Shown here: positions 1-64,000 of the stretch, piece by piece | Layout of the letters: every line of letters begins with the position of its first letter | How positions within the stretch are numbered: position 1 is the stretch's first letter | Assembly: GCF_037042905.1 (NCBI RefSeq) | Contig: NC_087258.1 | Coordinates: 25,854,001 to 25,918,000 of the forward strand | Reading direction: 5' to 3' | DNA from: Lytechinus pictus | Taxonomy: Eukaryota | Length of the DNA stretch: 64,000 bases | Translations under genes and position numbers: made by a program | Notes under the pieces: generated by a model | What the model was told of the DNA's origin: nothing | The model's input: only the letters and a program-made list of their open reading frames with translations | Database searches by the model: none

Positions 1-2232
1 TTTCCAATTTTTGCTAAATTATCTACGAACAAAAGTGTCAATAAAGAAACATTTAATCCTACATTCCGAAAGATAACTGACGACAACATAACCAATTTGA
101 TTAATGATTTAAACATAACAGACTGGTCTACTGTATATGACTCATCGGACGCTGACGATGCATACAACTGTTTTATTACCATACTAACATCTTCTCTAGA
201 TACCCATGTTCCCCTTACAACTAACAGAAGATCAAATTATAAAAAGATCCCTATCCACCCTTGGATTACTAAATCACTCTTAAGATCCATCAACCGCAAG
301 AACAATTTATATTATAAATACATAACTAAACCAAGTGATACATCTCGCTACAAGTACACTTCATATAAAAACACTCTTACATCTTTACTCCGTATTGCGA
401 AAAAAGAATATTACACTTCTCAACTCGATTTATACAAAAATGATATGAAGAACACATGGAAAATCATCAATGGGGCATTAAACAATAAAAAGAAGAGTTC
501 TACAATTACAAAAATAAAATCAAACAATACCATCACTGATGACAATAAAATAATAGCAAGAGAGTTTAATTCATATTTTTCACAAGTTGGCAACAATTTA
601 GCAAGCAAAATTCCTCAAACGAATAAATCTTACAACAATTTTCTCGACAACCCAAACCCAAACTCCATATTTTTTAATCCTACAAGTTCAAGAGAAATTA
701 TAAATATTGTTAACAGTCTGCAGTCCAAAAAGTGCCCGGGATTTGACGGTATTTCCAACTTCCTACTTAAGAAAATTATTTTGGCTATCGTCGATCCTTT
801 GGTGCATACTTTTAATATTTCTTTGAACACAGGAAAGGTACCCAATCTTATGAAAATCGCAAAAGTAGTCCCTCTTTTTAAAAAAGGAGATAATCAGCTA
901 GTCTCCAACTACCGTCCCATATCATTGCTCACCTCATTATCGAAAATTCTTGAAAAACTTGTCCATACACGAACTAGTACGTTCTTTAAAAAAAACAATA
1001 TCTTTTCGGACTTTCAGTTTGGGTTTCGCGAAAATCACAGCACCTCGCATGCAATTTTATCTTTCATTAACAAAATCACTACTTCCACTGATAAAGGCTG
1101 TCATACTGTCGGTATTTTCCTGGACTTCTCCAAGGCCTTCGACACCATTAACCACGAAATCCTTTTGCATAAACTATCTCACTACGGTATTAGGGGGAAG
1201 GCCTTGGAGTGGTTCAAGAGCTACCTTACAGATAGGACTCAGTTTGTATCAATAAATAATCACAATTCATCCAACCTTCCAATTACATGCGGGGTACCAC
1301 AGGGTAGCTTACTTGGCCCTCTTCTTTTTATCACATACATCAATGACATCCACAAAACTTCAAATTTACTTTCATTCATACTTTTTGCTGATGATTCCAA
1401 CATTTTCTTTTCTCATGATAACATAAACCAACTTATTAGGATTGTTAACTCTGAACTCATGCATGTGACTGAATGGATCAAGGCAAATAAACTCTCACTT
1501 AACTTACAAAAGACCAATTACATGTTATTTAGTAATAGAATAAATAGTTTGCCCGACAATCTCATTTTTGAAAACACTGTCCTTGAAAATGTCTCTGAAA
1601 CAAAATTCTTGGGTGTACTTATTGATAATAAATTATCATGGAAACCACACATCGACAATATATGCAAAACAATTTCAAGAAATATTGGAATTATCAACAA
1701 GCTCAAATTTTTTCTTCCATCTCGTACACTACTTACACTATATCACACCTTAATATTACCATACATTAATTACGGTATTTTGGCATGGGGTTGTGCAATT
1801 CAAACACAATTACATAGGATACTCTTGTTACAGAAAAAAGCACTTAGGATAATATTTCATACACATTTCAGATGTCACACAGATAAATTATTTTTTGAAA
1901 ACAAAATCCTTAAAGTTAATGATATATATCTGTTCCAACTCGGCCAATTTATGTACAAACTAAATAAAGATGATCTCCCCGCAATTTTTTCATTTATGTT
2001 CTGCAAAAACTCCTCTGTACACGATTATCCTACAAGACAACAAAACTCTTATCACCTACCTCCAACCCGAACTTTACTTGCAAAAAATTCTTTTGTCTTT
2101 TCTGGTCCCGTATATTGGAATTCCTTGCCCAACGCCTTTAAGGAATCCCCAAGTATCACAATTTTTAAACATAACCTTAAAAAGATGCTTATTTGCCAAT
2201 ACTTTACACAAACAAGTCAATCTACCATATAA
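1..2232 (+). CDS. LINE ORF2 (end of endonuclease region + reverse transcriptase), CR1/L2-group non-LTR retrotransposon; 5'-truncated by window
   Basis: Frame is open from base 1 (FPIF...) to TAA at 2232. RT motifs: NYRPISLL, QFGFR, FLDFSKAFDT, GVPQGSLLGP, FADD, KFLGV. Confidence 0.95.
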   Translation, partial: FPIFAKLSTNKSVNKETFNPTFRKITDDNITNLINDLNITDWSTVYDSSDADDAYNCFITILTSSLDTHVPLTTNRRSNYKKIPIHPWITKSLLRSINRKNNLYYKYITKPSDTSRYKYTSYKNTLTSLLRIAKKEYYTSQLDLYKNDMKNTWKIINGALNNKKKSSTITKIKSNNTITDDNKIIAREFNSYFSQVGNNLASKIPQTNKSYNNFLDNPNPNSIFFNPTSSREIINIVNSLQSKKCPGFDGISNFLLKKIILAIVDPLVHTFNISLNTGKVPNLMKIAKVVPLFKKGDNQLVSNYRPISLLTSLSKILEKLVHTRTSTFFKKNNIFSDFQFGFRENHSTSHAILSFINKITTSTDKGCHTVGIFLDFSKAFDTINHEILLHKLSHYGIRGKALEWFKSYLTDRTQFVSINNHNSSNLPITCGVPQGSLLGPLLFITYINDIHKTSNLLSFILFADDSNIFFSHDNINQLIRIVNSELMHVTEWIKANKLSLNLQKTNYMLFSNRINSLPDNLIFENTVLENVSETKFLGVLIDNKLSWKPHIDNICKTISRNIGIINKLKFFLPSRTLLTLYHTLILPYINYGILAWGCAIQTQLHRILLLQKKALRIIFHTHFRCHTDKLFFENKILKVNDIYLFQLGQFMYKLNKDDLPAIFSFMFCKNSSVHDYPTRQQNSYHLPPTRTLLAKNSFVFSGPVYWNSLPNAFKESPSITIFKHNLKKMLICQYFTQTSQSTI

Positions 2233-2786
2233 CCAAAACTATATAAAAAAACTTTTTTTTACCTCCCAGCATACAACTTGCCTGCCGACCTGTTTTCGTA
2301 CCTGCCATGTTCCTTGCACCTCCAATTGTACCTGCACCCCCTCTCTCCCTACATTTGCCTCTCTGTTCCTCCCTCATAATCACAATTATTGTAACCATAA
2401 TGTTATTTTTTTATTATTATTATTGTTATTACTATTATCATTTTTTTCTAATTTGGTTCACTCTTTCTTTGTTACTTTCGATATTTTGTATAACCTCCTT
2501 TTAAACTGTCTTCCGTCTCTCCTTTATACTATAGTTTTGTAATATACGTATTGAAACTAAGTTACGGGGGCTTGCCTCCCATACAAGCTTCGCTTTTCTT
2601 GGCAAGCCCCTCCGTTCTGTTTTATATAGTTATTATAGTCAAAGTTACTTTAGTTTGCATTAGTTCTCATTGTTTATACCTTATTCTGATTTATGTTGTA
2701 CTACTGTAAATTTTGACTATGTATTTGATTTTGTTGTGCTTTGTGAACGGAAAATGAATAAATCTAAATCTAAATCTAAATCTAAA
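1..2786 (+). mobile_element. CR1/L2-group LINE with 3' UTR, stem-loop and (TAAATC)n tail
   Basis: ORF2, T-rich 3' UTR, hairpin GGGGCTTGCC...GGCAAGCCCC at 2567-2610, and a TAAATC tandem tail at about 2759-2786. Confidence 0.9.
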
Positions 2787-2854
2787 GGTGATAGTGATGA
2801 CGTCTGGATATGAATCGTTCCATATGTTTATGACACGCTGAGAGATGTATCTTA

Positions 2855-3265
2855 AGGCCACTGCACACCTTACGATTGGTCTGCCACCCGATTTTGGAAT
2901 AGAACGTAATTTAATGCTCATATTGAGACACGGAATATCGCACTGTGTAATATTCTAAATCATCTAACAAATACCTATGCTCAAATATGTGACTATGCTA
3001 TCATTATCATTAAAATAAAAAAGAATTTAATATCTAGTCGAATTGACGTCATATCAATCGTACGATTGGATCGATTTGAAACTAATTTGGTCTTTACTCC
3101 AAAATATAGGCTTCCAATCATCCAAATTTGTTTTATCAATATTCTTTCAGTTAATTTGAACTTCAAATAAAGATATACTTTTTCATTCACATTTTCAGAA
3201 AATGAGCGAAATGCAATTCGTTCGAAAATCGGTCCGTGGACCAGTCGTAAGGTGTGCGGTGGCCC
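2855..3265. mobile_element. MITE, PIF/Harbinger-like
   Basis: TIRs GGCCACTGCACACCTTACGATTGGTC / GACCAGTCGTAAGGTGTGCGGTGGCC, flanked by TTA / TAA. Confidence 0.8.
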
Positions 3266-3291
3266 TAACATTGCTTCACCCCCTTTACAAG

Positions 3292-3388
3292 TTATTTTTT
3301 CACCGTTGATCTTGCCTGTGTCCTTGATTTGGGCATGGGTTGAGCTACAAAGTAAAGTATGACACAAGCCATAGCAATCTCAGTGACC
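3292..3388 (-). CDS. PRRT3/PRRT4-like membrane protein, terminal coding exon (R|VTEIAMACVILYFVAQPMPKSRTQARSTVKK*)
   Basis: Acceptor cattctttgcAG at 3390-3389. Phase 2 matches the donor at 4627 (AG+G = Arg). The exon completes the last hydrophobic helix. Confidence 0.8.
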
Positions 3389-3445
3389 CTGCAAAGAATG
3401 AGAGACATAAAAATAGATGCAGCGTGATAAATTGGCTTAACATGC

Positions 3446-3940
3446 TTAAAGGAAAATGAAATTCTAGAATCAAGTTTGCTTTTATAAGAAAAAATAATCG
3501 AATAAGAGGAACGAAAGTTTGAGAACAATTGGAGGAAATATAAGAAAGTTTATGAGCTTTTGAATATTGAAATCACAATGCGTTATGGGCATCCTCACAT
3601 TGGCAATGCGATATGTCATGACACACTTAAATAATTCATTATATTTTTACTTAAACACCCACTTTTCAGATGTTTTTTTCCAAATACATTAGATGTTTTG
3701 GAATATATTATCAGTGTACAAATTAATGAGTTGCAATGATGTGTGACATCAAACATTTTGATCATTGCCTTGCCAAAGGGGCAATCTCCATAAAATCTCA
3801 ACTCGTAAAAATCTCATAACTTTCTTATCGTTTGTCTAATGTCATGGATGTGGGTGGCTCTCAAACTGTCAACGATCTTTATACCCCTTGATTTGTCTGT
3901 TTTCCACACAAGCTTATTAAGGATTTTATTCTTCTTAGAT
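3446..3940. mobile_element. Degraded TTAA-AGG-type (Kolobok-like) non-autonomous element in the intron
   Basis: Starts TTAAAGGAAAATGAA. Architecture resembles 54340-54830 and 62757-63090. Right end unclear. Confidence 0.4.
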
Positions 3941-4627
3941 TTCTTAAATCAAAAGCGTGTTATTAACGTATTTTAAATCGCACCATAGGGCCTACTTTTG
4001 AAAAAAATGCGATAATTTTTAATAGCCTGAAGTGCTTTCTCCATCGTTAAAATGACTTTGTTTTATTCATGAGCTAATTTCCGTATCGGAATTGAGATGA
4101 TATTTGCCACCAAAAGGTTCGGTGCCATACATGCCATAGGCGATAGGGGACAGTTGGTGACCGCCTAATACGATATTTCAAGTAATGCCAAAATGAAGAC
4201 AAATAGGAGGAGAATGTGATAATAGGCATACTAGTATTCTTTACAAGTGCTAAATATGATCAATTTCTTATTCCCATAAACACACTCGTTTTCCTTATCT
4301 ACATCAAAGTGCTTTTTTGTTAGTTTGATTTACCCTTTTTTGTCTTCCCTTTCCTTTTTTTCTCTTAAAATTAAATGTTGTTACTTAAAAATAAATGTTT
4401 CTTAAAAACAATTGTGCCGGCTCTTTTGCTATAATATTATATTTTTTATAAAAAAATTATGTGCACTATAATCATAAAGGCGCCAGGGAATTTGACAGAG
4501 GTTTGGGTTTGGAAAGGTGGAGGCGAAGAGGGCAACACGACCGTTTCATTTGATTGAAAAAAAGGTTTTCCCTCTTTTTTTTTTTTTTTTTTTGAAAAAA
4601 AAATATTTCAACAGAGATTGCACTTAC

Positions 4628-6360
4628 CTGAAGCAGTTATAGAAAACAAACAGCCAATATTCAGAATTCTTTAGGATGTGGGTACCGGGAAACACAGACA
4701 AGACGAAGAGAAGGTTGAGGATGGCTGCGATGCAACTGGTCAAAGTAGTAACCACCGTGATTCGGGTGACCTTCCTCGTCAGTCTCGCTCTCTTGCCCAT
4801 GTCTGTCGAGGTAGAATGAGCTGAACGACTGTTGCCTCGTTGAGGATGCTTCGGTTGTCCCGGAGGTCCAGTTTGCTTGGTTTTGATGCTCTGTCTCCGG
4901 TTGAAGGACAGCTTGTGACCTGAGTCCTGGTGTATTTTCATGTCCATTGTATTCTTGGAGTCACAATTGTAACTAGTTGGTCGGTGATCCGTAGTTTTAA
5001 TGGAGTCGCCATCTTTTGAAGTGGCAAAGTATTCAGATGACACGACGGAGAGTCCTTTGGTGTCATTCATTTCCATCTTGGCTCGGCTGCTGCCATATCG
5101 AGAGAGGGAAGAAAGAAAGTTTCTTGCAACACCGAACACTGTTGACCGAATAGGCTTACCAGGACCCGAAGCAGGAGAAGTCATGCCGTCGCAATTTCCG
5201 TTAGTATTCGTGTTTTTTGTGATTTCTTCCTTTGTCCCGACATCCAAGAAAGCAGGATCGAGCTGTTGCTGAGAGGAGGTTTTACTGACTTTATAATCAA
5301 GCTTTTCAAGATCATCGGGTTTGCCATCAATAGGCCTAATATAAGGATTTGTAAGTTGTGTGTTGCTGATTTTGTCGTAAGTATTGCCAAGTGTTCGATC
5401 AGAAGACGATTTGTCACAGTTTTCATCCATTGACTCTTCCACTTTACGTATGTTCATGTTCTCATCATTCTTGTTGTCTTTGCGAGCTGGCGAACGTCCT
5501 CTTGTTGAAATACTGACCAGAGTTTTCCCCGTCTCCCTGATCGCCTTGCTGATCCTGTACATCAGGACGATTGCAGAACAGCAGAGAAATATTTCCCAGA
5601 CGACGAAGAACCCATGGCACATCACAATCAACAAGATCTCATTTCGCGTAAGTTCGATTATTGCGCTGACGATGATCACCAAACCTAGGTGAGTGACGGC
5701 TATGGTGAAAAGCGCCCTCAAGCTCCTGCTGCGGGATTGCACCGTCAGTTTGACCTGTCCGACTTCACGAAGCACCCACAGGATCATCGCGAAGCAAGTC
5801 GTCATACATGGGAACGGGATATTGAAGAGGATATTGTTCACTACAACTGGAAAGAATCCCGACACATTGTAGGGATTTACAAAGAGATAGAGCGCCCTGA
5901 GCAGACATAAAATAACCACAAGGATATTGACAAACAGGAGGAACGGTTTGGTGTTGGATACTCTGCCCTGCTTTCTGCACAGCATGAGGATGGTTGATCT
6001 GACAGCGAAGATGGCAATCAACAAGAAGATTGCCCCTAGTCCATAGCAATGAAGATCCCACCAGATTCCAAAGGTGCTGGAAAAGTCATACTGCGGTTCG
6101 GCATCTGGTGTCTGGTTTCCAAAGAGATGACCATTTGGTCCATAATCGTTGACTTCAGGACCTGGCTCTCCAAAGATTTCAGGCTCTGTGCTGGGACCTG
6201 GCTCTCCAAAGATTTCAGGCTCTGTGTTGGGTTCTGGTTCTCCAAACATTCCAGGCTCTGCGCTGGGTTCTGGTTCTATGTTGGGTTCAGGTTCAACGGT
6301 CGGCTCAGGCTCAACATGGGTTTCTGGCTCAACGTTGATTTCCGGTTCTGGCTCAGCCAT
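4628..6360 (-). CDS. PRRT3/PRRT4-like multi-pass membrane protein, large coding exon
   Basis: 578-aa ORF with an EP-repeat N-terminus, WDLHCYGLGAIF, LRALYLFVNPY and NIPFPCMTTCF, five TM helices, a long Ser-rich loop, then TM6/7. Ends at donor AG|GTAAGT, so the ORF-track stop lies in the intron. An acceptor TTTTTATAG sits 6 nt upstream of the ATG, so an earlier exon exists. Confidence 0.85.
6150..6357 (-). repeat. Coding minisatellite (18/36-bp units encoding EPE/EPG repeats)
   Basis: Repeated GGTTC/GGCTC units. GGACCTGGCTCTCCAAAGATTTCAGGCTCTGTG occurs twice. Confidence 0.85.
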
Positions 6361-6444
6361 TACGTACTATAAAAACAAACAAACAGACGTTGAACCAATC
6401 GAATAGGCAAATATTTTTTATAAAAGAAAAATGTAAATGAAAAC

Positions 6445-6606
6445 CTGGAGAGCGTTTCATGAAAGGACTTTTCAGATGTCAGGCGACGAATGTTTCAGCT
6501 GACCGTACACTGTAGGAACTGTGTTTCTGATTGGCCGTCAAAATCAAGGAAAGTTGTCAGATCTGACAACATGACGGACTATAACTGTTGATGAAACGCT
6601 CTACTG
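6445..6606. mobile_element. Harbinger-like MITE (same family as 45207-45363)
   Basis: GAGCGTTTCATGAAAGGACTT ... GTCAGATCTGACAAC ... TTGATGAAACGCTC. Confidence 0.75.
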
Positions 6607-6609
6607 CAT

Positions 6610-7316
6610 TGGTTAACAGAAAAAAATACTTATATACGTCGGCTGATTTGTTCGCAAGTCTTAAATGGATGACACTAGACAAACGATTTGAGCTCAGTCG
6701 CGTTTTGATGATATATAAATGTGTTCATAATACAGCACCTTCTTACCTTCAGGTAAACTTAACCAATCCAAATGATGTACATGAACATCATACCAGACAG
6801 AGAGACAGTGGATATTTACGCGTGCCCAAGCTTCGCACTGATTGTTATAAGTGTAGTCCAATTGTTTCTTCAATATTTGAATGGAATAAGCTCGATAATT
6901 CAATTAAAACAGCTCCTTCTGTCATTTCATTTAAGAGAATGTTTAAAAGAACTTGCAATTTATAAATAACTTGCGGAACATCCACTGTTGTGCGTATTTT
7001 GTGTTAGCATGACCTTGATGATTTGGTGTATATCATTAGTATTTTCAAGATGTCATTCTTAGTTAATTTGATTTATTGATATTTGATTATACGTCAAACG
7101 AGTGTCCGTCTGCGTTTTGTTTGCTGCTAAGTTTGTTAATGTTTCGTTTTACATTCAAATCCTAATGTGAATTTTAATGCCGTAACATTCTGTACATACG
7201 TTATGCATTTTGTAAATATGTTTATTGTTATTCAGGGCCCCATGGAAGACCACTACTTATTGGTGAATGGGCTACCCTGTCAAAATATCAGAAATAAATA
7301 AATAAATAAATAAATA
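6610..7316 (+). mobile_element. 5'-truncated LINE 3' end with (AAAT)n tail
   Basis: ORF2 C-terminus (LFASLKW..APSYL..H.HHTR..WNKL..SFKR), hairpin CAGGG...CCCTG at about 7233-7279, and an AAAT tail. Confidence 0.85.
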
Positions 7317-8775
7317 TAGATGATAATTATTTAATTATATCTACAAAATTACATCATATGAACAGTGGGCCTAATTAATTTCGAGATTGCCTCATTTAGT
7401 TTCAATACCGACAGAACATTGAATGATTTTTGTTTTAACACATAAATATATTTTTGGAAACGATGGACATCATAATGAAAATGTTTTCCATGAACCACTA
7501 AAATGCCACACTGTGTTAAACGTTACTCCTATCAGCAGATTTTGATGAATGACAATAAGCGATATGGATCTACCGATAGATGCACAGTTACACCAACAAA
7601 AACGATTATTTTTTTTACATCATGGAATGGTATGTCATTGATAAGAACGTAAGCTGTGATCGGTCTGGAGTTGGTCCCGTATGACTGTGGCGTGAAAGGC
7701 CAAGAAGCTTAATTGAATATGCATTCCATACCTTGGTGATTATCAAACATTGCGGTATTCTTCCCGCGCTTGAAATCAGTCGATAATTGTTCCGTTTACT
7801 TTATCGATCGATTGCTCATACGAATGATCAACGATTGCTTAATTAACTTTGCATAATAGGTTTTAATTCCAATTAAGACCGAAAGCTCTGGACTAAAAAA
7901 AAGAATCGGATCGGCAATATGTAATAAGGTACAGCTAAATTGTGCGTTTTATTCCCATAAACATGATAAAGCGAATTGATTCGAAATTCCAATGAAACAG
8001 AGGTCGTATTTCATATTTCAAAGTACGTGAAAATTTACCATCCTATACTGTATCAATCAATATTTTTTTAAACATACACATTTGAGGTGTTTACTCATAC
8101 TTCAAGTAAAAAAGAAATAGTGCACAAGGACGAAACTACTGACTTATTAACCCAATGTTCAAATGAAGGTTTTATGCTAACCATTTCAGTCAACATTATA
8201 CGGCATATTCTATTTTAAAAACTCCGACTCTACTAATGAAACCTCAGAAACTGATAGTGGTACAGCTTCTTGATCAATTAAAGTACGATCATCACTAACC
8301 TATATTTTAAAGAGCATTTTCACTAATTTTTCCACTAATAGTATGAAGAAGAATGGGGAATATTGCGGGGGTGGAATTAATCTTTATTTACTCTTATTAA
8401 CAATATAAAATTAATCAATAAAGAAAGAAAGACGTCAAATGTGTTTTCTCTGGACTGAAGGGTGATAGAACTATATGAGTGAAATCAAATCGTGGGAAGA
8501 CTAGCATATTATACATGTATCCTACAGGGGGCAGGGACAAAAGGGCGATCGCCCTTTTGATTTTTGATGAAACAAATGATAGAAGAAATATAAAGAAAGT
8601 CGGGAAAAGTAGAATATGGAAACATGATGCCTTGCTGGTAAAACTATAACCCCTTTCTTTAAAAAAATTCCATTCCCTTGTTCAATATTGCGAAAGTCGC
8701 TTTCAGCCTCCATGTTATTTTTCAGACAAGTTTACTATACCTCCTCATACACCTCCTGCATAGACCCGCTATAAA

Positions 8776-9610
8776 TTTCTTTGTGCGTTGTTGCAGGAAA
8801 TAAAGAACTAAGGAGCGGGTTATAATTATTGATAGGATTACTAATAATAACATTAATATAATGCTCGTATTAAGAGGGGAGATATACTAATAAGATAACA
8901 AAATAAAAACCTTGTAGCTAAACAGTATAATATCATGCGAGAAGAGAGGTTCTGAAGGAAAACATTAATTAAGGGATTTGTTTAAAGGCTCATCAGAATA
9001 ATGGAATTTCTTTCCATTTTCTCACAGGCTTTCATTGGCAAGCTTGGGATCTATTGCTATTGACAAGGTACTGTAATATTACAAACTCATCAGCCGATTT
9101 TTTTTGTTTGCTTAATAAATGCCCCTATTCTCCCCAAAGTTTACTTTTCTTTTTCCAATGTTTCAGAAGTCGCTTTCACCCTCAATGCTATTTCACAGAG
9201 AAGTTTTACCTTCACATACACTTCCCACAAACACATACACCCACACACACACACTCCTATGATTTCCTTTGCGCATTGTAGCAGAAATTGATAAAGAAAA
9301 AAGGGAGTGGATTATAATTAACTTATTAAAATAATATAATGCTCGTACAAAGAGAGGAGATATAATCACCAAAACCTTGTAGTTGAACAATAGAGTAAAT
9401 TACTTTTATGCGAGAAGAAAGGTTCTGAAGGATAACATTAATTACAGGATTTGTACAAAAAGGCTCCTCAGAACAATGGCAAGTTATTCCGCATTCTCAC
9501 AGAATGAGATGGATTTTCTATGAAAAAACCCACAGGATGAAAGAAATAGTTTGGGATGTATTGTTATTGACAAACTCATTAGTCGAGTTTTGTCTTCGTA
9601 ATAAATGCCA
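8776..9610. repeat. Diverged direct duplication (~350-bp units at ~8776-9125 and ~9262-9610)
   Basis: Shared blocks ATATAATGCTCGTA, AAAACCTTGTAG, TGCGAGAAGA.AGGTTCTGAAGGA.AACATTAATT, ACAAACTCAT and TAATAAATGCC. Confidence 0.8.
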
Positions 9611-12361
9611 ATTCGATGTAGACTAACTGCTGTTTAGGGAAAACCTAATGGGAATCAATGTGTAAATGTAAAGCATTCAGGGAGAACGGTAGATATGTAT
9701 TTATGAAACCTTCCTGTGAGCAATTATGACAAAACCATTGTATTTTATTTATGATTTGATACGCTACAACAATAACATGAATAACAAATGTACTAATTAC
9801 AATTATAATATTATTCACAATGCTGTGCAAATGAAGAGAAATATTACCAATAATGAGAAGAAATAGTAAAGAAATAAAGAGGATAATTAACAGTAGTGCT
9901 GTACTGATGCAACAATTACGGCATCAACAATTAAAGTTTATAAGTTAAGTATGATGTAACTATCTGAATTTATGCTAGTTACCTCTAGAAATAATCTGTC
10001 CATACAAGTTGGCGGTATCATGAAAATACCAATTTGAAAGTAAAGATATGTATATTTTTATACTGACATTTATATATTTATTTAGAGAAATATTAAATTA
10101 AATCATCAAGATATACTGACTGGGATTAAAATGAAACAATGATCAAGTTTTAAACAATTAGGACCAACGAATAATAGTTCCCCCCACTTACACATTAAAT
10201 CAAAGGGTTCATTGGTATAAAAAGCAGCATCGTTAAGACCAATTTTTTTAGTGGGCCGAAGACAGCTTATGGGGGCAAAATTTACAAATCTTTGAAAAAC
10301 TCCTAATATCCAATTGAACCCCTTTTCCTTTCTTTTCCTTTCCTTTCTTTTCTTTTCTATTCTATTCTATTCTATTATTTTCTTCTCTCTTTTTTCTTGC
10401 TTTCTATTCGTCAGTGGATCATTTGGGAGTCATGTACCGCCCAGCCTCTTTCATATAATATTGGGTATCATTTATGTCTATACCGCATGATGATATAATT
10501 ATAAGTCAATAAAACATTTTGGAGATGCGATCATTCATAATCTCTCTTTAAAGTTGGTCTCTTGGAACGTTATGGGTGTATAAAATAAATAGGCCTATTT
10601 TAATACTGATGGCCACCACACACATTATAATTTGATATGATGCATAGACAACGATCTTAGCGTATACTTATAATTCCATATGCGGGAGTGCGTTGGTGAA
10701 AAATTAAGACACACGGTACATAATTTACACACGACACACACGCATAGCCCCCCACACACTCACTTTCCAACAAACGATCATGAACGCCGCACTCGCAAAA
10801 TACTTACAAATCCATCACCCACATCCACACACACTCCCTGAACCTGGGCACTTTCAAAATATTCATACATCCTCCATGTTAGCCCCCCATTCCAACTGGC
10901 TTCTAGATATTACCTACATAAGACATTATGCCCCCCACACACGCACACACACCCCCACAAAAACTACCCTTTCTCTCATACCGATACACCCTCAGACACA
11001 CACAACCGTATTCATAAATCAATTTATCTATCATTCAGCACAAAACACACCCTCAAATACGCTCACGTTCACACACACAGGCGCGTGCACACTCCCCTAC
11101 ACCTTTTTGTGTTACATTACTACAAAATGCCTACATGTATATCAACAGTCAAAAAATCTATTTCAAATTGTTATACCCTATATAGCTCTTTTTACACGCT
11201 TTATCACTAAATGGGCATCAGACAGATACAAGACTATATGGGGTGGAAGTTTAAAAAAAGATAAACATATCAGCTTTTCATGATAAATTACAATGTTATA
11301 CATCCGACTTTACCCGGATGATGTATTATTTGAGAAAGACAAATATCCGCAATCAATGGTACCAGGAAATATGATAATCGAGGCATGCACATACGGATAG
11401 TTCACACATTATAACCTAAAATATCAATAAATGTAATAAAGGGATTTTTTTTTTAGGGGGTTACAAGGTCCTTCGAAACATAATGCGGGATGATATCATA
11501 TATCGCATTATTTCCAGTTAAATCTGTCAGCGAAAATCCCCCAAGATGATCATGAAATTGATAGCTTAAGGGGATTTTCAGACGAAAGTCTTTAATATTT
11601 TCAATATTTCTATTATTGTTACATTATATTTATCATTATTTTGACAGGGTTTTGCTGTTTTCATTTATTCATTTATCTATGTATCTAATTATATATATAT
11701 TTATTTATTTTTGTAACAGATTTAGATGAAATGGAAAACATCCTATCGGTTTTATTTTTCTCATAGGGCAATTCGGCCTACCCTTTTTTTTTTGGGGGGG
11801 GGGGGCTTCGGATAAACAGACCCAATAATTGGGAAAATGTTTACGATGCAAAATGCATTTTATATTGCATGATGCCCCGGATTAAGTTCGAAATATCACA
11901 TACTTTTCTGCTCCAGGAGAGGGGTAAATAAAATTTGTATTTACACAGTATGTCCTACTTCTGAGGGGAACGCTATGCAAGATTCAGATAAAGGTAAAGT
12001 ATTTTGGAAATACATTGACGTGTTTTAAAGTAAGTTTAATTGACAAAATAATTTTTTTACAGACAGGAAATGTCACTCCAGACTGGTATGTAGGGCATTT
12101 AAAATGTTAAGCTGCCTTCATATTCTTCAAACCGGACAGTGGCCTAATGAGCAAAAAAAATAAATAATAAATAGGGGGCCAGACATGCGTACAGGCATTT
12201 TCATTTGACCTTTTTCATACAAAAAATTATTCCGTGATAGATTTTACATATGAATATTCAGAAAATGATATCGCATTTCACTCTTTTCTCTTTCCTTTTC
12301 TTTTTCTCTTTTTTTTCTTAGTGGAGAAACGTCTGGGGGTCCATCTATATGACAGTGAAAC

Positions 12362-12549
12362 CTGGGGCACGTCTTACAAAGAGTTACGATTGATCTAATC
12401 AACAGTGTCATAATTTTTTATACAGGAAATTTGCACAATGTCCTTTGTCAACAAAGAGAAGCGCAGTGAATTTTCAAGAAAACAATGAATGCATGAATAT
12501 ACATGTGATTGTTCGGATCAATCGTAACTCTATGTAAGACGGGGGCCAG
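12362..12549. mobile_element. Harbinger-like MITE
   Basis: TIRs CGTCTTACAAAGAGTTACGATTGATC / GATCAATCGTAACTCTATGTAAGACG, CTG/CAG flanks. Confidence 0.75.
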
Positions 12550-13595
12550 ATATACATACATCACCTTGGTGGAGAATGGCAAACTAGCAAATAAGGAATA
12601 AGGTAAGCACAAGGGTAGGGGCGGCGCCGGGGTATTATGGCAGGGGGTGGCAATTGAATAGTACTGTTGTGTTACACAATCTATTTACCTCTTTCTCCCT
12701 TTTTCTATATTTTTGCTCTTTTCCAGTTATCTTTCACTATTTGGAAATCATGGAGGGGGGGGGGGGGGAGGGGGGGGGGGCGATCGACCCTACCTCAGAA
12801 CACCGCCCCTACACAATTTAAATCGATGAAAAAAAAACCTTGAACTAAGCAATGATTTAATGATTCCCAGCAGGCGGTCAACTCTTAATGAGTTCGGAAA
12901 CATCTTAATCTCATAATATATAGATTCCATAGTACTTTCCCGTTGTCCACAGCATTCATCTGAATTTGTTGATATATCCACCGAGCTGAATTAATATTAG
13001 CTTTCACTGTTCACTCTTAGATAAATATGGTCAATTGATATACATCCTAAATCGAGATCGTTTAACCGAAGATTTATTTACTCTTTACCTGTAGGCCGGC
13101 AGAAAAAATGGAACCTGATTATGATGATAGGTCTTTTACCGTGGTGACGTAAAACTATTGATATTTTAGAGGAGGAGCATGGATATTGGCTGAGAATGAA
13201 ATGCCTATACCATCTTGAACCTTCTTATTCATCGTATGAAAAATCTTCCATTATGCAAATATTAGTAAGCATATTATAATACCGATGAGCCCCCCCCCAA
13301 AAAAAAAAAAAAAATAATAAAAAAGGAAGAAGTGAATTTAGACTGAATTAGGAGTTAATGTGCAATTGAATATTATTTCTTTGAAAGCAAGCGCAAGCAG
13401 GTAAACTCGTTCAAAGTACTGCACCAGGTTGGCCAAAAATATTTCTTTTAATTAACAATTTGTTATGAGCAGCCTGTCAAAATCTAAACGAATTGCAAAT
13501 ACAGCCGTGCGATGATAACCCGTCCATCATTTCCTAATCACAAAGATAATAAATAATCATTTATAGGTGTAAATATTCACGTATGAGTGGTACGC

Positions 13596-13928
13596 GAGGT
13601 GTGGTGGTGTCGCGGTTCTGACTCTCGCCTTTCAATCAGAGGGTCGTGGGTTCGAATCCCAACCGACGCTAGCGTCCTTTGGCAAGACGTTGATTTGCAT
13701 TTGCCACTCTCCACCCAGGTGTTAATTGGGTACCCGGCAGGATGCGAAAGCTACTGTATGTTTGAATTTGCTAGCGCCTTTTGAGGCTGCGATGAATGCA
13801 AGTGGAAATTGTGCACTTTCTTGCGGGATTGAAATGAATCCAATGACAGGTGTAATAATATGCTGGAAAGCACTTTGAGCTGTATTTGGGAAAAGCGCTA
13901 TATAAAAACTGGCTATTATTATTATTAT
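13596..13928 (+). mobile_element. tRNA-derived SINE with conserved core and L2-type tail
   Basis: A-box-like TGGTGTCGCGG, B box GGTTCGAATCC, core CCACTCTCCACCCAGGTG...GGGTACC, tail AAGCGCTATATAAA...(ATT)n, and a TACGC direct repeat on both flanks. Confidence 0.9.
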
Positions 13929-14629
13929 TACGCACTTATTCCCTCAAACATGTATTTCTCATCGATTTGGATCACTCAGTATGTTTTTTGAAGTCATTGT
14001 TGAATTAAAAATGATTACTCCAACTTTGCTCTAACCAAAACCCATCCTTCAAGAATGAAATGTAATGTACTAATCTAAACCACCTCATTGGAATAATGAT
14101 AGATTATAAAGATTTACATTTTGGTAAAACTACATTCTGTAAAGTTTCAATGCATAATTTTTGTTTATTAATATTAATGGTATATATTTAAAAAGGGTTT
14201 CGCTAACCTCCAAAATTGCTGGGTATTTAAATAAAAAAAATATATCTACAATTGCATTTTGGAATTATGAAGCTTTATAACCAGCTTAATCAACCTAAGT
14301 GGACACAATCACAGCTATAATTATTATGAAAACACAGAAGTCTGATATGTTTAATGTATTATCATGGTAACGACTATCCATGTAATAAAAACAATAATAT
14401 CGATGATAACATCAATAAATTTCATTACTTGTTTGTTTGATTTATGGCCTGTATGATCAACGCAGAAAAGACCCTCCTCACCTCGCCCCCTAATGGAATG
14501 CTTCAAATGTTGGGCCCATTTTTTTGCGTACTGATGTTCATAATCCTTCCAGTAAGGATCACTGGTATTCTGTGATCTTGGTGTGTGTGTTTTTTTAAAT
14601 TATTATTACAATATAAACTCCTTAAATGT

Positions 14630-15030
14630 ACATAAACCACCCTTTTGCACATTTATAAAAATAAAAATTAAGAATAAAGGACACTATAAACAAAATATAT
14701 GTTTTTCGGTTACTATGGCAACCAATTAAATGAGTTTTGAATTAAAAAAATAAAAAAATCTCTGATTCTCACACATTCAAAATGCTGTTACTTTTGTCTT
14801 TTATGTTACTTCCCCGTCTTTTTCAGAATTATATATATGGTCTTGAAGACTTGCGGACCGGGGACGTCCCCGGTTGTATAGGACGTCCCTAATTGGTCAG
14901 TAGAAGCAGGATAATACAGTTTTACAAACACCCTTACACACGCATACATGTAATTGGAGCGTTCCTTCTTATTGCAAAGTAGTGTGTGTGCCATTGGTGC
15001 GTTTGTGAGTAAATGTGCTTTTTGAGTGTG
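14630..15030 (+). repeat. Left arm of a ~400-bp inverted repeat (partner 17870-18285)
   Basis: TTACTTCCCCGTCTTTTTTCAGAATTAT...GGTCTTGAAGACTTG...GGGACGTCCCCGG.TGTATAGGACGTCCCTA is the reverse complement of about 18017-18112. Confidence 0.85.
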
Positions 15031-15951
15031 GATGAGATGTGCGTTAGAAAAAAGGACAATATTAATATTAGTATTGCTTCCCCCTGCATGTTGGATCCGT
15101 TAATCTCTAAAAAACCTGATTGTATTGCTTTTGAACATGCAATGGGGGACATTAATCATTCAGATTTCACTTGCAGTAAGTGTTCAATTATTAAATGAAT
15201 GTGGTAGTTAGGTCGACCTGATTATCTCTATAGTGCTCATAAACAAAACTGGTGTGAATAGTATAGTTCAATCTGACCATCGTGAGCTTTAGTCATGTGG
15301 ATTGGACTGAAGCTTTTTTGATCTTTTTGTGGCAGTTGCTCATTCTACAGTTACACCTACGAAACCGATTACAAATCGACAAAATCTACAATTTTATTAC
15401 CACTAACAATCCATTGGTCTATTTGGAGTCAGTTTCGTTGATGTGACAGTAACATAAATTATTTAAGATATGTAGCACATTTGTGGACTGGAGAATGGTA
15501 ACATAATCAATAATTTTTTTTTACATTTTTTAAAATTTTTAATTCTTATTTTATTATTATTTTTTTGGTGGGAGGGGGGATATTTTCAGTGAAAATTTGG
15601 ATTTAAGGTAGAAAAGTGATATCATCCTCATTTTTACTCACAATTTACATTTTTGTTACCATGGTTATGAAGAAAATAAAATGCTGTATTGTTCTCGAGA
15701 AAAAAAAATCGCTACTGTTGAACAACAGTATTTGTTTATTCTTAAAAAATATAAAAGGTAATATGAATTAATGTTTAAATGAAAGTTATACCTTTATATT
15801 ATGAATGACAAAATAATTGCGTTTACAATGAATCAGAATATCACTAATTTCAATAATGGATATTACTTCCATATTTTAGACATCTGTTTTTACGTGTAAC
15901 TTCTCATTCATAATAAATGAAATTGCGCATTCCAAAATATGGAAAAAAAAA

Positions 15952-16297
15952 ATGATTGTCTTCAAAGGTCTTAATGGTCAGGCCCCTCGTTGTATCTCAG
16001 ACCTCTTGAAATCAAAATCCCGATCTCATGACCATCAGCTTCGTAGCTCACAAGATACACTCACACTGCAAGTACCCTCACACAAGACTAAAGCAACACT
16101 AGGCGATTTCTTATATCAGCCCCACAATTATGGAACAAACTTCCCCTCGGCATTAGGAATTCAACAAATTTACATAATTTCAAATTAAAATTAAAAACTC
16201 ATCTATTCCAGTAGTATGTAAGGATCTGGGAAGCTCTTGCAGCGCAATAGAATATATAGAAATAGTTTTGCGCTATATAAATGCATATTATTATTAT
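15952..16297 (+). mobile_element. L2-type LINE 3' fragment
   Basis: Degenerate ORF2 C-terminus (FKGLNGQAP..ISDLL..LRSS, frameshifted WN.LP, LKTHLF*), then GCGCAA...TTGCGCTATATAAAT and (ATT)n. Confidence 0.8.
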
Positions 16298-16384
16298 AAT
16301 TGTGATGTTTTAAAGTAAGAGGATAACTTAAGGCCTATTTATATTTCACTGACTCTAAAGTAGATCTGCCCAAATTAAAAATAT

Positions 16385-16640
16385 ACATTTATATTATAAA
16401 ATATTGGGTAAAAGTGCTCCATGATGGTAATTATATGTTCAACCAACATTTGGCATTTCCTATGGGCTTTTTTATTTGTCCAGTGTGATTAAAATTTTGC
16501 TCATTCTAAAGTAATTGCTGCCTATGTTTTAACCTTACTAGACACTATGCTTCTTGCATTGGGTAAAATACTGCCCCAAATTGGTTGGAAACATAATTAC
16601 CCTCGTGTCGGTTAAAATTTTGCCCAATATGTTTACAGTG
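16385..16640. mobile_element. CACTA/EnSpm-like MITE (inverted copy of 20050-20301)
   Basis: Ends TTTACAGTG|TA. The internal sequence is the reverse complement of the 20050 element. Confidence 0.75.
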
Positions 16641-17869
16641 TAGCTTATCAAAAGTAGTACTTTATAAATAACAAGACTTGTTTCTTTCCAATGTCAAAAT
16701 GAAAAGCTGGCTTAAGTATATATATATATATATATAACGATATTACATTCCGCGTGTTGGACATAGATGAGATAAAAGAGGCAAAGTGGTATTATGCATT
16801 GTACTTAGTTCCAACAGAGTTTATTTTGAAGTCCAAATTTTCGACGTTAAACACACGTCTTCTCCAGGGATACAATAAAGCTCACAGTGACAAGAATTGA
16901 AATAATAACATTCATGATTATGGTGGTCATGGAACCGCGCACAAAACAGCATCACCATCATGACAAAAAAAAAAAAAACATACTGGAGGCGCAGGCGGTA
17001 AAAAAAATATCGCGCAAGTGAGGACATCATTGTTATGTCACAATCACTTGTTATGACGTCACCACAATTATGAAAGTGCAAGAATAGAAAGGATAAAGGC
17101 TTACATATCAAGAAAATAATTTTCGATAAAAGGAGGTGACAATGACCTCCCAAATATATATATATATATATATATATACGATGTGTTCGATCCTAATGTT
17201 TTTTTTAATCATTATCTTTATAACTTTTTAACAGATTATACTTACCTATAAATTGCACAGACAGATTTTGACAGGGCGAATAGTGTAAGTCTTTTTTTTT
17301 GACCGAATTAGAGGTATTATTCGTAAAGAAACTCGAATTAATAACTTTCGCAGTGACCAACTCCTTAGTCACTTCGGTTTGTTTAACCGGGTCAATAGTT
17401 ATCTTTTCGTGAAACTGTTCAAAGAAAGTCTTTCGCAGTAACCGACTCATCAAATAAGTATTATTGCTTTAAGCGGAGGCAGTAATCTTGGTAAAGAAAC
17501 TCTTGAAAAAGCTCTAAGCAAAACCTTCACAGTGACCGACTCCTAAATCCATTCGTTTATCTGAGACAGATGTAAACTTAAAAAGCTGGAACCAATAAAT
17601 GTTGCAGGGACTGACTCCGATTGACTGTAGTCCGTTGTTGCGTCTTCATAAATACACCATAAGAAAGCTGACAAGTCTATTTCGGAATCAACTTTATCGA
17701 ATGTAATCAGAAAGTCGACTGTCATGGTTTCTGATTCAAACTGGGTATTTTATCTGTTTGGATGATGAATGACTTTGAAATGAGTGAAGCTACCCCGGAA
17801 TCATAAAAAAACTATGGATTACATATTTGATTGTAATGCGTCTGCGAAATCATCCTCGCACGCACGCAC

Positions 17870-18285
17870 ACTCGCAGAGCACATTTACTCACACGCGCAC
17901 CAATGGAACGCACACCTCTTTGCACTCAGAAGGAACGCTCCAATTTCATGTATGTGTGTGTAAGGGTTCGTAAACCTGTAATATCCTACTTCTGATAAAT
18001 TTTTTAAAACTTTTTTACTGACCAACTAGGGACGTCCTATACAGCCGGGGACGTCCCGGTCAACAAGTCTTCAAGACCATATGCATAATTCTGAAAAAAG
18101 ACGGGGAAGTAACACAAAAGTAACCGCATTTTGAATGCATGAGAATCAGAGATTATTTTTATTTTATTAAAACTCATTTCATTGGTTGCTATAGTAACCG
18201 AACAACAAATAATATTGTTTTAAATATTTTTTACGGTGTCGTTTAATTTCATTTCTTATAAATTTGCAACAGAGTGGGTGAAGAT
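17870..18285 (-). repeat. Right arm of the inverted repeat (partner 14630-15030)
   Basis: Reverse-complement match to the left arm. Confidence 0.85.
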
Positions 18286-19104
18286 GTTTTTTTCCTTCTG
18301 CGAAAGGTTTACTATACATCTTTGGGCGCTATTTCCACACTCATTACACAAAGGGGCATTGGGGTATTCGCCCCCCGTCGTAGCAGTTGCCCCCCTGATG
18401 TTCGGAAAATTGAAGAAAAACGAGTAATTTGACTACCCATTCTCCTGGGGCAGTAATCTAAATATAACCAAGGTAGAATATTGTTTTATGTCCTCATGAA
18501 AAAAAAAGTAATATGAAGTAAAACCTTTGAACCCCCGACATTTTAGCCATTTTATGTATTGGAGTACATGGAAAAGTAGTCCTTGCCTAACATATATGAC
18601 CAATTTGAAGTATCCATGGGTATAATGATTACTATTTTTTTTTAAACAAGTTTTAGAAGTTCAGAAATTGTTCAAATTTTCACTTATTAGCTTGTCTCAT
18701 TTTTCTTTTTCCTCTAAAAACAAGTTTTTATTTGGATTGGATTATAAAATTATTAATGAATTGTTAAGTTTGGACAGTAATTCGATTCTAGCCATTGAGA
18801 TGAGTACCTTTATCGAAATTCCATTGAATATAGAAAGTCTATTAAATTATAAGCACCATGCTCATTCCTTACTTCCTAACCAAAATCATAAAAAGCGCAT
18901 CGCTTATTTATCCTTATTCCTTTCACGATGCTGATGGCGAATTTGGCTACCTAGGTATAGGGGGGGGGGGGGGCTCCAGTATATATATACTTTTTTTTTT
19001 GGGGGGGGGGGAAGGGTGGGCCGTGATAAGATTACAAGATTACAAGGATAATATAGAGGTAATATAAAATTAAAGGACTAAATCCTCTCTTATAAATTTT
19101 CTTT

Positions 19105-19500
19105 TATTTCATTTCATTTCATTTCATTTCATTTCATTTCGTTTATTTCCATTTTCAACAATTACAGTTTATTTTGTACATTTTAACATATAAATAACAA
19201 AACATATTTCAAGTATTCCTGTACAAAAATTATATTCAAGATTATTACATATCAGGTTGGATATGGAGGAGGCTGCTAAAAAGCGGAGCTTGTAGAGTGC
19301 AGCCTCCTAATAAATATTCTTGTAGTTGCATAGCATATAAAAATCAAAATAACAACTTGAGCATGAACCAGTTAAATTTAAAGGAAATAGGGGAAATTGA
19401 AATAGAAAAGGAAATAAGAAAAAGAGAGATTAAAGGTCTCCAGAAACCAGCCCCAGCACTCACAGACGGACCTCGTTCCTCCCTACTATTCTCTTCTTTT
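19105..19500 (-). mobile_element. LINE 3' UTR fragment with (GAAAT)n tail
   Basis: (ATTTC)n at about 19106-19140, and hairpin AGGAGGCTGC/GCAGCCTCCT (19267-19308) with the same loop motif as the 1-2786 LINE. Confidence 0.75.
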
Positions 19501-20049
19501 ATTTTTACTAAAAAATAGGGAGGGTGGTCGCCCTCTGCACGCCCCCCTGTAGCACCGCCCTGCCTAAGTGCTAATGGAATAGATTTTCTTTGTGTCTCTC
19601 TTTCCATTTGATTCAACATTAATGAATGTCGCTTGTGACGTTTTCCAAATATTATATTCAAGAACGAGTGATCTACCTTCATCAATAGTGTTTTTAACCC
19701 CCACAATAAATCAGCACTTAAAAATAACGTTCACTTATTGATAATCATATCCAAGACAGCTTGTCCTAATTGGGTCTGAAACTGGTAGAAAATGAAACAG
19801 ATCAGACGATTCCTTTCTGAAGATGCTTACAATATTGAATTGCTTAGTTGATATTTAACTTAGTACATTTGAACATTTTATCGTGTATTATTGTGTACGG
19901 TTTTCTATTAAAAAAGTATTAGCGCTATGTGATGGCCAGAATTTGTCTGAAACACTGAGTGGGGATACCTTGAACAAATATGCTTATATATGATATAATA
20001 TTATAAACTATCCTTCACATCCAAACCCTCCCCAGACCATTCTCAACTA

Positions 20050-20301
20050 CACTGTAAAAATATTGGGTAAAATTTGTACCACTACGAGGGCAATTATGTG
20101 TCCAACCAATTTGCGGCAGTATTTTACCCAATGCGGGAAGCATAATTGTCCAGTAAGGTTAAAAATTAAGCAGTAATTACTTTAGAATGGGCAAAATTTT
20201 CATCACACTGGATAAATAAAAATGCCCAAAGAAATTGCCAATTTCGGTTGGACACATAACTACCCTCATGGAGCACTTGTACCCAACATCTTTTTAGAGT
20301 G
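20050..20301. mobile_element. CACTA/EnSpm-like MITE
   Basis: TA|CACTGTAAAAA ... TTTTTAGAGTG|TA. Confidence 0.85.
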
Positions 20302-20606
20302 TACATCTATAAGCCGTGCCAGTACGTTGTTCCGTTCCCACTAAGTTGAAAATCGTTCTTCTCAATACATTTTGCCAGAATATAGTATATGAACTATTTT
20401 GTTTTGAATTGGATATCATAACTGTAGAGCTCCACATCCGGCCTAGTCAACGTTATATATATTGTATACTGTTGCTAAACCCATTAATTCTCTTTTTACA
20501 GAAAACTTGAGCTCGATTTTCTGACATTTCACAGAGGGTAATGACGTATAGTTTGGTAGGATGGCTTAAGAACCACCACCCCTTCAATGTTGGCTCGCAT
20601 TTAGAA

Positions 20607-20743
20607 TGGGGCTTTATCAAAGTTTGATGGTATAATAACGGTTAAAACCTACTGAAATCCTTCAATCCGATTGGCTGATAGTAAATTTGTGATAGCAAAT
20701 GTGCGTTTGTTATCATAAAAAGTCTTTGTGAAATGGGGCCCTG
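20607..20743. mobile_element. Degraded Harbinger-like MITE
   Basis: GGGGCTTTATCAAAG ... CTTTGTGAAATGGGGCCCTG with an internal CAATCCGATTGG. Confidence 0.5.
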
Positions 20744-21544
20744 CTTTCTGCGTACGATGCGTGATTCAGACGAAATCATTCAATTTCAAGTAAAGTGGTG
20801 CCGCTTAGAATGCCATCTGAAAGCTAGCTAGAAAGCGATTGTAGGCTTTTAAGCACCACTTAAAAGTGGTGCTTTTATAGCTAACCCGATATGACGGGGA
20901 TAATTGTGGCAGTTGACATCCCATCGCGATGAAAATGCGGTCGTCCATCATGAATTATTTATTTTACTCTGTAGTAGTATTTATTTTTAATACACCTTGA
21001 TTGGATTTTGCATATTTCATCAGGGTTATATAGAATCAGAATGATTTTCATAGGTGGAGAAAGCTATATAAATCTGTATTTATTTATACCGTTGATGCAG
21101 TCTACAAAAAATCTTTACCGTAGATTGCTTGAGCGGTTCGGCATGAGCTAAGTTGAGCTTCAACAGACGGGTTGAAAATTTATTTCAGTTTGATTACACC
21201 CATTTGATCAATCTCTCACAGATTAAAAATAACCATTATGATTGACGTTCAACATGATGGATGATAAGGCAAGCTATACAATACATTCGTGTGACTGCTT
21301 CAGTATATCTCCAACCGCGCTTGACTCTCCTTCTCACTCGCAGAAGTAGCTGATCCTAATAAGTGGAGGTCTATTTTGAGTTCTATGCAACCTTTTTAGA
21401 GGAAGATTTTACAAAAAAAATCTTTAACGTAGATTGCTTGAGCGGATCGGCATGAGCCGAGATGAGCTTCAAAGAGCCTGTTTTGGTCCTCGATAAAACC
21501 AAGAGGAGCATTTGACATTGCTAGAGACAAATGTTAAAAATGAA

Positions 21545-22729
21545 ATGATGGATTTCGGAAGTGAAAGTCCGGAAATTTCGGCAAGTAGCAAGTTGTTCAA
21601 AAATGAAAGCTTGTCACGTAGCATGGATGCAGGAATTGGAAGTTTGGCAAGTAGCAGTAGCGATGTAGACATGGTAGATAATACGATGGACATGCCTTAC
21701 GAAGTGCAAATCCCGACATACGACCCAAGTCTTGCAGCCTTGTATTACATTCTTCTAGCGATCGCCCCTGTTGCAGTTGTGGGAAATGGACTAACATACA
21801 AAATACTTCGGGATGACAGGAGTGGCTTTGATGATGTCATGAAAAAGATGTTGAACTCGTTAACCGCATCCTATGCTGTTTTCGCCATAGGGGAAGCACT
21901 GGTGTCTCTATTACAGATTGCCCCTTTAGACCTGAACGTGAAAGAAAAGGTGTGTATGTACCAAGCGCCACTGATCTATATGTGTCTCTTTTTGACTATA
22001 AGCTTAACCTGTCTCCTGAACATTAATCGTTACATCACGGTCACAAGACCCCTTCGACATCACCTGATAGTAACAGATCGGAGAGCATCAGTAATGATTG
22101 GAGTGGTCATAGCGAAATCGGTGCTCTTGACCATCCCCATGACACCGTTTCCAGGAACTCCCGCAGAACAACTTCAGAGACACTCCTGTATGCAGAATGA
22201 GGACGGTACTAAGGGCAGTTACTATCTTATATTCTTGATTGCCTACGTAGTCCTAGGCGCTGGTGTAACAATCATCTCGACAGTCCGGCTGTTGGGTATT
22301 TCCAGAAGGCAGTCGAAAGCCATTGCAGGTTTTCGCAAACATACTGGTAATGTGGTCTCCAGTTCGGGAGGAACCAAAGTCACCGGCCAGAGCATACAGA
22401 CCGTCAACACATCAGCTAGTAATTCAAACTCAGATGGAAGCGACGAAGTGGCTAATATCACGAAGAAGCAGCATTCTCGAAACAGGAGAGCTTTCTTGAC
22501 CATCTTCACCCTAAATATTGTGGTCATTTTCTCATGGATCCCTTTGATTATCTTCTACATCCTTGCCTTTGGTGGTGTCAAGGTTTCACCAATCTTGAAG
22601 TGCATTATGATGATCTCTATCATGTCAACAACATGCTGGCATTGGCTGATTTATATCACGACCAACAAGGTGTTTCGTGAAACAACCCTGTCCATCCTCA
22701 AGAAGTTCCGGGCCAATCTATCCTGGTAG
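21545..22729 (+). CDS. Orphan class-A (rhodopsin-like) GPCR, paralog 1; single-exon CDS
   Basis: Seven hydrophobic segments, GN in TM1, Cys at top of TM3, NRYITVTRPLRH, SWIP in TM6, and helix-8 NKVFRE. First ATG is at 21545; a downstream Met is possible. Confidence 0.88.
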   Translation: MMDFGSESPEISASSKLFKNESLSRSMDAGIGSLASSSSDVDMVDNTMDMPYEVQIPTYDPSLAALYYILLAIAPVAVVGNGLTYKILRDDRSGFDDVMKKMLNSLTASYAVFAIGEALVSLLQIAPLDLNVKEKVCMYQAPLIYMCLFLTISLTCLLNINRYITVTRPLRHHLIVTDRRASVMIGVVIAKSVLLTIPMTPFPGTPAEQLQRHSCMQNEDGTKGSYYLIFLIAYVVLGAGVTIISTVRLLGISRRQSKAIAGFRKHTGNVVSSSGGTKVTGQSIQTVNTSASNSNSDGSDEVANITKKQHSRNRRAFLTIFTLNIVVIFSWIPLIIFYILAFGGVKVSPILKCIMMISIMSTTCWHWLIYITTNKVFRETTLSILKKFRANLSW

Positions 22730-22869
22730 TACAGACGTAGGAATCGGTTGTTTTCGTTGGTGTGTCAGTAAAAAAAAAAGTTCTCCTATCGTACGACGTA
22801 CATGTTTGTATACATATATACGGGACATATGGGGCATTTTTTGGCGTCTGAATTATTTTCACTTAACAA

Positions 22870-23156
22870 CATGGCCCTGGGAAGCGGGATGCTAGGGGTG
22901 CTGAAGCACCTCGAAAGATTTTCCCAGGGGTGCTGCGTGTATTATTCTCCATAGCCAGCACCCCCATGAATTAGGTGTGGCAAATTTGATAAATATAAGG
23001 AAAATGACCAAAATCTTTTAGTTTTACCTATGTTTTTCCTTTTTTGGTCAAATTTCTTGGCACCAAAACTGCCTTCACTTTGTAGTGAAACCCCTTTTTT
23101 GTGCTTGTCAACTTTTCTTCAGCACCCCCACTAAAGGAATCCTTCCAAGGGCCCTG
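22870..23156. mobile_element. hAT-like MITE
   Basis: CATGGCCCTGGGAAG ... CTTCCAAGGGCCCTG, with 8-bp flanks CTTAACAA / CTTAATAA. A related partial copy lies at about 51009-51330. Confidence 0.75.
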
Positions 23157-23349
23157 CTTAATAATCACGATGATGATAATGATGACAATAATGATGATAC
23201 TACTACTGCTATTTAATTTTTTTTATTACAACCATGGAGCTACTAGCTCCATGATGCAACATATACATCGTCTCATATGACCATGAGCTGGACGGTGTGA
23301 GAGGGGGCACGGCTGCTTTCTTCTCCTGACGCTTCAATCTGCAGCAGAA

Positions 23350-23714
23350 TATAAAAAGTCAGCGGCTGCGCCAGTGTATTTCTGTAAGAAGAGAAAAAAA
23401 TGTGCTCCCCACATTAGCCACATTCATGTTTGACTGGGTACTTATCGCGGAGCAAAGCTTCACCTTTTTAATGTAATAATCAGTTTCCTTTTACCTTCAA
23501 TGAACCAAGTGCCCCCGTTCTTCTTTGACTACTGGAAGCTAATTAGGTATAAGTTGTATTTTTCTGTCTCTCTTTCAAGTCCGTTGAACATTGAAGATTC
23601 GATCAACATTCGAAATTCGAGCAATTTAAAATGATACCGATAGTTTGACGTGAAATCGCCATAAAGTAATTAGGTTGCTAACCCATCGTAATGAACTTGC
23701 TTTCTTTTCTTTAG
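23350..23714 (+). promoter_or_regulatory. Putative TATA box, non-coding first exon and 5'-UTR intron (23547-23714) of GPCR paralog 2
   Basis: TATAAAAAG near 23350, donor AG|GTATAA at 23547, branch-like GCTAAC near 23677, and acceptor TTTCTTTTCTTTAG at 23714. Confidence 0.4.
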
Positions 23715-23939
23715 GACGGTCAATAAAAGGGTTGCAAATTCATTTCAGTTTGCTTATCCCCATTTGATCAATCTCTCACATATTAAAAATAAACATTATG
23801 ATTGACGGTGAACATAATGGATGATAAGGCTCGCTATACATTCGTGTGGCTGCTTCAATATATCTCCAACCGCGCTTGAATCTCCTTCTCACTCGCAGAA
23901 CTAGCTGATCCTAATAAGTGGAGGTCTATTTTGAGTTCT

Positions 23940-25067
23940 ATGCAGCCTTTCTTATTTGTGTCAATGATGATCATGCGTAACACCAGAAGTTTTGCAAATA
24001 GCGTAAACATTACAAGTACGGGTACCAACCCTGGTTTGGTAATTCCGACATACGATCCAGAAATTGTCTCCTTATATTATTGCCTTTTGGTGATGGCTCC
24101 TGTTTCAGTACTAGGAAATGGATTTACCTTCAGCGTCCTAAGCAGAGAGACGAGTGGTTTTGACGATGTTACGAAACAAATTCTGAAGTCATTTACGATA
24201 GCGAACATTGTCCTCGGGATCGGAGAAGCACTGGTATCGCAGGCACAGCTTCACCTCTCAACGGACGCGAAGAGAGACATTGTCTGCCTTTACCATGGCC
24301 CATTCCTTTATCTGTGTTTCTTTTTTATACTATCTTTAACTTGTCTCCTGAACGTCATTCGTTATATCACGGTCACAAGACCCCTAAGATATCACTTGAT
24401 AGTAACTGATCACAGAGTATCAGTGGCTATTGGAATAGCAATAGTGGAATCCCTACTTCTAACCACAATCATAGCACCATTTCCAGGAACTCCCGCGGAA
24501 CAGTTTCACAGACACTTGTGCTCGCAGGACGAAGAAAAAGTAAAAGGCAGTTACTATCTCATGTTCTTGATTGCCTACGTGATCCTAGTGGCTGGTATAA
24601 CAATAACCTCGACAGTCAGGTTGTTGTGTATTTCCAGAAGGCAGTCGAAAGCCATTGCAGGTTTTCAAGAACACACCTTTAAAGGAGCCTCCAGTAGTTC
24701 AGGAGAGACCCATGTCACCCACCAGAGCCTTCAGACCGTCAACACATCGGCTGCTAATTCCAAATCGGATGGGAGTGACAGAGTGGCTGCAATCACGAAG
24801 AGACAGCATTCTCGTAATAGGAGAGCCTTCTTGACCATATTTATATTGAACATTGTGGTCATTGTCTCATGGATCCCTCTGACTATCTTCTACAGCCTTG
24901 CCTTTAGCGGTGTCAAGGTGTCACCAATCTTGAAGTGCGTTATGATGATATCCATCATGTCAACAACTTGCTGGCATTGGCTCGTTTATATCACAACTAA
25001 CAAGTTGTTTCGTGAAACAGCCTTGGCTATCCTTCAGAAATTCTGGGCCAGATTATCCCAGCGCTAG
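23940..25067 (+). CDS. Orphan class-A GPCR, paralog 2; single-exon CDS
   Basis: Seven TM segments, IRYITVTRPLRY, SWIP and CWHWLVY. Clearly paralogous to 21545-22729. Confidence 0.88.
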   Translation: MQPFLFVSMMIMRNTRSFANSVNITSTGTNPGLVIPTYDPEIVSLYYCLLVMAPVSVLGNGFTFSVLSRETSGFDDVTKQILKSFTIANIVLGIGEALVSQAQLHLSTDAKRDIVCLYHGPFLYLCFFFILSLTCLLNVIRYITVTRPLRYHLIVTDHRVSVAIGIAIVESLLLTTIIAPFPGTPAEQFHRHLCSQDEEKVKGSYYLMFLIAYVILVAGITITSTVRLLCISRRQSKAIAGFQEHTFKGASSSSGETHVTHQSLQTVNTSAANSKSDGSDRVAAITKRQHSRNRRAFLTIFILNIVVIVSWIPLTIFYSLAFSGVKVSPILKCVMMISIMSTTCWHWLVYITTNKLFRETALAILQKFWARLSQR

Positions 25068-25760
25068 GGAGCTCATTTCTCGTTCTGATAATTCATTCTT
25101 TCTTCCTTCATTTCTTCTACCCTTTCTTCCTTCCTATATTTTTCTTTTCTGTCTTTCTTGTTTTTTTATTTCTTTCTTTCAATTTTTCTTTCTTTCATCT
25201 TGAAATGTTTAAAGTAGTAATATGTAATGAATATTTAGCCACATCAAAATGGACATTTATCTCTATAAAGACCGATATAATCGCCTAGTTTGTTCAAATC
25301 TAGATAAAAAAAAGAAGAAGAAGTTTCGTGTTCCCGAATGTTGACTAATGATTGTTACTGGTTTGACGGTCATTAGTCGTGTTTATACTGAGGATCCAAA
25401 TTCGAGGTCATTCCGGTTGATTCGAAGGGATGTCAGTCCCCTCGAATTCAGCACACGGCTTATACTGACAAGCATACGCCGACTTTTTTTGCCCGTCAAG
25501 GTAGAAAGAGTGTGTTTATATAGAAACCTCTCGAATTAGCGCCATGTTCATTCGGATAATCCAAAGTCAAATTCATGCTGGCGGATTCGATAGCTTCTTA
25601 TAATAACACAACCTACCTTGAAAGGTGGATTAGATAGCTGGAATATGCTGCTGGCATGCACCGTGTCCACCCGGAGGTTTCGCATTTCGAGATACACTCA
25701 AGTCCGCTGAAATGAGCTCGAATTCCCATCTTCATCGACATCCGAGTGATTTATATATAA

Positions 25761-26624
25761 CATAGGCGGATCCAGCTTTTTGCGAAAGGGGGGGGGGGGG
25801 CGCACTGCGGAGCGGCGCACAAATTTTTGCACTTCACCGGCGCCATAAAAGAATAAGGTGTATATATATATATATATATATATACATATCTATATGACTC
25901 ATGAGATAGAGACACATATCTCACCAACAAATTAATGCGAGCGCGAAGCGCGAGCTGAAATTTTTATAGTATACTGACCTGAAAAAAGGAAAAAAAGGTG
26001 TCTGTTTAGGGCTGTTTGTAGTAACTCATGAGGATACATATCTCACTACACAGATAATGCGAGTGCCGAGGGCGAGCTAAAATTTCTTTATATTCTGACC
26101 AGAAAGGTTTATATTCTAAGCATTTTGGTACCAATGATTAAGATGGGTATCTAAAAAAAACAATAGATGCGAGCGCGAAGCGCGAGCTTAAAATTTTGAT
26201 ATTTCGATCTGAAAAAATGACAGTTTAATGGACGTTTTTAATAGAGAACAAGATTATATCCAACAAAAGATTATTGCAAATCGAAGCGGGAGTTCTTCTG
26301 ATTAGAACTGAAAACGGGACATTCTATTCACATATATTTTATGATGAAAAGTATGGGGTTTTGCTACAGAAATGATGTGAGCGCGAAGCGCGAGCTAAAA
26401 ACTTTTATATTCCAATCTTAAAAGCGGACAATTTGCATGATTTTAAATAAAGAACGAGTTGTGTAGCTCGATCTCACTTGCTGATTTCTGTGTAACATTA
26501 CCATCTTATTTTATTTTTGCACATGCGGAACTATTGGGGGAGGGCAAAACGATATGTTTGCCCCCCAAACCCAATATTTTCATTGGTGGGGCGATCGCCC
26601 CTGTCCCCCGGATCGACGCCACTG
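25761..26624. mobile_element. Non-autonomous hAT-like element with periodic GCGAGCGCGAAGCGCGAGC motifs
   Basis: Termini CATAGGCGGATCC ... GGATCGACGCCACTG. The internal motif recurs about every 110-125 bp. TSD is not clean. Confidence 0.65.
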
Positions 26625-27439
26625 CATATACAATGATACTACAAGTCATCATGAAATATTTGTAATACATCACCAATCCAGGTTTATATATTATCATTCA
26701 ATTTTCATGTACATGATGTTTAGGCCTATATACAGACTTATATATTGTGATGCTTTTCATCAAATCTAATGCAATTTGTAATGATGAGTAATTTGTATCT
26801 AATTACTTTGATGAACCTGGATATAATGCTTATGAGCTGAATTCAGAAAGAGATCTTTCAAGACAGAGCTTTGGAAAAAGTTCTCCAGTTTTATAGGTAT
26901 CGTTATTTTTGTTTCAAACTTCTTCCTGAGTGATCAGATGAATAATATTTAACTTAATGGAAGATGAAAATAAATCAAATTTTGTGGCGTAAACATTTAA
27001 ACGTTAAAACAAAGGTATTGACAAACTGTATTTTTACATTGAAAATGATGTTTAGTGGTTTAAGGTCTAACTAATATACGTCTGCATGGTTGCGTAATTA
27101 GACACTCCCAGTATAAGCAACGTTTTAGACTAAAATATCGAATCATCTTCATAAAACACTAGAGTAGCTGTCTTACACTAAAGGCCATAGAGGTGGCACA
27201 ATGTGGAATGTGTAAAGAAAAAAAGTGACTGACCTTTTTTTACTAAAGCATTGGAAAATAAGATCAAAATTAAAGGATTTGCTCTACATTTTTGTATGAT
27301 TCTGGGATTTCTTAATATAACAAATTAAAGATTTCATGACATCTGTGGGCAACTGTCCCGCCCCAGTCCACTCTGTAAGGGCATGCGATAAGCTTTGTTA
27401 TTCGTTATGACCATTTAACAATAAAATGTATAACCAGCT

Positions 27440-28100
27440 AGGTGCCGCTGATCATTCTTGACCGGCGCCGATCTAGATTTGGTTGGCAATAGGCCCTTCT
27501 TCATTATTCTACCGGCGCCTATTTATTGGAACCAGGGGACGCTGATCATTCTTGACCGGCGCCGATTTAAATTTAGGTGGCGCCGGTTAAGACAAAGGCA
27601 GCGCCGATTTGTCTTGACCGGCGCCGATTTAAACAAGTAGTGCTGATTATTTTTACAGACGTCACGTAAGATTCAGGCAGCGGCAATTCATAATCGACTG
27701 GCGCCGATTTAGAACCAGGAGGCGCCGATTATTCTTGACTGGCGCCGATTTGGATTTAGGTGGAGCTGATTATCCTTGATCGGCGCCGGTTAAGAACTCA
27801 GGCAGCGTCGATTTTTCTTTACCGGCGCCGATTTATAACCAGATGGCGCCGATTATTCTTGTCCGGCGCCGATTTAGATTTAGGTGGCGCTGATTATCCT
27901 TGATTGGTGCCGGCCGGTTAAGACTCTGGCAGTGCCGATTTTTCTTGACTGGCGCCGATTTATAACCAAATAGCGCTGATAATTCTTGCCCGGCGCCAAT
28001 TTCGATTTAGTTGGCGCTGATTATCCTTGATTGGCGCCGGTTCTGGCAGTGTCGATTTTTCTTGACTTGCGCCGATTTATAACCAGATGACGCCGATTAT
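27440..28100. repeat. Minisatellite of ~20-21-bp GGCGCCGATT subunits with a ~125-bp higher-order period
   Basis: GGCGCCGATTTA(T/G)AACCA recurs near 27700, 27823, 27951 and 28068, with six subunits per period. Confidence 0.85.
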
Positions 28101-28512
28101 TATTATTATTTTTTTTTTTTGAGCGGCGCCGCTCAAATATTAGGGGGGGCGCGCGCCCCCTGCGCCACCCCCTGGATCCGCCGATGTATAAATACAGAGT
28201 AATAAAACCACCTTGCACTTTCATCTCGGTCTGTGCCAATTGGTAAACGTTGGCACCAATCACAACATTGAGTTTTATTTATGCGCTTATGGTTTGGACT
28301 CGAAAGGTATTGTGGTTTTCAATTAGGGTGCTGCAAGGCGAAAATTGTTTTGGGTTCAAAGAGAAAAAAAGTGATTATCGGTTTATTAGCTCGGAAGCAT
28401 AATATTTAGTCAACGTGTTTTTCAACTGGGGTGCCCGAAAGCGCAATTTTTTGTAAGTTTAACTAGAAAAAGGTGTGATTAAACGGTTTATTAGCTAAAC
28501 ATAATATTAATA

Positions 28513-28672
28513 CCTTGGTCACATTTGATCTACGGCGATCGTACGGCGAGTCAAAAACAGCCGTTTTATTAATTTTAATTCAAACCACCTATATGTAGTT
28601 GGTACACAAAATGTTAAAACGGCTGTTTTCGACTGGCCGTACGGCCGCCGTAGAACAAATGTGACCAAGGTA
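28513..28672. mobile_element. Palindromic MITE (same family as 33286-33447)
   Basis: TACCTTGGTCACATTTG.TCTACGGCG ... CGCCGTAGAACAAATGTGACCAAGGTA. Confidence 0.85.
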
Positions 28673-28958
28673 TACGTCATATACGTTCTAAGGGGATATT
28701 CCCGACCTTTAGTTCGAGAACGCGAACGCTTATTTACAACGGTAGTTGATTTTGGAAGAGACTTTTGGGCCCGTCGTCATGGTCGTAAAACTCTGTCCTG
28801 CAATGCAAATTGTGTGACATGATGTTTTTTTTCGTTTTGCATCTGGAACGGAAACATTCAATCTGCGTTCCGTGTGCAACATTCTGGTTGCTACTATGGT
28901 AACAGCGATATATCCGATTTAGAGCCACATTTGATTCCGCCCAGAGCTCGAGAGGCCG

Positions 28959-29260
28959 CCCGGGGGGCCCACTTCCATTGAAGAGTGGATACCAGGCGCG
29001 ACCTCGCGTAAAAAGGGAAAGAGTGGTCAAGTACGTTACGTATAGGCCTATGTAACGTTATAAGGGTGTCGAAAAACGATGTTTAAAATACTGAAAAGGG
29101 GGATATATTTCCAAAACTTGTATGGTTTTACAAGCTAAATGCTTGTTAAGAGATGCATTTTCATAATCTGGAAAAGACTTGCTTCCCTTGTTTAGGGTGA
29201 TTTTCGAAACCCCATGGTCGCGCCTGGTATCCACTTATCAATGGAAGTGGTCCCCCCGGG
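28959..29260. mobile_element. MITE with CCCGGGGGG termini
   Basis: About 45-bp TIRs: CCCGGGGGGCCCACTTCCATTGAAGAGTGGATACCAGGCGCGACC / GGTCGCGCCTGGTATCCACTTATCAATGGAAGTGGTCCCCCCGGG. Confidence 0.85.
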
Positions 29261-29715
29261 AATTTGAATCTAATCCCCCATATCTGGGGAAAGTAAAACG
29301 TAATGCCCATTACATTGTGTGCTAGAGGCATATCGTTTGTGTAGAAGGAGTGAAAAAAGAAAAAAACCCGCAAAATCGACTGAAGTTCAGACGAATTTGG
29401 CATACTGCATGCTGTGTACATATCAACGCATGCGAAATGTTTCGGCTGGAGAGGTGATCTGACCCATGGAATCAATTGCCAGTGATCCACCAATAATCCA
29501 CATTAAATGCAAAATCGATTCGATGGACTGTAATGATCTATATCTAAGCCTCAATTCAGTAACTTTTCCTCACTCAATACGTACTCGATTTGTTTGAAAA
29601 CCACTTTCTTATCCATATGTCATAATCTATACGATGATGACTATCAGTCGTAATACGTGCATGTATGGTGCAGGTGTCGCAGGAAAGAATTTTGCACACG
29701 AAAAGCAGATCTGTA

Positions 29716-29857
29716 GGGCCTGTAACCCCCCTGTAACACAAAGCTTAGCATTGATTGTAGAGCAGTTTTCTACGTTTGATTCAATAATTTATAATGTACA
29801 ATCAATCTTAAAAATCAAGTGTATGATTAAGCGTCAACTTTTGTGTTAGAGGACCCT
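29716..29857. mobile_element. Short degraded MITE
   Basis: TAACACAAAGCTTAGCATTGAT ... ATTAAGCGTCAACTTTTGTGTTA imperfect inverted ends. Confidence 0.45.
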
Positions 29858-30539
29858 AATATTAGCGTCCGTGAGGTTTGCGAAAGGTCCCAATTGTGTC
29901 CTTCTCGTATACCGCGGCCATTATTTGGAATCTACTCCCCCGGTCACTTCGCTGTCCTAGTCCTACAGTAGGGCCTACATGCCATCGTTAAAGAAATAAA
30001 TGTTTTGTATATTACACACATCTTGATCTTGTTTTTCATCACTCATTGATCTAATTGGTTTCCTGTTGGGGACTAGTGTCTTCAGTTGTTAGAGCTCCTG
30101 TAATGAAACATGTTAGAATGGTTAGTATTGATTCGACCTGACTTGTCTCTTAAATTGTTGGTGAATGCAGCAGCAATCAGGAGGGCACCGGATGCCACCA
30201 GGAGGTAGCTAGGAATTCTGCCAGTGTTTAAAAACTGTACATAACTAGCAAACGCTTCTAACCTTTTCATCATGATATTTAGGATTAATTTTTAGATTTT
30301 GTATAATTTGAAGCTTTGCAGGAGAACTATTGCTGGGCAAGCACCATGAATGTCTTTAAACGATGTGTGTGTGCTTTGTAAATCCGCATCATTTATATTG
30401 TTTATTAGTATTATCGTTATCATTGATTTGGTAATTTGAAATCTAATACCAACATTTCTTAACACTAATGTGTGATGTGATTAAGAAATTATTGTCAAGG
30501 GATTTGAGGGATCTGAAATGTGGGATGTTACAACATTCG

Positions 30540-30725
30540 ACTTAACAAAACGCTCCTGATAGTGTGTTTTAATATTGAGTTTTGTCAAACGTGTATCAAT
30601 CAGATATGATGATCTACGTCTGGGACCGACCTTTAACTTCACCATCCGAAAGGCGTGACCAGAGCTCGAACCGCTAACCTCTGCATTTGTAACTTTCCCA
30701 CATAACTTGGATTACAGGGGCACGC
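30540..30725 (-). mobile_element. tRNA-derived SINE fragment with a Deu/Nin-like core
   Basis: The minus strand reads B box GGTTCGAGCTC, then CCTTTCGGATGGTGAAGTTAAAGGTCGGTCCC, which resembles the Deu/Nin domain as recalled. Confidence 0.6.
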
Positions 30726-32446
30726 TACAACATCAACCTAATACCATTTTATTAATTTACAGCTTGATCGAGAATTGTGTTTATTTGGAATTATATCATT
30801 TATTCCTTGTGCTTTTAATACCATTCTATTAATTTCTCGCTTTCATATATATATAAAATGATAATGAATATTAAATAACCTAATTTTAATCTACCTTTTT
30901 ATGAAAAACAATCAATGTGAGAAATTCCATCAGAAGTGGTCGTTATTTTTAAATTATTTCATGAAGTAGGCATCACTAGTACTCTTTATATAAAATAGTG
31001 TGCGTTATGTGGACAAGATGTAAAAAGAATGAATGTATGTAAAATATTGTATGTAAAAGAGTTATGTAAAATAATTAGATTCGTTATTGTTTTGTTTATA
31101 TTATGAAATAAAGGTTCTTTTTTATTCTCTGGAATAAAAAGGAAAAAAAAAACCCTTATACCATTTGTATCTTGGCTCATTACTCTGATGACTGATAGTT
31201 GTTTAAACTTTTTCCTAACAAGAATTGAATAACATATATGCCCCATGCTTGGCTTTTGTGTTTTTCAGAACATTTCGTTTTAAAAGGCCGGGTATATGGA
31301 ACGAATTATCTAATGGCACAAACGTTTTACTTTTATGTTTATAAAACGTATATTGAAACTAAAAAAACTCTCCAATTATCTTTGGATGTGCCAGACTGAC
31401 TATTCTAGAAGAAAGGAAAAGGGGTGTAATTTCAAGATGTTATCGTTTTCTAATTGTACACATGATGTCAATTTGTTTATACTGTTGTACGCTTTATATT
31501 TAACATACAGTTAGGTAGTATGGAATGGAACCGGCTTTGACTTATCAAATGGCTTTCCATATAGGGCCACATCAGCTACGCGTATCGTGATTATATTTCC
31601 TTGGTCAAGTACTGTATATGCTATATATAATCGTGATCAAGTCTGTTTATTCTATCATTCTTGGGTAATTATGTTTGCTTGATAGATGTTAAATAAATGA
31701 TTAATGATGAAAAGTAGATTGTATCGTGTTTTTTTCAAAACAAAATCGGTAGATAGACTTCAAATAAATTCTGGGACTATCTTATAAAACCTGTCATTAT
31801 AACACAATTTTTGTAGTGGTCTAAAGCTTCTGAAATCATTCCATTTGAATGGCTTATAGTAAACTAGTTAAAGAAATTGTGCATTTCTTTATCATAAAAA
31901 GGCCCATTATTTCATCTTGAAAATCTAACATTACCAAGTAATCAATATTACACGTCAGAAGTATTATTGTAACAATTTGGAACCCTAATTAAAATGCACT
32001 GGCACTTTGTGAATTACATTTTTGAATAGTTTTGAGCAAAAAAAAAAAGAAAAGGAAAACAAAATGAGGTTTAACTGATAATCTTTATTTCAAATTGAAT
32101 GAAACATGTAAAGTGAAAGAGGGAGAGAGAGAGAGAGAGAGAGAAGGACAGGGGATGCATGTATGCGCGTGAGTTATTATGTAGTGAATAGATGGAGCAA
32201 GAGAGGTGATGAGAGAGATGGAAAGAGGAAGAAAGCGTGAAGAAACTGTGATAGTGCGGTTCAAAATTTGACCCTTCTGAAAAAAAAAATTCAAGCATTA
32301 TTTAAGAATGTGACTCCCATGTTTTTGTAACATTCAATTAACATTATTATAGTGTATTTCTATTTGTTGTGTGTTTACAATATGGGGGCCGTTCCGCTAT
32401 ACATGTAGACTTCTGGTAAAATATCCATTATGATGATGTTGATGAT

Positions 32447-32562
32447 CAGTAGCGGCGGAAGCCAAACAATTTAGGGGGGACCACCAAAATTTTTGACAAG
32501 CAAAAAAAAAAAAGGTTATCAACCAAAATTTTAGGGGGGACCAACCAAAAATTTTGACAAGC

Positions 32563-32609
<47 letters not shown>

Positions 32610-32698
32610 TTATCAACTAAAAATTTAGGGGGGATCGTCCCCCCTCCTCAAATTTAGGGGGGGGGGGGGACAGGTCCCCCCCGCTTCCGCCGCCTATG
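32447..32698. mobile_element. hAT-like MITE
   Basis: CAGTAGCGGCGGAAGC ... GCTTCCGCCGCCTATG with a perfect 8-bp TSD, TTGATGAT. Confidence 0.85.
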
Positions 32699-33030
32699 TT
32701 GATGATCAACAGCATTTTTATAGCTCCATTTATCTGTGAAAAACATTCAAAGGCACCGATTCCTATAAATACAACACATTATACACACAGTTGTTTGAGA
32801 GAGATTTTCAGTTCAAATTGGATGGTTTCAAGGTTGTTGCAACCAGTTTGACATGTTTGAGGGATCACAATATTGTCGATATGAATGATTCTGGATATTG
32901 TCGATGATATATTCATTTCTCCTTCTAGATATTGTACAAAACGAAAGCACAGGATAAATTCCCAACACATGTAATTATATAATGACATTTATTGCTTTCT
33001 CTTAAGTTAATCGTACACCTCTTTTTACAG

Positions 33031-33183
33031 GTCTGTAAGCATTTTTAGAATATACGAACGTCTCTACGTTTATACATTCCAAGAGTGAAAGAGATTTTTC
33101 ACATCATGCACTGATCATGTTTATTGATGTTTATTAGGACATATCAGTACAGTTTGCAATTGCGGTAGACAAACATCGCTAAG
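33031..33183 (+). other. Putative non-coding 5'-UTR exon of the SLC45 gene
   Basis: Acceptor CTTTTTACAG at 33030 and donor AAG|GTAATG. A further acceptor GTTTCTAG lies near 33638, before the ATG. Confidence 0.35.
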
Positions 33184-33285
33184 GTAATGTTTTGGGTTAA
33201 TATTTAAACAAAGTGATTAGGCTGTCGAGGTAGAGACCTAGGAAGGTTTGTGTACAGAGTAAAGCTCCCATGTTTACGCACTAAT

Positions 33286-33447
33286 ACCTTGGTCACATTT
33301 GCTCTACGGCGGCCGTACGGCGAGTTGAAAACAGCCGTTTTATTCAATTTTATTCAAACCATCTATATTTAGCTGGTACAAAACAATGTTAAAACGACTG
33401 TTTTCGACTCGCCGTACGGCCGCCGTAGAACAAATGTGACCGAGGTA
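33286..33447. mobile_element. Palindromic MITE (Tourist/Harbinger-like)
   Basis: Near-perfect long inverted arms TACCTTGGTCACATTTG...CAAATGTGACCGAGGTA with TAA/TTA flanks. Confidence 0.85.
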
Positions 33448-33708
33448 TTAGACGCCTTTGATAAAAAGAAAGAACAGCATCCAATTGCTACAATACGTTT
33501 TACAGTCTTGTGCTTGAGTGGTAGTCAGTGTAACATCGTTTGGAAAAAAAATGATATCAAGTCACGTACCGCAGTATCAACGATTTTTCACAACCTTCAC
33601 AAAATGAGTAAAATTTGAGATGTATTTCTTGTTTCTAGCCGTGTTAGCGATAAACAATACCGAGACAAATATGACTAAGGAATTGAGCTAATTGGCAACG
33701 TCGCAGGT

Positions 33709-34087
33709 ATGGACGTAGACGAGCAACACCCTCATGGCTCCCAGTACCTGAGACGCAGAAAACCAAAGAAAACACTATGGCAACTACTGCGTCTCAACGC
33801 AGCTGTCTTCGGTGTAGCCTTCGGATATGCAGTTGCAACATCCCTCGCTACTCCTCTGCTCCTTTCCCTTGGTCTCTCGAACCAGTTGTTCGGGATTGGA
33901 TGGCTTGGAGGACCAGTCATGGGGTGCTTCATCTCCCCTATCATCATGGCTACCAGTGAGAGATGCAGGAGCAGTTGGGGACGCAGGAGACCGTTTCTTC
34001 TTGTTCTTGGTATGGGTCTCATCGTCGGGGTTGTCCTCTTCCTGAACGGAAGAGACATTGGATTCATCATCACTGACGACACACAAG
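33709..34087 (+). CDS. SLC45-family (MFS) sugar transporter, coding exon 1
   Basis: SERCRSSWGRRRPF motif, LFLNG, donor G|GTATG (phase 1). Confidence 0.92.
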
Positions 34088-34795
34088 GTATGCTGCATTA
34101 TATGGTCCAATTATTTCCCCCCCTAAAACCTGCTGATTCTTCCCCATGCTGAGTCGTCTACCATCGATTTGGCTTAACAGCTTATTCCCGATTTAGCGGT
34201 GTTACTAATTCTACAATATTTCATTTTACTTGAAAACTATCTTATTATTTGACTTTACTTACGGCTATATGAAGGGTCACTTCTTTGAACACTACAATAT
34301 ATACGATTTACATGTAGAGACAAATAATGTAGCGAGGGCATGTTCATATTTTTCTGGTCCGATACACTTTATCGGTTTGGAACTAACAGCTACATTGACA
34401 TCGGTCAAACCTACTCCAGACTGACGAAACATTTTACGTTATTTCCAATGATATCACACCGGCTGGTTTGGTGATGATTTCGTTACGTTGAATGTAGCAA
34501 TCATCTTATCAGACCACGATTTTCTTCCAAGGGTAATAAACAACTTAAGACACATTACGCATCCCTCATGTATGCATCTACCCAGGGAGCCGAAACCACT
34601 TTTAGGTGAAATTGTCATAGAAAGTCAAAAATCCTCGTGCAGTAGATCTTTCAAGAGGACCATCCTTTAGATGCTTATAGCAGACCCAAATAGATAAATC
34701 AAGACAAGTTTTCTTTATAATTATACTTTAAAGTTACAGTAAGCTTCTCTAGCTCCATGGATAATCGTTTCACCTTTTTAATCAATCGTCTACAG

Positions 34796-34948
34796 ACAGA
34801 TTGGCTTGTATTTTTCTGACTGTCTTTGGTCTTGTGCTCGTGGACTTCTGCAGCAACGCCAGTGACATACCATCAAAGGCCTACCTAGTCGACGTATGTA
34901 ACCAGGACGACGTCATCACAGGAATCAACATCCGAATAATCTTTTCAG
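34796..34948 (+). CDS. SLC45-family transporter, coding exon 2 (absent from the ORF track)
   Basis: Bounded by tacAG| and |GTATAC. Encodes DRLACIFLTVFGLVLVDFCSNASDIPSKAYLVDVCNQDDVITGINIRIIFS. Confidence 0.92.
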
Positions 34949-35747
34949 GTATACATTATATAAACTCTTAACATGCATAAAGGAATCAAATGTAGTCTAA
35001 ATGATCAAATCTTTAATCTGATTTTACTTTATGCAACATGCAAGATTCTAATTCTGTTGTACATGCACTAAACATGGCAATGATCATTTTATAAGCAAAT
35101 GAGGGTCGGGTTTACTTCTGATTGCTTCAACATTGATCTCCTTTAGCACTTTCTTCTGTTCTGCTTCCTGTTCTCCCTATGTATCACTGTCTTCAATATA
35201 AAACAGGAATAGTAGCAGCTAAACGCGATTGTCAATTGGTAACTTAAGCACACAAAGAATCAAAATGATTAATATACCTTAAACTTATGGCTGAAGAATT
35301 ATAGTGGTTCACACATCAAGGCGAACTGTACAATTTTTCTTATGAGTCATTCAATAAAATGTTCTAATGTTCGTATTAAATTATTCGAGTATTTACATCG
35401 AATACATAGGAACGACGCATGTAAAAAAGACTGCTCTCATGAGACCATAAAGATAGAGGATTAATTTATTGTGTTGTTCATCATGATGGTGTTCAAACAA
35501 CTTAGAGCCTATTTCTACAGGGAATTTCATGTCAAATAATAGGCTGTCCATAGTTTAATTATCGAAATATTTACCTCTTTTTGGTGTATGACCCGAAACA
35601 GTGTAGGTTTGGTTACAGACGTACAGTAAAACCATGGAGATATTTGTAAACAAGAACCTTACATAATGTTTGCCTAAGGTCTCAATCTCTCGTACAGTTA
35701 TATTTTAGGTATAAGGGCGTTTTGATTTTTAGCCGGCTCTCAGTCTA

Positions 35748-35930
35748 CACTCTAAAAACATTCAATACAATTTTACCCAATATTGGGTAGAAAAGGAACA
35801 TGCATGTTTGCTGGGTATTTTTTTTACCCCAATATTGTGCTTTTTCTACACAACATTGCAGCATCTTTTTACCCAACCAACATGCATGTTCCCATTTTAC
35901 CCACTATTGGGTAAACCTTTTTTTAGAGCG
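35748..35930. mobile_element. CACTA-like MITE in an SLC45 intron
   Basis: TA|CACTCTAAAAA ... TTTTTAGAGCG|TA, internally palindromic. Relative at about 54876-55071. Confidence 0.8.
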
Positions 35931-35988
35931 TATATGAAACATATTTTCTCTCTGAATATTTACAAGCACGTCTTTCCTCCCATTTCAG

Positions 35989-36888
35989 GTCTTGGTGGCG
36001 GGGTCGGATACATCTTCGTAGCCATCGATTGGATGTCGACATCTGTCGGGGGAGCTCTGGGTAGTCAACTACGCGTCATCTGCCTGTTCAACGTCGCCTT
36101 CCTGACGATCAGCCTGGCACTTACACTCTTCAGCATTCCCGAGGTGGCACACGAACAACAAACGAACACGTCAATGATATCTACGCCGGCTTCATACACT
36201 TCTTATGAATATAACGACGACGAACACTCACAACCATCGTCAATTCGAAATACATCCATACATGTTAACATAAATGTAGATGAAAGACAGCCTTTACTTG
36301 GCGAAAGAAACAACGTAGCTCAGTCTGATCTACCCCCACCTGAATGTCCCCTAAAAAGGAACGCACGATCTAGAAAAACGGTAAGGGATCACAGTATGCG
36401 TGGATATGATGTGGATCGGTTTAAGAAATCGGCTGCAAGAAATCCCGAGCCATCTCATTTAGAGTTCTTCCCCAATGTAGACAGCAATGACGCTCAAATA
36501 CACGAAAACTGCGCTGGAGGTCCCTCCAGGGTGTCAGCATCGAGCACAGATAACGGACTCAACGTCGATGTCAATTGCGACGTCCGTACGGATCGTTTTT
36601 CCATCGCCAGAAGTCCGGCTGCGATCTTACCCGTGACATCGACAACACACAGTAATGCATCCAGCCATGGAATTAGCGTTGTGGCTCAAAGCAGTATTGC
36701 TTCTGATGACGAGAGAATGTGGTCATCGGATGAGAAAGAATCAATTTCCGTCAAACATTTGATGATGTCAGCCATATTCATGCCATGTGATCTCCGAAAG
36801 TTGATGTTCTGCAATTACATCTCTTGGATAGCCTTCTTAACGATGCTTCTATACTTCACCGATTTCATGGGCTGTACTGTATATCTTG
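35989..36888 (+). CDS. SLC45-family transporter, coding exon 3
   Basis: ttcAG| then GLGGGVGY..IDW, a long central loop, LYFTDFMG, and donor |GTAAGG. Confidence 0.92.
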
Positions 36889-37255
36889 GTAAGGAAATCT
36901 ATGTGATTTGTTTAGATCAAATTCAGGTCACTACTTCGGTTCTATTCAACTCCATTTTTATTGTTTCCTTAACATGTATGTGTAATGTAAAAAAATAATT
37001 TGTCTGAGAAAATCGACTGTTTTTAAAATGTAGCCAGAAAAAAATCTCACTCCAAAAATATTGCTTTGAAAAATAACAATTTTATTATGAAGGTCCGACA
37101 CGTTTTTTTGGAAGCGTTACGCACCATTGGACCATGTTCTTAGGTGCTAGGTGACAAGGATATATCCTTTAGCATATAAAATGATCACCAGTCTTAATAT
37201 CTTACGAACAACTTTTTTATTAAACACCCACCATCAATCTGATTTCTATTTCCAG

Positions 37256-37366
37256 GTGATCCCAGCGCCTCTTCAAACTCCACAGCTTACTCCAGATATC
37301 AACATGGTGTACAGATGGGATGTTGGGGGCTGTGTGTATTCTCATTTTCCGCTGCTATTTCTAGCC
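37256..37366 (+). CDS. SLC45-family transporter, coding exon 4
   Basis: tccAG| then GDPSASSNSTAYSRYQHGVQMGCWGLCVFSFSAAISS, then |GTACGT. Confidence 0.92.
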
Positions 37367-37623
37367 GTACGTATTTATTTCATCCTCGTTCAAAATGATT
37401 TTTTTTTCTTTTATAAAAAAAAACAACTTACAAACCGATCTCATTATCAATGTTTCCATTATCATTTTATTATGTTGTTATTATGTTTTGGGGGCCATGA
37501 TATGTACCTTGATATATTCTTTATTCTTTTTTTATTAATTACGAAATGATCTCATTATTATAAGTTTTTCCAACATTCCTGAATATAAACTTTTATTTCA
37601 AGGATAATTTTCGTCACAATTAC

Positions 37624-37673
<50 letters not shown>

Positions 37674-37902
37674 ATACATTTATAAATCATTGTTATCATC
37701 ATCACAATCATCACCTTTGTCATCATCATATTCATCATCACCATCAACATCATCATGATCGTCGTCGTCATCACCATCATCATCATCATCCTGCACTTTA
37801 GAAAAAAAACATACATTCGTTACCTTAATATACGTCAAATATTAAAAAGCTTTTCAACGTTTTTAATTTTTTGTTTGTTTACATTCCCCTAACAATCTAC
37901 AG

Positions 37903-38111
37903 TTGTGCTCAAATTTCTCGAAAAACGCTGGAGCCTGCGAACAATTTACGTGTTTGGTCAACTCATTTACGCCGTCGGTATTGGGTCGATGTTCCTGACA
38001 ATCAGTTACCCATTCGTGACCATCTCTCTATGCGTGACGTTCGGAATCAAGTTAGCTGTAATCACAAGGATACCAGAATGTATCATCGCAGCCTATCATC
38101 GCTCTGATAAG
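37903..38111 (+). CDS. SLC45-family transporter, coding exon 5
   Basis: tacAG| then LVLKFLEKRWSLRTIY...AAYHRSDK, then |GTACAG. Phases are consistent. Confidence 0.9.
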
Positions 38112-38704
38112 GTACAGTTTTTAACACTAATTTCATTTTCAAAGGAAGAAAGGCTGCGTAGAGATTTAAAAATTAAGTGGAAAATGCTTTTTAACTCGAT
38201 CTGCGTCTTCATCATGTTCATTTTTGACGTTGAGTTTTCAGCACTGATCTGCCAGAAGTTTACTAACAGTGTTGCCCCGAGAACAATTACCAGTGGTCAC
38301 TGAAAAGTTTATCTTTTAGGGCGGGGGATGTTGAGATGAAGGTGGAGAGATGGCTGACCGTACAAAAACGAAATCAGATGATAACGTGTAGTTTTGTTGG
38401 TTTATTGAAGGGGGAGGGGGTGGGTTGTACTCCCAACGTTACTCCGCATTCCGCTACCCCGTACTCAAGTATTCGTCAGTTTTCATCCTCTTCAAGGCAA
38501 CAAAGATCCTCTTCATATTTTATTGCCCTAAAACCGAAGTACACAAACAAATCAAATGAATTTTATTTCTCCCCAATATCATGTTTATCATTTTCAATTC
38601 GAGTCAATCAAGGCAAGTCAACTGATTTAATTTTGCCCTTTTACCAGTCTTGTGTTTCTTATTCAATTGATTTCACAGGTTTATACTGTTATTCTTTTTT
38701 TCAG

Positions 38705-38917
38705 TTTAAAAATCCTGATGGTGGCTTGGTTCGCAGTACGTCGGGTGATCTGGCTGGTCTGGGAAGTCAGGTCCTATTCGCGCAAATCACGGTCTCCACG
38801 CTGCTCGGCCCCATCATCCATTCGACCGGTACTCGACTCGCCCTCGTCGTCTTTGCTTCATCTACAGCCTTTATTTCGTCTATCCTCTCAGCTTGTTTTT
38901 TAAGTTACGAGTTATGA
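38705..38917 (+). CDS. SLC45-family transporter, coding exon 6 (stop)
   Basis: tttcAG| then FKNPDGGLVRSTSGD...AQITVSTLLGP...YEL*. The six exons sum to 1965 nt, giving 654 aa plus stop. Confidence 0.9.
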   Translation, partial: FKNPDGGLVRSTSGDLAGLGSQVLFAQITVSTLLGPIIHSTGTRLALVVFASSTAFISSILSACFLSYEL

Positions 38918-39137
38918 TTCTCGAACAGTGTTTTGGTGGAGAGAGCTAGACATTTTCAGCATAGCTGTGAAGATATAGTTATTGCATTTTAAACATTTTA
39001 CTCGAGTCGCCGTTAATCATCAAAATAAAAGAAATAATCACTATCGGTGAATATAATGGGACAAAGTCATTTTTGTCGGTTTGGACAAAGTAAGAGATTG
39101 TGTGAATTCACTTTATTTTACTTTATTGGAATAATAA

Positions 39138-40157
39138 TGAATGAATGAATGAATGAATCTTTATTTCGTTTCAATTCCGATATCAAACAACAACAATAAC
39201 AACAGTAAATTATTTCGATACAAGTAAATAGGAAAGAACAAAAGTAAAATAATTACAGGATAATATACATAATACATGCACTGCTTTTTATGGAAATGAA
39301 ACGTGGTGACCTACTAAGAAGCTTAGCTTGTGGGCCATAGGCCACCAGAATGTTAAAAACTTACATTAGCAATCATTTAAAACATCATAGAACAAGCAAA
39401 CAAGAAATTGGAGTAAATAACCAAAGTACAGATATACATATTTACAAAAGATACACTAAAAGTAACAAAAAAGTGAAATGCAAACATTCTATAAGACCTA
39501 GAGTATAAAAATCTGAAATTCGAAAAGAAGAAAGAAAAGAGGAAAAAATAAAGAAAATACGCAGAGCTCTATTTTTGCATAGATAATTGTGGGAAGAATA
39601 CAATTTATAAAGTTAGACGAGATATAACAAGCAGGCATTCGTTTACTGATCTAAATATTTCTTCAGTAAATCTGTCTTTAACTTGTTTCTAAAAACACTA
39701 AGGCTAACTGATTGCTTCAATGAAGAAGGAAGGGAGTTCCATAATTTTGGCCCTGAATAAACAAATGTATATTAGCCGAAAACTAGCTTTGACCAATGGC
39801 AAGTGGAGAAAAGAAACTTGTCTTGTAAAGTAAGAATGGATTTGGTAATTTCTAACACATAATGAATCAAGGGCAAGTGGAAGTTCTCGTTTATTCAAAT
39901 GATACATAATGCAACCGAGGTTGAGATCAAATATGTCATGTAAATTTTAGGAACTTGTTTTCATAAAACAAAATATTAGTGTGAGATCGTGAACTTACTC
40001 CACAAACTAGTCTAATTACCCTTTTCTGGACTTTCAATAGCCCATCTAAATGAACTTTAGCAGCGTTACCCCAGGCAAGGATGCAATAATTCAAGTAAGG
40101 CAAAATGAGAGTTGAATACAACATGCATAAAATATTTTTTGGGAATATACTCTTCAA
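39138..40157 (-). mobile_element. 5'-truncated, frameshifted CR1/L2-group LINE related to the 1-2786 element
   Basis: LYSTLILPYLNYCILAWG matches ORF2 of the first LINE. 3' hairpin at 39304-39347 and an (ATTC)n tail. Confidence 0.88.
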
Positions 40158-40469
40158 TGAATTAATGACTCGTATGGTTGTCTAAATTATTATTTCAGTA
40201 TGTTGATGTCGTATATTGCGCATGCTGTGTTGTTTTCTTTTAAATGAAGGGCGGAGGACCGGAGAAAGAGAAGTAGGAGAAAGAGAGAGAGAGAGAGTTA
40301 GGGAAAGAAAAAAAAACAATACCATAACAACAACAACACATTTAGAAAACAGTGCACACGCCGATCGACAATATGAGCATTGACCTTGCGCATTAACGTC
40401 CTCGCGCCGTCATCTTCGAGGGTGAAGCCATTTGCCTGGCATGCGTTGACGACCTTCAGCTGGTGCATC

Positions 40470-40810
40470 TATAAAGTGTTTTCGCATTTACTTCGGAGCC
40501 GCTCTCGACAACGCACCATTTCCTTTGAAAAGGCAAGTCAACTCACAATTGATAGTTGAGGATTTGTCGAAAGTTGGTGGACCGGCGCAGCAGATCATCC
40601 GAAGATTTGCACCGGACGAACAATTGCAATATTTGGTTTTCCAGAGCAGGGGCGGATTCAGGATTTTCCAAAAGAAAGAGACCACGCTGCTTTCCCGGTG
40701 CACCAACTTTCGACAAAAGACTCTCAGCTCTCCATTGTGATTTAACTTGCATTTTCAAAGGAATTTGTGCGTTGTAGAGAGCGGCTCCGAAGGTAATGCA
40801 AAAACTATCT
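40470..40810. mobile_element. Palindromic MITE
   Basis: Long inverted arms TTCGGAGCCGCTCTCGACAACGCAC...TTCCTTTGAAAA / TTTTCAAAGGAA...GTGCGTTGTAGAGAGCGGCTCCGAA. Confidence 0.8.
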
Positions 40811-43800
40811 ATTCTCTGTGGAGGACGATTCGAAATTGTGACGTCATATGCATAACGTCTACTGTCAGATTATGGTCGGGTCAGAAAATTCAAGATCATA
40901 GATTAGAGAACTCTATTATCATGAAAGTGGATTTATTGATTACCTTTTAATATCGAAATGTATAACACTTGCAGAATGATACAAAATCCCCCTACAAAGC
41001 CGAATTTCGTGCGCTAAAATCGATTTTGAAATTGAATAGTTTTTCCCCCTAATAATTTTGTCATCGCTAACAGTTTTATTGCTATTGTTTTATGCCAAAG
41101 GGAAAAGGAGTATGTTACACAATCTCTATTTCCTGAAATAAACGTTCTTACGAGAATCTTTATAAGAGCATAGTTCCCATGAAAAAAATGAAATCAATCA
41201 TCAAAATATTGCAAGTATGAGACCCGACAGTTTGTCAGGGACGATCATTGACACATATTGACAGTTGAAAGCCTTTAGAAACAACAAATATGAGGTGCGT
41301 TGAGTTCTATATATTATTTCATTGTAAAGTGTACCACTAAAATGTGCCAGGTTATGGTGAATTTGGTTGTCATGGTTACCGTCTTCATATAGAATATATA
41401 TTTGTTGTCAGTATCTCTCTTGACAACTTTATCAAAATTTATTGAGGCATAATTATAATCAAATATGACTTCAAACATTACCCATACAAGCGTTCTTTCA
41501 TATCACATAAAAATAATTTTAACATACAATCTGTATCATTGCTATAATGCTCATAAAAATACATTATTATACTTAATATTTACATAGTCTTATGTAAAAT
41601 TATGTAAAAAACACATGGCTGTAGTCACCATGGTTAACATGGTTAGTGTGATGTATTATTTTTCTTTAAATTTTACCGATTGAGAATTCTTTCAGAAGTG
41701 ATCACTGATAATAAGAAAGAAATTATTATGTACTTCTTGAACGCACAGTGGACCGTCATGGCACTTGGCCAAGCAAAAGTTTTAAGTACTTTCTTCTCCC
41801 TAAAAATTACGAACGTGCAATACAAATATATTTGGTCGTTTTGTAATGTAACATTTCATAAGACTCTTTGTAGAAAGATTTAAATGGAATAAAACTCAAG
41901 AAATCAAATGCAACTTGATTTACGGTTACAGCCCGATAGACCGCGGGTCCGATAGACCGCGGGTCCGATAGTCCGCGGGTCCGATAGTCCGCGGGTCCGA
42001 TAGACCGCGGGTCCGATAGACCGCGGGTCCGATAGACCGCGGGTCCGATAGTCCGCGGTGTGTGTAAAATTATGATCAGGATATAGTGAGATCCAATGCC
42101 ATCAAGAGGTCAAAAGGCCAATGATACGAGTCCATGGGGTTCTATAACGATGACCCTAAGGACAATCGCCCCCTGACATCTACTTCAAGGAAAATATTAT
42201 CCCCATATTTTTATCGTCAGGGACTGTTACCCCCCCCCCCCCCACCGGAAATTTACCCTCTATAGACGCCATACGGAGCCTCTAAAATGCCATCGACTTG
42301 ACGACATGGCGAGATACTTTATCTTGCCATGTCGACTAAATAAGCTTATTATGTCCGCATGGCGCGATACGTTATTCTGCCACTTATAAAAAGTAATATG
42401 TCAACATGGCGAGATATTTTTATTACATTTTTATTACAAAAATACAAGGTTGTGGTAGATTTTGACATAATATTTGGAAAATAATATTATATTTCATCCT
42501 AATCCCTTTCCTTTTCTCTCTATTTTTTCTAAGTCTTGATTCTCTCTCTCTTTTTTTTTTTTTTTTTGGGGGGGGGGGGCAAAACGCCCATGTCCTAACA
42601 GTCATTTCCTAGCTTTACTTTATAAGCAATATAAATGTGTAATAATCTTTTAAGCCCTATGTTATCTAAAAATGAAATTTCATGTATTTTGTCCTGAAAA
42701 TTGAACATTTTGGGCAATGTTTGTGAACCTGAACAGGACGCGTATGTAACTAGATAATTACCACGAGCGCGAAGCGCGAGCAGAAATGTTAAATATTCGT
42801 TCTGGCCTGGTCAAATAGGGTCCTGTTAAGGATGTTTTGCAGTTAGCCATTAAGACGATACATATTTTAACGATTAAATAATGCAAGCGCGAAGCGCGAG
42901 CTGAACATTTTTTGATATTCCAACCTAAAAAGATGAGATTTCAAATCCCCCAATGGGACATTCGATTCATGTTTGTCAATCATGAAAAAGGATGGGTAAT
43001 TTTTGGTATCTTCCTACAATAATAATGCGAGCGCAAAGCACGAGCAGAAAATTTTTGATATTCTGATTCCATACTGGATAATTTTAGCACGTTTTGAATA
43101 AGATCAAGCTTTGTATCTCAAAAACATGCGCGCGCGTGTTTTAGAGTTAGACAGAATCCTGGCAATCTGAATACATTTCATTTTCCATCATAAAAATCAA
43201 TAATGAAAGCGCAGAGCCCGAGCTGAAAATAATATTTGAAATTCCGATATGAAAAGGGTCAATTTAAGCACTGTTTACAGCACTGTGTATATAGGGAAAT
43301 TTGATAGCACTATATAAATAATGTGAACGCGAAGCGCGAGCTGATATTTTATTATTTATTTGACCTAGGATCGAGACATTTTAGGCCTAAGGACATTTTG
43401 TCATCATGAATGGTGACTATCTTCTATTTCTTTTCCTAAAACTTGTTGATATTCATTTCTGAAAAAGGGACAATTATGAATTCATACAAATTTTATTTCA
43501 TATTTATTAATCTGTTAAGCCTAATGAGTGTGTGAAATTTGTTGACAGTTCATGAGGCCTGAAAACTAGATATTTTAAGTATTTTTGTAATCATGAATAG
43601 GATTCATTGATTGATATATTTTTAGCAAATAATGCGAGCGCAAATTGCGATCCGGATTTTTTTTTTAAATAGAATTAATATATAGGTATACATAACTCAC
43701 CAATCAAAATGCGAGCGCACAGCGCTAGCTCATAGGCCTTTATTATTTTTTTTTTACAATCGAGACACCTGAAAAGGTATATTTAGAGAATCTTATATGA

Positions 43801-45206
43801 ACTACAAAAAGACAATAGGTAGGCCTACTTGGCAAATAGTGCGAGCGCACAAAATGTTGATTCAAACCATAAAACGGACATTTTCCAGAGCACTTAAAAA
43901 CATAAATTGGTAAATAAAACAAAATAATGAAAGATCGATGTCCGAGCTGAATTATGTTTTGTATATTGATATCAAAACTTGATATTTTAAACTACATATC
44001 AGCCTATTGAGCAAGATATGTATCTCATCGAACAGGCAATGCAAGCGCGATGCGCGGGCGAAACTTTAATATAGTGACATTAAATATTTAAAAAAAATTG
44101 TTTTCCAAGTCTTCTCCTGACCTTATTTTATTCACTCGTCTTCCTCCTTTTATGTTTCGTCTTCTTTTTTCCCCTTTCTTTCCCCCTTTTTTTCTTTCCC
44201 CGTTTTTCACAATTTATTTGCTCTGTCAATAGGGGGGAGTGTGCCCTCGGGCGGCCTCGATCCGCCTATGTTAGTAGTTGTTATGATGAACACGATGCAT
44301 ATCTATTAAGAAATGAATGCGACCGCGAAGCGCTAGATGAAAACTTTTATAATGATGAAATGAAAAATACATTTTCAGTTGTCAGGTTAGAATATCAAAT
44401 ATTTTCAGCTTGTGCTGCTCGTTCGCATAAAAAAACCCTGTAAGGTCGGGATGCGTATATGACTAAACAATTTATTGATGCCAGCGCGAAGCGCGAGCTC
44501 AATTTTGTATATACTGACTTTAATAGGAAGGACTAAGGTATAGTTCCTATTCTAATTGCTTGTCCTTTTTCTCTTCCTTTTTTCTGTTTCATACCCCCTT
44601 TTTTGCGTCACCATGGGGGGGGGGGGCAAAATCTTTGCCCCTTGGATCGGCCTATGTATGTTGACTTGAAAACCACTAACACTTACATGTGGGATTGAAG
44701 CAGAGGATGCATAACTCATTAATCAAATATTGCGAGCGCGTAGCGCGAGCTGAATTTGATAATAACCCTTTTTTGTTACCCTGAACAGGGTATCTATCTC
44801 GCTAAACAGACTTAAAACTCGAAAACATTGTTTTTTCTGTTATCGTAAAAACGGGATATTTTAATTCAGCCGCATTAATTTAAGTTTTTTGGGCAGGACA
44901 TATATTTTACTATAAACAGGCAATACGAGCAATGTTGCGCCCCCGGTCGAAAATGAATTTGCATGAAGCCCTCTAAGTTCAAGGTCAATTTGGCGCCCCC
45001 GGTTGAACATAAACTTGGCGGCCCCATGTGAAAAATAACTTTGCCCTCCCTCCCCCTCTCTAAAACATGTATTTGTCGCATTATGGTCAAAATTCAAATT
45101 AGCGCTCCCCTAGTTCGAACATCAATTCGGTGCCCCGCTAGATCGAACATCAATTCGGCGCCCCATAGTTCGAACGTCATTTTGGCGCCATCAAATCGAC
45201 GTCCAG

Positions 45207-45363
45207 GGGAGCGTTTCATGAAAGGACTTGTCGGACGTTTTATCCGACAAGTCCCCTTTTATCCGACAGTTACCATAGAAACAGTGACTCTCAGCCAATC
45301 AAAATTAAGGAAAGATATCAGATCTGACAACTTGTCGGACAAAAATGTTGATGAAACGCTCCC
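45207..45363. mobile_element. Harbinger-like MITE nested in foldback copy 1
   Basis: CAG|GGGAGCGTTTCAT ... ATGAAACGCTCCC|CAG (3-bp TSD). Confidence 0.85.
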
Positions 45364-45384
45364 CAGGTCAACATCTCCCTCTTC

Positions 45385-45537
45385 NNNNNNNNNNNNNNNN
45401 NNNNNNNNNNNNNNNNNNNNNNNNNNNNNNNNNNNNNNNNNNNNNNNNNNNNNNNNNNNNNNNNNNNNNNNNNNNNNNNNNNNNNNNNNNNNNNNNNNNN
45501 NNNNNNNNNNNNNNNNNNNNNNNNNNNNNNNNNNNNN
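45385..45537. other. Assembly gap (153 N)
   Basis: Run of N. Confidence 1.
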
Positions 45538-46225
45538 CCCCTTTTCTTCTCCTTTTCTGTCTTTTCTTTTCCTCTTTTTAATCTCTCTTTTCTCGTTTTC
45601 CTCTCTTCCCCCCTTACTCTCTCTTTTTTTCTTCTCTTTTCCTCTCTTCCTCTCTCTCTCTCTTCTCTTATCTTTCTTCCCATCTTCCTCTCTCTTTAAA
45701 TATTATTCTCTTCCTTCCTCTTTTTTTTTCTTCTTTTCCCCCTTTTCGTTATTCTTTTCTTTTCTTTCTTTTCCCTCTTCCACTTTTTTCTCTTTTCCCC
45801 TTTACTTCTCCCTTTCTTTTTCTTTCCTTTCCCCCTTTTTTCTCTTTTAATTTTTTTTCTTCTCTCCCTCTTTCTTCTCTTCTTTTCCCCTCTTCCTCTC
45901 TCTCTCTCTCTCTTTTTTCTTATCTTTCTTCCCATCTTCCTCTATTTAAATATTCTTCTCTTCCTTCCTCTTTTTTTTTCTTCTTTTTCCTCCTTTTCCT
46001 TTCTCCTTTCTTTTCTTCTCTTCTTTTCCCTCCTCTTTTTTCCTCTTCTTTCCCCTGTTTTTTATCCCTTTTTTTCTTGTCTTTCCTTTCCCCTTTTTCT
46101 TCTCTTCTTCTCTTACTTTCTCCTTCTTACTCTCTTTTCTATTCTCTTCTTTTCCCATCTTCCTCTCTCTTTTTTTATTCTCTCTCTTTTCCCCTCTTCC
46201 CCCCTCTTCCCCCCTCTTTTTTTGA
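45538..46225. repeat. Polypyrimidine low-complexity tract with ~250-bp internal duplication
   Basis: Almost pure C/T. TATCTTTCTTCCCATCTTCC...TTTAAATATT occurs near 45670 and 45920. Confidence 0.9.
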
Positions 46226-46855
46226 GCTGGGGGTGGGGGGGGGGGGGTGAGGCTGTTCCCCCTCGGCCCCCCATGGATCTGCACCTGATAGAACCCCATG
46301 GCCTCGTATCATTTGACCTTTGGACCTCTCGATGACATTTGATATATCTGATCATAATTTTACACACACTGCGGACTATCGGACCCGCGGTCTATCGGAC
46401 CCGCGGACTATCGGACCTGCGGTCTATAGGACCCGCGGTCTAACGGACCCGCGGTCTATCGGACCCGCGGTCTATCGGACCCGCGGTCTAACGGACCCGC
46501 GGTCTATCGGACCCGCGGTCTATCGGGATGTCCCCTGATTTACAACCAATCAGAAGCTCATATTTGTACCTATTTTGAAATTATAAAAAAAAAAATTGCG
46601 TTCAAATGCAACGGGCCGAAGATCTTACAAACAAAAAAACACAAACAAGAACTATTACTGAATATTATGTCTTGGCACATAAGTTCTTATAAATTATTCT
46701 AATCGTTTGTCCAGGCATTTGTTAGTTCTTAAGAATAATGTTAAAAAAAAACTTTCTCCTCTGCCAATATCAGATAGACAGCCTGTCTTCTACTGCTTGC
46801 AATACTTCACAGTATCCATGTTATCTTACGTATGATGCTGGGGGCTTGTAGCAAT

Positions 46856-47278
46856 GGTTTATTTCATATTCGTCTAATGCCAATTCGTCCAATTGCCAAC
46901 TCGTCTACTACCATTTGGTCCATCATCAGTTCGTCTACTCACCACATAGTCTACTTTCATTTTGTCTAATGCCATTCCGTCTAATAACCAGTTGGTCCAA
47001 TTGCCATTTGGTCCATATACCATTTGTTTAATAATTAAAGTAAAGTGTTAATTGTGCAAAATGAATGAAAAGAAAATGGGTATTAGACCAACTGGTTATT
47101 AGACGAAATGGTAATAGACGAAATGGAGACTAGACTAAGTGATGATTGGACCAAAATGGTTATTAGACCAAATGGTTGTTAGACGAAATGTTGGTGGACG
47201 GAATGGCATTAGACTAAATGAAGGTAGGTCATGTGGTGAGTGGACGAGTTGGTAGTGGACGAATTGGCAATTTACTCA
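46856..47278. mobile_element. Small foldback-type element of inverted ~16-17-bp tandem repeats
   Basis: Left half repeats CATT(T/C)GTC(T/C)A; right half repeats T(A/G)GAC(G/C)AAATGG. Confidence 0.75.
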
Positions 47279-47744
47279 TTTCAATGTGTGGATGAGAGTA
47301 GCTGGCCAAATACGTCGTCTCCTTGCACAAAGTACCATTCTCTATCGATCACATCATCAGCTGGCGAATATCCAACTTCTTCAATTTAAGCCCTGACTCC
47401 ATACGTTGGCAGAATGCTTAAACCCTCTGTGCCTGAATCAATGATTGGTGCGTACAGATTCTCATATCATTTCCGAAGTATTTACACTCGGGACTATATC
47501 TACCAGCTATTGCGGTTACTGCTTCCAACAGTTGTTAGCTTCTTGGAGGTTGTCCATCCTTCCATCAGAGTGTTCGAACCCCATGTATGTTAAAAAAATG
47601 TTGAAATCCACGGAGAGTTATGCTTAATTGAGGGATTACTTTTTCAAGGGTCCAAATTCCAGAATCGAATTCTCAAATAAATTCAACGTCACAGAAAAAA
47701 AAACACAGTAACAAAAGAAAGTGATGTCATTTGAAGCATTTACA

Positions 47745-48767
47745 TTATTTTGTGGTATCTGAGCAGTATATTCTGAGCTTTTTCTTAAAGACATCTTTGG
47801 CTGTCTCCCGGAACATCTTATTTGTGATCAGGTACACTAGGCAATGCCACCACGTTGCAGACATGGAAAGGAACACAACCACACTTCCAAAGACTGGAGG
47901 AAAATTAACACCAACGCCTAACAAGACATAGAAGATGGTGAGAGGTAACCAAGAGACAAAGACAACAACGTTTAGGAGAAAGATGGTCAAAAGTGCCCTT
48001 CTGTTGCTCTTACGCTGTCTCCTAGTCGTTGCCGTTTCCTCTCTAGCATAAGCTGAGGTGTCATCGCGGTACTTGCGCTGATTAACCGTGCTAACCGTTG
48101 CAGTCATCGTGATTTCCCCATCTGCTATCGCCCTCGATTGTTTTCGGGAAATGACCAGCAAGCTCACTGTTGAAACGACTGATGTGAAAGCCGCCATCAG
48201 CAAGAAGGAAACGCAGAAAATCAAGACGAAATTGCCTTTGAGTGCATCCACATTAAATTCACATATGTTCATCATGAAGTCTCCTGAAGGTGTCTTGGGT
48301 ATAGGCAATCCCACAATGGTCAGACGAATGGATGAAGTTATGGCCACGGACATGACTACAACGGCCCTTCGATCAGTAACTATATGATGATACCGAAGGG
48401 GTTTTGCAACCATTATATATCGGTTCAGATTAAGAAGACAGGTAAGCGTTAATGTCACAAAGAAGCAAGGACAAATCAATACACCTTGGTAGATGCAGAT
48501 GGTAAATCTGGCATTGGCAGACATGGGGACAATCTGGAGGAGTGATGTAATCGCCTGACCAATCCCGTAGGCTGCATACCATACAGTCAGTGCTTTGAGA
48601 AACATTTTGGTTACAACGTCGAAACCACTTGTTGAATAGCGGAGAATGCCGTATGTAAAGGCGTTTGCAAGGACAGACAAAGGAAGTTGTGATACATTAA
48701 GGTAAAACGGCGTGGAATACGTTTCAAGGTATTCAGAGCTAGAATTAGAAGACGCCATCGTGCTCAT
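47745..48767 (-). CDS. Orphan class-A GPCR, paralog 3; single-exon CDS
   Basis: Seven TM segments, N-glycosylation sequon NSS, NRYIMVAKPLRY, SWLP, WWHCLVY and NKMFRE. First ATG at 48767; 48758 has better Kozak context. Confidence 0.88.
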   Translation of the reverse strand: MSTMASSNSSSEYLETYSTPFYLNVSQLPLSVLANAFTYGILRYSTSGFDVVTKMFLKALTVWYAAYGIGQAITSLLQIVPMSANARFTICIYQGVLICPCFFVTLTLTCLLNLNRYIMVAKPLRYHHIVTDRRAVVVMSVAITSSIRLTIVGLPIPKTPSGDFMMNICEFNVDALKGNFVLIFCVSFLLMAAFTSVVSTVSLLVISRKQSRAIADGEITMTATVSTVNQRKYRDDTSAYAREETATTRRQRKSNRRALLTIFLLNVVVFVSWLPLTIFYVLLGVGVNFPPVFGSVVVFLSMSATWWHCLVYLITNKMFRETAKDVFKKKLRIYCSDTTK

Positions 48768-51700
48768 ACTCAAACCTTCAACTGAGATATCCAAGAGCCG
48801 AACTTCATACAAATTACCACCATTGGTAACTGATTAAGTAAAGGGAGTGCCGTCGATAATGTTGCTTACGCTATTGGCAAAAAAAAAATCATGATAATTT
48901 GACAGAATGATGACTTCACAGAATTGCGAAATGAACTTGTGGCACCGGATATTCTCAAGGCATCTGTAAGCATAAGATGTTAATGATGAAAGGCACAATA
49001 AAAGGCGGTTCAATCGCTTCATGGCTTTGCCTTGACACAAAGTGGTTAATGGGTCAGGCGACTCACATGTCCACTATCTCTCGCTGACAAATATTGGTTC
49101 TTTTATAATACACGTTAAAATATGTAGGTCAGCGTATCAGATTACTGAGATGGTGACAATGAAATGACAATCATGCTCTCTTCATTTTGAAAAAAAATAC
49201 GCATTGAATTGAGTACTTATCGAAATTGCAATTAATCTATAGCAAATCGGATTCTTATCTGGTTCTGAAAAAAAGTGTGAAAGGTAGTGAAAACCCGTAT
49301 AAAGGTTTGAAAATCTACCTGAGCATCTCAGATGATCAAGAAGCATATTTCTTTTAGTGCTTGAGAATATGACTGTAATTTTGTTTTCAACGCTATTGTA
49401 AAAACATTTTGGACAAAATATCAGTTTATTGTTTTTATAGTATATGAACCCACTTCTTAAGATGAATGGGCTGTAATTATGTGTAACTTTTGAGTATCCA
49501 ATTACTTTCTTTAAGAGGCATATGCTTAAAGTGTTATTTGTAACATAAAAATTACTGATTACTGAGAGACGTTGCTAGATATGTCAAAATTTCAAATTTG
49601 AATTTAAAAGGTTGACAGAATATTCCATGGCCAAGACAATTTTGTAAGATTAGAATATTTGATGATACCTGAGTATGACGGACATTAACGACTCTATACA
49701 AAAGCTTTAGATTGGCTTTTAAAAAATTATATTAAACATATGACTGATGTATGAAGTAGAAACCAACCACTGAAAAAAGATTTGTTGGCTTCCGATAATT
49801 CTGAAAAAGAACTTGTCAGGTCTTTCCTAATTAAAAAAGTGCAGTCAGCACTTGGTTCGTGCTCAAATAATTGCTTATCTATGCTTTAAACCTTTACCGA
49901 TTTAAATTATTAATTAATATTGGAAGGAATAATATTTCGTGTATAGACATCATCTTCGAGCACGGGCAATGAAAACTTTTGTGTTCTGAATTTAGTGGCA
50001 CGCGACACTCAGTAACTGTAAAAAAATATGATATTGCAATTAAAAATGAGTCTTCTGATTGTATGGTTATTATTTCTTTTCACGTTACAAATAGATAGTT
50101 GATAACCTATAGAAAGGTGGATATCTGTCAAGCCTAAATGATCATGTTTTCCCTTTTTTTTAATTCCGGCTGGGTCTTTTTGCGGGTTTGAATACTTCTT
50201 AGGATAAATGAAGAACACCCCCACACTTTGACTTTGAACTCTTTTCGATAAATAGAATACATGAACAAAAGAAAAAAACAAGACACCTGCCATTAGCTCA
50301 ATTTTAATATGCAAAAATAATATTTAACACATTCAATACCTATCGTTCATGTTGTTGATTTTTCGAAGAGGAATTCGGTCTTCGTAGTATCATAACTTGT
50401 GAGAAGGGAGAAAAAATAAGAAAAAACATAACGGCGAAATCCTTAGAGAAATAGTACAAGGAATATTCAAGTTTGTGTGTGATTAAAGATTCAACTAATT
50501 GTGAATCTGGAACAGAAAATTTGGTAAGTAGATCTCCAGCTCTTTTGTACTTTTTTTTTTTCAATAAGAAACAAAGAATCACAATAACGCATGTGGGTGC
50601 TAAACAATACATACATAATAAATAAAGAGGCTTTAATAGGAGGTAATAATAATTTGTGAAAAAAATGTCGGCATTACTCCTATGTGTTTAAGATTGCATG
50701 CTCGATCTGTAATGAAAATCATAAGTCAGGAAAAAATTGGAACCAGTGGGATCCCACAAAAGATGCACAGTTTTTATGACCTTGTCAAATGCAACTATTA
50801 AGTTAAACATTGAAAAAAAATGATTCTTATAAATTAAGGATAAAATTAAGGATTGTCTGTACCACTGAATCCTATATTGAATTATATTACTCGATAATAA
50901 TAGTGTTCAGTGGTGCTTTATATCCTAAAAGGTTCCATGATATTGTGGTAGGGTGAGGGAGAAAGACGACTTAAAGATGACGTCATTTTTTGGTTAATTC
51001 ATTTTTGAAGGGTCCTGGGAAGCTAGGGTGCTGAAGCACTCAAAAAAATTTCCTTGGGGGTGCTGCATGTGTCATTCTCCATCCCCGGGCATCCCGGGAG
51101 ATTTGTAAAAATTTAACCGAAATGGCCTTCATTTTGAAGTGAACCTCCCCTTTTTTATTATTATTTTTTTTTTATTTGCTCTTCAAATCTCTTGGGAGCA
51201 ATTTGATTCTCCATTTTGTAGTGGAAACCTTTATCATTATTTCTTTGCTTTTCAAATTTACATCAACTCCAACAGTAGAAATCCTTTCCATAGCCCTGTT
51301 ATTCTTTCTTCATTCTTTTTTCCCCTTTTTATTCACCTCCACCTTATCCCCTTATTCACTTCAACAATCGGGGGGGGGGGGGCACCGTTTTAAATTAAAG
51401 AATTGTGTATAGATTCGAACTTTTCAGTATTCTTTAAGGAATCATACGCTTTGAGAAAAATAAACTCACAAACTGAATTCATAGAAAATTCGGATAACCG
51501 GATAACCAATTCGGGCAACAATTCCTTACTTCGTATGAACTGATGTAAATTCTTCTCATTTACCCAGTCGTGGTCAAGGTAAGTAATAAAAAACAAACAA
51601 AAAAAAAACCCTGGAATTTATTATGATTATTGGACAAGGAATCCAGGTGGTTTGAATGCGGAATCAAGAAAGCCACCTTCATGGGAAATAGTGGAAAGCC

Positions 51701-54339
51701 CATCCTTCAACAAAAAAGAAGGCCTCCAGTCCAGGATAGGCCCCATAGAAAATTGACCTAACCTTGTTTTTTCATATATACAATAATTTTTTTATGGTTT
51801 CTTGTCATTTCGAGGTTGCTGATTACGAATCTGAATGATTTCACTCGTGTAACCTTAAGCATATTCAGCAAATTGGTAAAATACAATATGGCCGCCAAAA
51901 TATGCAAATTACCCATGAAAATCATAAAATTTCCCGCACATTGGTTATAAAATGTATGTATATGTGTTGCAGGAGTGAAATACTCTCTGAAAAAATAAAT
52001 TTTGACAAAAATTATTTTTAGATATTCAAAATGGCCGCAATAGACCCCTGTATTTTATATTATCTACAATATTAATGGGGGAAAACTAAATTTCACAAAA
52101 GTGAGCACTAAATGCGAGTAAGTGTGATTTTTAGTGAAATAATGGATGAAAACATGATTGCTAACGAAATGTATCTTTTGTTATGTCATGTATGTAATAA
52201 ATGACGCATTTTACTGTTCAAAAAGCCACCAAATGCCCTGACAGTTTATGGGGGGAAAAAAATCACAAGGGTGAGTGCTTAAATGCATATTACTAGTATT
52301 AAGATAAGCGAATGGAATACTGGCTAAAAACATAATTTTTACGAAATATAAATGCAATTTATGTGATAAATGCTGTATTTTGACATTCAAAATGGCCGCC
52401 ATAGGCCCATTATACATTATGTACAATGCGATTGGAGAAATTAATTTTCACACGAGTGAGAACTATAAAATGCATGTAATTTTGATCACCGAGTAAAATA
52501 ATGTCTGAAATACTCAGTCTGAAAACATGTTTTCTAGCAAAACATGTCATTTCTTTTGTAATGCATGAGATAAATGCTGTATTGTGAAATTCAAAATGGC
52601 CCCTTTAGGCCCTAACAGTATTATCTACAATGTAAATTGTGACATATAATTTTGTAAGAATTTGGATTTACTTGACTATGAAATCCCTTAAGCCCTGTTG
52701 TATGATAAAACATTAGTTGAAAACATGATTATTATGAGATATAGCATTTCTTCTGCCATGTAAGTGATAAATACTGTATTATGACATTCAAAATAACTGA
52801 TACAAGCCCCAACTAAATTATATTACATGCGTATAGGGAATCTACTTTTTACAAGAGTGAGAATCATAAAATGCATGTAGCTGTGATGTATGAGTAAAAA
52901 TATTGTCTTAAACATGATTTCTAAATAAGTACATCACATATTGGTCATGGTGGTAACAAATGTTGTACTTTGAAATTCAAAATGGCTGCCATAGGTCCTA
53001 AAAGTACTATTATGTACATTGTAATTTGGGACATATAATTGTGACAGAATTTGGCTTTGCTTGACTAAAGTATTGCATGTAATTGTGATGTAAGAGTGAA
53101 ATATTGTCTACAACCATGCTTCCTAACGAGCTATATCATATCGGTTACAGCCCGATAGTCCGTGGGTCCGTTAGTCCGCGGGTCCGTTAGTCCGCGGGTT
53201 CGATAGACCGCGGGTCCGATAGTCCGCGGTGTGTGTAAAATTATGGTGATATCCAATGTGATCAACAGGTCAAAAGGCCAATGATACGAGTCGATGGGGT
53301 TCTATAACGATGCCCCAAAGGACAATTAATTGCCCCCTGACAACTACTTCAAGGAAAATATTATCCCCATATTTTTATCGTCGGGGACTGTTACCCCCCT
53401 CCCGAAAATTTACCCTCGAGACGCCAGTTATCCCTAGTACGGAGCCTTTAAAATGCAATCGACTTGACGACATGGTGAGATACTTTATCTTGCCATGTCG
53501 ACTAAATAGGTTTATTATGTCCGCATGGCGAGATCCTTAATCCTACCAAGTACACTTATAAAAACTTTTATGTCAACATGGCGAGATATTTTATCTTGCC
53601 AAGTCAACTTGTAACAAGTTATAGGTCAAAATGGCGATATATCGGGATTCACGCCGGTGTAGCAAGTTTTTATGCCCGTGCGGTGAAAACGCCTGCAAAT
53701 GCGAAGGACAAAAAACCTGATGTTGTTCAGGCATTTCCGTCCGCCCGGACGTAAAAAACGTTTTGCCCACTGAAAAGGTCCGTGTTTTCCGGAGATTACG
53801 CCCGCATATTTTTTCAGCGACTGGAGTACAGGCTACGATTTTTTCGGCGACTGGATCGCAAGCTACGATTTTTTAGGGTGTCTGAATCACAGGCTATCTG
53901 ACAATGGTGTCCGTAGGATTGGAGCTATGATTTTCCTCATTTCTTTCTCTGTCATCTCCATCCTAGGTTTTACTTGGATACTAGTAGGCCTATATAACAT
54001 ATTTTCAGTAAAAGCCCTGGTTTTAAATTGTGAGGCACACCTACTCGACTTTAAATCCTAGTAGATATCCTATAAAAAAGACATAAAAAAGATAAAGAAA
54101 AAAGAAAGGAAAAAGAAATAAATACTGTATTTGAATTTTACTCTATTCATTTACTTTTTTTCAAAGAAAACAAACGTTAATAATATAATATTTATGTTGG
54201 CGAAAATAGTCAAATTTGACTGGTTGCCAAATAAAAATAAGAACCCCCCGTGACAATGGTGTCATCACAATAACAATCGTGTCATAACATGCATAGCCTT
54301 CAAATAATTAAGAACACAATTTGTGTGTGCAGTGTATAT

Positions 54340-54830
54340 TTCAAAGGAGATCCCTTAAGAAAAATTTGTTGTAAAATAGCTGAAAGAATAATACAAAATA
54401 TTAGTGAAGGTTTGAGGAAAAACTTTAAGTTATTAGGATTTTAAGTTTCGGATTTTGACGTCATAAACGAGCAGTTGGACTATTATGTTATGTATTAGAA
54501 AATGCACTGAAATTTTAATTTTTTGATGGCTCGTAATAAGTTATTTTTTCTTTTCGTTTTAGGAAAGGGTGTAAAATAATTTGTCTATTGATGTACTGGT
54601 GATACAATAAAACCGGTTTCAATTTTCTGAGAATATGACATTTCATTTATTTCTTACCATTCGATTATGCAGGAAAGCTCCTCACATATGACGTCACAAA
54701 TCAAATAATAAAAATTATAATAACTTTTTTCCTTTGATGGAATTTTTCTTAGACCTTTGACAATATTGTTTTATTATTTTTTTTTTGCTATTTTTACATC
54801 AACTTTTGTCAGGGTGAACTTCCCTATTTA
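54340..54830. mobile_element. Kolobok-like non-autonomous element (related to 62757-63090)
   Basis: AAAGG...GAACTTCCCT ends. Shares GAAGGTTT, GCGAGCAG-like and AATGTCAT/ATGACATT blocks with 62757-63090. Confidence 0.5.
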
Positions 54831-57401
54831 TGGTGTGGTTGCTATCCCATATTATTTACAAGATTGCTATTATTTTACTGAGTAAAATTTTACCCAATAT
54901 TGAGTAAAAAGGGAACATGCATGTTTGCTGGGTATTTTTTACCCCATATTGGGCTATTTCAACGCAACATTGTGTAAAATTTACCAAATATTGGGTATCT
55001 TTTTACCCAACCAACATGCATGTTCCCAGTTCCCATTTTACCTAATATTGGGTAAACTTTTTTTTAGAGTGTATGTATAACAAATTATAAACCTCTCTTT
55101 AAGAATGTCGAATAATCCGTTCCTCTGATTGGTCGAAATTGAGGTCATGTAATCAACCATGCCTGAAAAACAACAAACTAAGGTGGTTACCAAGGGCAAC
55201 GGGCATAGTTAACAAGATTTCTGCCCGTGGCCCCCTGATACGCCCCTTAACGACGGGCATGGCAAAATTTGGCTGAGATCTCCATTTGATTGCGTGCAAA
55301 ATGTTGTTTCCTGCGGTGATTGCGGGTACCATAAATATCCGCGCGATTTGATCGAAAGTTTTAGACAATTCGCACATTTACGCGCTTATTGCGCAAGTGC
55401 GCGCAACGGATATGACATATCGATGGAACGATGCTGATCTCTGAGTTTTGCTTGTTTATTCCTGTTTAAAAAATATGGCATTAATGAAAAGAAGATTAAC
55501 TTATTAAGGACATAACGGATGTATCAATCATCAAGTTTTGCTGCAGCTGTTCATTCAAAATCAAATGCATGCTCGCAAAAGGTGAGTCGGCTGAAAAGAT
55601 AAGACGGTCATTGCACTTTATAGCCAGGTATGACAAACGACAACGTTAAGCTAGGTTGGGGCGTAAGGTCTAACGTTAGGCCTACGTTAGCTTAGAACCG
55701 GCTCAGAAGTTAGACTCTTAGAGTAGACTCTGTTAGATCTCACTAAGTTAGACCTAATGTTAATCGTAGATCTGACGTAGATCTAAAGTTAGACTCTATT
55801 GCAGATTTATTTTAAGACGTAGGCTTACTGTAGAATCTAGATCTATTTGAGACCCTTATTTGGTTCCTAAAATATCTAGGCCTACCGCCATTCTACGGAC
55901 TGCTTTGATATTCGACTTCGAGACCTAACGTCAGAGCTGAGTTAGGGCCTAACATTAAGTAACAACATGTTGGGCCTAACGTTAGCATGGGCTAGGGCTT
56001 TAGTTTTAGGCTTAACTGGTTTAAGATCTAGCCTAGACCTAGACTAGATCTAACGTTTAATTCGGTTCATAAAATATATATGGACTGCTTTTATATTCCA
56101 GACATGGTTGTTTCTTTCGGCTCGCGGGTACTGCACCGGCCAGACCATGCCCTCGGGCATAGTAGCGTTGCAGTCCCCTTGAGCCTCTAGAAACAACCAT
56201 GCCTCTCAAAGCAGTCCATATATCTATACTATGAAATTGCACCCCCTTAAAAGAATTACGTCCCACTCGACCGATTAAGAATACTCCACCCCCTTACTCA
56301 CAAAAGAAAGGAATTCGTGTCTACGCCCGTAAATTGTAAGGTTAGGTTATTAGGAATTCATGACAATTTTATTATCATATAATTAATGTAATAAGCCTAA
56401 TGAGTTAGTGAAATTTGTTGAAATTTGAGGTCGTAAAACTGGATATTTAAGCACTTTTTTAATTAGGAATAGGATTTATGAGTTGATATGTTTTTAACTA
56501 TCTATGCGAGCGCAAATCGCGAGACGATTTTTTTTTAAACTGTCATTAAAGGGGGATTTTAAGTAGTTTGTTACAGAATTAATACATAAAGAATCTTATA
56601 GAATAAACAAAGACAATATGTATAGGCATTCTTGGTAAATCATTAAATGCGAGCACACAGCGCAAAAAGCTGCAAATGATATTCACACCATTATACGGGC
56701 ATTTTACATAGCACTTAAAGAAAAATAAATTTGTAAATCAAACAAAATAATAAAAGCTCGATGTCCGAGCTGAAATATGTTTTATATATTGACTTCATAA
56801 CTTGATATTTTGAGCCTAATACATATCAGCCTATTGAGCAAGATATGCATCTCATCAAACAGGCTATGCGTGCGCGAAGCGCGAGCGAAAATTTAATAAA
56901 GTGACATGAAATATATATCTTAAATCATTTTCCAAGTCTTCCCCTGACCTTATTTTATTAATTCGTCTCCCTCCTCCTATTTTTCCTCTTCTTTTTTTCT
57001 CCTTTCTTTCCCCTTCATTTTCTTTTTTTCTTTGTTTCTCCCTTTTTTTGCTCCGCCAGTAGGGACCTCGCCCCCTGGATCCGCCTATGTATAACATCCA
57101 GCTGAGTTACAGTACATCACTGTTTTTTTTAGACAGTTCGAAGTTCTAAAAACGTGATTTTGGGGGCAAATAGTAAAATGTTTGCCTGATAATGAGTGAT
57201 CTCATTATGACCTTTAAATATGCAACTGTTTGTTGTGTATGTAAAGCATAATTCTCAAGGATCCCCAAAACGGCTGAATCATCCTAACACTAGCACCACA
57301 TTCATAAATATACATGAGGATCGCCTTCTTGCCTGATAATAAATTTACCCCTAACTCCCCTAAAGTAACCACCTAACCCTATTGGGGGTATAATTTTCCT
57401 G

Positions 57402-57584
57402 GTGGGTGTTTCATAAAGCTGTTCGTAAGTTAAGAGCGACTTTAAGAACGACTGGTGAACCTTTCTTACGCGCTAAATAATCACTAATGAACATAATGGT
57501 GAACCGTCACTTACCACAAGAAAAGGATCACCAGTCGTTCTTAAAGTCGCTCTTAACTTACGATCAGCTTTATGAAACGGCCTC
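57402..57584. mobile_element. Harbinger-like palindromic MITE
   Basis: About 60-bp TIRs GTTTCATAAAGCTG.TCGTAAGTTAAGAGCGACTTTAAGAACGACTGGTGA, CTG/CAG flanks. Confidence 0.85.
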
Positions 57585-58117
57585 CAGGTACGCCAATACG
57601 CGGTCCAATATACGGAGAGGCTGACAGGCTGTGCAAAACATGAAGCCTTATGTGTTATGACGACTTTAAAACAAAGACTACGCATGGAGAAAACGTCCGC
57701 CCCTCGGTGGAGAATTCGTCCACTCAGCACGGTCTTTTTGCCCGCGGACAAAAACCCCTGAAATACTCTAGGATTTTTCATCCGCGCAGACGGATTAAAC
57801 TGGTCGGACGTTTTCGCCTCCGACACCGGGACTTGTACACTTCATACCTCGCCATGTCGACATATCGACTTGACAAGATAGAATATATCCCCATGTCGAA
57901 TTAATATATTAATCATGTTAATTAGACATGGCAAGAAAAAGTATCACGCTATGTCGTCATGTCGATGGCATTTTCAAGGCTCCGTAATAGGGGTAATTGT
58001 CTGGAGGGTAAATTTCCGGGGGGTAACAGTCCCCGGCGGTAATAATATGGGGATAATATTTTCCTTGAAGTAGTTGTCAGGGGGTGATTGCCCTGATTTG
58101 GTTATTGTTATGGAACC

Positions 58118-60138
58118 CAGGCGTGGATCCAGGATTTCGTGGGGAGGGGGCCCAAATTTGACTTGATTTTTGGCGCCCATGTGTACTTTTCGAAAAATGG
58201 CGCCCACACCCTCCCGGCCAGGCTAACTGAAGTGCCTTGAATGGATTTTGAATTATCTTATAAGCACATTAAAAAAAAGGCAATTAAAGGCCAATTTTTT
58301 AATGTTTTCTTGAAGAAAATCCATGAATATATAATGCAATATCAATGGGAGCGCGAAGCGCGAGCGAATTTGGGGGGGGGGGGGGGTTTCAATTTGGTTT
58401 AACTTCTCACCAGAGTAGGCCCTAGTAGAATATTGTGTGGACGGGAGCTGTAGTTCCTTTACTGTTTTTAGAATAGCCTTTAATGATATTAATGATAACC
58501 TCTTGGGAATAATGCAACCTCGAAGCAATCGACTCATTCTCCTCATCAGTGGCGTATTTATTCAGCATGGGTGCATGGGGGGGGGGGGGGCTTGTTGAAC
58601 TTTTGTACAGGGCACCAAGATAAATGAAATGGGGGGGGGGGGGAGAAGTTCAAGAAAATCTGAGATTTTATTCTTAAAAACACATTGAGGTTTCTCACAA
58701 AGCCTAAATAAAAAATGAGAACGCGAAGCGCGATCTGATTTTTTTAAAATTTTCATTTATTTTATCCTGAAAGCCTAAGTCAAGGGCGGACCCAGCTTCC
58801 GCCAATAGGGAGGGGGGGGGGTCAATTTTTTCACCCATATTTCCCCGCTTGGCCGCTCAAAGTTGATTTTGTTTTTGTTTCTTTGAAGGGGTTGTCCCAG
58901 TGGTGTAATGAGCCAACAAATTTGAGGGGGCTCGATATGGCGTATCGCATAAAATTAATAAGAAGTTGCCAGTGAACGAAGTGAGCAAGCATATATGCTG
59001 ACATTTTTATTACAAAAATACAAGGTTGTGATAGATTTTGACATAATATTTCGAAAATAATATTATATTTCATCCTAATCCCTTTTCCTTTTTTTCTTGC
59101 TCGTGATTCTTTTTTTTTTTTTTTTGGGGGGGGGACGCCCATGTCCTAACAGTCATTTCCTAGCTTTACTTTATAAACAACATAAATGTGTAATAATCTC
59201 ATAAGTCCTATGCAAGCTAAAAAAATGAAATTTCATGTATTTAGTCCTGTAAATTGAACATTCTGGGCAATGTTTTTAAACCTGAACAGGACGCGTATGT
59301 AACTAGATAATTACCAAGCGCGGGCAGAAATGTTAAATATGCGTTCTGGCCTGGTCGAAAGGGACCTGTTAAGTACGTTTTGCAGTTAGCCATTACGACG
59401 ATGCATATATCAACGATTAAATAATGTGAGCGCGAAGCGCAAGCAGAACATTTTTGATATTCCAATCTAAAAAGATGAGATTTCAAACCCCCCAACGGGA
59501 CACTCGATTCATGTTTTGTCAATCATGAAAAAGGATGGGTAATTTTTGGTATCTTCCTACATTAATAATGCGAGCGCAAAGCGCAAGCAGAAATTTTTTG
59601 ATATTCTGATCTGAAACTGGATAATTTTAGCACGTTTGTAATCAGATCAAGCTGCTTATCTAAAAAAACATGCGTGCGCGTGCCTTAGAGATAGACAGAA
59701 TCTGGGCATTTTGAATACAATTCATTTTTCATCATGAAAATCAATAGCAGAGCGCGAGCTGATTTTTTCATGGGGACACAATATCAAATGTCCCCCCATG
59801 TTTTTGTCACAAAAGAAGTGTGACCTTCTGGGGGGGGGGGGGATATGTGCATACCTTCTCAAGGAAATGAGAGTTGATTCCCCTTAAAAATATAAAGAAA
59901 AAAAAACATTTGCCATGTAACTTTTCGATGCAATTAACGGTGGGTAAATTCGCATTCAAAAGCAGCACAGCTAGCCCTCTTTTTTCTCTTGTTTTTTTTT
60001 TTTCTTCTCTTCCTTTCTCCCTCTTCCTCTCTCTTTTTTAATTCTCTCCCTTTCCCCCTCTTTCCATCTCTTTTTTTGAGCTGGGGGGGGGGGGGGGTTG
60101 AGGCAAGGCCCCCTCGCCCCCCTATGGATCCGCACCTG
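58118..60138. mobile_element. hAT-like composite element inserted into the right arm of foldback copy 2
   Basis: Termini CAGGCGTGGATCC / GGATCCGCACCTG. 8-bp flanks ATGGAACC / ATAAAACC (ATAGAACC in copy 1 and in the intact left arm). Confidence 0.75.
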
Positions 60139-61222
60139 ATAAAACCCCATGGTCTCGTATCATTTGACCTTTGGACCTCTCGATGACATTTGATAAATCT
60201 GATCATAATTTTACACACACTGCGGACTATCGGACCCGCGGACTAACGGACCCGCGGACTATCGGACCTACGGACTAACGGACCCGCAGACTATCGGACC
60301 CGCAGACTATCGGACCTGCGGACTAACGGACCCGCGGACTATCGGACCCGCGGACTATCGGGATGCCCCCATCATATCTGGTGCATTTATGGTGATAAAT
60401 GCAGCATTCTGAAATGGAAAATGGCCGCTATGGGCCCTTATTGTATTATGTACAAGTTGAACGAGGACAGATAATTTTCACAAAAGGGCATAAAATTATG
60501 TCGACCATTTTGAATTTTGAAATATAACATTTATCACCTAAATTTTAGATGATATATTTCGTTAGTAATCATGTTTTCAGACAATATTTCACTCATACAA
60601 CACCATTTAGTCAGGCAAAGCCAAAATATGTTAAAATCATTTGTCCCCATTCACATTGTACATAATACTATTGGGGCCTGTAGCGGCCATTTTGACTTTT
60701 AAAATACAGTATTTATCACCTACCTGGCAGAAGAACTGATAAATCTTGTTAGAAATTATGCTTTCAGACAATATTTTACCCAAAGATCACAATTACGTGC
60801 ATTTATGGTGCTCACTCATGTGAAAAATTATTTCCTAGTGCGCATTGTACATAATACAATCAATGTCTATGGCGGCCATTTTGAAAGTCAAAATACAGTA
60901 TTAAACACAAACTTTAAACCTGAATGATATATTTAAAAAACCGTTAAAAACCGTGTGTCTTAGACAGTATCCCATTTATTCATCACAAATAAATGTATTT
61001 CAGTCCTCACTCTTGTGATTTCTTTGGTCCTCTCTCATTGTACATAATACTTTTAGGGCCTTTGGCGGCCATTTTGAATATCAAAATACAGCATTTATCA
61101 CATACATGGCATATTGAATAATATATTTCGTTTTAGTCAATATTCTACTCGTTTCTCTATTGTGCATTTTAATGTTGGGCAACATACTGCCCACTGTGTT
61201 AGGTATATATATTGGTAATATA

Positions 61223-61228
<6 letters not shown>

Positions 61229-61302
<74 letters not shown>
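61229..61302. repeat. (TA)n microsatellite inside a CACTA-like MITE remnant
   Basis: Long TA run followed by TTACCCAAATTTTTAAGAGTG. Confidence 0.85.
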
Positions 61303-61305
<3 letters not shown>

Positions 61306-63193
61306 TGGGCAATTATTATCTGAGCAAATTTATTACCCAAATTTTTAAGAGTGCACTGGTTAAGTGATTATTTTGTGGTGCTTCTTATCTGAATTTATAT
61401 TGTCTGCCAACTCAATCCTCGCATAATAAAACTCATTATTTGACAAATCTTCTTTTCCTTACGTTCATAGTTTATGAAAGCAAAGGCCCTGAATAATTTT
61501 AGCCTATACCTATCACCAAAACACGTTCTGTGCGATTTTATACGCTTATTGAAAAACATTGAAATCAAAAAGCTTTGTCCGACGTGCCAAAATGACAACC
61601 CCATCCCGTAAACTGAATTATAATATTTTTATTTCAAATTGGTTGTCCACGTCGTTATATAATATCTTGTGAAATTCAATAGGGGTATCATTGAATTACA
61701 TGGTATGTTTACAAAAATGAGTTGGAAAATGTATATATACTTGCCTGTCTGAAACATATATCCCTCTATTTCGATTGAAATACTTTCATTTTCTGAGGAG
61801 AGGTCAGATTGAAATGAAATTAATGACTAAATCAAACGCAGCATTACTTCTCCCATGCAAATGGTGATTTTTAAGCAGGCTGAACTCGTTAACTTCATTT
61901 GCTCCCAAATTACCATATTTGTATTCTGTATCACGGCTTCTGCCCGAACGAACAGAATAATGGCATTATTTCGGTACTTATATCGTTCTTACAGCTCAAG
62001 ATATTAGAATACCATTTTGTGTTAAAGCTAACGGCATTTTCTTGTTGACACGGTTTTCAAAATATCGCCTGGTGATGAGCCCTGCTAACATTGTGAAAGT
62101 TACCATAATCTTAAATTAAGGGACTTAATTGACTATAACGATTTCTTTTCCGACTTTACTAAAAAAGAGGAAATTTGATGAAAAAAGTTGAATCCACTAG
62201 AATTAGATCACAAACTCATTACACCAAAGTGGTGATAGATCGAATAAATATCTTTTGCCTGCCAGTTGTAATTAGGCCCGTGTAACCAAGTGAGACAAAA
62301 ATGTGGGTTTTAAGTTTTCAGATGATAAAGATCTCACTTCCGGGAGGGTGGAGTCCTGGAGTCGTCTAATACATTGAGCCTTTTGTATCATAGTATTTGC
62401 TGGTCAAGGAAACAATAACAGTTTTAAAGGAAGGTTTTCAGACATATATACAACTGGGAAACTTATTAGGTATGACAAATAATCACCACTGCACGGGTCA
62501 TTTAATATATCTACATGTAGTTTTGTAGAGAAGTTTCTTACAATATATGGGAAAAACTCAACATGCTGAAAGAATGGGTTGAGGAAATATTCCGTCTAGA
62601 GGTGACATGAGGCGTGTAATGAGCCTCCCCCCAAATAATCATAATAATAATAAAAAAATAAAAAAATAGGAGACGGAGGTAACATCGCTCATGTAAATTA
62701 GTTTTTCCATTTGAAAGAAATAAAATCTCACTTTGTGATACATTTTGCCATAATACTTAAAGGGAAAGTTAATAAGACCAAAAAGTTCATTGTAAACAAT
62801 GGCAGAAAAACAATAACAATTATTGGCGAAGGTTTAAAGAAAATCCATCAAAGAATAAAAAATTATTAGAATTTTTATTGTTTGATTTGTGATTTCAGAT
62901 GCGAGCAGCTTTACTACATATCGTATATGGTAAAAGTCAATGAAATGTCATTTTCTCAGAATATTATAAATGTGCTTTTTTATTGTACCTTCAGTATATC
63001 AATAAACAAATCATTTCACATCCACTCCTAAAAAGAAAGTAAAAAAATAACTCATCACGAACCACTAAAATTGAAATTGATTAAGTTACGATTAATTAAG
63101 GGATTACTTTCTCAAGGGTCAAAATTCTCCTCACAGAAAAATAGCACTATAACAGAAAGAAATGATGTCATTCGAAGCATTAATAAATCTATA

Positions 63194-64000
63194 TTAATTT
63201 GTGGTATTTGAGCAGTATATTCTGAGTGTTTTCTTAAAGACATCTTTGGCTGTCTCCCGGAACATCCTATTTGTGATAAGGTAAACGAGGCAATGCCACC
63301 ACGATGTAGACATAGACAGAAACATATACACACTTCCAAAGACTGGAGGAAGATTGACACCTACGCCTAACAAGACAAAGAAGATGGCGAGAGGTAACCA
63401 AGAGAAAAAGACGACAACGTTCAGGAAAAAGATGGTCAAAAGTGCTCTTCTGTTGCTCTTACGCTGTCTCCTAGTCGCTGCCATTTCCTCTCCAGCATAA
63501 GCTGAGGTGTCGTTGCGGTCCTTGCGCTGATTAACCGTGCTAACCGCTGCAGTCACCGCGATCTCCCCATCTGCAATCGCCTTCGATTGCTTTCGGGCAA
63601 TGACCAGCAAGCTCGATGTTGTAACGATTGACGTGAACATCGCCATAAGCAAGAAGAAAACGCAGAAAATCAGGACGAAATCGCCTTTGAGTGCATCCAT
63701 ATTTGATTTACAGAAGTTCATCATGAAGTCTCCAGAAGGTGTCTTGGGTATAGGCAATCCCACAATGGCCAGAAGAATCGAGGAAGTTATGGCCAAGGAC
63801 ATGACTACAACGGCCCTTCGATCAGTAACTATGTGATGGTACCGAAGGGGTTTTGCAACCATTATATATCGGTTCAGATTAAGAAGACAGGTAACAGTTA
63901 ATGTCACGAAGAACCAAGGAAAAGTCAACACACCTTGGTAGACGCAGATGGCAAATCTGGCATTGGCAGACATGGGAACAATCTGGAGGAGTGATGTAAT
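63194..64000 (-). CDS. Orphan class-A GPCR, paralog 4 (N-terminus outside window)
   Basis: Close paralog of 47745-48767. Frame is open to the window end (ITSLLQIVPMSANAR). NRY, SWLP and WWHCLVY present. Confidence 0.88.
   Translation of the reverse strand: MTSLLQIVPMSANARFAICVYQGVLTFPWFFVTLTVTCLLNLNRYIMVAKPLRYHHIVTDRRAVVVMSLAITSSILLAIVGLPIPKTPSGDFMMNFCKSNMDALKGDFVLIFCVFFLLMAMFTSIVTTSSLLVIARKQSKAIADGEIAVTAAVSTVNQRKDRNDTSAYAGEEMAATRRQRKSNRRALLTIFFLNVVVFFSWLPLAIFFVLLGVGVNLPPVFGSVYMFLSMSTSWWHCLVYLITNRMFRETAKDVFKKTLRIYCSNTTN

Follow-up and report, generated by a model that had tools for sequence, protein, structure and literature searches.

Models of class-A G-protein-coupled receptor (GPCR) activation rest on a few nearly universal microswitches. 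The melatonin receptors MT1 and MT2 carry NRY and NAxxY motifs and couple to Gi (PMC8786939), and the TAS2R bitter receptors carry H7.49-S/P7.50-xx-L7.53, in which substitutions of H7.49 abolish signalling (PMC11574016). The lineage-specific GPCR expansions of sea urchins are the surreal-GPCRs of Raible et al. 2006, which two other reports cite (PMC7042368, PMC5442662). Here we compare with these systems a receptor cluster of Lytechinus pictus. The window, which is the whole 64-kb stretch of DNA that was analyzed, contains four long ORFs (G1-G4), each of them single and intronless, as follows.

21545..22729, plus strand: G1, class-A GPCR, intronless, 394 codons counted from the first ATG
G1 motifs: LTASY 21860-21874; NINRY 22019-22033; FSWIP 22529-22543
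G1 motifs, 3' part: CWHWLIY 22634-22654; NKVFRE 22664-22681
23940..25067, plus strand: G2, tandem paralogue of G1 (64% identity), 375 codons counted from the first ATG
G2 motifs: FTIAN 24192-24206; NVIRY 24351-24365; VSWIP 24864-24878; CWHWLVY 24969-24989
45385..45537, no strand: assembly gap of 153 N, with CT-rich low-complexity intergenic DNA on either side, outside any receptor gene
47745..48758, minus strand: G3, clade-B paralogue, 337 codons
G3 motifs: LTVWY 48576-48590; NLNRY 48417-48431; VSWLP 47943-47957; WWHCLVY 47832-47852
63194..64000, minus strand: G4, clade-B paralogue, truncated by the window edge
G4 motifs: NLNRY 63866-63880; FSWLP 63392-63406; WWHCLVY 63281-63301

All four ORFs matched the Pfam profile PF00001 7tm_1 (44.5-62.6 bits, E 5e-17 to 2e-11) above its gathering score of 30.5 bits, so that the cluster of four GPCRs reported in an earlier note on this DNA holds at these positions. 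The RefSeq L. pictus model of G1 (P0164) starts at Met27 (21623). G4 continues for 207 nt (its first 69 codons) beyond the window, and its full 337-codon ORF lies at L004:1465-2478 on the minus strand. The receptor nearest to the assembly gap is G3, at a distance of 2.2 kb, and a lone ORF spanning the gap was rejected as a low-complexity artefact; none of the conclusions requires unbroken sequence through the gap. Transposons and an unrelated multi-exon gene lie between members of the cluster.

We set Ballesteros-Weinstein numbering by HMMER alignments to SSTR2, the alpha-1A receptor and rhodopsin. The earlier note had listed a series of lost and retained motifs; every substitution that it reported falls at the claimed position in the alignment to SSTR2 and rhodopsin, and the retained residues were seen in the family-wide residue table. 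The Asp of the TM2 LxxxD motif (2.50) is replaced by Y in G1, N in G2 and Y in G3 and G4, and no family member has an acidic residue there. At 3.49-3.51, DRY is replaced by NRY, IRY, NRY and NRY in G1 to G4, respectively; the TM4 Trp (4.50) is Ile, and no Pro was present at any TM5 position in the alignment of G1-G4. NPxxY is replaced by HWLIY, HWLVY, HCLVY and HCLVY at 7.49-7.53, and the sequences at 7.47-7.53 are CWHWLIY (G1), CWHWLVY (G2) and WWHCLVY (G3 and G4). Beyond this list, we also found Y5.58 changed to R/K/S/H, F6.44 to V, L3.43 to T/S and E6.30 to N, and at least eight canonical switch positions are changed in all. N1.50 (in G1-G4), C3.25 and the ECL2 Cys, the TM6 SWxP motif and a helix 8 motif of the form NK/RxFRE are retained, and the shared SGFD(D/V)V motif in ICL1 and (S/A)R(R/K)QS(K/R)AIA motif after TM5 were both located by coordinate. 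His7.49, Trp6.48, P6.50, Y3.51, Tyr7.53 and helix 8 are invariant across the family, and Arg3.50 is kept throughout, except in the L. variegatus copy P0006 (NLY). G1 and G2 share a reciprocal W7.47C/C7.50W swap of residues one helical turn apart, which looks compensatory. Position 2.50 is variable (Y/N/H) inside clade A, where one S. purpuratus copy has His2.50; this position and 3.49 (Ile in G2) may be merely tolerated rather than parts of a new switch.

With respect to class A (Pfam 7tm_1) as a whole, the family shows a significant profile match and a predicted 7TM fold with helix 8, and keeps N1.50, C3.25-ECL2 Cys, R3.50-Y3.51, W6.48-x-P6.50, Y7.53 and F8.50. In contrast to class A, it is without D2.50, D/E3.49, W4.50, P5.50, Y5.58, F6.44, N7.49 and P7.50, and carries instead Y/N/H2.50, N/I3.49, I4.50, V6.44 and W-H-(C/W) at 7.48-7.50. 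The AF2 model of G3 (pLDDT 90.2, pTM 0.86) has seven TM helices and helix 8, and its top Foldseek matches were all class-A receptor structures. Class-A membership stands, with the canonical microswitches read as consensus features and not as strict criteria.

Next, we considered the extent of the family. The L. pictus genome contains six intact family genes and one decayed pseudogene (C14:15.15 Mb), which has several stops and frameshifts. Five of the six intact genes are in tandem on one chromosome (C14), four of them in the window and the fifth (L005) 37 kb further along, and the sixth (L006) is unlinked, on another chromosome. The family forms a single clade (SH-aLRT 98), which splits into three subclades in which G1/G2 group with S. 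purpuratus P0009/P0010, G3-G5 with L. variegatus P0004-6 and G6 with ENA P0159/P0166. The S. purpuratus clade-A relatives are 62-65% identical, three named species have intact ORFs, and the motif set is retained between members that are just about 30% identical. An exhaustive phmmer search against 1.84 billion representatives returned only two clusters at <1e-30. Clusters with the family motifs came only from Lytechinus, Strongylocentrotus and one further assembly, and none from other named species was seen in the cluster searches; the subfamily has so far been seen in sea urchins only. Because the closest relatives of the family retain Asp2.50 or Pro7.50, the His7.49 state is derived. Some losses are common to wider relatives, many of which are without P7.50, and N3.49 also occurs in a neighboring NLY clade.

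This NLY/QPxxY clade is the lineage-specific expansion type in L. pictus, and its position beside the family is weakly supported (SH-aLRT 89). It has L3.50, no C3.25 and Q7.49-P7.50, whereas the family has R3.50, C3.25 and H7.49 and no P7.50. Like the surreal-GPCRs, the family is echinoid-specific, intronless and in tandem, with non-canonical motifs including N3.49; unlike them, it comprises 6-7 genes as against tens to hundreds, and is conserved between genera. The rapid, large expansion typical of surreal-GPCRs was not found, as the genome holds six intact genes and one pseudogene. Therefore, of the earlier suggestion that this is part of an expanded chemoreceptor cluster, the intronless and tandem arrangement stands, but the small number of genes and their conservation between genera do not agree with it. 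The family is less exceptional than it first seemed, because other L. pictus expansions have motif variants of their own (NLY, QPxxY).

The family resembles the melatonin receptors in having NRY for DRY and in the loss of P7.50, with G-protein coupling kept in the latter (PMC8786939). The melatonin receptors were missing from the best PDB matches of the family, which indicates no specific sequence affinity. They differ in that N7.49 is kept where the family has H7.49, and they also keep D2.50. With the TAS2Rs (class T), which are chemosensory, it shares a conserved His7.49 in a degenerate NPxxY equivalent and an intronless, tandem arrangement; however, TAS2Rs have FYxxK and L7.53, whereas the family has R3.50-Y3.51 and Y7.53. 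TAS2R identity was rejected, since no TAS2R family appeared among the Pfam matches at E up to 1 and NRY and Y7.53 are present instead, and the common His7.49 is convergent. GPR52/GPR21, orphans like the family, show weak sequence and fold similarity to it across TM6-TM7-helix 8. Nothing pointed to orthology with them: the matches are partial (E ~1e-7 to 4e-4), and SSTR2, the alpha-1A receptor and rhodopsin score equally well or better. The opsin identity implied by the RefSeq name 'rhodopsin, GQ-coupled-like' fails at the Schiff-base Lys7.43, where Met stands opposite K296 of bovine rhodopsin.

We also calculated dN/dS among the paralogues. The values were 0.34-0.65; the upper bootstrap bounds did not exceed ~1, and at most 4% of bootstraps reached 1. 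Clade B was moderately high (0.4-0.65); values of 0.4-0.6 are fairly relaxed. The genes are genuine as well as intact, form one clade and evolve under purifying selection. In most pairs dN/dS was lower in the intracellular half (0.15-0.51) than in the extracellular half (0.25-0.87), and in the disordered ICL3 and tail it was 0.6-2.8, mostly ~1. Between subclades, identity was 48% in the intracellular half and 28% in the extracellular half (p = 4e-8). The paralogues may differ in ligand, as the faster evolution of the extracellular half suggests. Higher conservation on the intracellular side is general among class-A GPCRs, so that here it argues only weakly for a specific partner.

Based on these patterns of loss and retention, we propose that the members, which are functional class-A receptors, are probably still ligand-activated and transducer-coupled, and that a middle layer has been replaced in them. 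The outer trigger is kept (W6.48, the P6.50 hinge and the TM3-ECL2 disulfide), as are the inner effector residues (R3.50, Y3.51, L3.46, Y7.53 and helix 8), so that the receptors may still be activated by ligand and coupled to a transducer. The layer that normally joins the two, made up of the sodium-water pocket (D2.50/N7.49), the connector P5.50/F6.44, Y5.58 and the locks at D3.49 and E6.30, appears to be lost. In its place there could be a sodium-free polar-aromatic cluster of Y/N/H2.50, T3.39, T/S3.43, T/S7.45-7.46 and W7.48, together with the invariant H7.49 and the Cys/Trp pair at 7.47/7.50. If so, sodium modulation should be absent, mutation of H7.49 should abolish signalling, and basal activity would probably be raised (N3.49, loss of the ionic lock). 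As 2.50 is never acidic and H7.49 is invariant, a distinct sodium-insensitive activation core is plausible, and from the sequence we infer a Y2.50-H7.49 contact and the absence of the sodium site. The narrower proposal that W7.48-H7.49, Y/N/H2.50 and the 7.47/7.50 Cys/Trp pair constitute a distinct sodium-independent switch, convergent on the His7.49 of TAS2Rs, is a tentative one that we would not favor. If true, it would amount to a natural experiment, in which the sodium pocket, the PIF connector, Y5.58 and NPxxY are all replaceable with G-protein coupling kept, and His7.49 might be protonation-sensitive.

The same substitutions could also be read as those of constitutively active or self-activated orphans, in which the level of signalling is the level of expression and no external ligand is needed, as has been proposed for GPR52/GPR21. 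D3.49N would free R3.50 from its intrahelical lock, an ionic lock is precluded by Asn at 6.30, the sodium site, which acts as a negative allosteric element, is missing and L3.43 is Thr/Ser; in addition, both GPR52 and GPR21 turn up in the PDB matches by sequence and by fold, and ECL2 in the G3 model is partly helical and well ordered. However, SSTR2, the alpha-1A receptor and rhodopsin match at least as well, evolution tends to run faster in the extracellular half, as for paralogues with different ligands, and raised basal activity from such substitutions is extrapolated from other receptors. We consider this reading unlikely. Less probable still are atypical receptors that do not signal through G proteins (arrestin-biased, scavenger/decoy or chaperone-like), canonical coupling having been lost with the microswitches. 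The number of changed switch positions would agree with this, and altered DRY regions have a precedent in the atypical chemokine receptors; however, R3.50, Y3.51, Y7.53, W6.48, P6.50 and helix 8 are retained, the cytoplasmic face is the best-conserved part, and melatonin receptors and TAS2Rs signal via G proteins despite comparable substitutions.

The earlier note had also raised His/Cys metal or pH sensing, in which a buried H7.49 with C7.50 or H2.50 would be titratable or metal-binding. His7.49 is invariant, Cys is common at 7.50 and one S. purpuratus copy has His2.50, but G1 and G2 have Trp at 7.50, most members carry Tyr at 2.50, the H7.49 site is deep in the bundle, away from the extracellular face, and TAS2Rs carry H7.49 and yet are not pH sensors. 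We found nothing in support of this idea and regard it as very improbable. Decay of non-functional copies by relaxed constraint, to which the clade-B dN/dS, the loss of R3.50 in one L. variegatus copy and the one true pseudogene might point, is already largely refuted, and the earlier view of a functional subfamily upheld, by intact ORFs in six of six genes, a motif set common to three subclades and across genera, dN/dS below 1 (~1 only in ICL3 and the tail), synonymous codon variation at H7.49 (CAT, CAC) and R3.50 (CGT, CGA, CGG), and the different appearance of the truly decayed copy.

A clade under selection in which the outer trigger and the inner effector residues were all that is kept, with everything in between replaced, would help to tell the indispensable parts of the relay from the others, and would also show whether His7.49 can replace Asn7.49 within class A, as in TAS2Rs. 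Its value is limited because many motif-divergent GPCR lineages exist in sea urchins. For sea-urchin biology, the gain is a small, conserved orphan family, separate from the large chemoreceptor-type expansions and publicly mislabelled as GPR52-like, 5-HT6-like or rhodopsin-like. Automatic annotation names the paralogues inconsistently, as GPR52-like, 5-HT6-like, GPR21 and rhodopsin GQ-coupled-like.

According to the open reading frame (ORF) listing, long ORFs occupy the same places at which the earlier note had located four clustered receptors. These four intronless class-A orphan GPCR genes (G1 to G4) are arranged among other features of the window as follows.

Features of the window
97-2232, plus strand: non-LTR retrotransposon reverse-transcriptase ORF
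4624-6360, minus strand: 578-aa ORF, multi-pass membrane protein with a repetitive, Pro/Glu-rich N-terminus
21512/21545-22729, plus strand: receptor gene G1
23931/23940-25067, plus strand: receptor gene G2
35808-36998 and 38336-38917, plus strand: ORF pieces between the receptor genes
45385-45537: intergenic assembly gap of 153 N in CT-rich low-complexity DNA
47745-48758/48812, minus strand: receptor gene G3
63194 to beyond the window end, minus strand: receptor gene G4

All four receptors matched the Pfam 7tm_1 profile with scores of 44.5-62.6 bits, above the gathering score cut-off of 30.5. G1 and G2 share 64% identity, and each is approximately 42% identical to G3 and G4. Among the RefSeq proteins of Lytechinus pictus, P0164 is 99% identical to G1, and P0002 is almost equal to G4. 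G3 and G4 are direct repeats 15,449 bp apart (47738-48037 and 63187-63486, 90% identity over a 300-nt seed). G3 is also the receptor closest to the assembly gap, at a distance of 2.2 kb; the sole ORF that spans the gap is a low-complexity artefact, and the finding of the family is independent of continuity across it. The two ORF pieces between the receptor genes belong to one unrelated multi-exon membrane-protein gene, for which the Pfam search gave no match and the language-model look-alikes were, weakly, MFS transporters.

Generic (Ballesteros-Weinstein) numbering was set by HMMER alignments to SSTR2, the alpha-1A receptor and bovine rhodopsin; the state at each position was read from MAFFT tables of the family and its relatives, and the motif coordinates were checked. 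The loss of most class-A microswitches had been described in the earlier note, and both the alignments and the family tables contain every substitution it listed.

Motif states of G1 to G4 (where four states are given, in the order G1 / G2 / G3 / G4)
1.50: N, kept in all four
2.50: Y / N / Y / Y
3.25 Cys and ECL2 Cys: kept in all four
3.49-3.51: NRY / IRY / NRY / NRY
4.50: Ile in all four
TM5: no Pro in all four
6.47-6.50: SWxP in all four
7.47-7.53: CWHWLIY / CWHWLVY / WWHCLVY / WWHCLVY
Helix 8: N(K/R)xFRE in all four

Beyond that list, we found Y5.58 replaced by R/K/S/H, F6.44 by V, L3.43 by T/S and E6.30 by N, together with a conserved Asn at both 3.47 and 6.41. The opsin identity implied by the RefSeq label on G1 was rejected, because the family has Met opposite rhodopsin K296 and hence no K7.43. 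Positions 7.47 and 7.50, which lie one helical turn apart, are Cys and Trp in G1 (22634-22654) and G2 (24969-24989) and Trp and Cys in all other members. This reciprocal exchange proceeds via single-base changes and, judged from the sequences, appears to be compensatory.

Searched in six frames, the whole L. pictus genome yielded six intact members, namely G1 to G4, G5 (L005), which shares the strand of G4 and lies 37 kb beyond it, and G6 (L006), which is on a different chromosome and is approximately 30% identical, still with LTWTY, LNRY, GWSP and WWHCFVY. A second search revealed a decayed relative of G6 (L042, G000:C14:15152782-15153823), whose reading frame is interrupted by several stops and frameshifts, one of the stops falling at W7.48, and in which Trp replaces R3.50; its decay provides a useful internal contrast with the intact genes. 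An intact related gene encoding 351 aa (L038, G000:C8:32762393-32763421; L038:1504-2559, plus strand) carries Y2.50, NRY and WWTPVIY, that is, T7.49 with P7.50 retained, and has an orthologue, P0015, in the ENA assembly ERZ26222911. The protein P0146 was rejected as a member: it contains a WHxxxY string, yet its TM7 reads WLQPVIY.

Sequences with the family motifs were found only in L. pictus, L. variegatus (where CM031028.1 carries at least four copies in tandem), S. purpuratus (P0009 and P0010) and ERZ26222911. When 1.84 billion cluster representatives were searched exhaustively with phmmer, only two clusters fell below 1e-30, and a profile search with the family alignment, restricted to 8000 candidates, added little. 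The weaker matches included sea-star proteins, which retain D2.50, ERY and N7.49. Maximum-likelihood analysis of 79 sequences placed the subfamily proposed in the earlier note in a single clade (SH-aLRT 98) with three subclades: clade A (G1, G2 and the S. purpuratus proteins), clade B (G3 to G5 and L. variegatus P0004 to P0006) and G6 with the ENA proteins P0159 and P0166. The neighbours of the family, weakly supported, were L038 (81) and then a large sea-urchin NLY/QPxxY clade (89), with which the family has N3.49 in common. The farther relatives mostly carry WWN(V/C/G/A/S)xxY with D2.50 and D/ERY; therefore, loss of P7.50 is widespread among them. At the sequence level, the family is set apart by His7.49 in combination with a residue at 2.50 that is not acidic and the preserved R3.50, and the states of L038 (support 81) hint that the changes at 2.50 and 3.49 are older than His7.49.

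We calculated Nei-Gojobori dN/dS values with codon bootstraps. The paralogue ratios, 0.34 for G1-G2 and 0.42-0.45 for the G3/G4/G5 pairs, agree with the view that these genes are not decaying, and a ratio of 1 was reached in at most 4% of the codon bootstraps. Clade-B pairs between L. pictus and L. variegatus gave 0.36-0.64. The ratio was 0.15-0.51 in the cytoplasmic half and 0.25-0.87 in the extracellular half, being smaller in the former in six of eight pairs, and 0.6-2.8, approximately 1 in most, in ICL3 and the C-tail. The cytoplasmic half, with 48% identity between subclades, is better conserved than the extracellular half, with 28% (p = 4e-8). At the codon level, CAT and CAC both occur for His7.49, and three codons are in use for Arg3.50. 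Taken from their sequences, we consider the family genes to be functional receptors. In the clade-B protein P0006 of L. variegatus (L033:10001-11011), Leu replaces R3.50 (NLY), and dN/dS, at 0.49-0.65, is the highest; from these features, the protein may be drifting, losing function or changing its coupling.

The AlphaFold2 model of G3, built from a 102-sequence alignment (mean pLDDT 90.2, pTM 0.86), has seven helices and helix 8; TM7 runs without a break, and ECL2 is in part helical. Foldseek matched it with similar scores to the adenosine, galanin, 5-HT1A, CB1, GPR21, alpha-1A and beta-1 receptors; none of these was a specific neighbour, the aminergic, adenosine and cannabinoid matches being generic class-A, and the ESM Atlas look-alikes of G3 were likewise generic class-A clusters only. 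Public names of the paralogues are inconsistent (GPR52-like, 5-HT6-like, GPR21, rhodopsin GQ-coupled-like), which is the outcome expected of best-hit naming where there is no orthologue. We rejected GPR52/21 orthology; the GPR21 fold match scores no better than generic class-A.

On the ligand side, these receptors retain the trigger, made up of W6.48, the hinge at P6.50 and the disulfide, and on the transducer side they retain R3.50, Y3.51, L3.46, Y7.53 and helix 8. The relay between the two sides would have been replaced by a polar-aromatic cluster centred on His7.49, with a putative TM2-TM7 packing. We infer that the family is insensitive to sodium, and by analogy its basal activity is probably raised. 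Nothing supports the pH or metal sensing that had also been suggested. NRY and NAxxY are present in melatonin receptors (PMC8786939), and TAS2Rs have a conserved H7.49-S/P-xx-L, in which H7.49 substitutions abolish signalling (PMC11574016). As analogies, these precedents show that such changes can be compatible with G-protein signalling. The family shares H7.49 with the TAS2Rs but has no TAS2R profile match, so that the resemblance is convergent.

A literature search found no paper on the family, its motif set or a WHCxxY / H7.49 class-A family, and no mention of its S. purpuratus and L. variegatus accessions; the H7.49 papers found concerned TAS2Rs. Large tandem GPCR expansions on several chromosomes of the same genome (L008-L030) share another non-canonical motif set, in which 3.49-3.51 is NLY, TM7 contains QPxxY, C3.25 is absent and 8.50 is Ala, and a separate group (L007, L022 and L026) carries W-N-G/A. 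Given that the NLY/QPxxY expansions are as non-canonical as the family, it is a variant within a known pattern and no singular oddity: the variant is new, whereas the pattern of motif-divergent sea-urchin GPCRs is already known.

What the first reader, a model, noticed from the sequence alone, without database searches (positions are those of the whole stretch)
41916..60378. Two copies of a large foldback (TU-like) composite transposon with 17-bp tandem-repeat inverted arms and perfect 8-bp TSDs
Seen: 41924-46535 and 53143-60370 share asymmetric GG termini (GGTTACAGCCCGATAG on the left, GGGG(A/G)CATCCCGATAG on the right read inward). They also share outer arrays of CCGCGGGTCCG(A/T)TAG(A/T) in variable copy number and a non-repetitive inner inverted domain. 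Each has its own perfect TSD (TGATTTAC; ATCATATC), so these are independent insertions. Neither encodes a transposase, and the interiors are stacks of other repeats. Knowledge: outer tandem domain + inner domain + 8-bp TSD is the architecture described for sea-urchin TU foldback elements; GG ends with 8-9-bp TSDs also fit Mutator/Merlin-type transposases. Inference: a recently active, possibly uncatalogued family that carries kilobases of heterogeneous cargo and hopped twice into one GPCR cluster.
Basis: partly seen in the sequence, partly recalled or inferred. Interest (0 to 1): 0.75.

Follow-up and report, generated by a model that had tools for sequence, protein, structure and literature searches.

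The report
Sea-urchin foldback transposon carrying a passenger
These are two separate insertions, one young and one old, of a protein-less "foldback" jumping gene present about 300 times in this sea-urchin genome; it is a well-documented new example of a long-known kind of element, not a new kind.

Summary
Elements at 41924-46535 and 53143-60370 have the stated asymmetric GG ends and perfect 8-bp duplications (TGATTTAC; ATCATATC). The tandem unit is 16 bp, not 17.

Genome-wide there are 269 exact left ends and 310 exact right ends, against 0 in reversed controls. The standard copy is about 6 kb, non-coding and collinear between copies. Of 20 copies examined, 14 have 8-bp and 2 have 9-bp duplications. 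Nearest copies on different chromosomes are 98-99.5% alike, so the family moved recently.

The 6-kb form is a composite. A true foldback of about 1-1.4 kb (arms about 515 bp in copy 2) took a 4.75-kb non-coding passenger into its right arm. The passenger has CAGG ends and its own 8-bp duplication, ATAGAACC. The pair then amplified as one unit.

- Copy 1 is a young internal-deletion derivative.
- Copy 2 is old (about 86% identity) and has a private 4.2-kb stack of other repeats in its centre.

No transposase was found. None of the MULE, Merlin, P or hAT hits that could be checked against the listed ends lies in or beside a copy. GG ends with 8/9-bp duplications fit Merlin best, then Mutator.

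An earlier scan note had already described the passenger junction. The read-based tests (empty sites, gap spanning) could not be run.

The parts
41916..41923 (.). Copy 1, left target-site duplication TGATTTAC
   Evidence: Read directly. Identical to 46536-46543.
41924..42057 (+). Copy 1, left terminal 16-mer GGTTACAGCCCGATAG followed by the 16-bp tandem array (134 bp, 8 units in all)
   Evidence: Period 16, 97% matches. Array length. The left end occurs 269 times genome-wide.
42058..42145 (+). Copy 1, non-repetitive part of the left arm that still pairs with the right outer arm
   Evidence: Alignment of the left arm with the reverse complement of the right arm ends at position 222.
42146..42420 (+). 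Copy 1, remainder of the ancestral long left arm. Its partner in the right arm was lost in this copy's internal deletion.
   Evidence: Copy 1 positions 1-497 match positions 1-478 of the full-length copy L032. This stretch pairs with copy 2's inner right arm, 42159-42235 with 58018-58094, at 91%.
42421..42424 (.). Copy 1, junction of a private 1.6-kb internal deletion (positions 479-2083 of the full-length copy are missing), with a few letters of filler
42425..46287 (+). Copy 1, passenger element. Its left end is deleted and its right end ...GCACCTG is intact. It is non-coding. It includes the N gap at 45385-45537 and a C+T-rich low-complexity tract at 45538-46230.
   Evidence: 97.4% identical over 2,970 bp to L032, and collinear beyond the gap. 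Right end read.
46288..46369 (-). Copy 1, non-repetitive part of the right outer arm. It begins with ATAGAACC, the passenger's target duplication.
46370..46535 (-). Copy 1, right 16-bp array and right terminal 16-mer GGGGACATCCCGATAG read inward (166 bp, 10 units in all)
   Evidence: The right end occurs 310 times genome-wide.
46536..46543 (.). Copy 1, right target-site duplication TGATTTAC
53135..53142 (.). Copy 2, left target-site duplication ATCATATC
   Evidence: Identical to 60371-60378.
53143..53228 (+). Copy 2, left terminal 16-mer and array (86 bp, 5 units in all), with several CpG-to-TpG changes
53229..53657 (+). Copy 2, rest of the long left arm: a unique part, then roughly 53-bp repeats
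   Evidence: The arms align end to end, 433 pairs at 87.8%, once the two insertions are left out. 53-bp repeat.
53658..57825 (.). Copy 2, 4,168-bp private stack of other repeats at the centre of the foldback, flanked by CCGG on both sides. Non-coding.
   Evidence: No match in 20 other family copies except one 480-bp module. Its left part matches unrelated repeat families elsewhere in the genome. No Pfam match. No Rfam match.
57826..58117 (-). Copy 2, inner part of the right arm, ending in the first copy of the passenger's target duplication (ATGGAACC here)
   Evidence: (53425-53518 pairs with 57906-57999).
58118..60138 (+). Copy 2, passenger element, a 2,021-bp internally deleted version. Its ends are CAGGCGTGGATCC... 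and ...GGATCCGCACCTG.
   Evidence: Matches positions 958-2872 and 5761-6152 of the full-length copy at 83-85%. Junctions read.
60139..60220 (-). Copy 2, non-repetitive part of the right outer arm. It begins with the second copy of the passenger duplication (ATAAAACC here).
60221..60370 (-). Copy 2, right array and terminal 16-mer GGGGGCATCCCGATAG read inward (150 bp, 9 units in all)
60371..60378 (.). Copy 2, right target-site duplication ATCATATC

Best explanation
Both stretches are copies of one non-autonomous, foldback-type cut-and-paste DNA transposon family of this sea urchin. Earlier scan notes name the species as Lytechinus pictus.

The ancestral element was an almost perfect palindrome of about 1-1.4 kb. 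Each arm runs, from outside in:
- a terminal 16-mer (GGTTACAG... on one side, GGGGACAT... on the other);
- 5-14 tandem 16-bp units, each ending CCGATAG;
- a unique stretch;
- roughly 53-bp repeats.

Before the family expanded, an unrelated 4.75-kb non-coding transposon landed in the right arm. It has CAGG ends and its own 8-bp duplication, ATAGAACC. The composite then spread to roughly 300 copies.

Copy 1 is a young copy that lost 1.6 kb internally. Copy 2 is an old copy with a shortened passenger, and other repeats later piled into its centre.

Inferred, not shown: a transposase supplied in trans binds the reiterated 16-bp units and the terminal 16-mers. It cuts at the GG ends and integrates with an 8-bp (sometimes 9-bp) stagger. 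The most likely enzyme type is Merlin (about 40%), then Mutator/Foldback (about 25%), hAT or P (about 15%), and something else (about 20%).
For: - **Sharp ends and unrelated flanks.** 29 of 30 fetched loci carry the left terminal 16-mer (one of them with one substitution), each with different flanking DNA.
- **End counts.** 269 left and 310 right exact ends, against 0 in reversed controls. Only these two end types exist among 532 ends that keep the first array unit.
- **Pairing and size.** 66 of 76 listed left ends pair with a right end. The commonest size is 5.9-6.2 kb.
- **Target duplications.** 12 of 20 are perfect 8-bp, 2 are 8-bp with one mismatch, and 2 are 9-bp.
- **Conserved interior.** Copies are collinear over about 6 kb at 90-97%.
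- **Recent movement.** Nearest neighbours on different chromosomes, each with its own duplication, are 98-99.5% alike.
- **No coding capacity.**
- **Passenger.** ATAGAACC flanks CAGGCGCGGATCC...GCACCTG exactly where the right arm stops matching the left arm. The same junction is present in copy 2 and in every full copy.
- **True foldback.** Copy 2's arms align end to end at 87.8% once the two insertions are left out.
- **Merlin signature.** Merlin elements are defined by terminal 5'-GG and 8- or 9-bp duplications (PMC8101967).
Against: - No copy with a transposase was found.
- Of the 17 MULE, 53 Merlin-type, 25 P-type and 62 hAT-type protein matches in the genome, none that lies on contigs C1-C5 is inside or beside a family copy (against the end lists). 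End positions were listed only for C1 to part of C7 (left ends) and C1 to C5 (right ends).
- An 8-bp duplication also fits hAT and P.
Confidence: 0.85

Rival explanations
1. The family is moved by a Mutator/Foldback (Phantom-type MULE) transposase, as Drosophila FB and nematode Tm1 elements are.
For: - Most foldback elements studied belong to Mutator (PMC4079207).
- Tm1 also has composite arms of variable length, two different terminal motifs and 8-10-bp duplications (PMC3169594).
- G-rich ends fit.
- Earlier scan notes report other Mutator-type foldbacks in this genome.
Against: - Duplications here are mostly 8 bp (14 of 16 readable ones), whereas Mutator/Foldback families give mostly 9 bp.
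- Only 17 MULE matches exist in the genome. None of those on contigs with listed ends lies near a copy.
Confidence: 0.25
2. The family is moved by a hAT- or P-type transposase, both of which make 8-bp duplications.
For: - The dominant duplication is 8 bp.
- The genome has 62 hAT-type and 25 P-type protein matches.
Against: - The ends GGTTACAG and GGGGACAT do not resemble the usual hAT (CAG/TAG...) or P (CATG...) ends (own knowledge).
- Two 9-bp duplications were seen.
- No hAT or P match lies in or beside a copy on the contigs checked.
Confidence: 0.12
3. One reading: a composite transposon in which two arm modules mobilise kilobases of heterogeneous, unrelated cargo.
For: - Copy 2's centre is indeed a stack of unrelated repeats.
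- Sizes range from 80 bp to 23 kb.
Against: - The interior of most copies is one and the same collinear 6-kb sequence.
- The passenger entered once, at one junction shared by all copies.
- Left and right ends differ and occur as L-R pairs, not as independent arm elements.
Confidence: 0.05
4. It is not mobile: the similarity reflects segmental duplication or an assembly artefact.
For: - Copy 1 contains an assembly gap.
- Four right ends on contig C1 at 17.5-17.7 Mb look like a local duplication.
Against: - Hundreds of copies lie on all large contigs with unrelated flanks and copy-specific duplications.
Confidence: 0.01

Closest known systems
TU elements of the sea urchin Strongylocentrotus purpuratus (Liebermann et al. 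1983 Nature 306:342; Hoffman-Liebermann et al. 1985 Mol Cell Biol 5:991). Cited from my own knowledge; neither paper was held in the library.
   Same: - The host is a sea urchin.
- The long inverted arms have an outer domain of short tandem repeats and an inner non-repetitive domain.
- The target duplication is 8 bp.
- There is no coding capacity.
- One class shares a common middle segment that suffers deletions and insertions.
- The middle segments contain sequences that also occur elsewhere in the genome.
   Different: - The species is different.
- No sequence comparison with TU1 was possible, so homology is untested.
- Here the "middle segment" resolves into a defined passenger transposon with its own ends and duplication, sitting inside the right arm.
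Merlin superfamily, non-autonomous members (Feschotte 2004, as summarised in PMC8101967)
   Same: Terminal 5'-GG, 8- or 9-bp target duplications, and inverted repeats of tens to hundreds of bp.
   Different: No DDE_Tnp_IS1595 transposase is linked to this family. The tandem-repeat arms are not a Merlin hallmark.
Foldback/Mutator elements: Drosophila FB, nematode Tm1 (PMC3169594), Drosophila virilis Tetris (PMC4079207)
   Same: - The arms are built from tandem repeats whose number varies.
- Most copies are protein-less.
- In Tm1 the two terminal motifs differ.
- Other transposons are nested inside copies.
   Different: Those families give mostly 9-bp duplications, and here 8 bp dominates. No MULE transposase is linked.

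Membership tests
Foldback-type DNA transposon (a structural class) | Long inverted arms that make up most of the element and contain tandem repeats | tested here: met
   16-bp arrays of 5-14 units. Arms of about 515 bp align end to end in copy 2 once the insertions are left out.
Foldback-type DNA transposon (a structural class) | Mobile: sharp ends, unrelated flanks, target-site duplications | tested here: met
TU elements (S. purpuratus) | Outer tandem domain plus inner unique domain in each arm, with an 8-bp duplication | tested here: met
   The definition comes from my own knowledge of the 1983 and 1985 papers.
TU elements (S. purpuratus) | Sequence homology of the arms to TU1 and its relatives | not testable with these tools
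   No TU sequence, Repbase or Dfam was available. The papers are not held.
Merlin | Terminal 5'-GG | tested here: met
   Both end types start with GG, in 532 of 532 ends that keep the first unit. Criterion from PMC8101967.
Merlin | 8- or 9-bp target duplication | tested here: met
   14 of 8 bp and 2 of 9 bp among 20 copies.
Merlin | DDE_Tnp_IS1595 transposase in an autonomous copy that shares the ends | tested here: inconclusive
   53 matches in the genome. None of those on contigs C1-C5 lies within or beside a copy. Their ends could not be read.
Mutator / Foldback (MULE) | Target duplication of mostly 9 bp (range 8-10) | tested here: inconclusive
   8 bp dominates. Two of 16 readable duplications are 9 bp.
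Mutator / Foldback (MULE) | MULE transposase linked to the ends | tested here: inconclusive
   17 matches. None of those on contigs with listed ends lies near a copy.
hAT | 8-bp duplication | tested here: met
hAT | Ends of the CAG/TAG type, and a hAT transposase linked to them | tested here: not met
   The ends are GGTTACAG and GGGGACAT. None of the 62 hAT matches lies in a copy on the contigs checked. The passenger inside the element, by contrast, has CAGG ends and an 8-bp duplication.

The most novel reading that the evidence does not exclude
The family is an orphan. It moved very recently (copies 99.5% alike on different chromosomes), yet no autonomous partner exists among the four detectable transposase types that make 8-9-bp duplications. 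It would then be driven by an undescribed transposase type, or by an enzyme that recognises only the reiterated 16-bp unit. If so, a passenger-laden 6-kb palindrome-ended element can be mobilised with no sequence kinship to its driver.
Probability: 0.12. Interest if true: 0.6.

Novelty: new member of a known kind. Interest (0 to 1): 0.3.

Why it matters
**Genome annotation.** About 300 copies of about 6 kb come to close to 2 Mb of one family. They can now be recognised by two 16-letter ends.

**Transposon biology.** The family is a clean case of a small foldback element that captured another transposon in one arm and then succeeded as a composite. It still has simple, countable ends and very young copies. 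That makes it a practical substrate for asking which enzyme moves foldback elements in echinoderms, a question open since the TU elements of the 1980s.

It does not change any concept.

Tried and rejected
**Looking for coding capacity**
1. ORF scans of 20 copies and both window copies found nothing real. The only long frames are translations of C+T-rich low complexity, or lie in flanking LINE-like DNA. Pfam was blank on the best pieces. Rfam was blank on both copies.

**Looking for an autonomous partner**
2. I paired listed left and right ends and compared them with the coordinates of all MULE, Merlin, P and hAT protein matches. No match lies in or beside a copy.
3. I looked for a third end type that might mark an autonomous relative. 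None exists: there are only the L and R types, plus one mutated L.

**Steps that were blocked**
I fetched no more letters and ran later genome searches with loci=0.
   - One local script compared the whole of copy 1 with loci already fetched, and another read the whole window file. Later scripts stopped copy 1 before the gap.
   - The eight runs found were in any case small, holding 0.04-0.20 of the sampled words.
6. The TU papers could not be read.

**Ideas tested and dropped**
7. Copy 2's 4.2-kb centre might have been the remains of a transposase gene or a shared older middle segment. I rejected this. It has no coding signal, and its parts match unrelated repeat families at loci outside the family.
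Full report
**What is in the sequence**

Copy 1 runs from 41924 to 46535 and copy 2 from 53143 to 60370. Both start with GGTTACAGCCCGATAG. Read inward from the right, they start with GGGGACATCCCGATAG (copy 1) or GGGGGCATCCCGATAG (copy 2). Each is flanked by a perfect 8-bp direct repeat: TGATTTAC for copy 1 and ATCATATC for copy 2.

The tandem unit behind each end has a period of 16 bp, not 17. The arrays hold 8 and 10 units in copy 1 and 5 and 9 in copy 2. The obvious inverted repeat is 222/248 bp in copy 1 and 163/232 bp in copy 2. Four intronless rhodopsin-type receptor frames confirm the "GPCR cluster".

**The assembly gap**

The two sides of 45385-45537 align to one full-length copy elsewhere, in the same order and on the same strand. 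The unaligned interval is 162 bp here against 163 bp there. The gap lies in a C+T-rich low-complexity tract, a typical place for an assembler to stop.

The identical 8-bp repeat at the two outer ends also argues that both sides belong to one insertion. A read-based check was not possible, as explained under Limits.

**The family genome-wide**

The window is C14:25854001-25918000 of an 812-Mb assembly. Earlier scan notes call the species the painted sea urchin, Lytechinus pictus.

- The left 16-mer occurs 269 times and the right one 310 times. The reversed controls give 0.
- Among 532 ends that keep the first array unit there are only these two end types, plus one mutated left end.
- Of 76 listed left ends, 66 pair with a right end on the opposite strand. 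Sizes peak at 5.9-6.2 kb. There is a tail of short forms (80, 850, 1,245 and 2,584 bp, and so on) and long forms (10-13 kb, one of 23 kb).
- Flanks differ at every locus.
- Among the 18 of 20 fetched copies in which a right end was found, plus the two window copies (20 in all), 12 have perfect 8-bp duplications. Two more are 8 bp with one mismatch. Two are 9 bp (TCCAATTTC, and CTATTGGAT against CTATTGGTT). One is ambiguous (5 of 8 positions match) and three have none.
- Arrays vary in whole units, from 5 to 14.

**Conserved interior and age**

Full copies are collinear over about 6 kb at 90-97% identity, with occasional deletions, insertions and internal duplications. Over 2.7 kb of interior, median pairwise identity is 96.1%. 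Nearest neighbours are 98-99.5% alike. For example, L044 on C2 and L050 on C8 are 99.5% alike and each has its own perfect duplication. So the family transposed very recently.

Copy 1 is 98.2% like its nearest relative. Copy 2 is only about 86-88% like any of them, and its arrays show CpG decay. The two insertions therefore differ greatly in age.

**The 6-kb form is a composite**

In a full-length copy the left arm pairs with the outer right arm only up to about 206 bp. The next about 200 bp of the left arm pair instead with a stretch about 1 kb from the left end.

At exactly that break the sequence reads ...ATAGAACC | CAGGCGCGGATCC ... GCACCTG | ATAGAACC.... This is a 4.75-kb insertion with short inverted CAGG ends and a perfect 8-bp duplication, sitting inside the right arm of an older foldback.

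- The same junction is present in every full copy examined and in copy 2, where the passenger is 58118-60138 (2,021 bp).
- Copy 1 keeps only the passenger's right end, at 46287, because a private 1.6-kb deletion removed the inner right arm and the passenger's left end.
- When the passenger and the central stack are left out, copy 2's arms align end to end: about 515 bp each, 433 aligned pairs at 87.8%, meeting at a CCGG.

The ancestral element was therefore a true foldback with almost no loop. An earlier scan note (s1-320198) had proposed the split right arm. I tested that here and it holds.

**What the passenger is**

It is non-coding. It contains 13 dispersed units with the core GCGAGCGCGAAGCGCGAGC. 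That 19-mer occurs 17,838 times in the genome, often in clusters, and also at 25937-26377 of this window outside any copy.

The passenger's left end (a 20-mer) occurs 363 times. Of 99 listed places, 60 lie inside family copies and 39 do not. So the passenger also exists, or existed, as a family of its own.

**Copy 2's centre**

The 4,168 bp at 53658-57825 have no counterpart in other copies, apart from one 480-bp module. They have no coding or RNA-family signal. Their left part matches two unrelated repeat families at loci outside this family.

**How it most likely works**

Shown:
- sharp ends;
- copy-specific 8- or 9-bp duplications;
- no coding capacity;
- recent spread of a composite unit.

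Inferred:
- The family is mobilised in trans by a DDE transposase that binds the terminal 16-mers and the reiterated 16-bp units. The units all end in CCGATAG, as the terminal 16-mers do.
- That enzyme cuts at the GG ends and integrates with an 8-bp stagger.

Terminal 5'-GG with 8- or 9-bp duplications is the published signature of Merlin (PMC8101967). Mutator/Foldback families give mostly 9 bp (PMC3169594). hAT and P give 8 bp but have other ends.

I put Merlin at about 40%, Mutator at about 25%, hAT or P at about 15% and other at about 20%.

No autonomous partner was found. The genome holds 17 MULE, 53 Merlin-type, 25 P-type and 62 hAT-type protein matches. None of those on contigs with listed ends lies inside or beside a copy.

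**Limits**

The long and short copies and the ends of candidate transposase loci could not be read, and I fetched no further letters.
Two local scripts did read files that contain them.
- The TU papers, Repbase and Dfam were not available. Kinship with the S. purpuratus TU elements, and the "uncatalogued" claim, remain untested.

**Verdict**

This is a real, abundant, recently active, protein-less foldback transposon family with a fixed passenger. It is a new member of a kind known since the 1980s. The scan had already met other foldback families in this genome, and the split right arm of this one.

Noticed in passing
window 46866-47275: A separate small foldback element of about 410 bp lies next to copy 1. 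Its two arms are inverted arrays of a different 16-bp unit (AAATGGTTATTAGACC on the right side), with about 64 bp between them. Its ends and duplication were not determined.
   Followed up: partly
window 52003-53142 and 60379-61132: Copy 2 sits inside a satellite of about 190-200-bp units (core ATTCAAAATGGCCGCCATAGGCCC). The satellite runs forward up to and just past the insertion, then flips to the inverted orientation at about 60500. This is another palindromic repeat structure around the foldback.
   Followed up: partly
window 25937, 26169, 26377; also 13 times inside the passenger: The 19-mer GCGAGCGCGAAGCGCGAGC occurs 17,838 times in the genome, often in clusters spaced about 105-115 or 210-235 bp apart. 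It is the core of a very abundant dispersed or tandem repeat of unknown nature.
   Followed up: partly
G000 C2:57655704-57655783: A left end and a right end lie only 80 bp apart. This is either a minimal element made of ends and a few array units, or the remnant of a near-total internal deletion. It was not read.
   Followed up: no
G000 C1:17512766-17686244: Four right ends in the same orientation each lie 4,229-4,244 bp from a passenger left end, with no left end of the family. This looks like a local segmental duplication carrying one truncated copy.
   Followed up: no
window 42415-42430: The junction of copy 1's 1.6-kb internal deletion carries a few letters of filler that repeat the adjacent TATTAC. 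This is the kind of scar left by interrupted repair after excision.
   Followed up: partly
window 45205-45365 and 57395-57575: Two small palindromic MITE-like inserts of about 160-180 bp with inverted ends. One lies inside the passenger of copy 1 and the other inside copy 2's central stack.
   Followed up: no
window 21512-22729 (+), 23931-25067 (+), 47745-48812 (-), 63194-63973 (-): Four intronless open frames match the rhodopsin-family 7TM receptor model, with E-values from 2e-11 to 5e-17. The receptor-gene cluster is real.
   Followed up: yes
G000 C3:5966636-5970247: Two Merlin-type transposase matches with 461-aa open frames lie on opposite strands about 3 kb apart. No end of the present family lies nearby.
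   Followed up: partly
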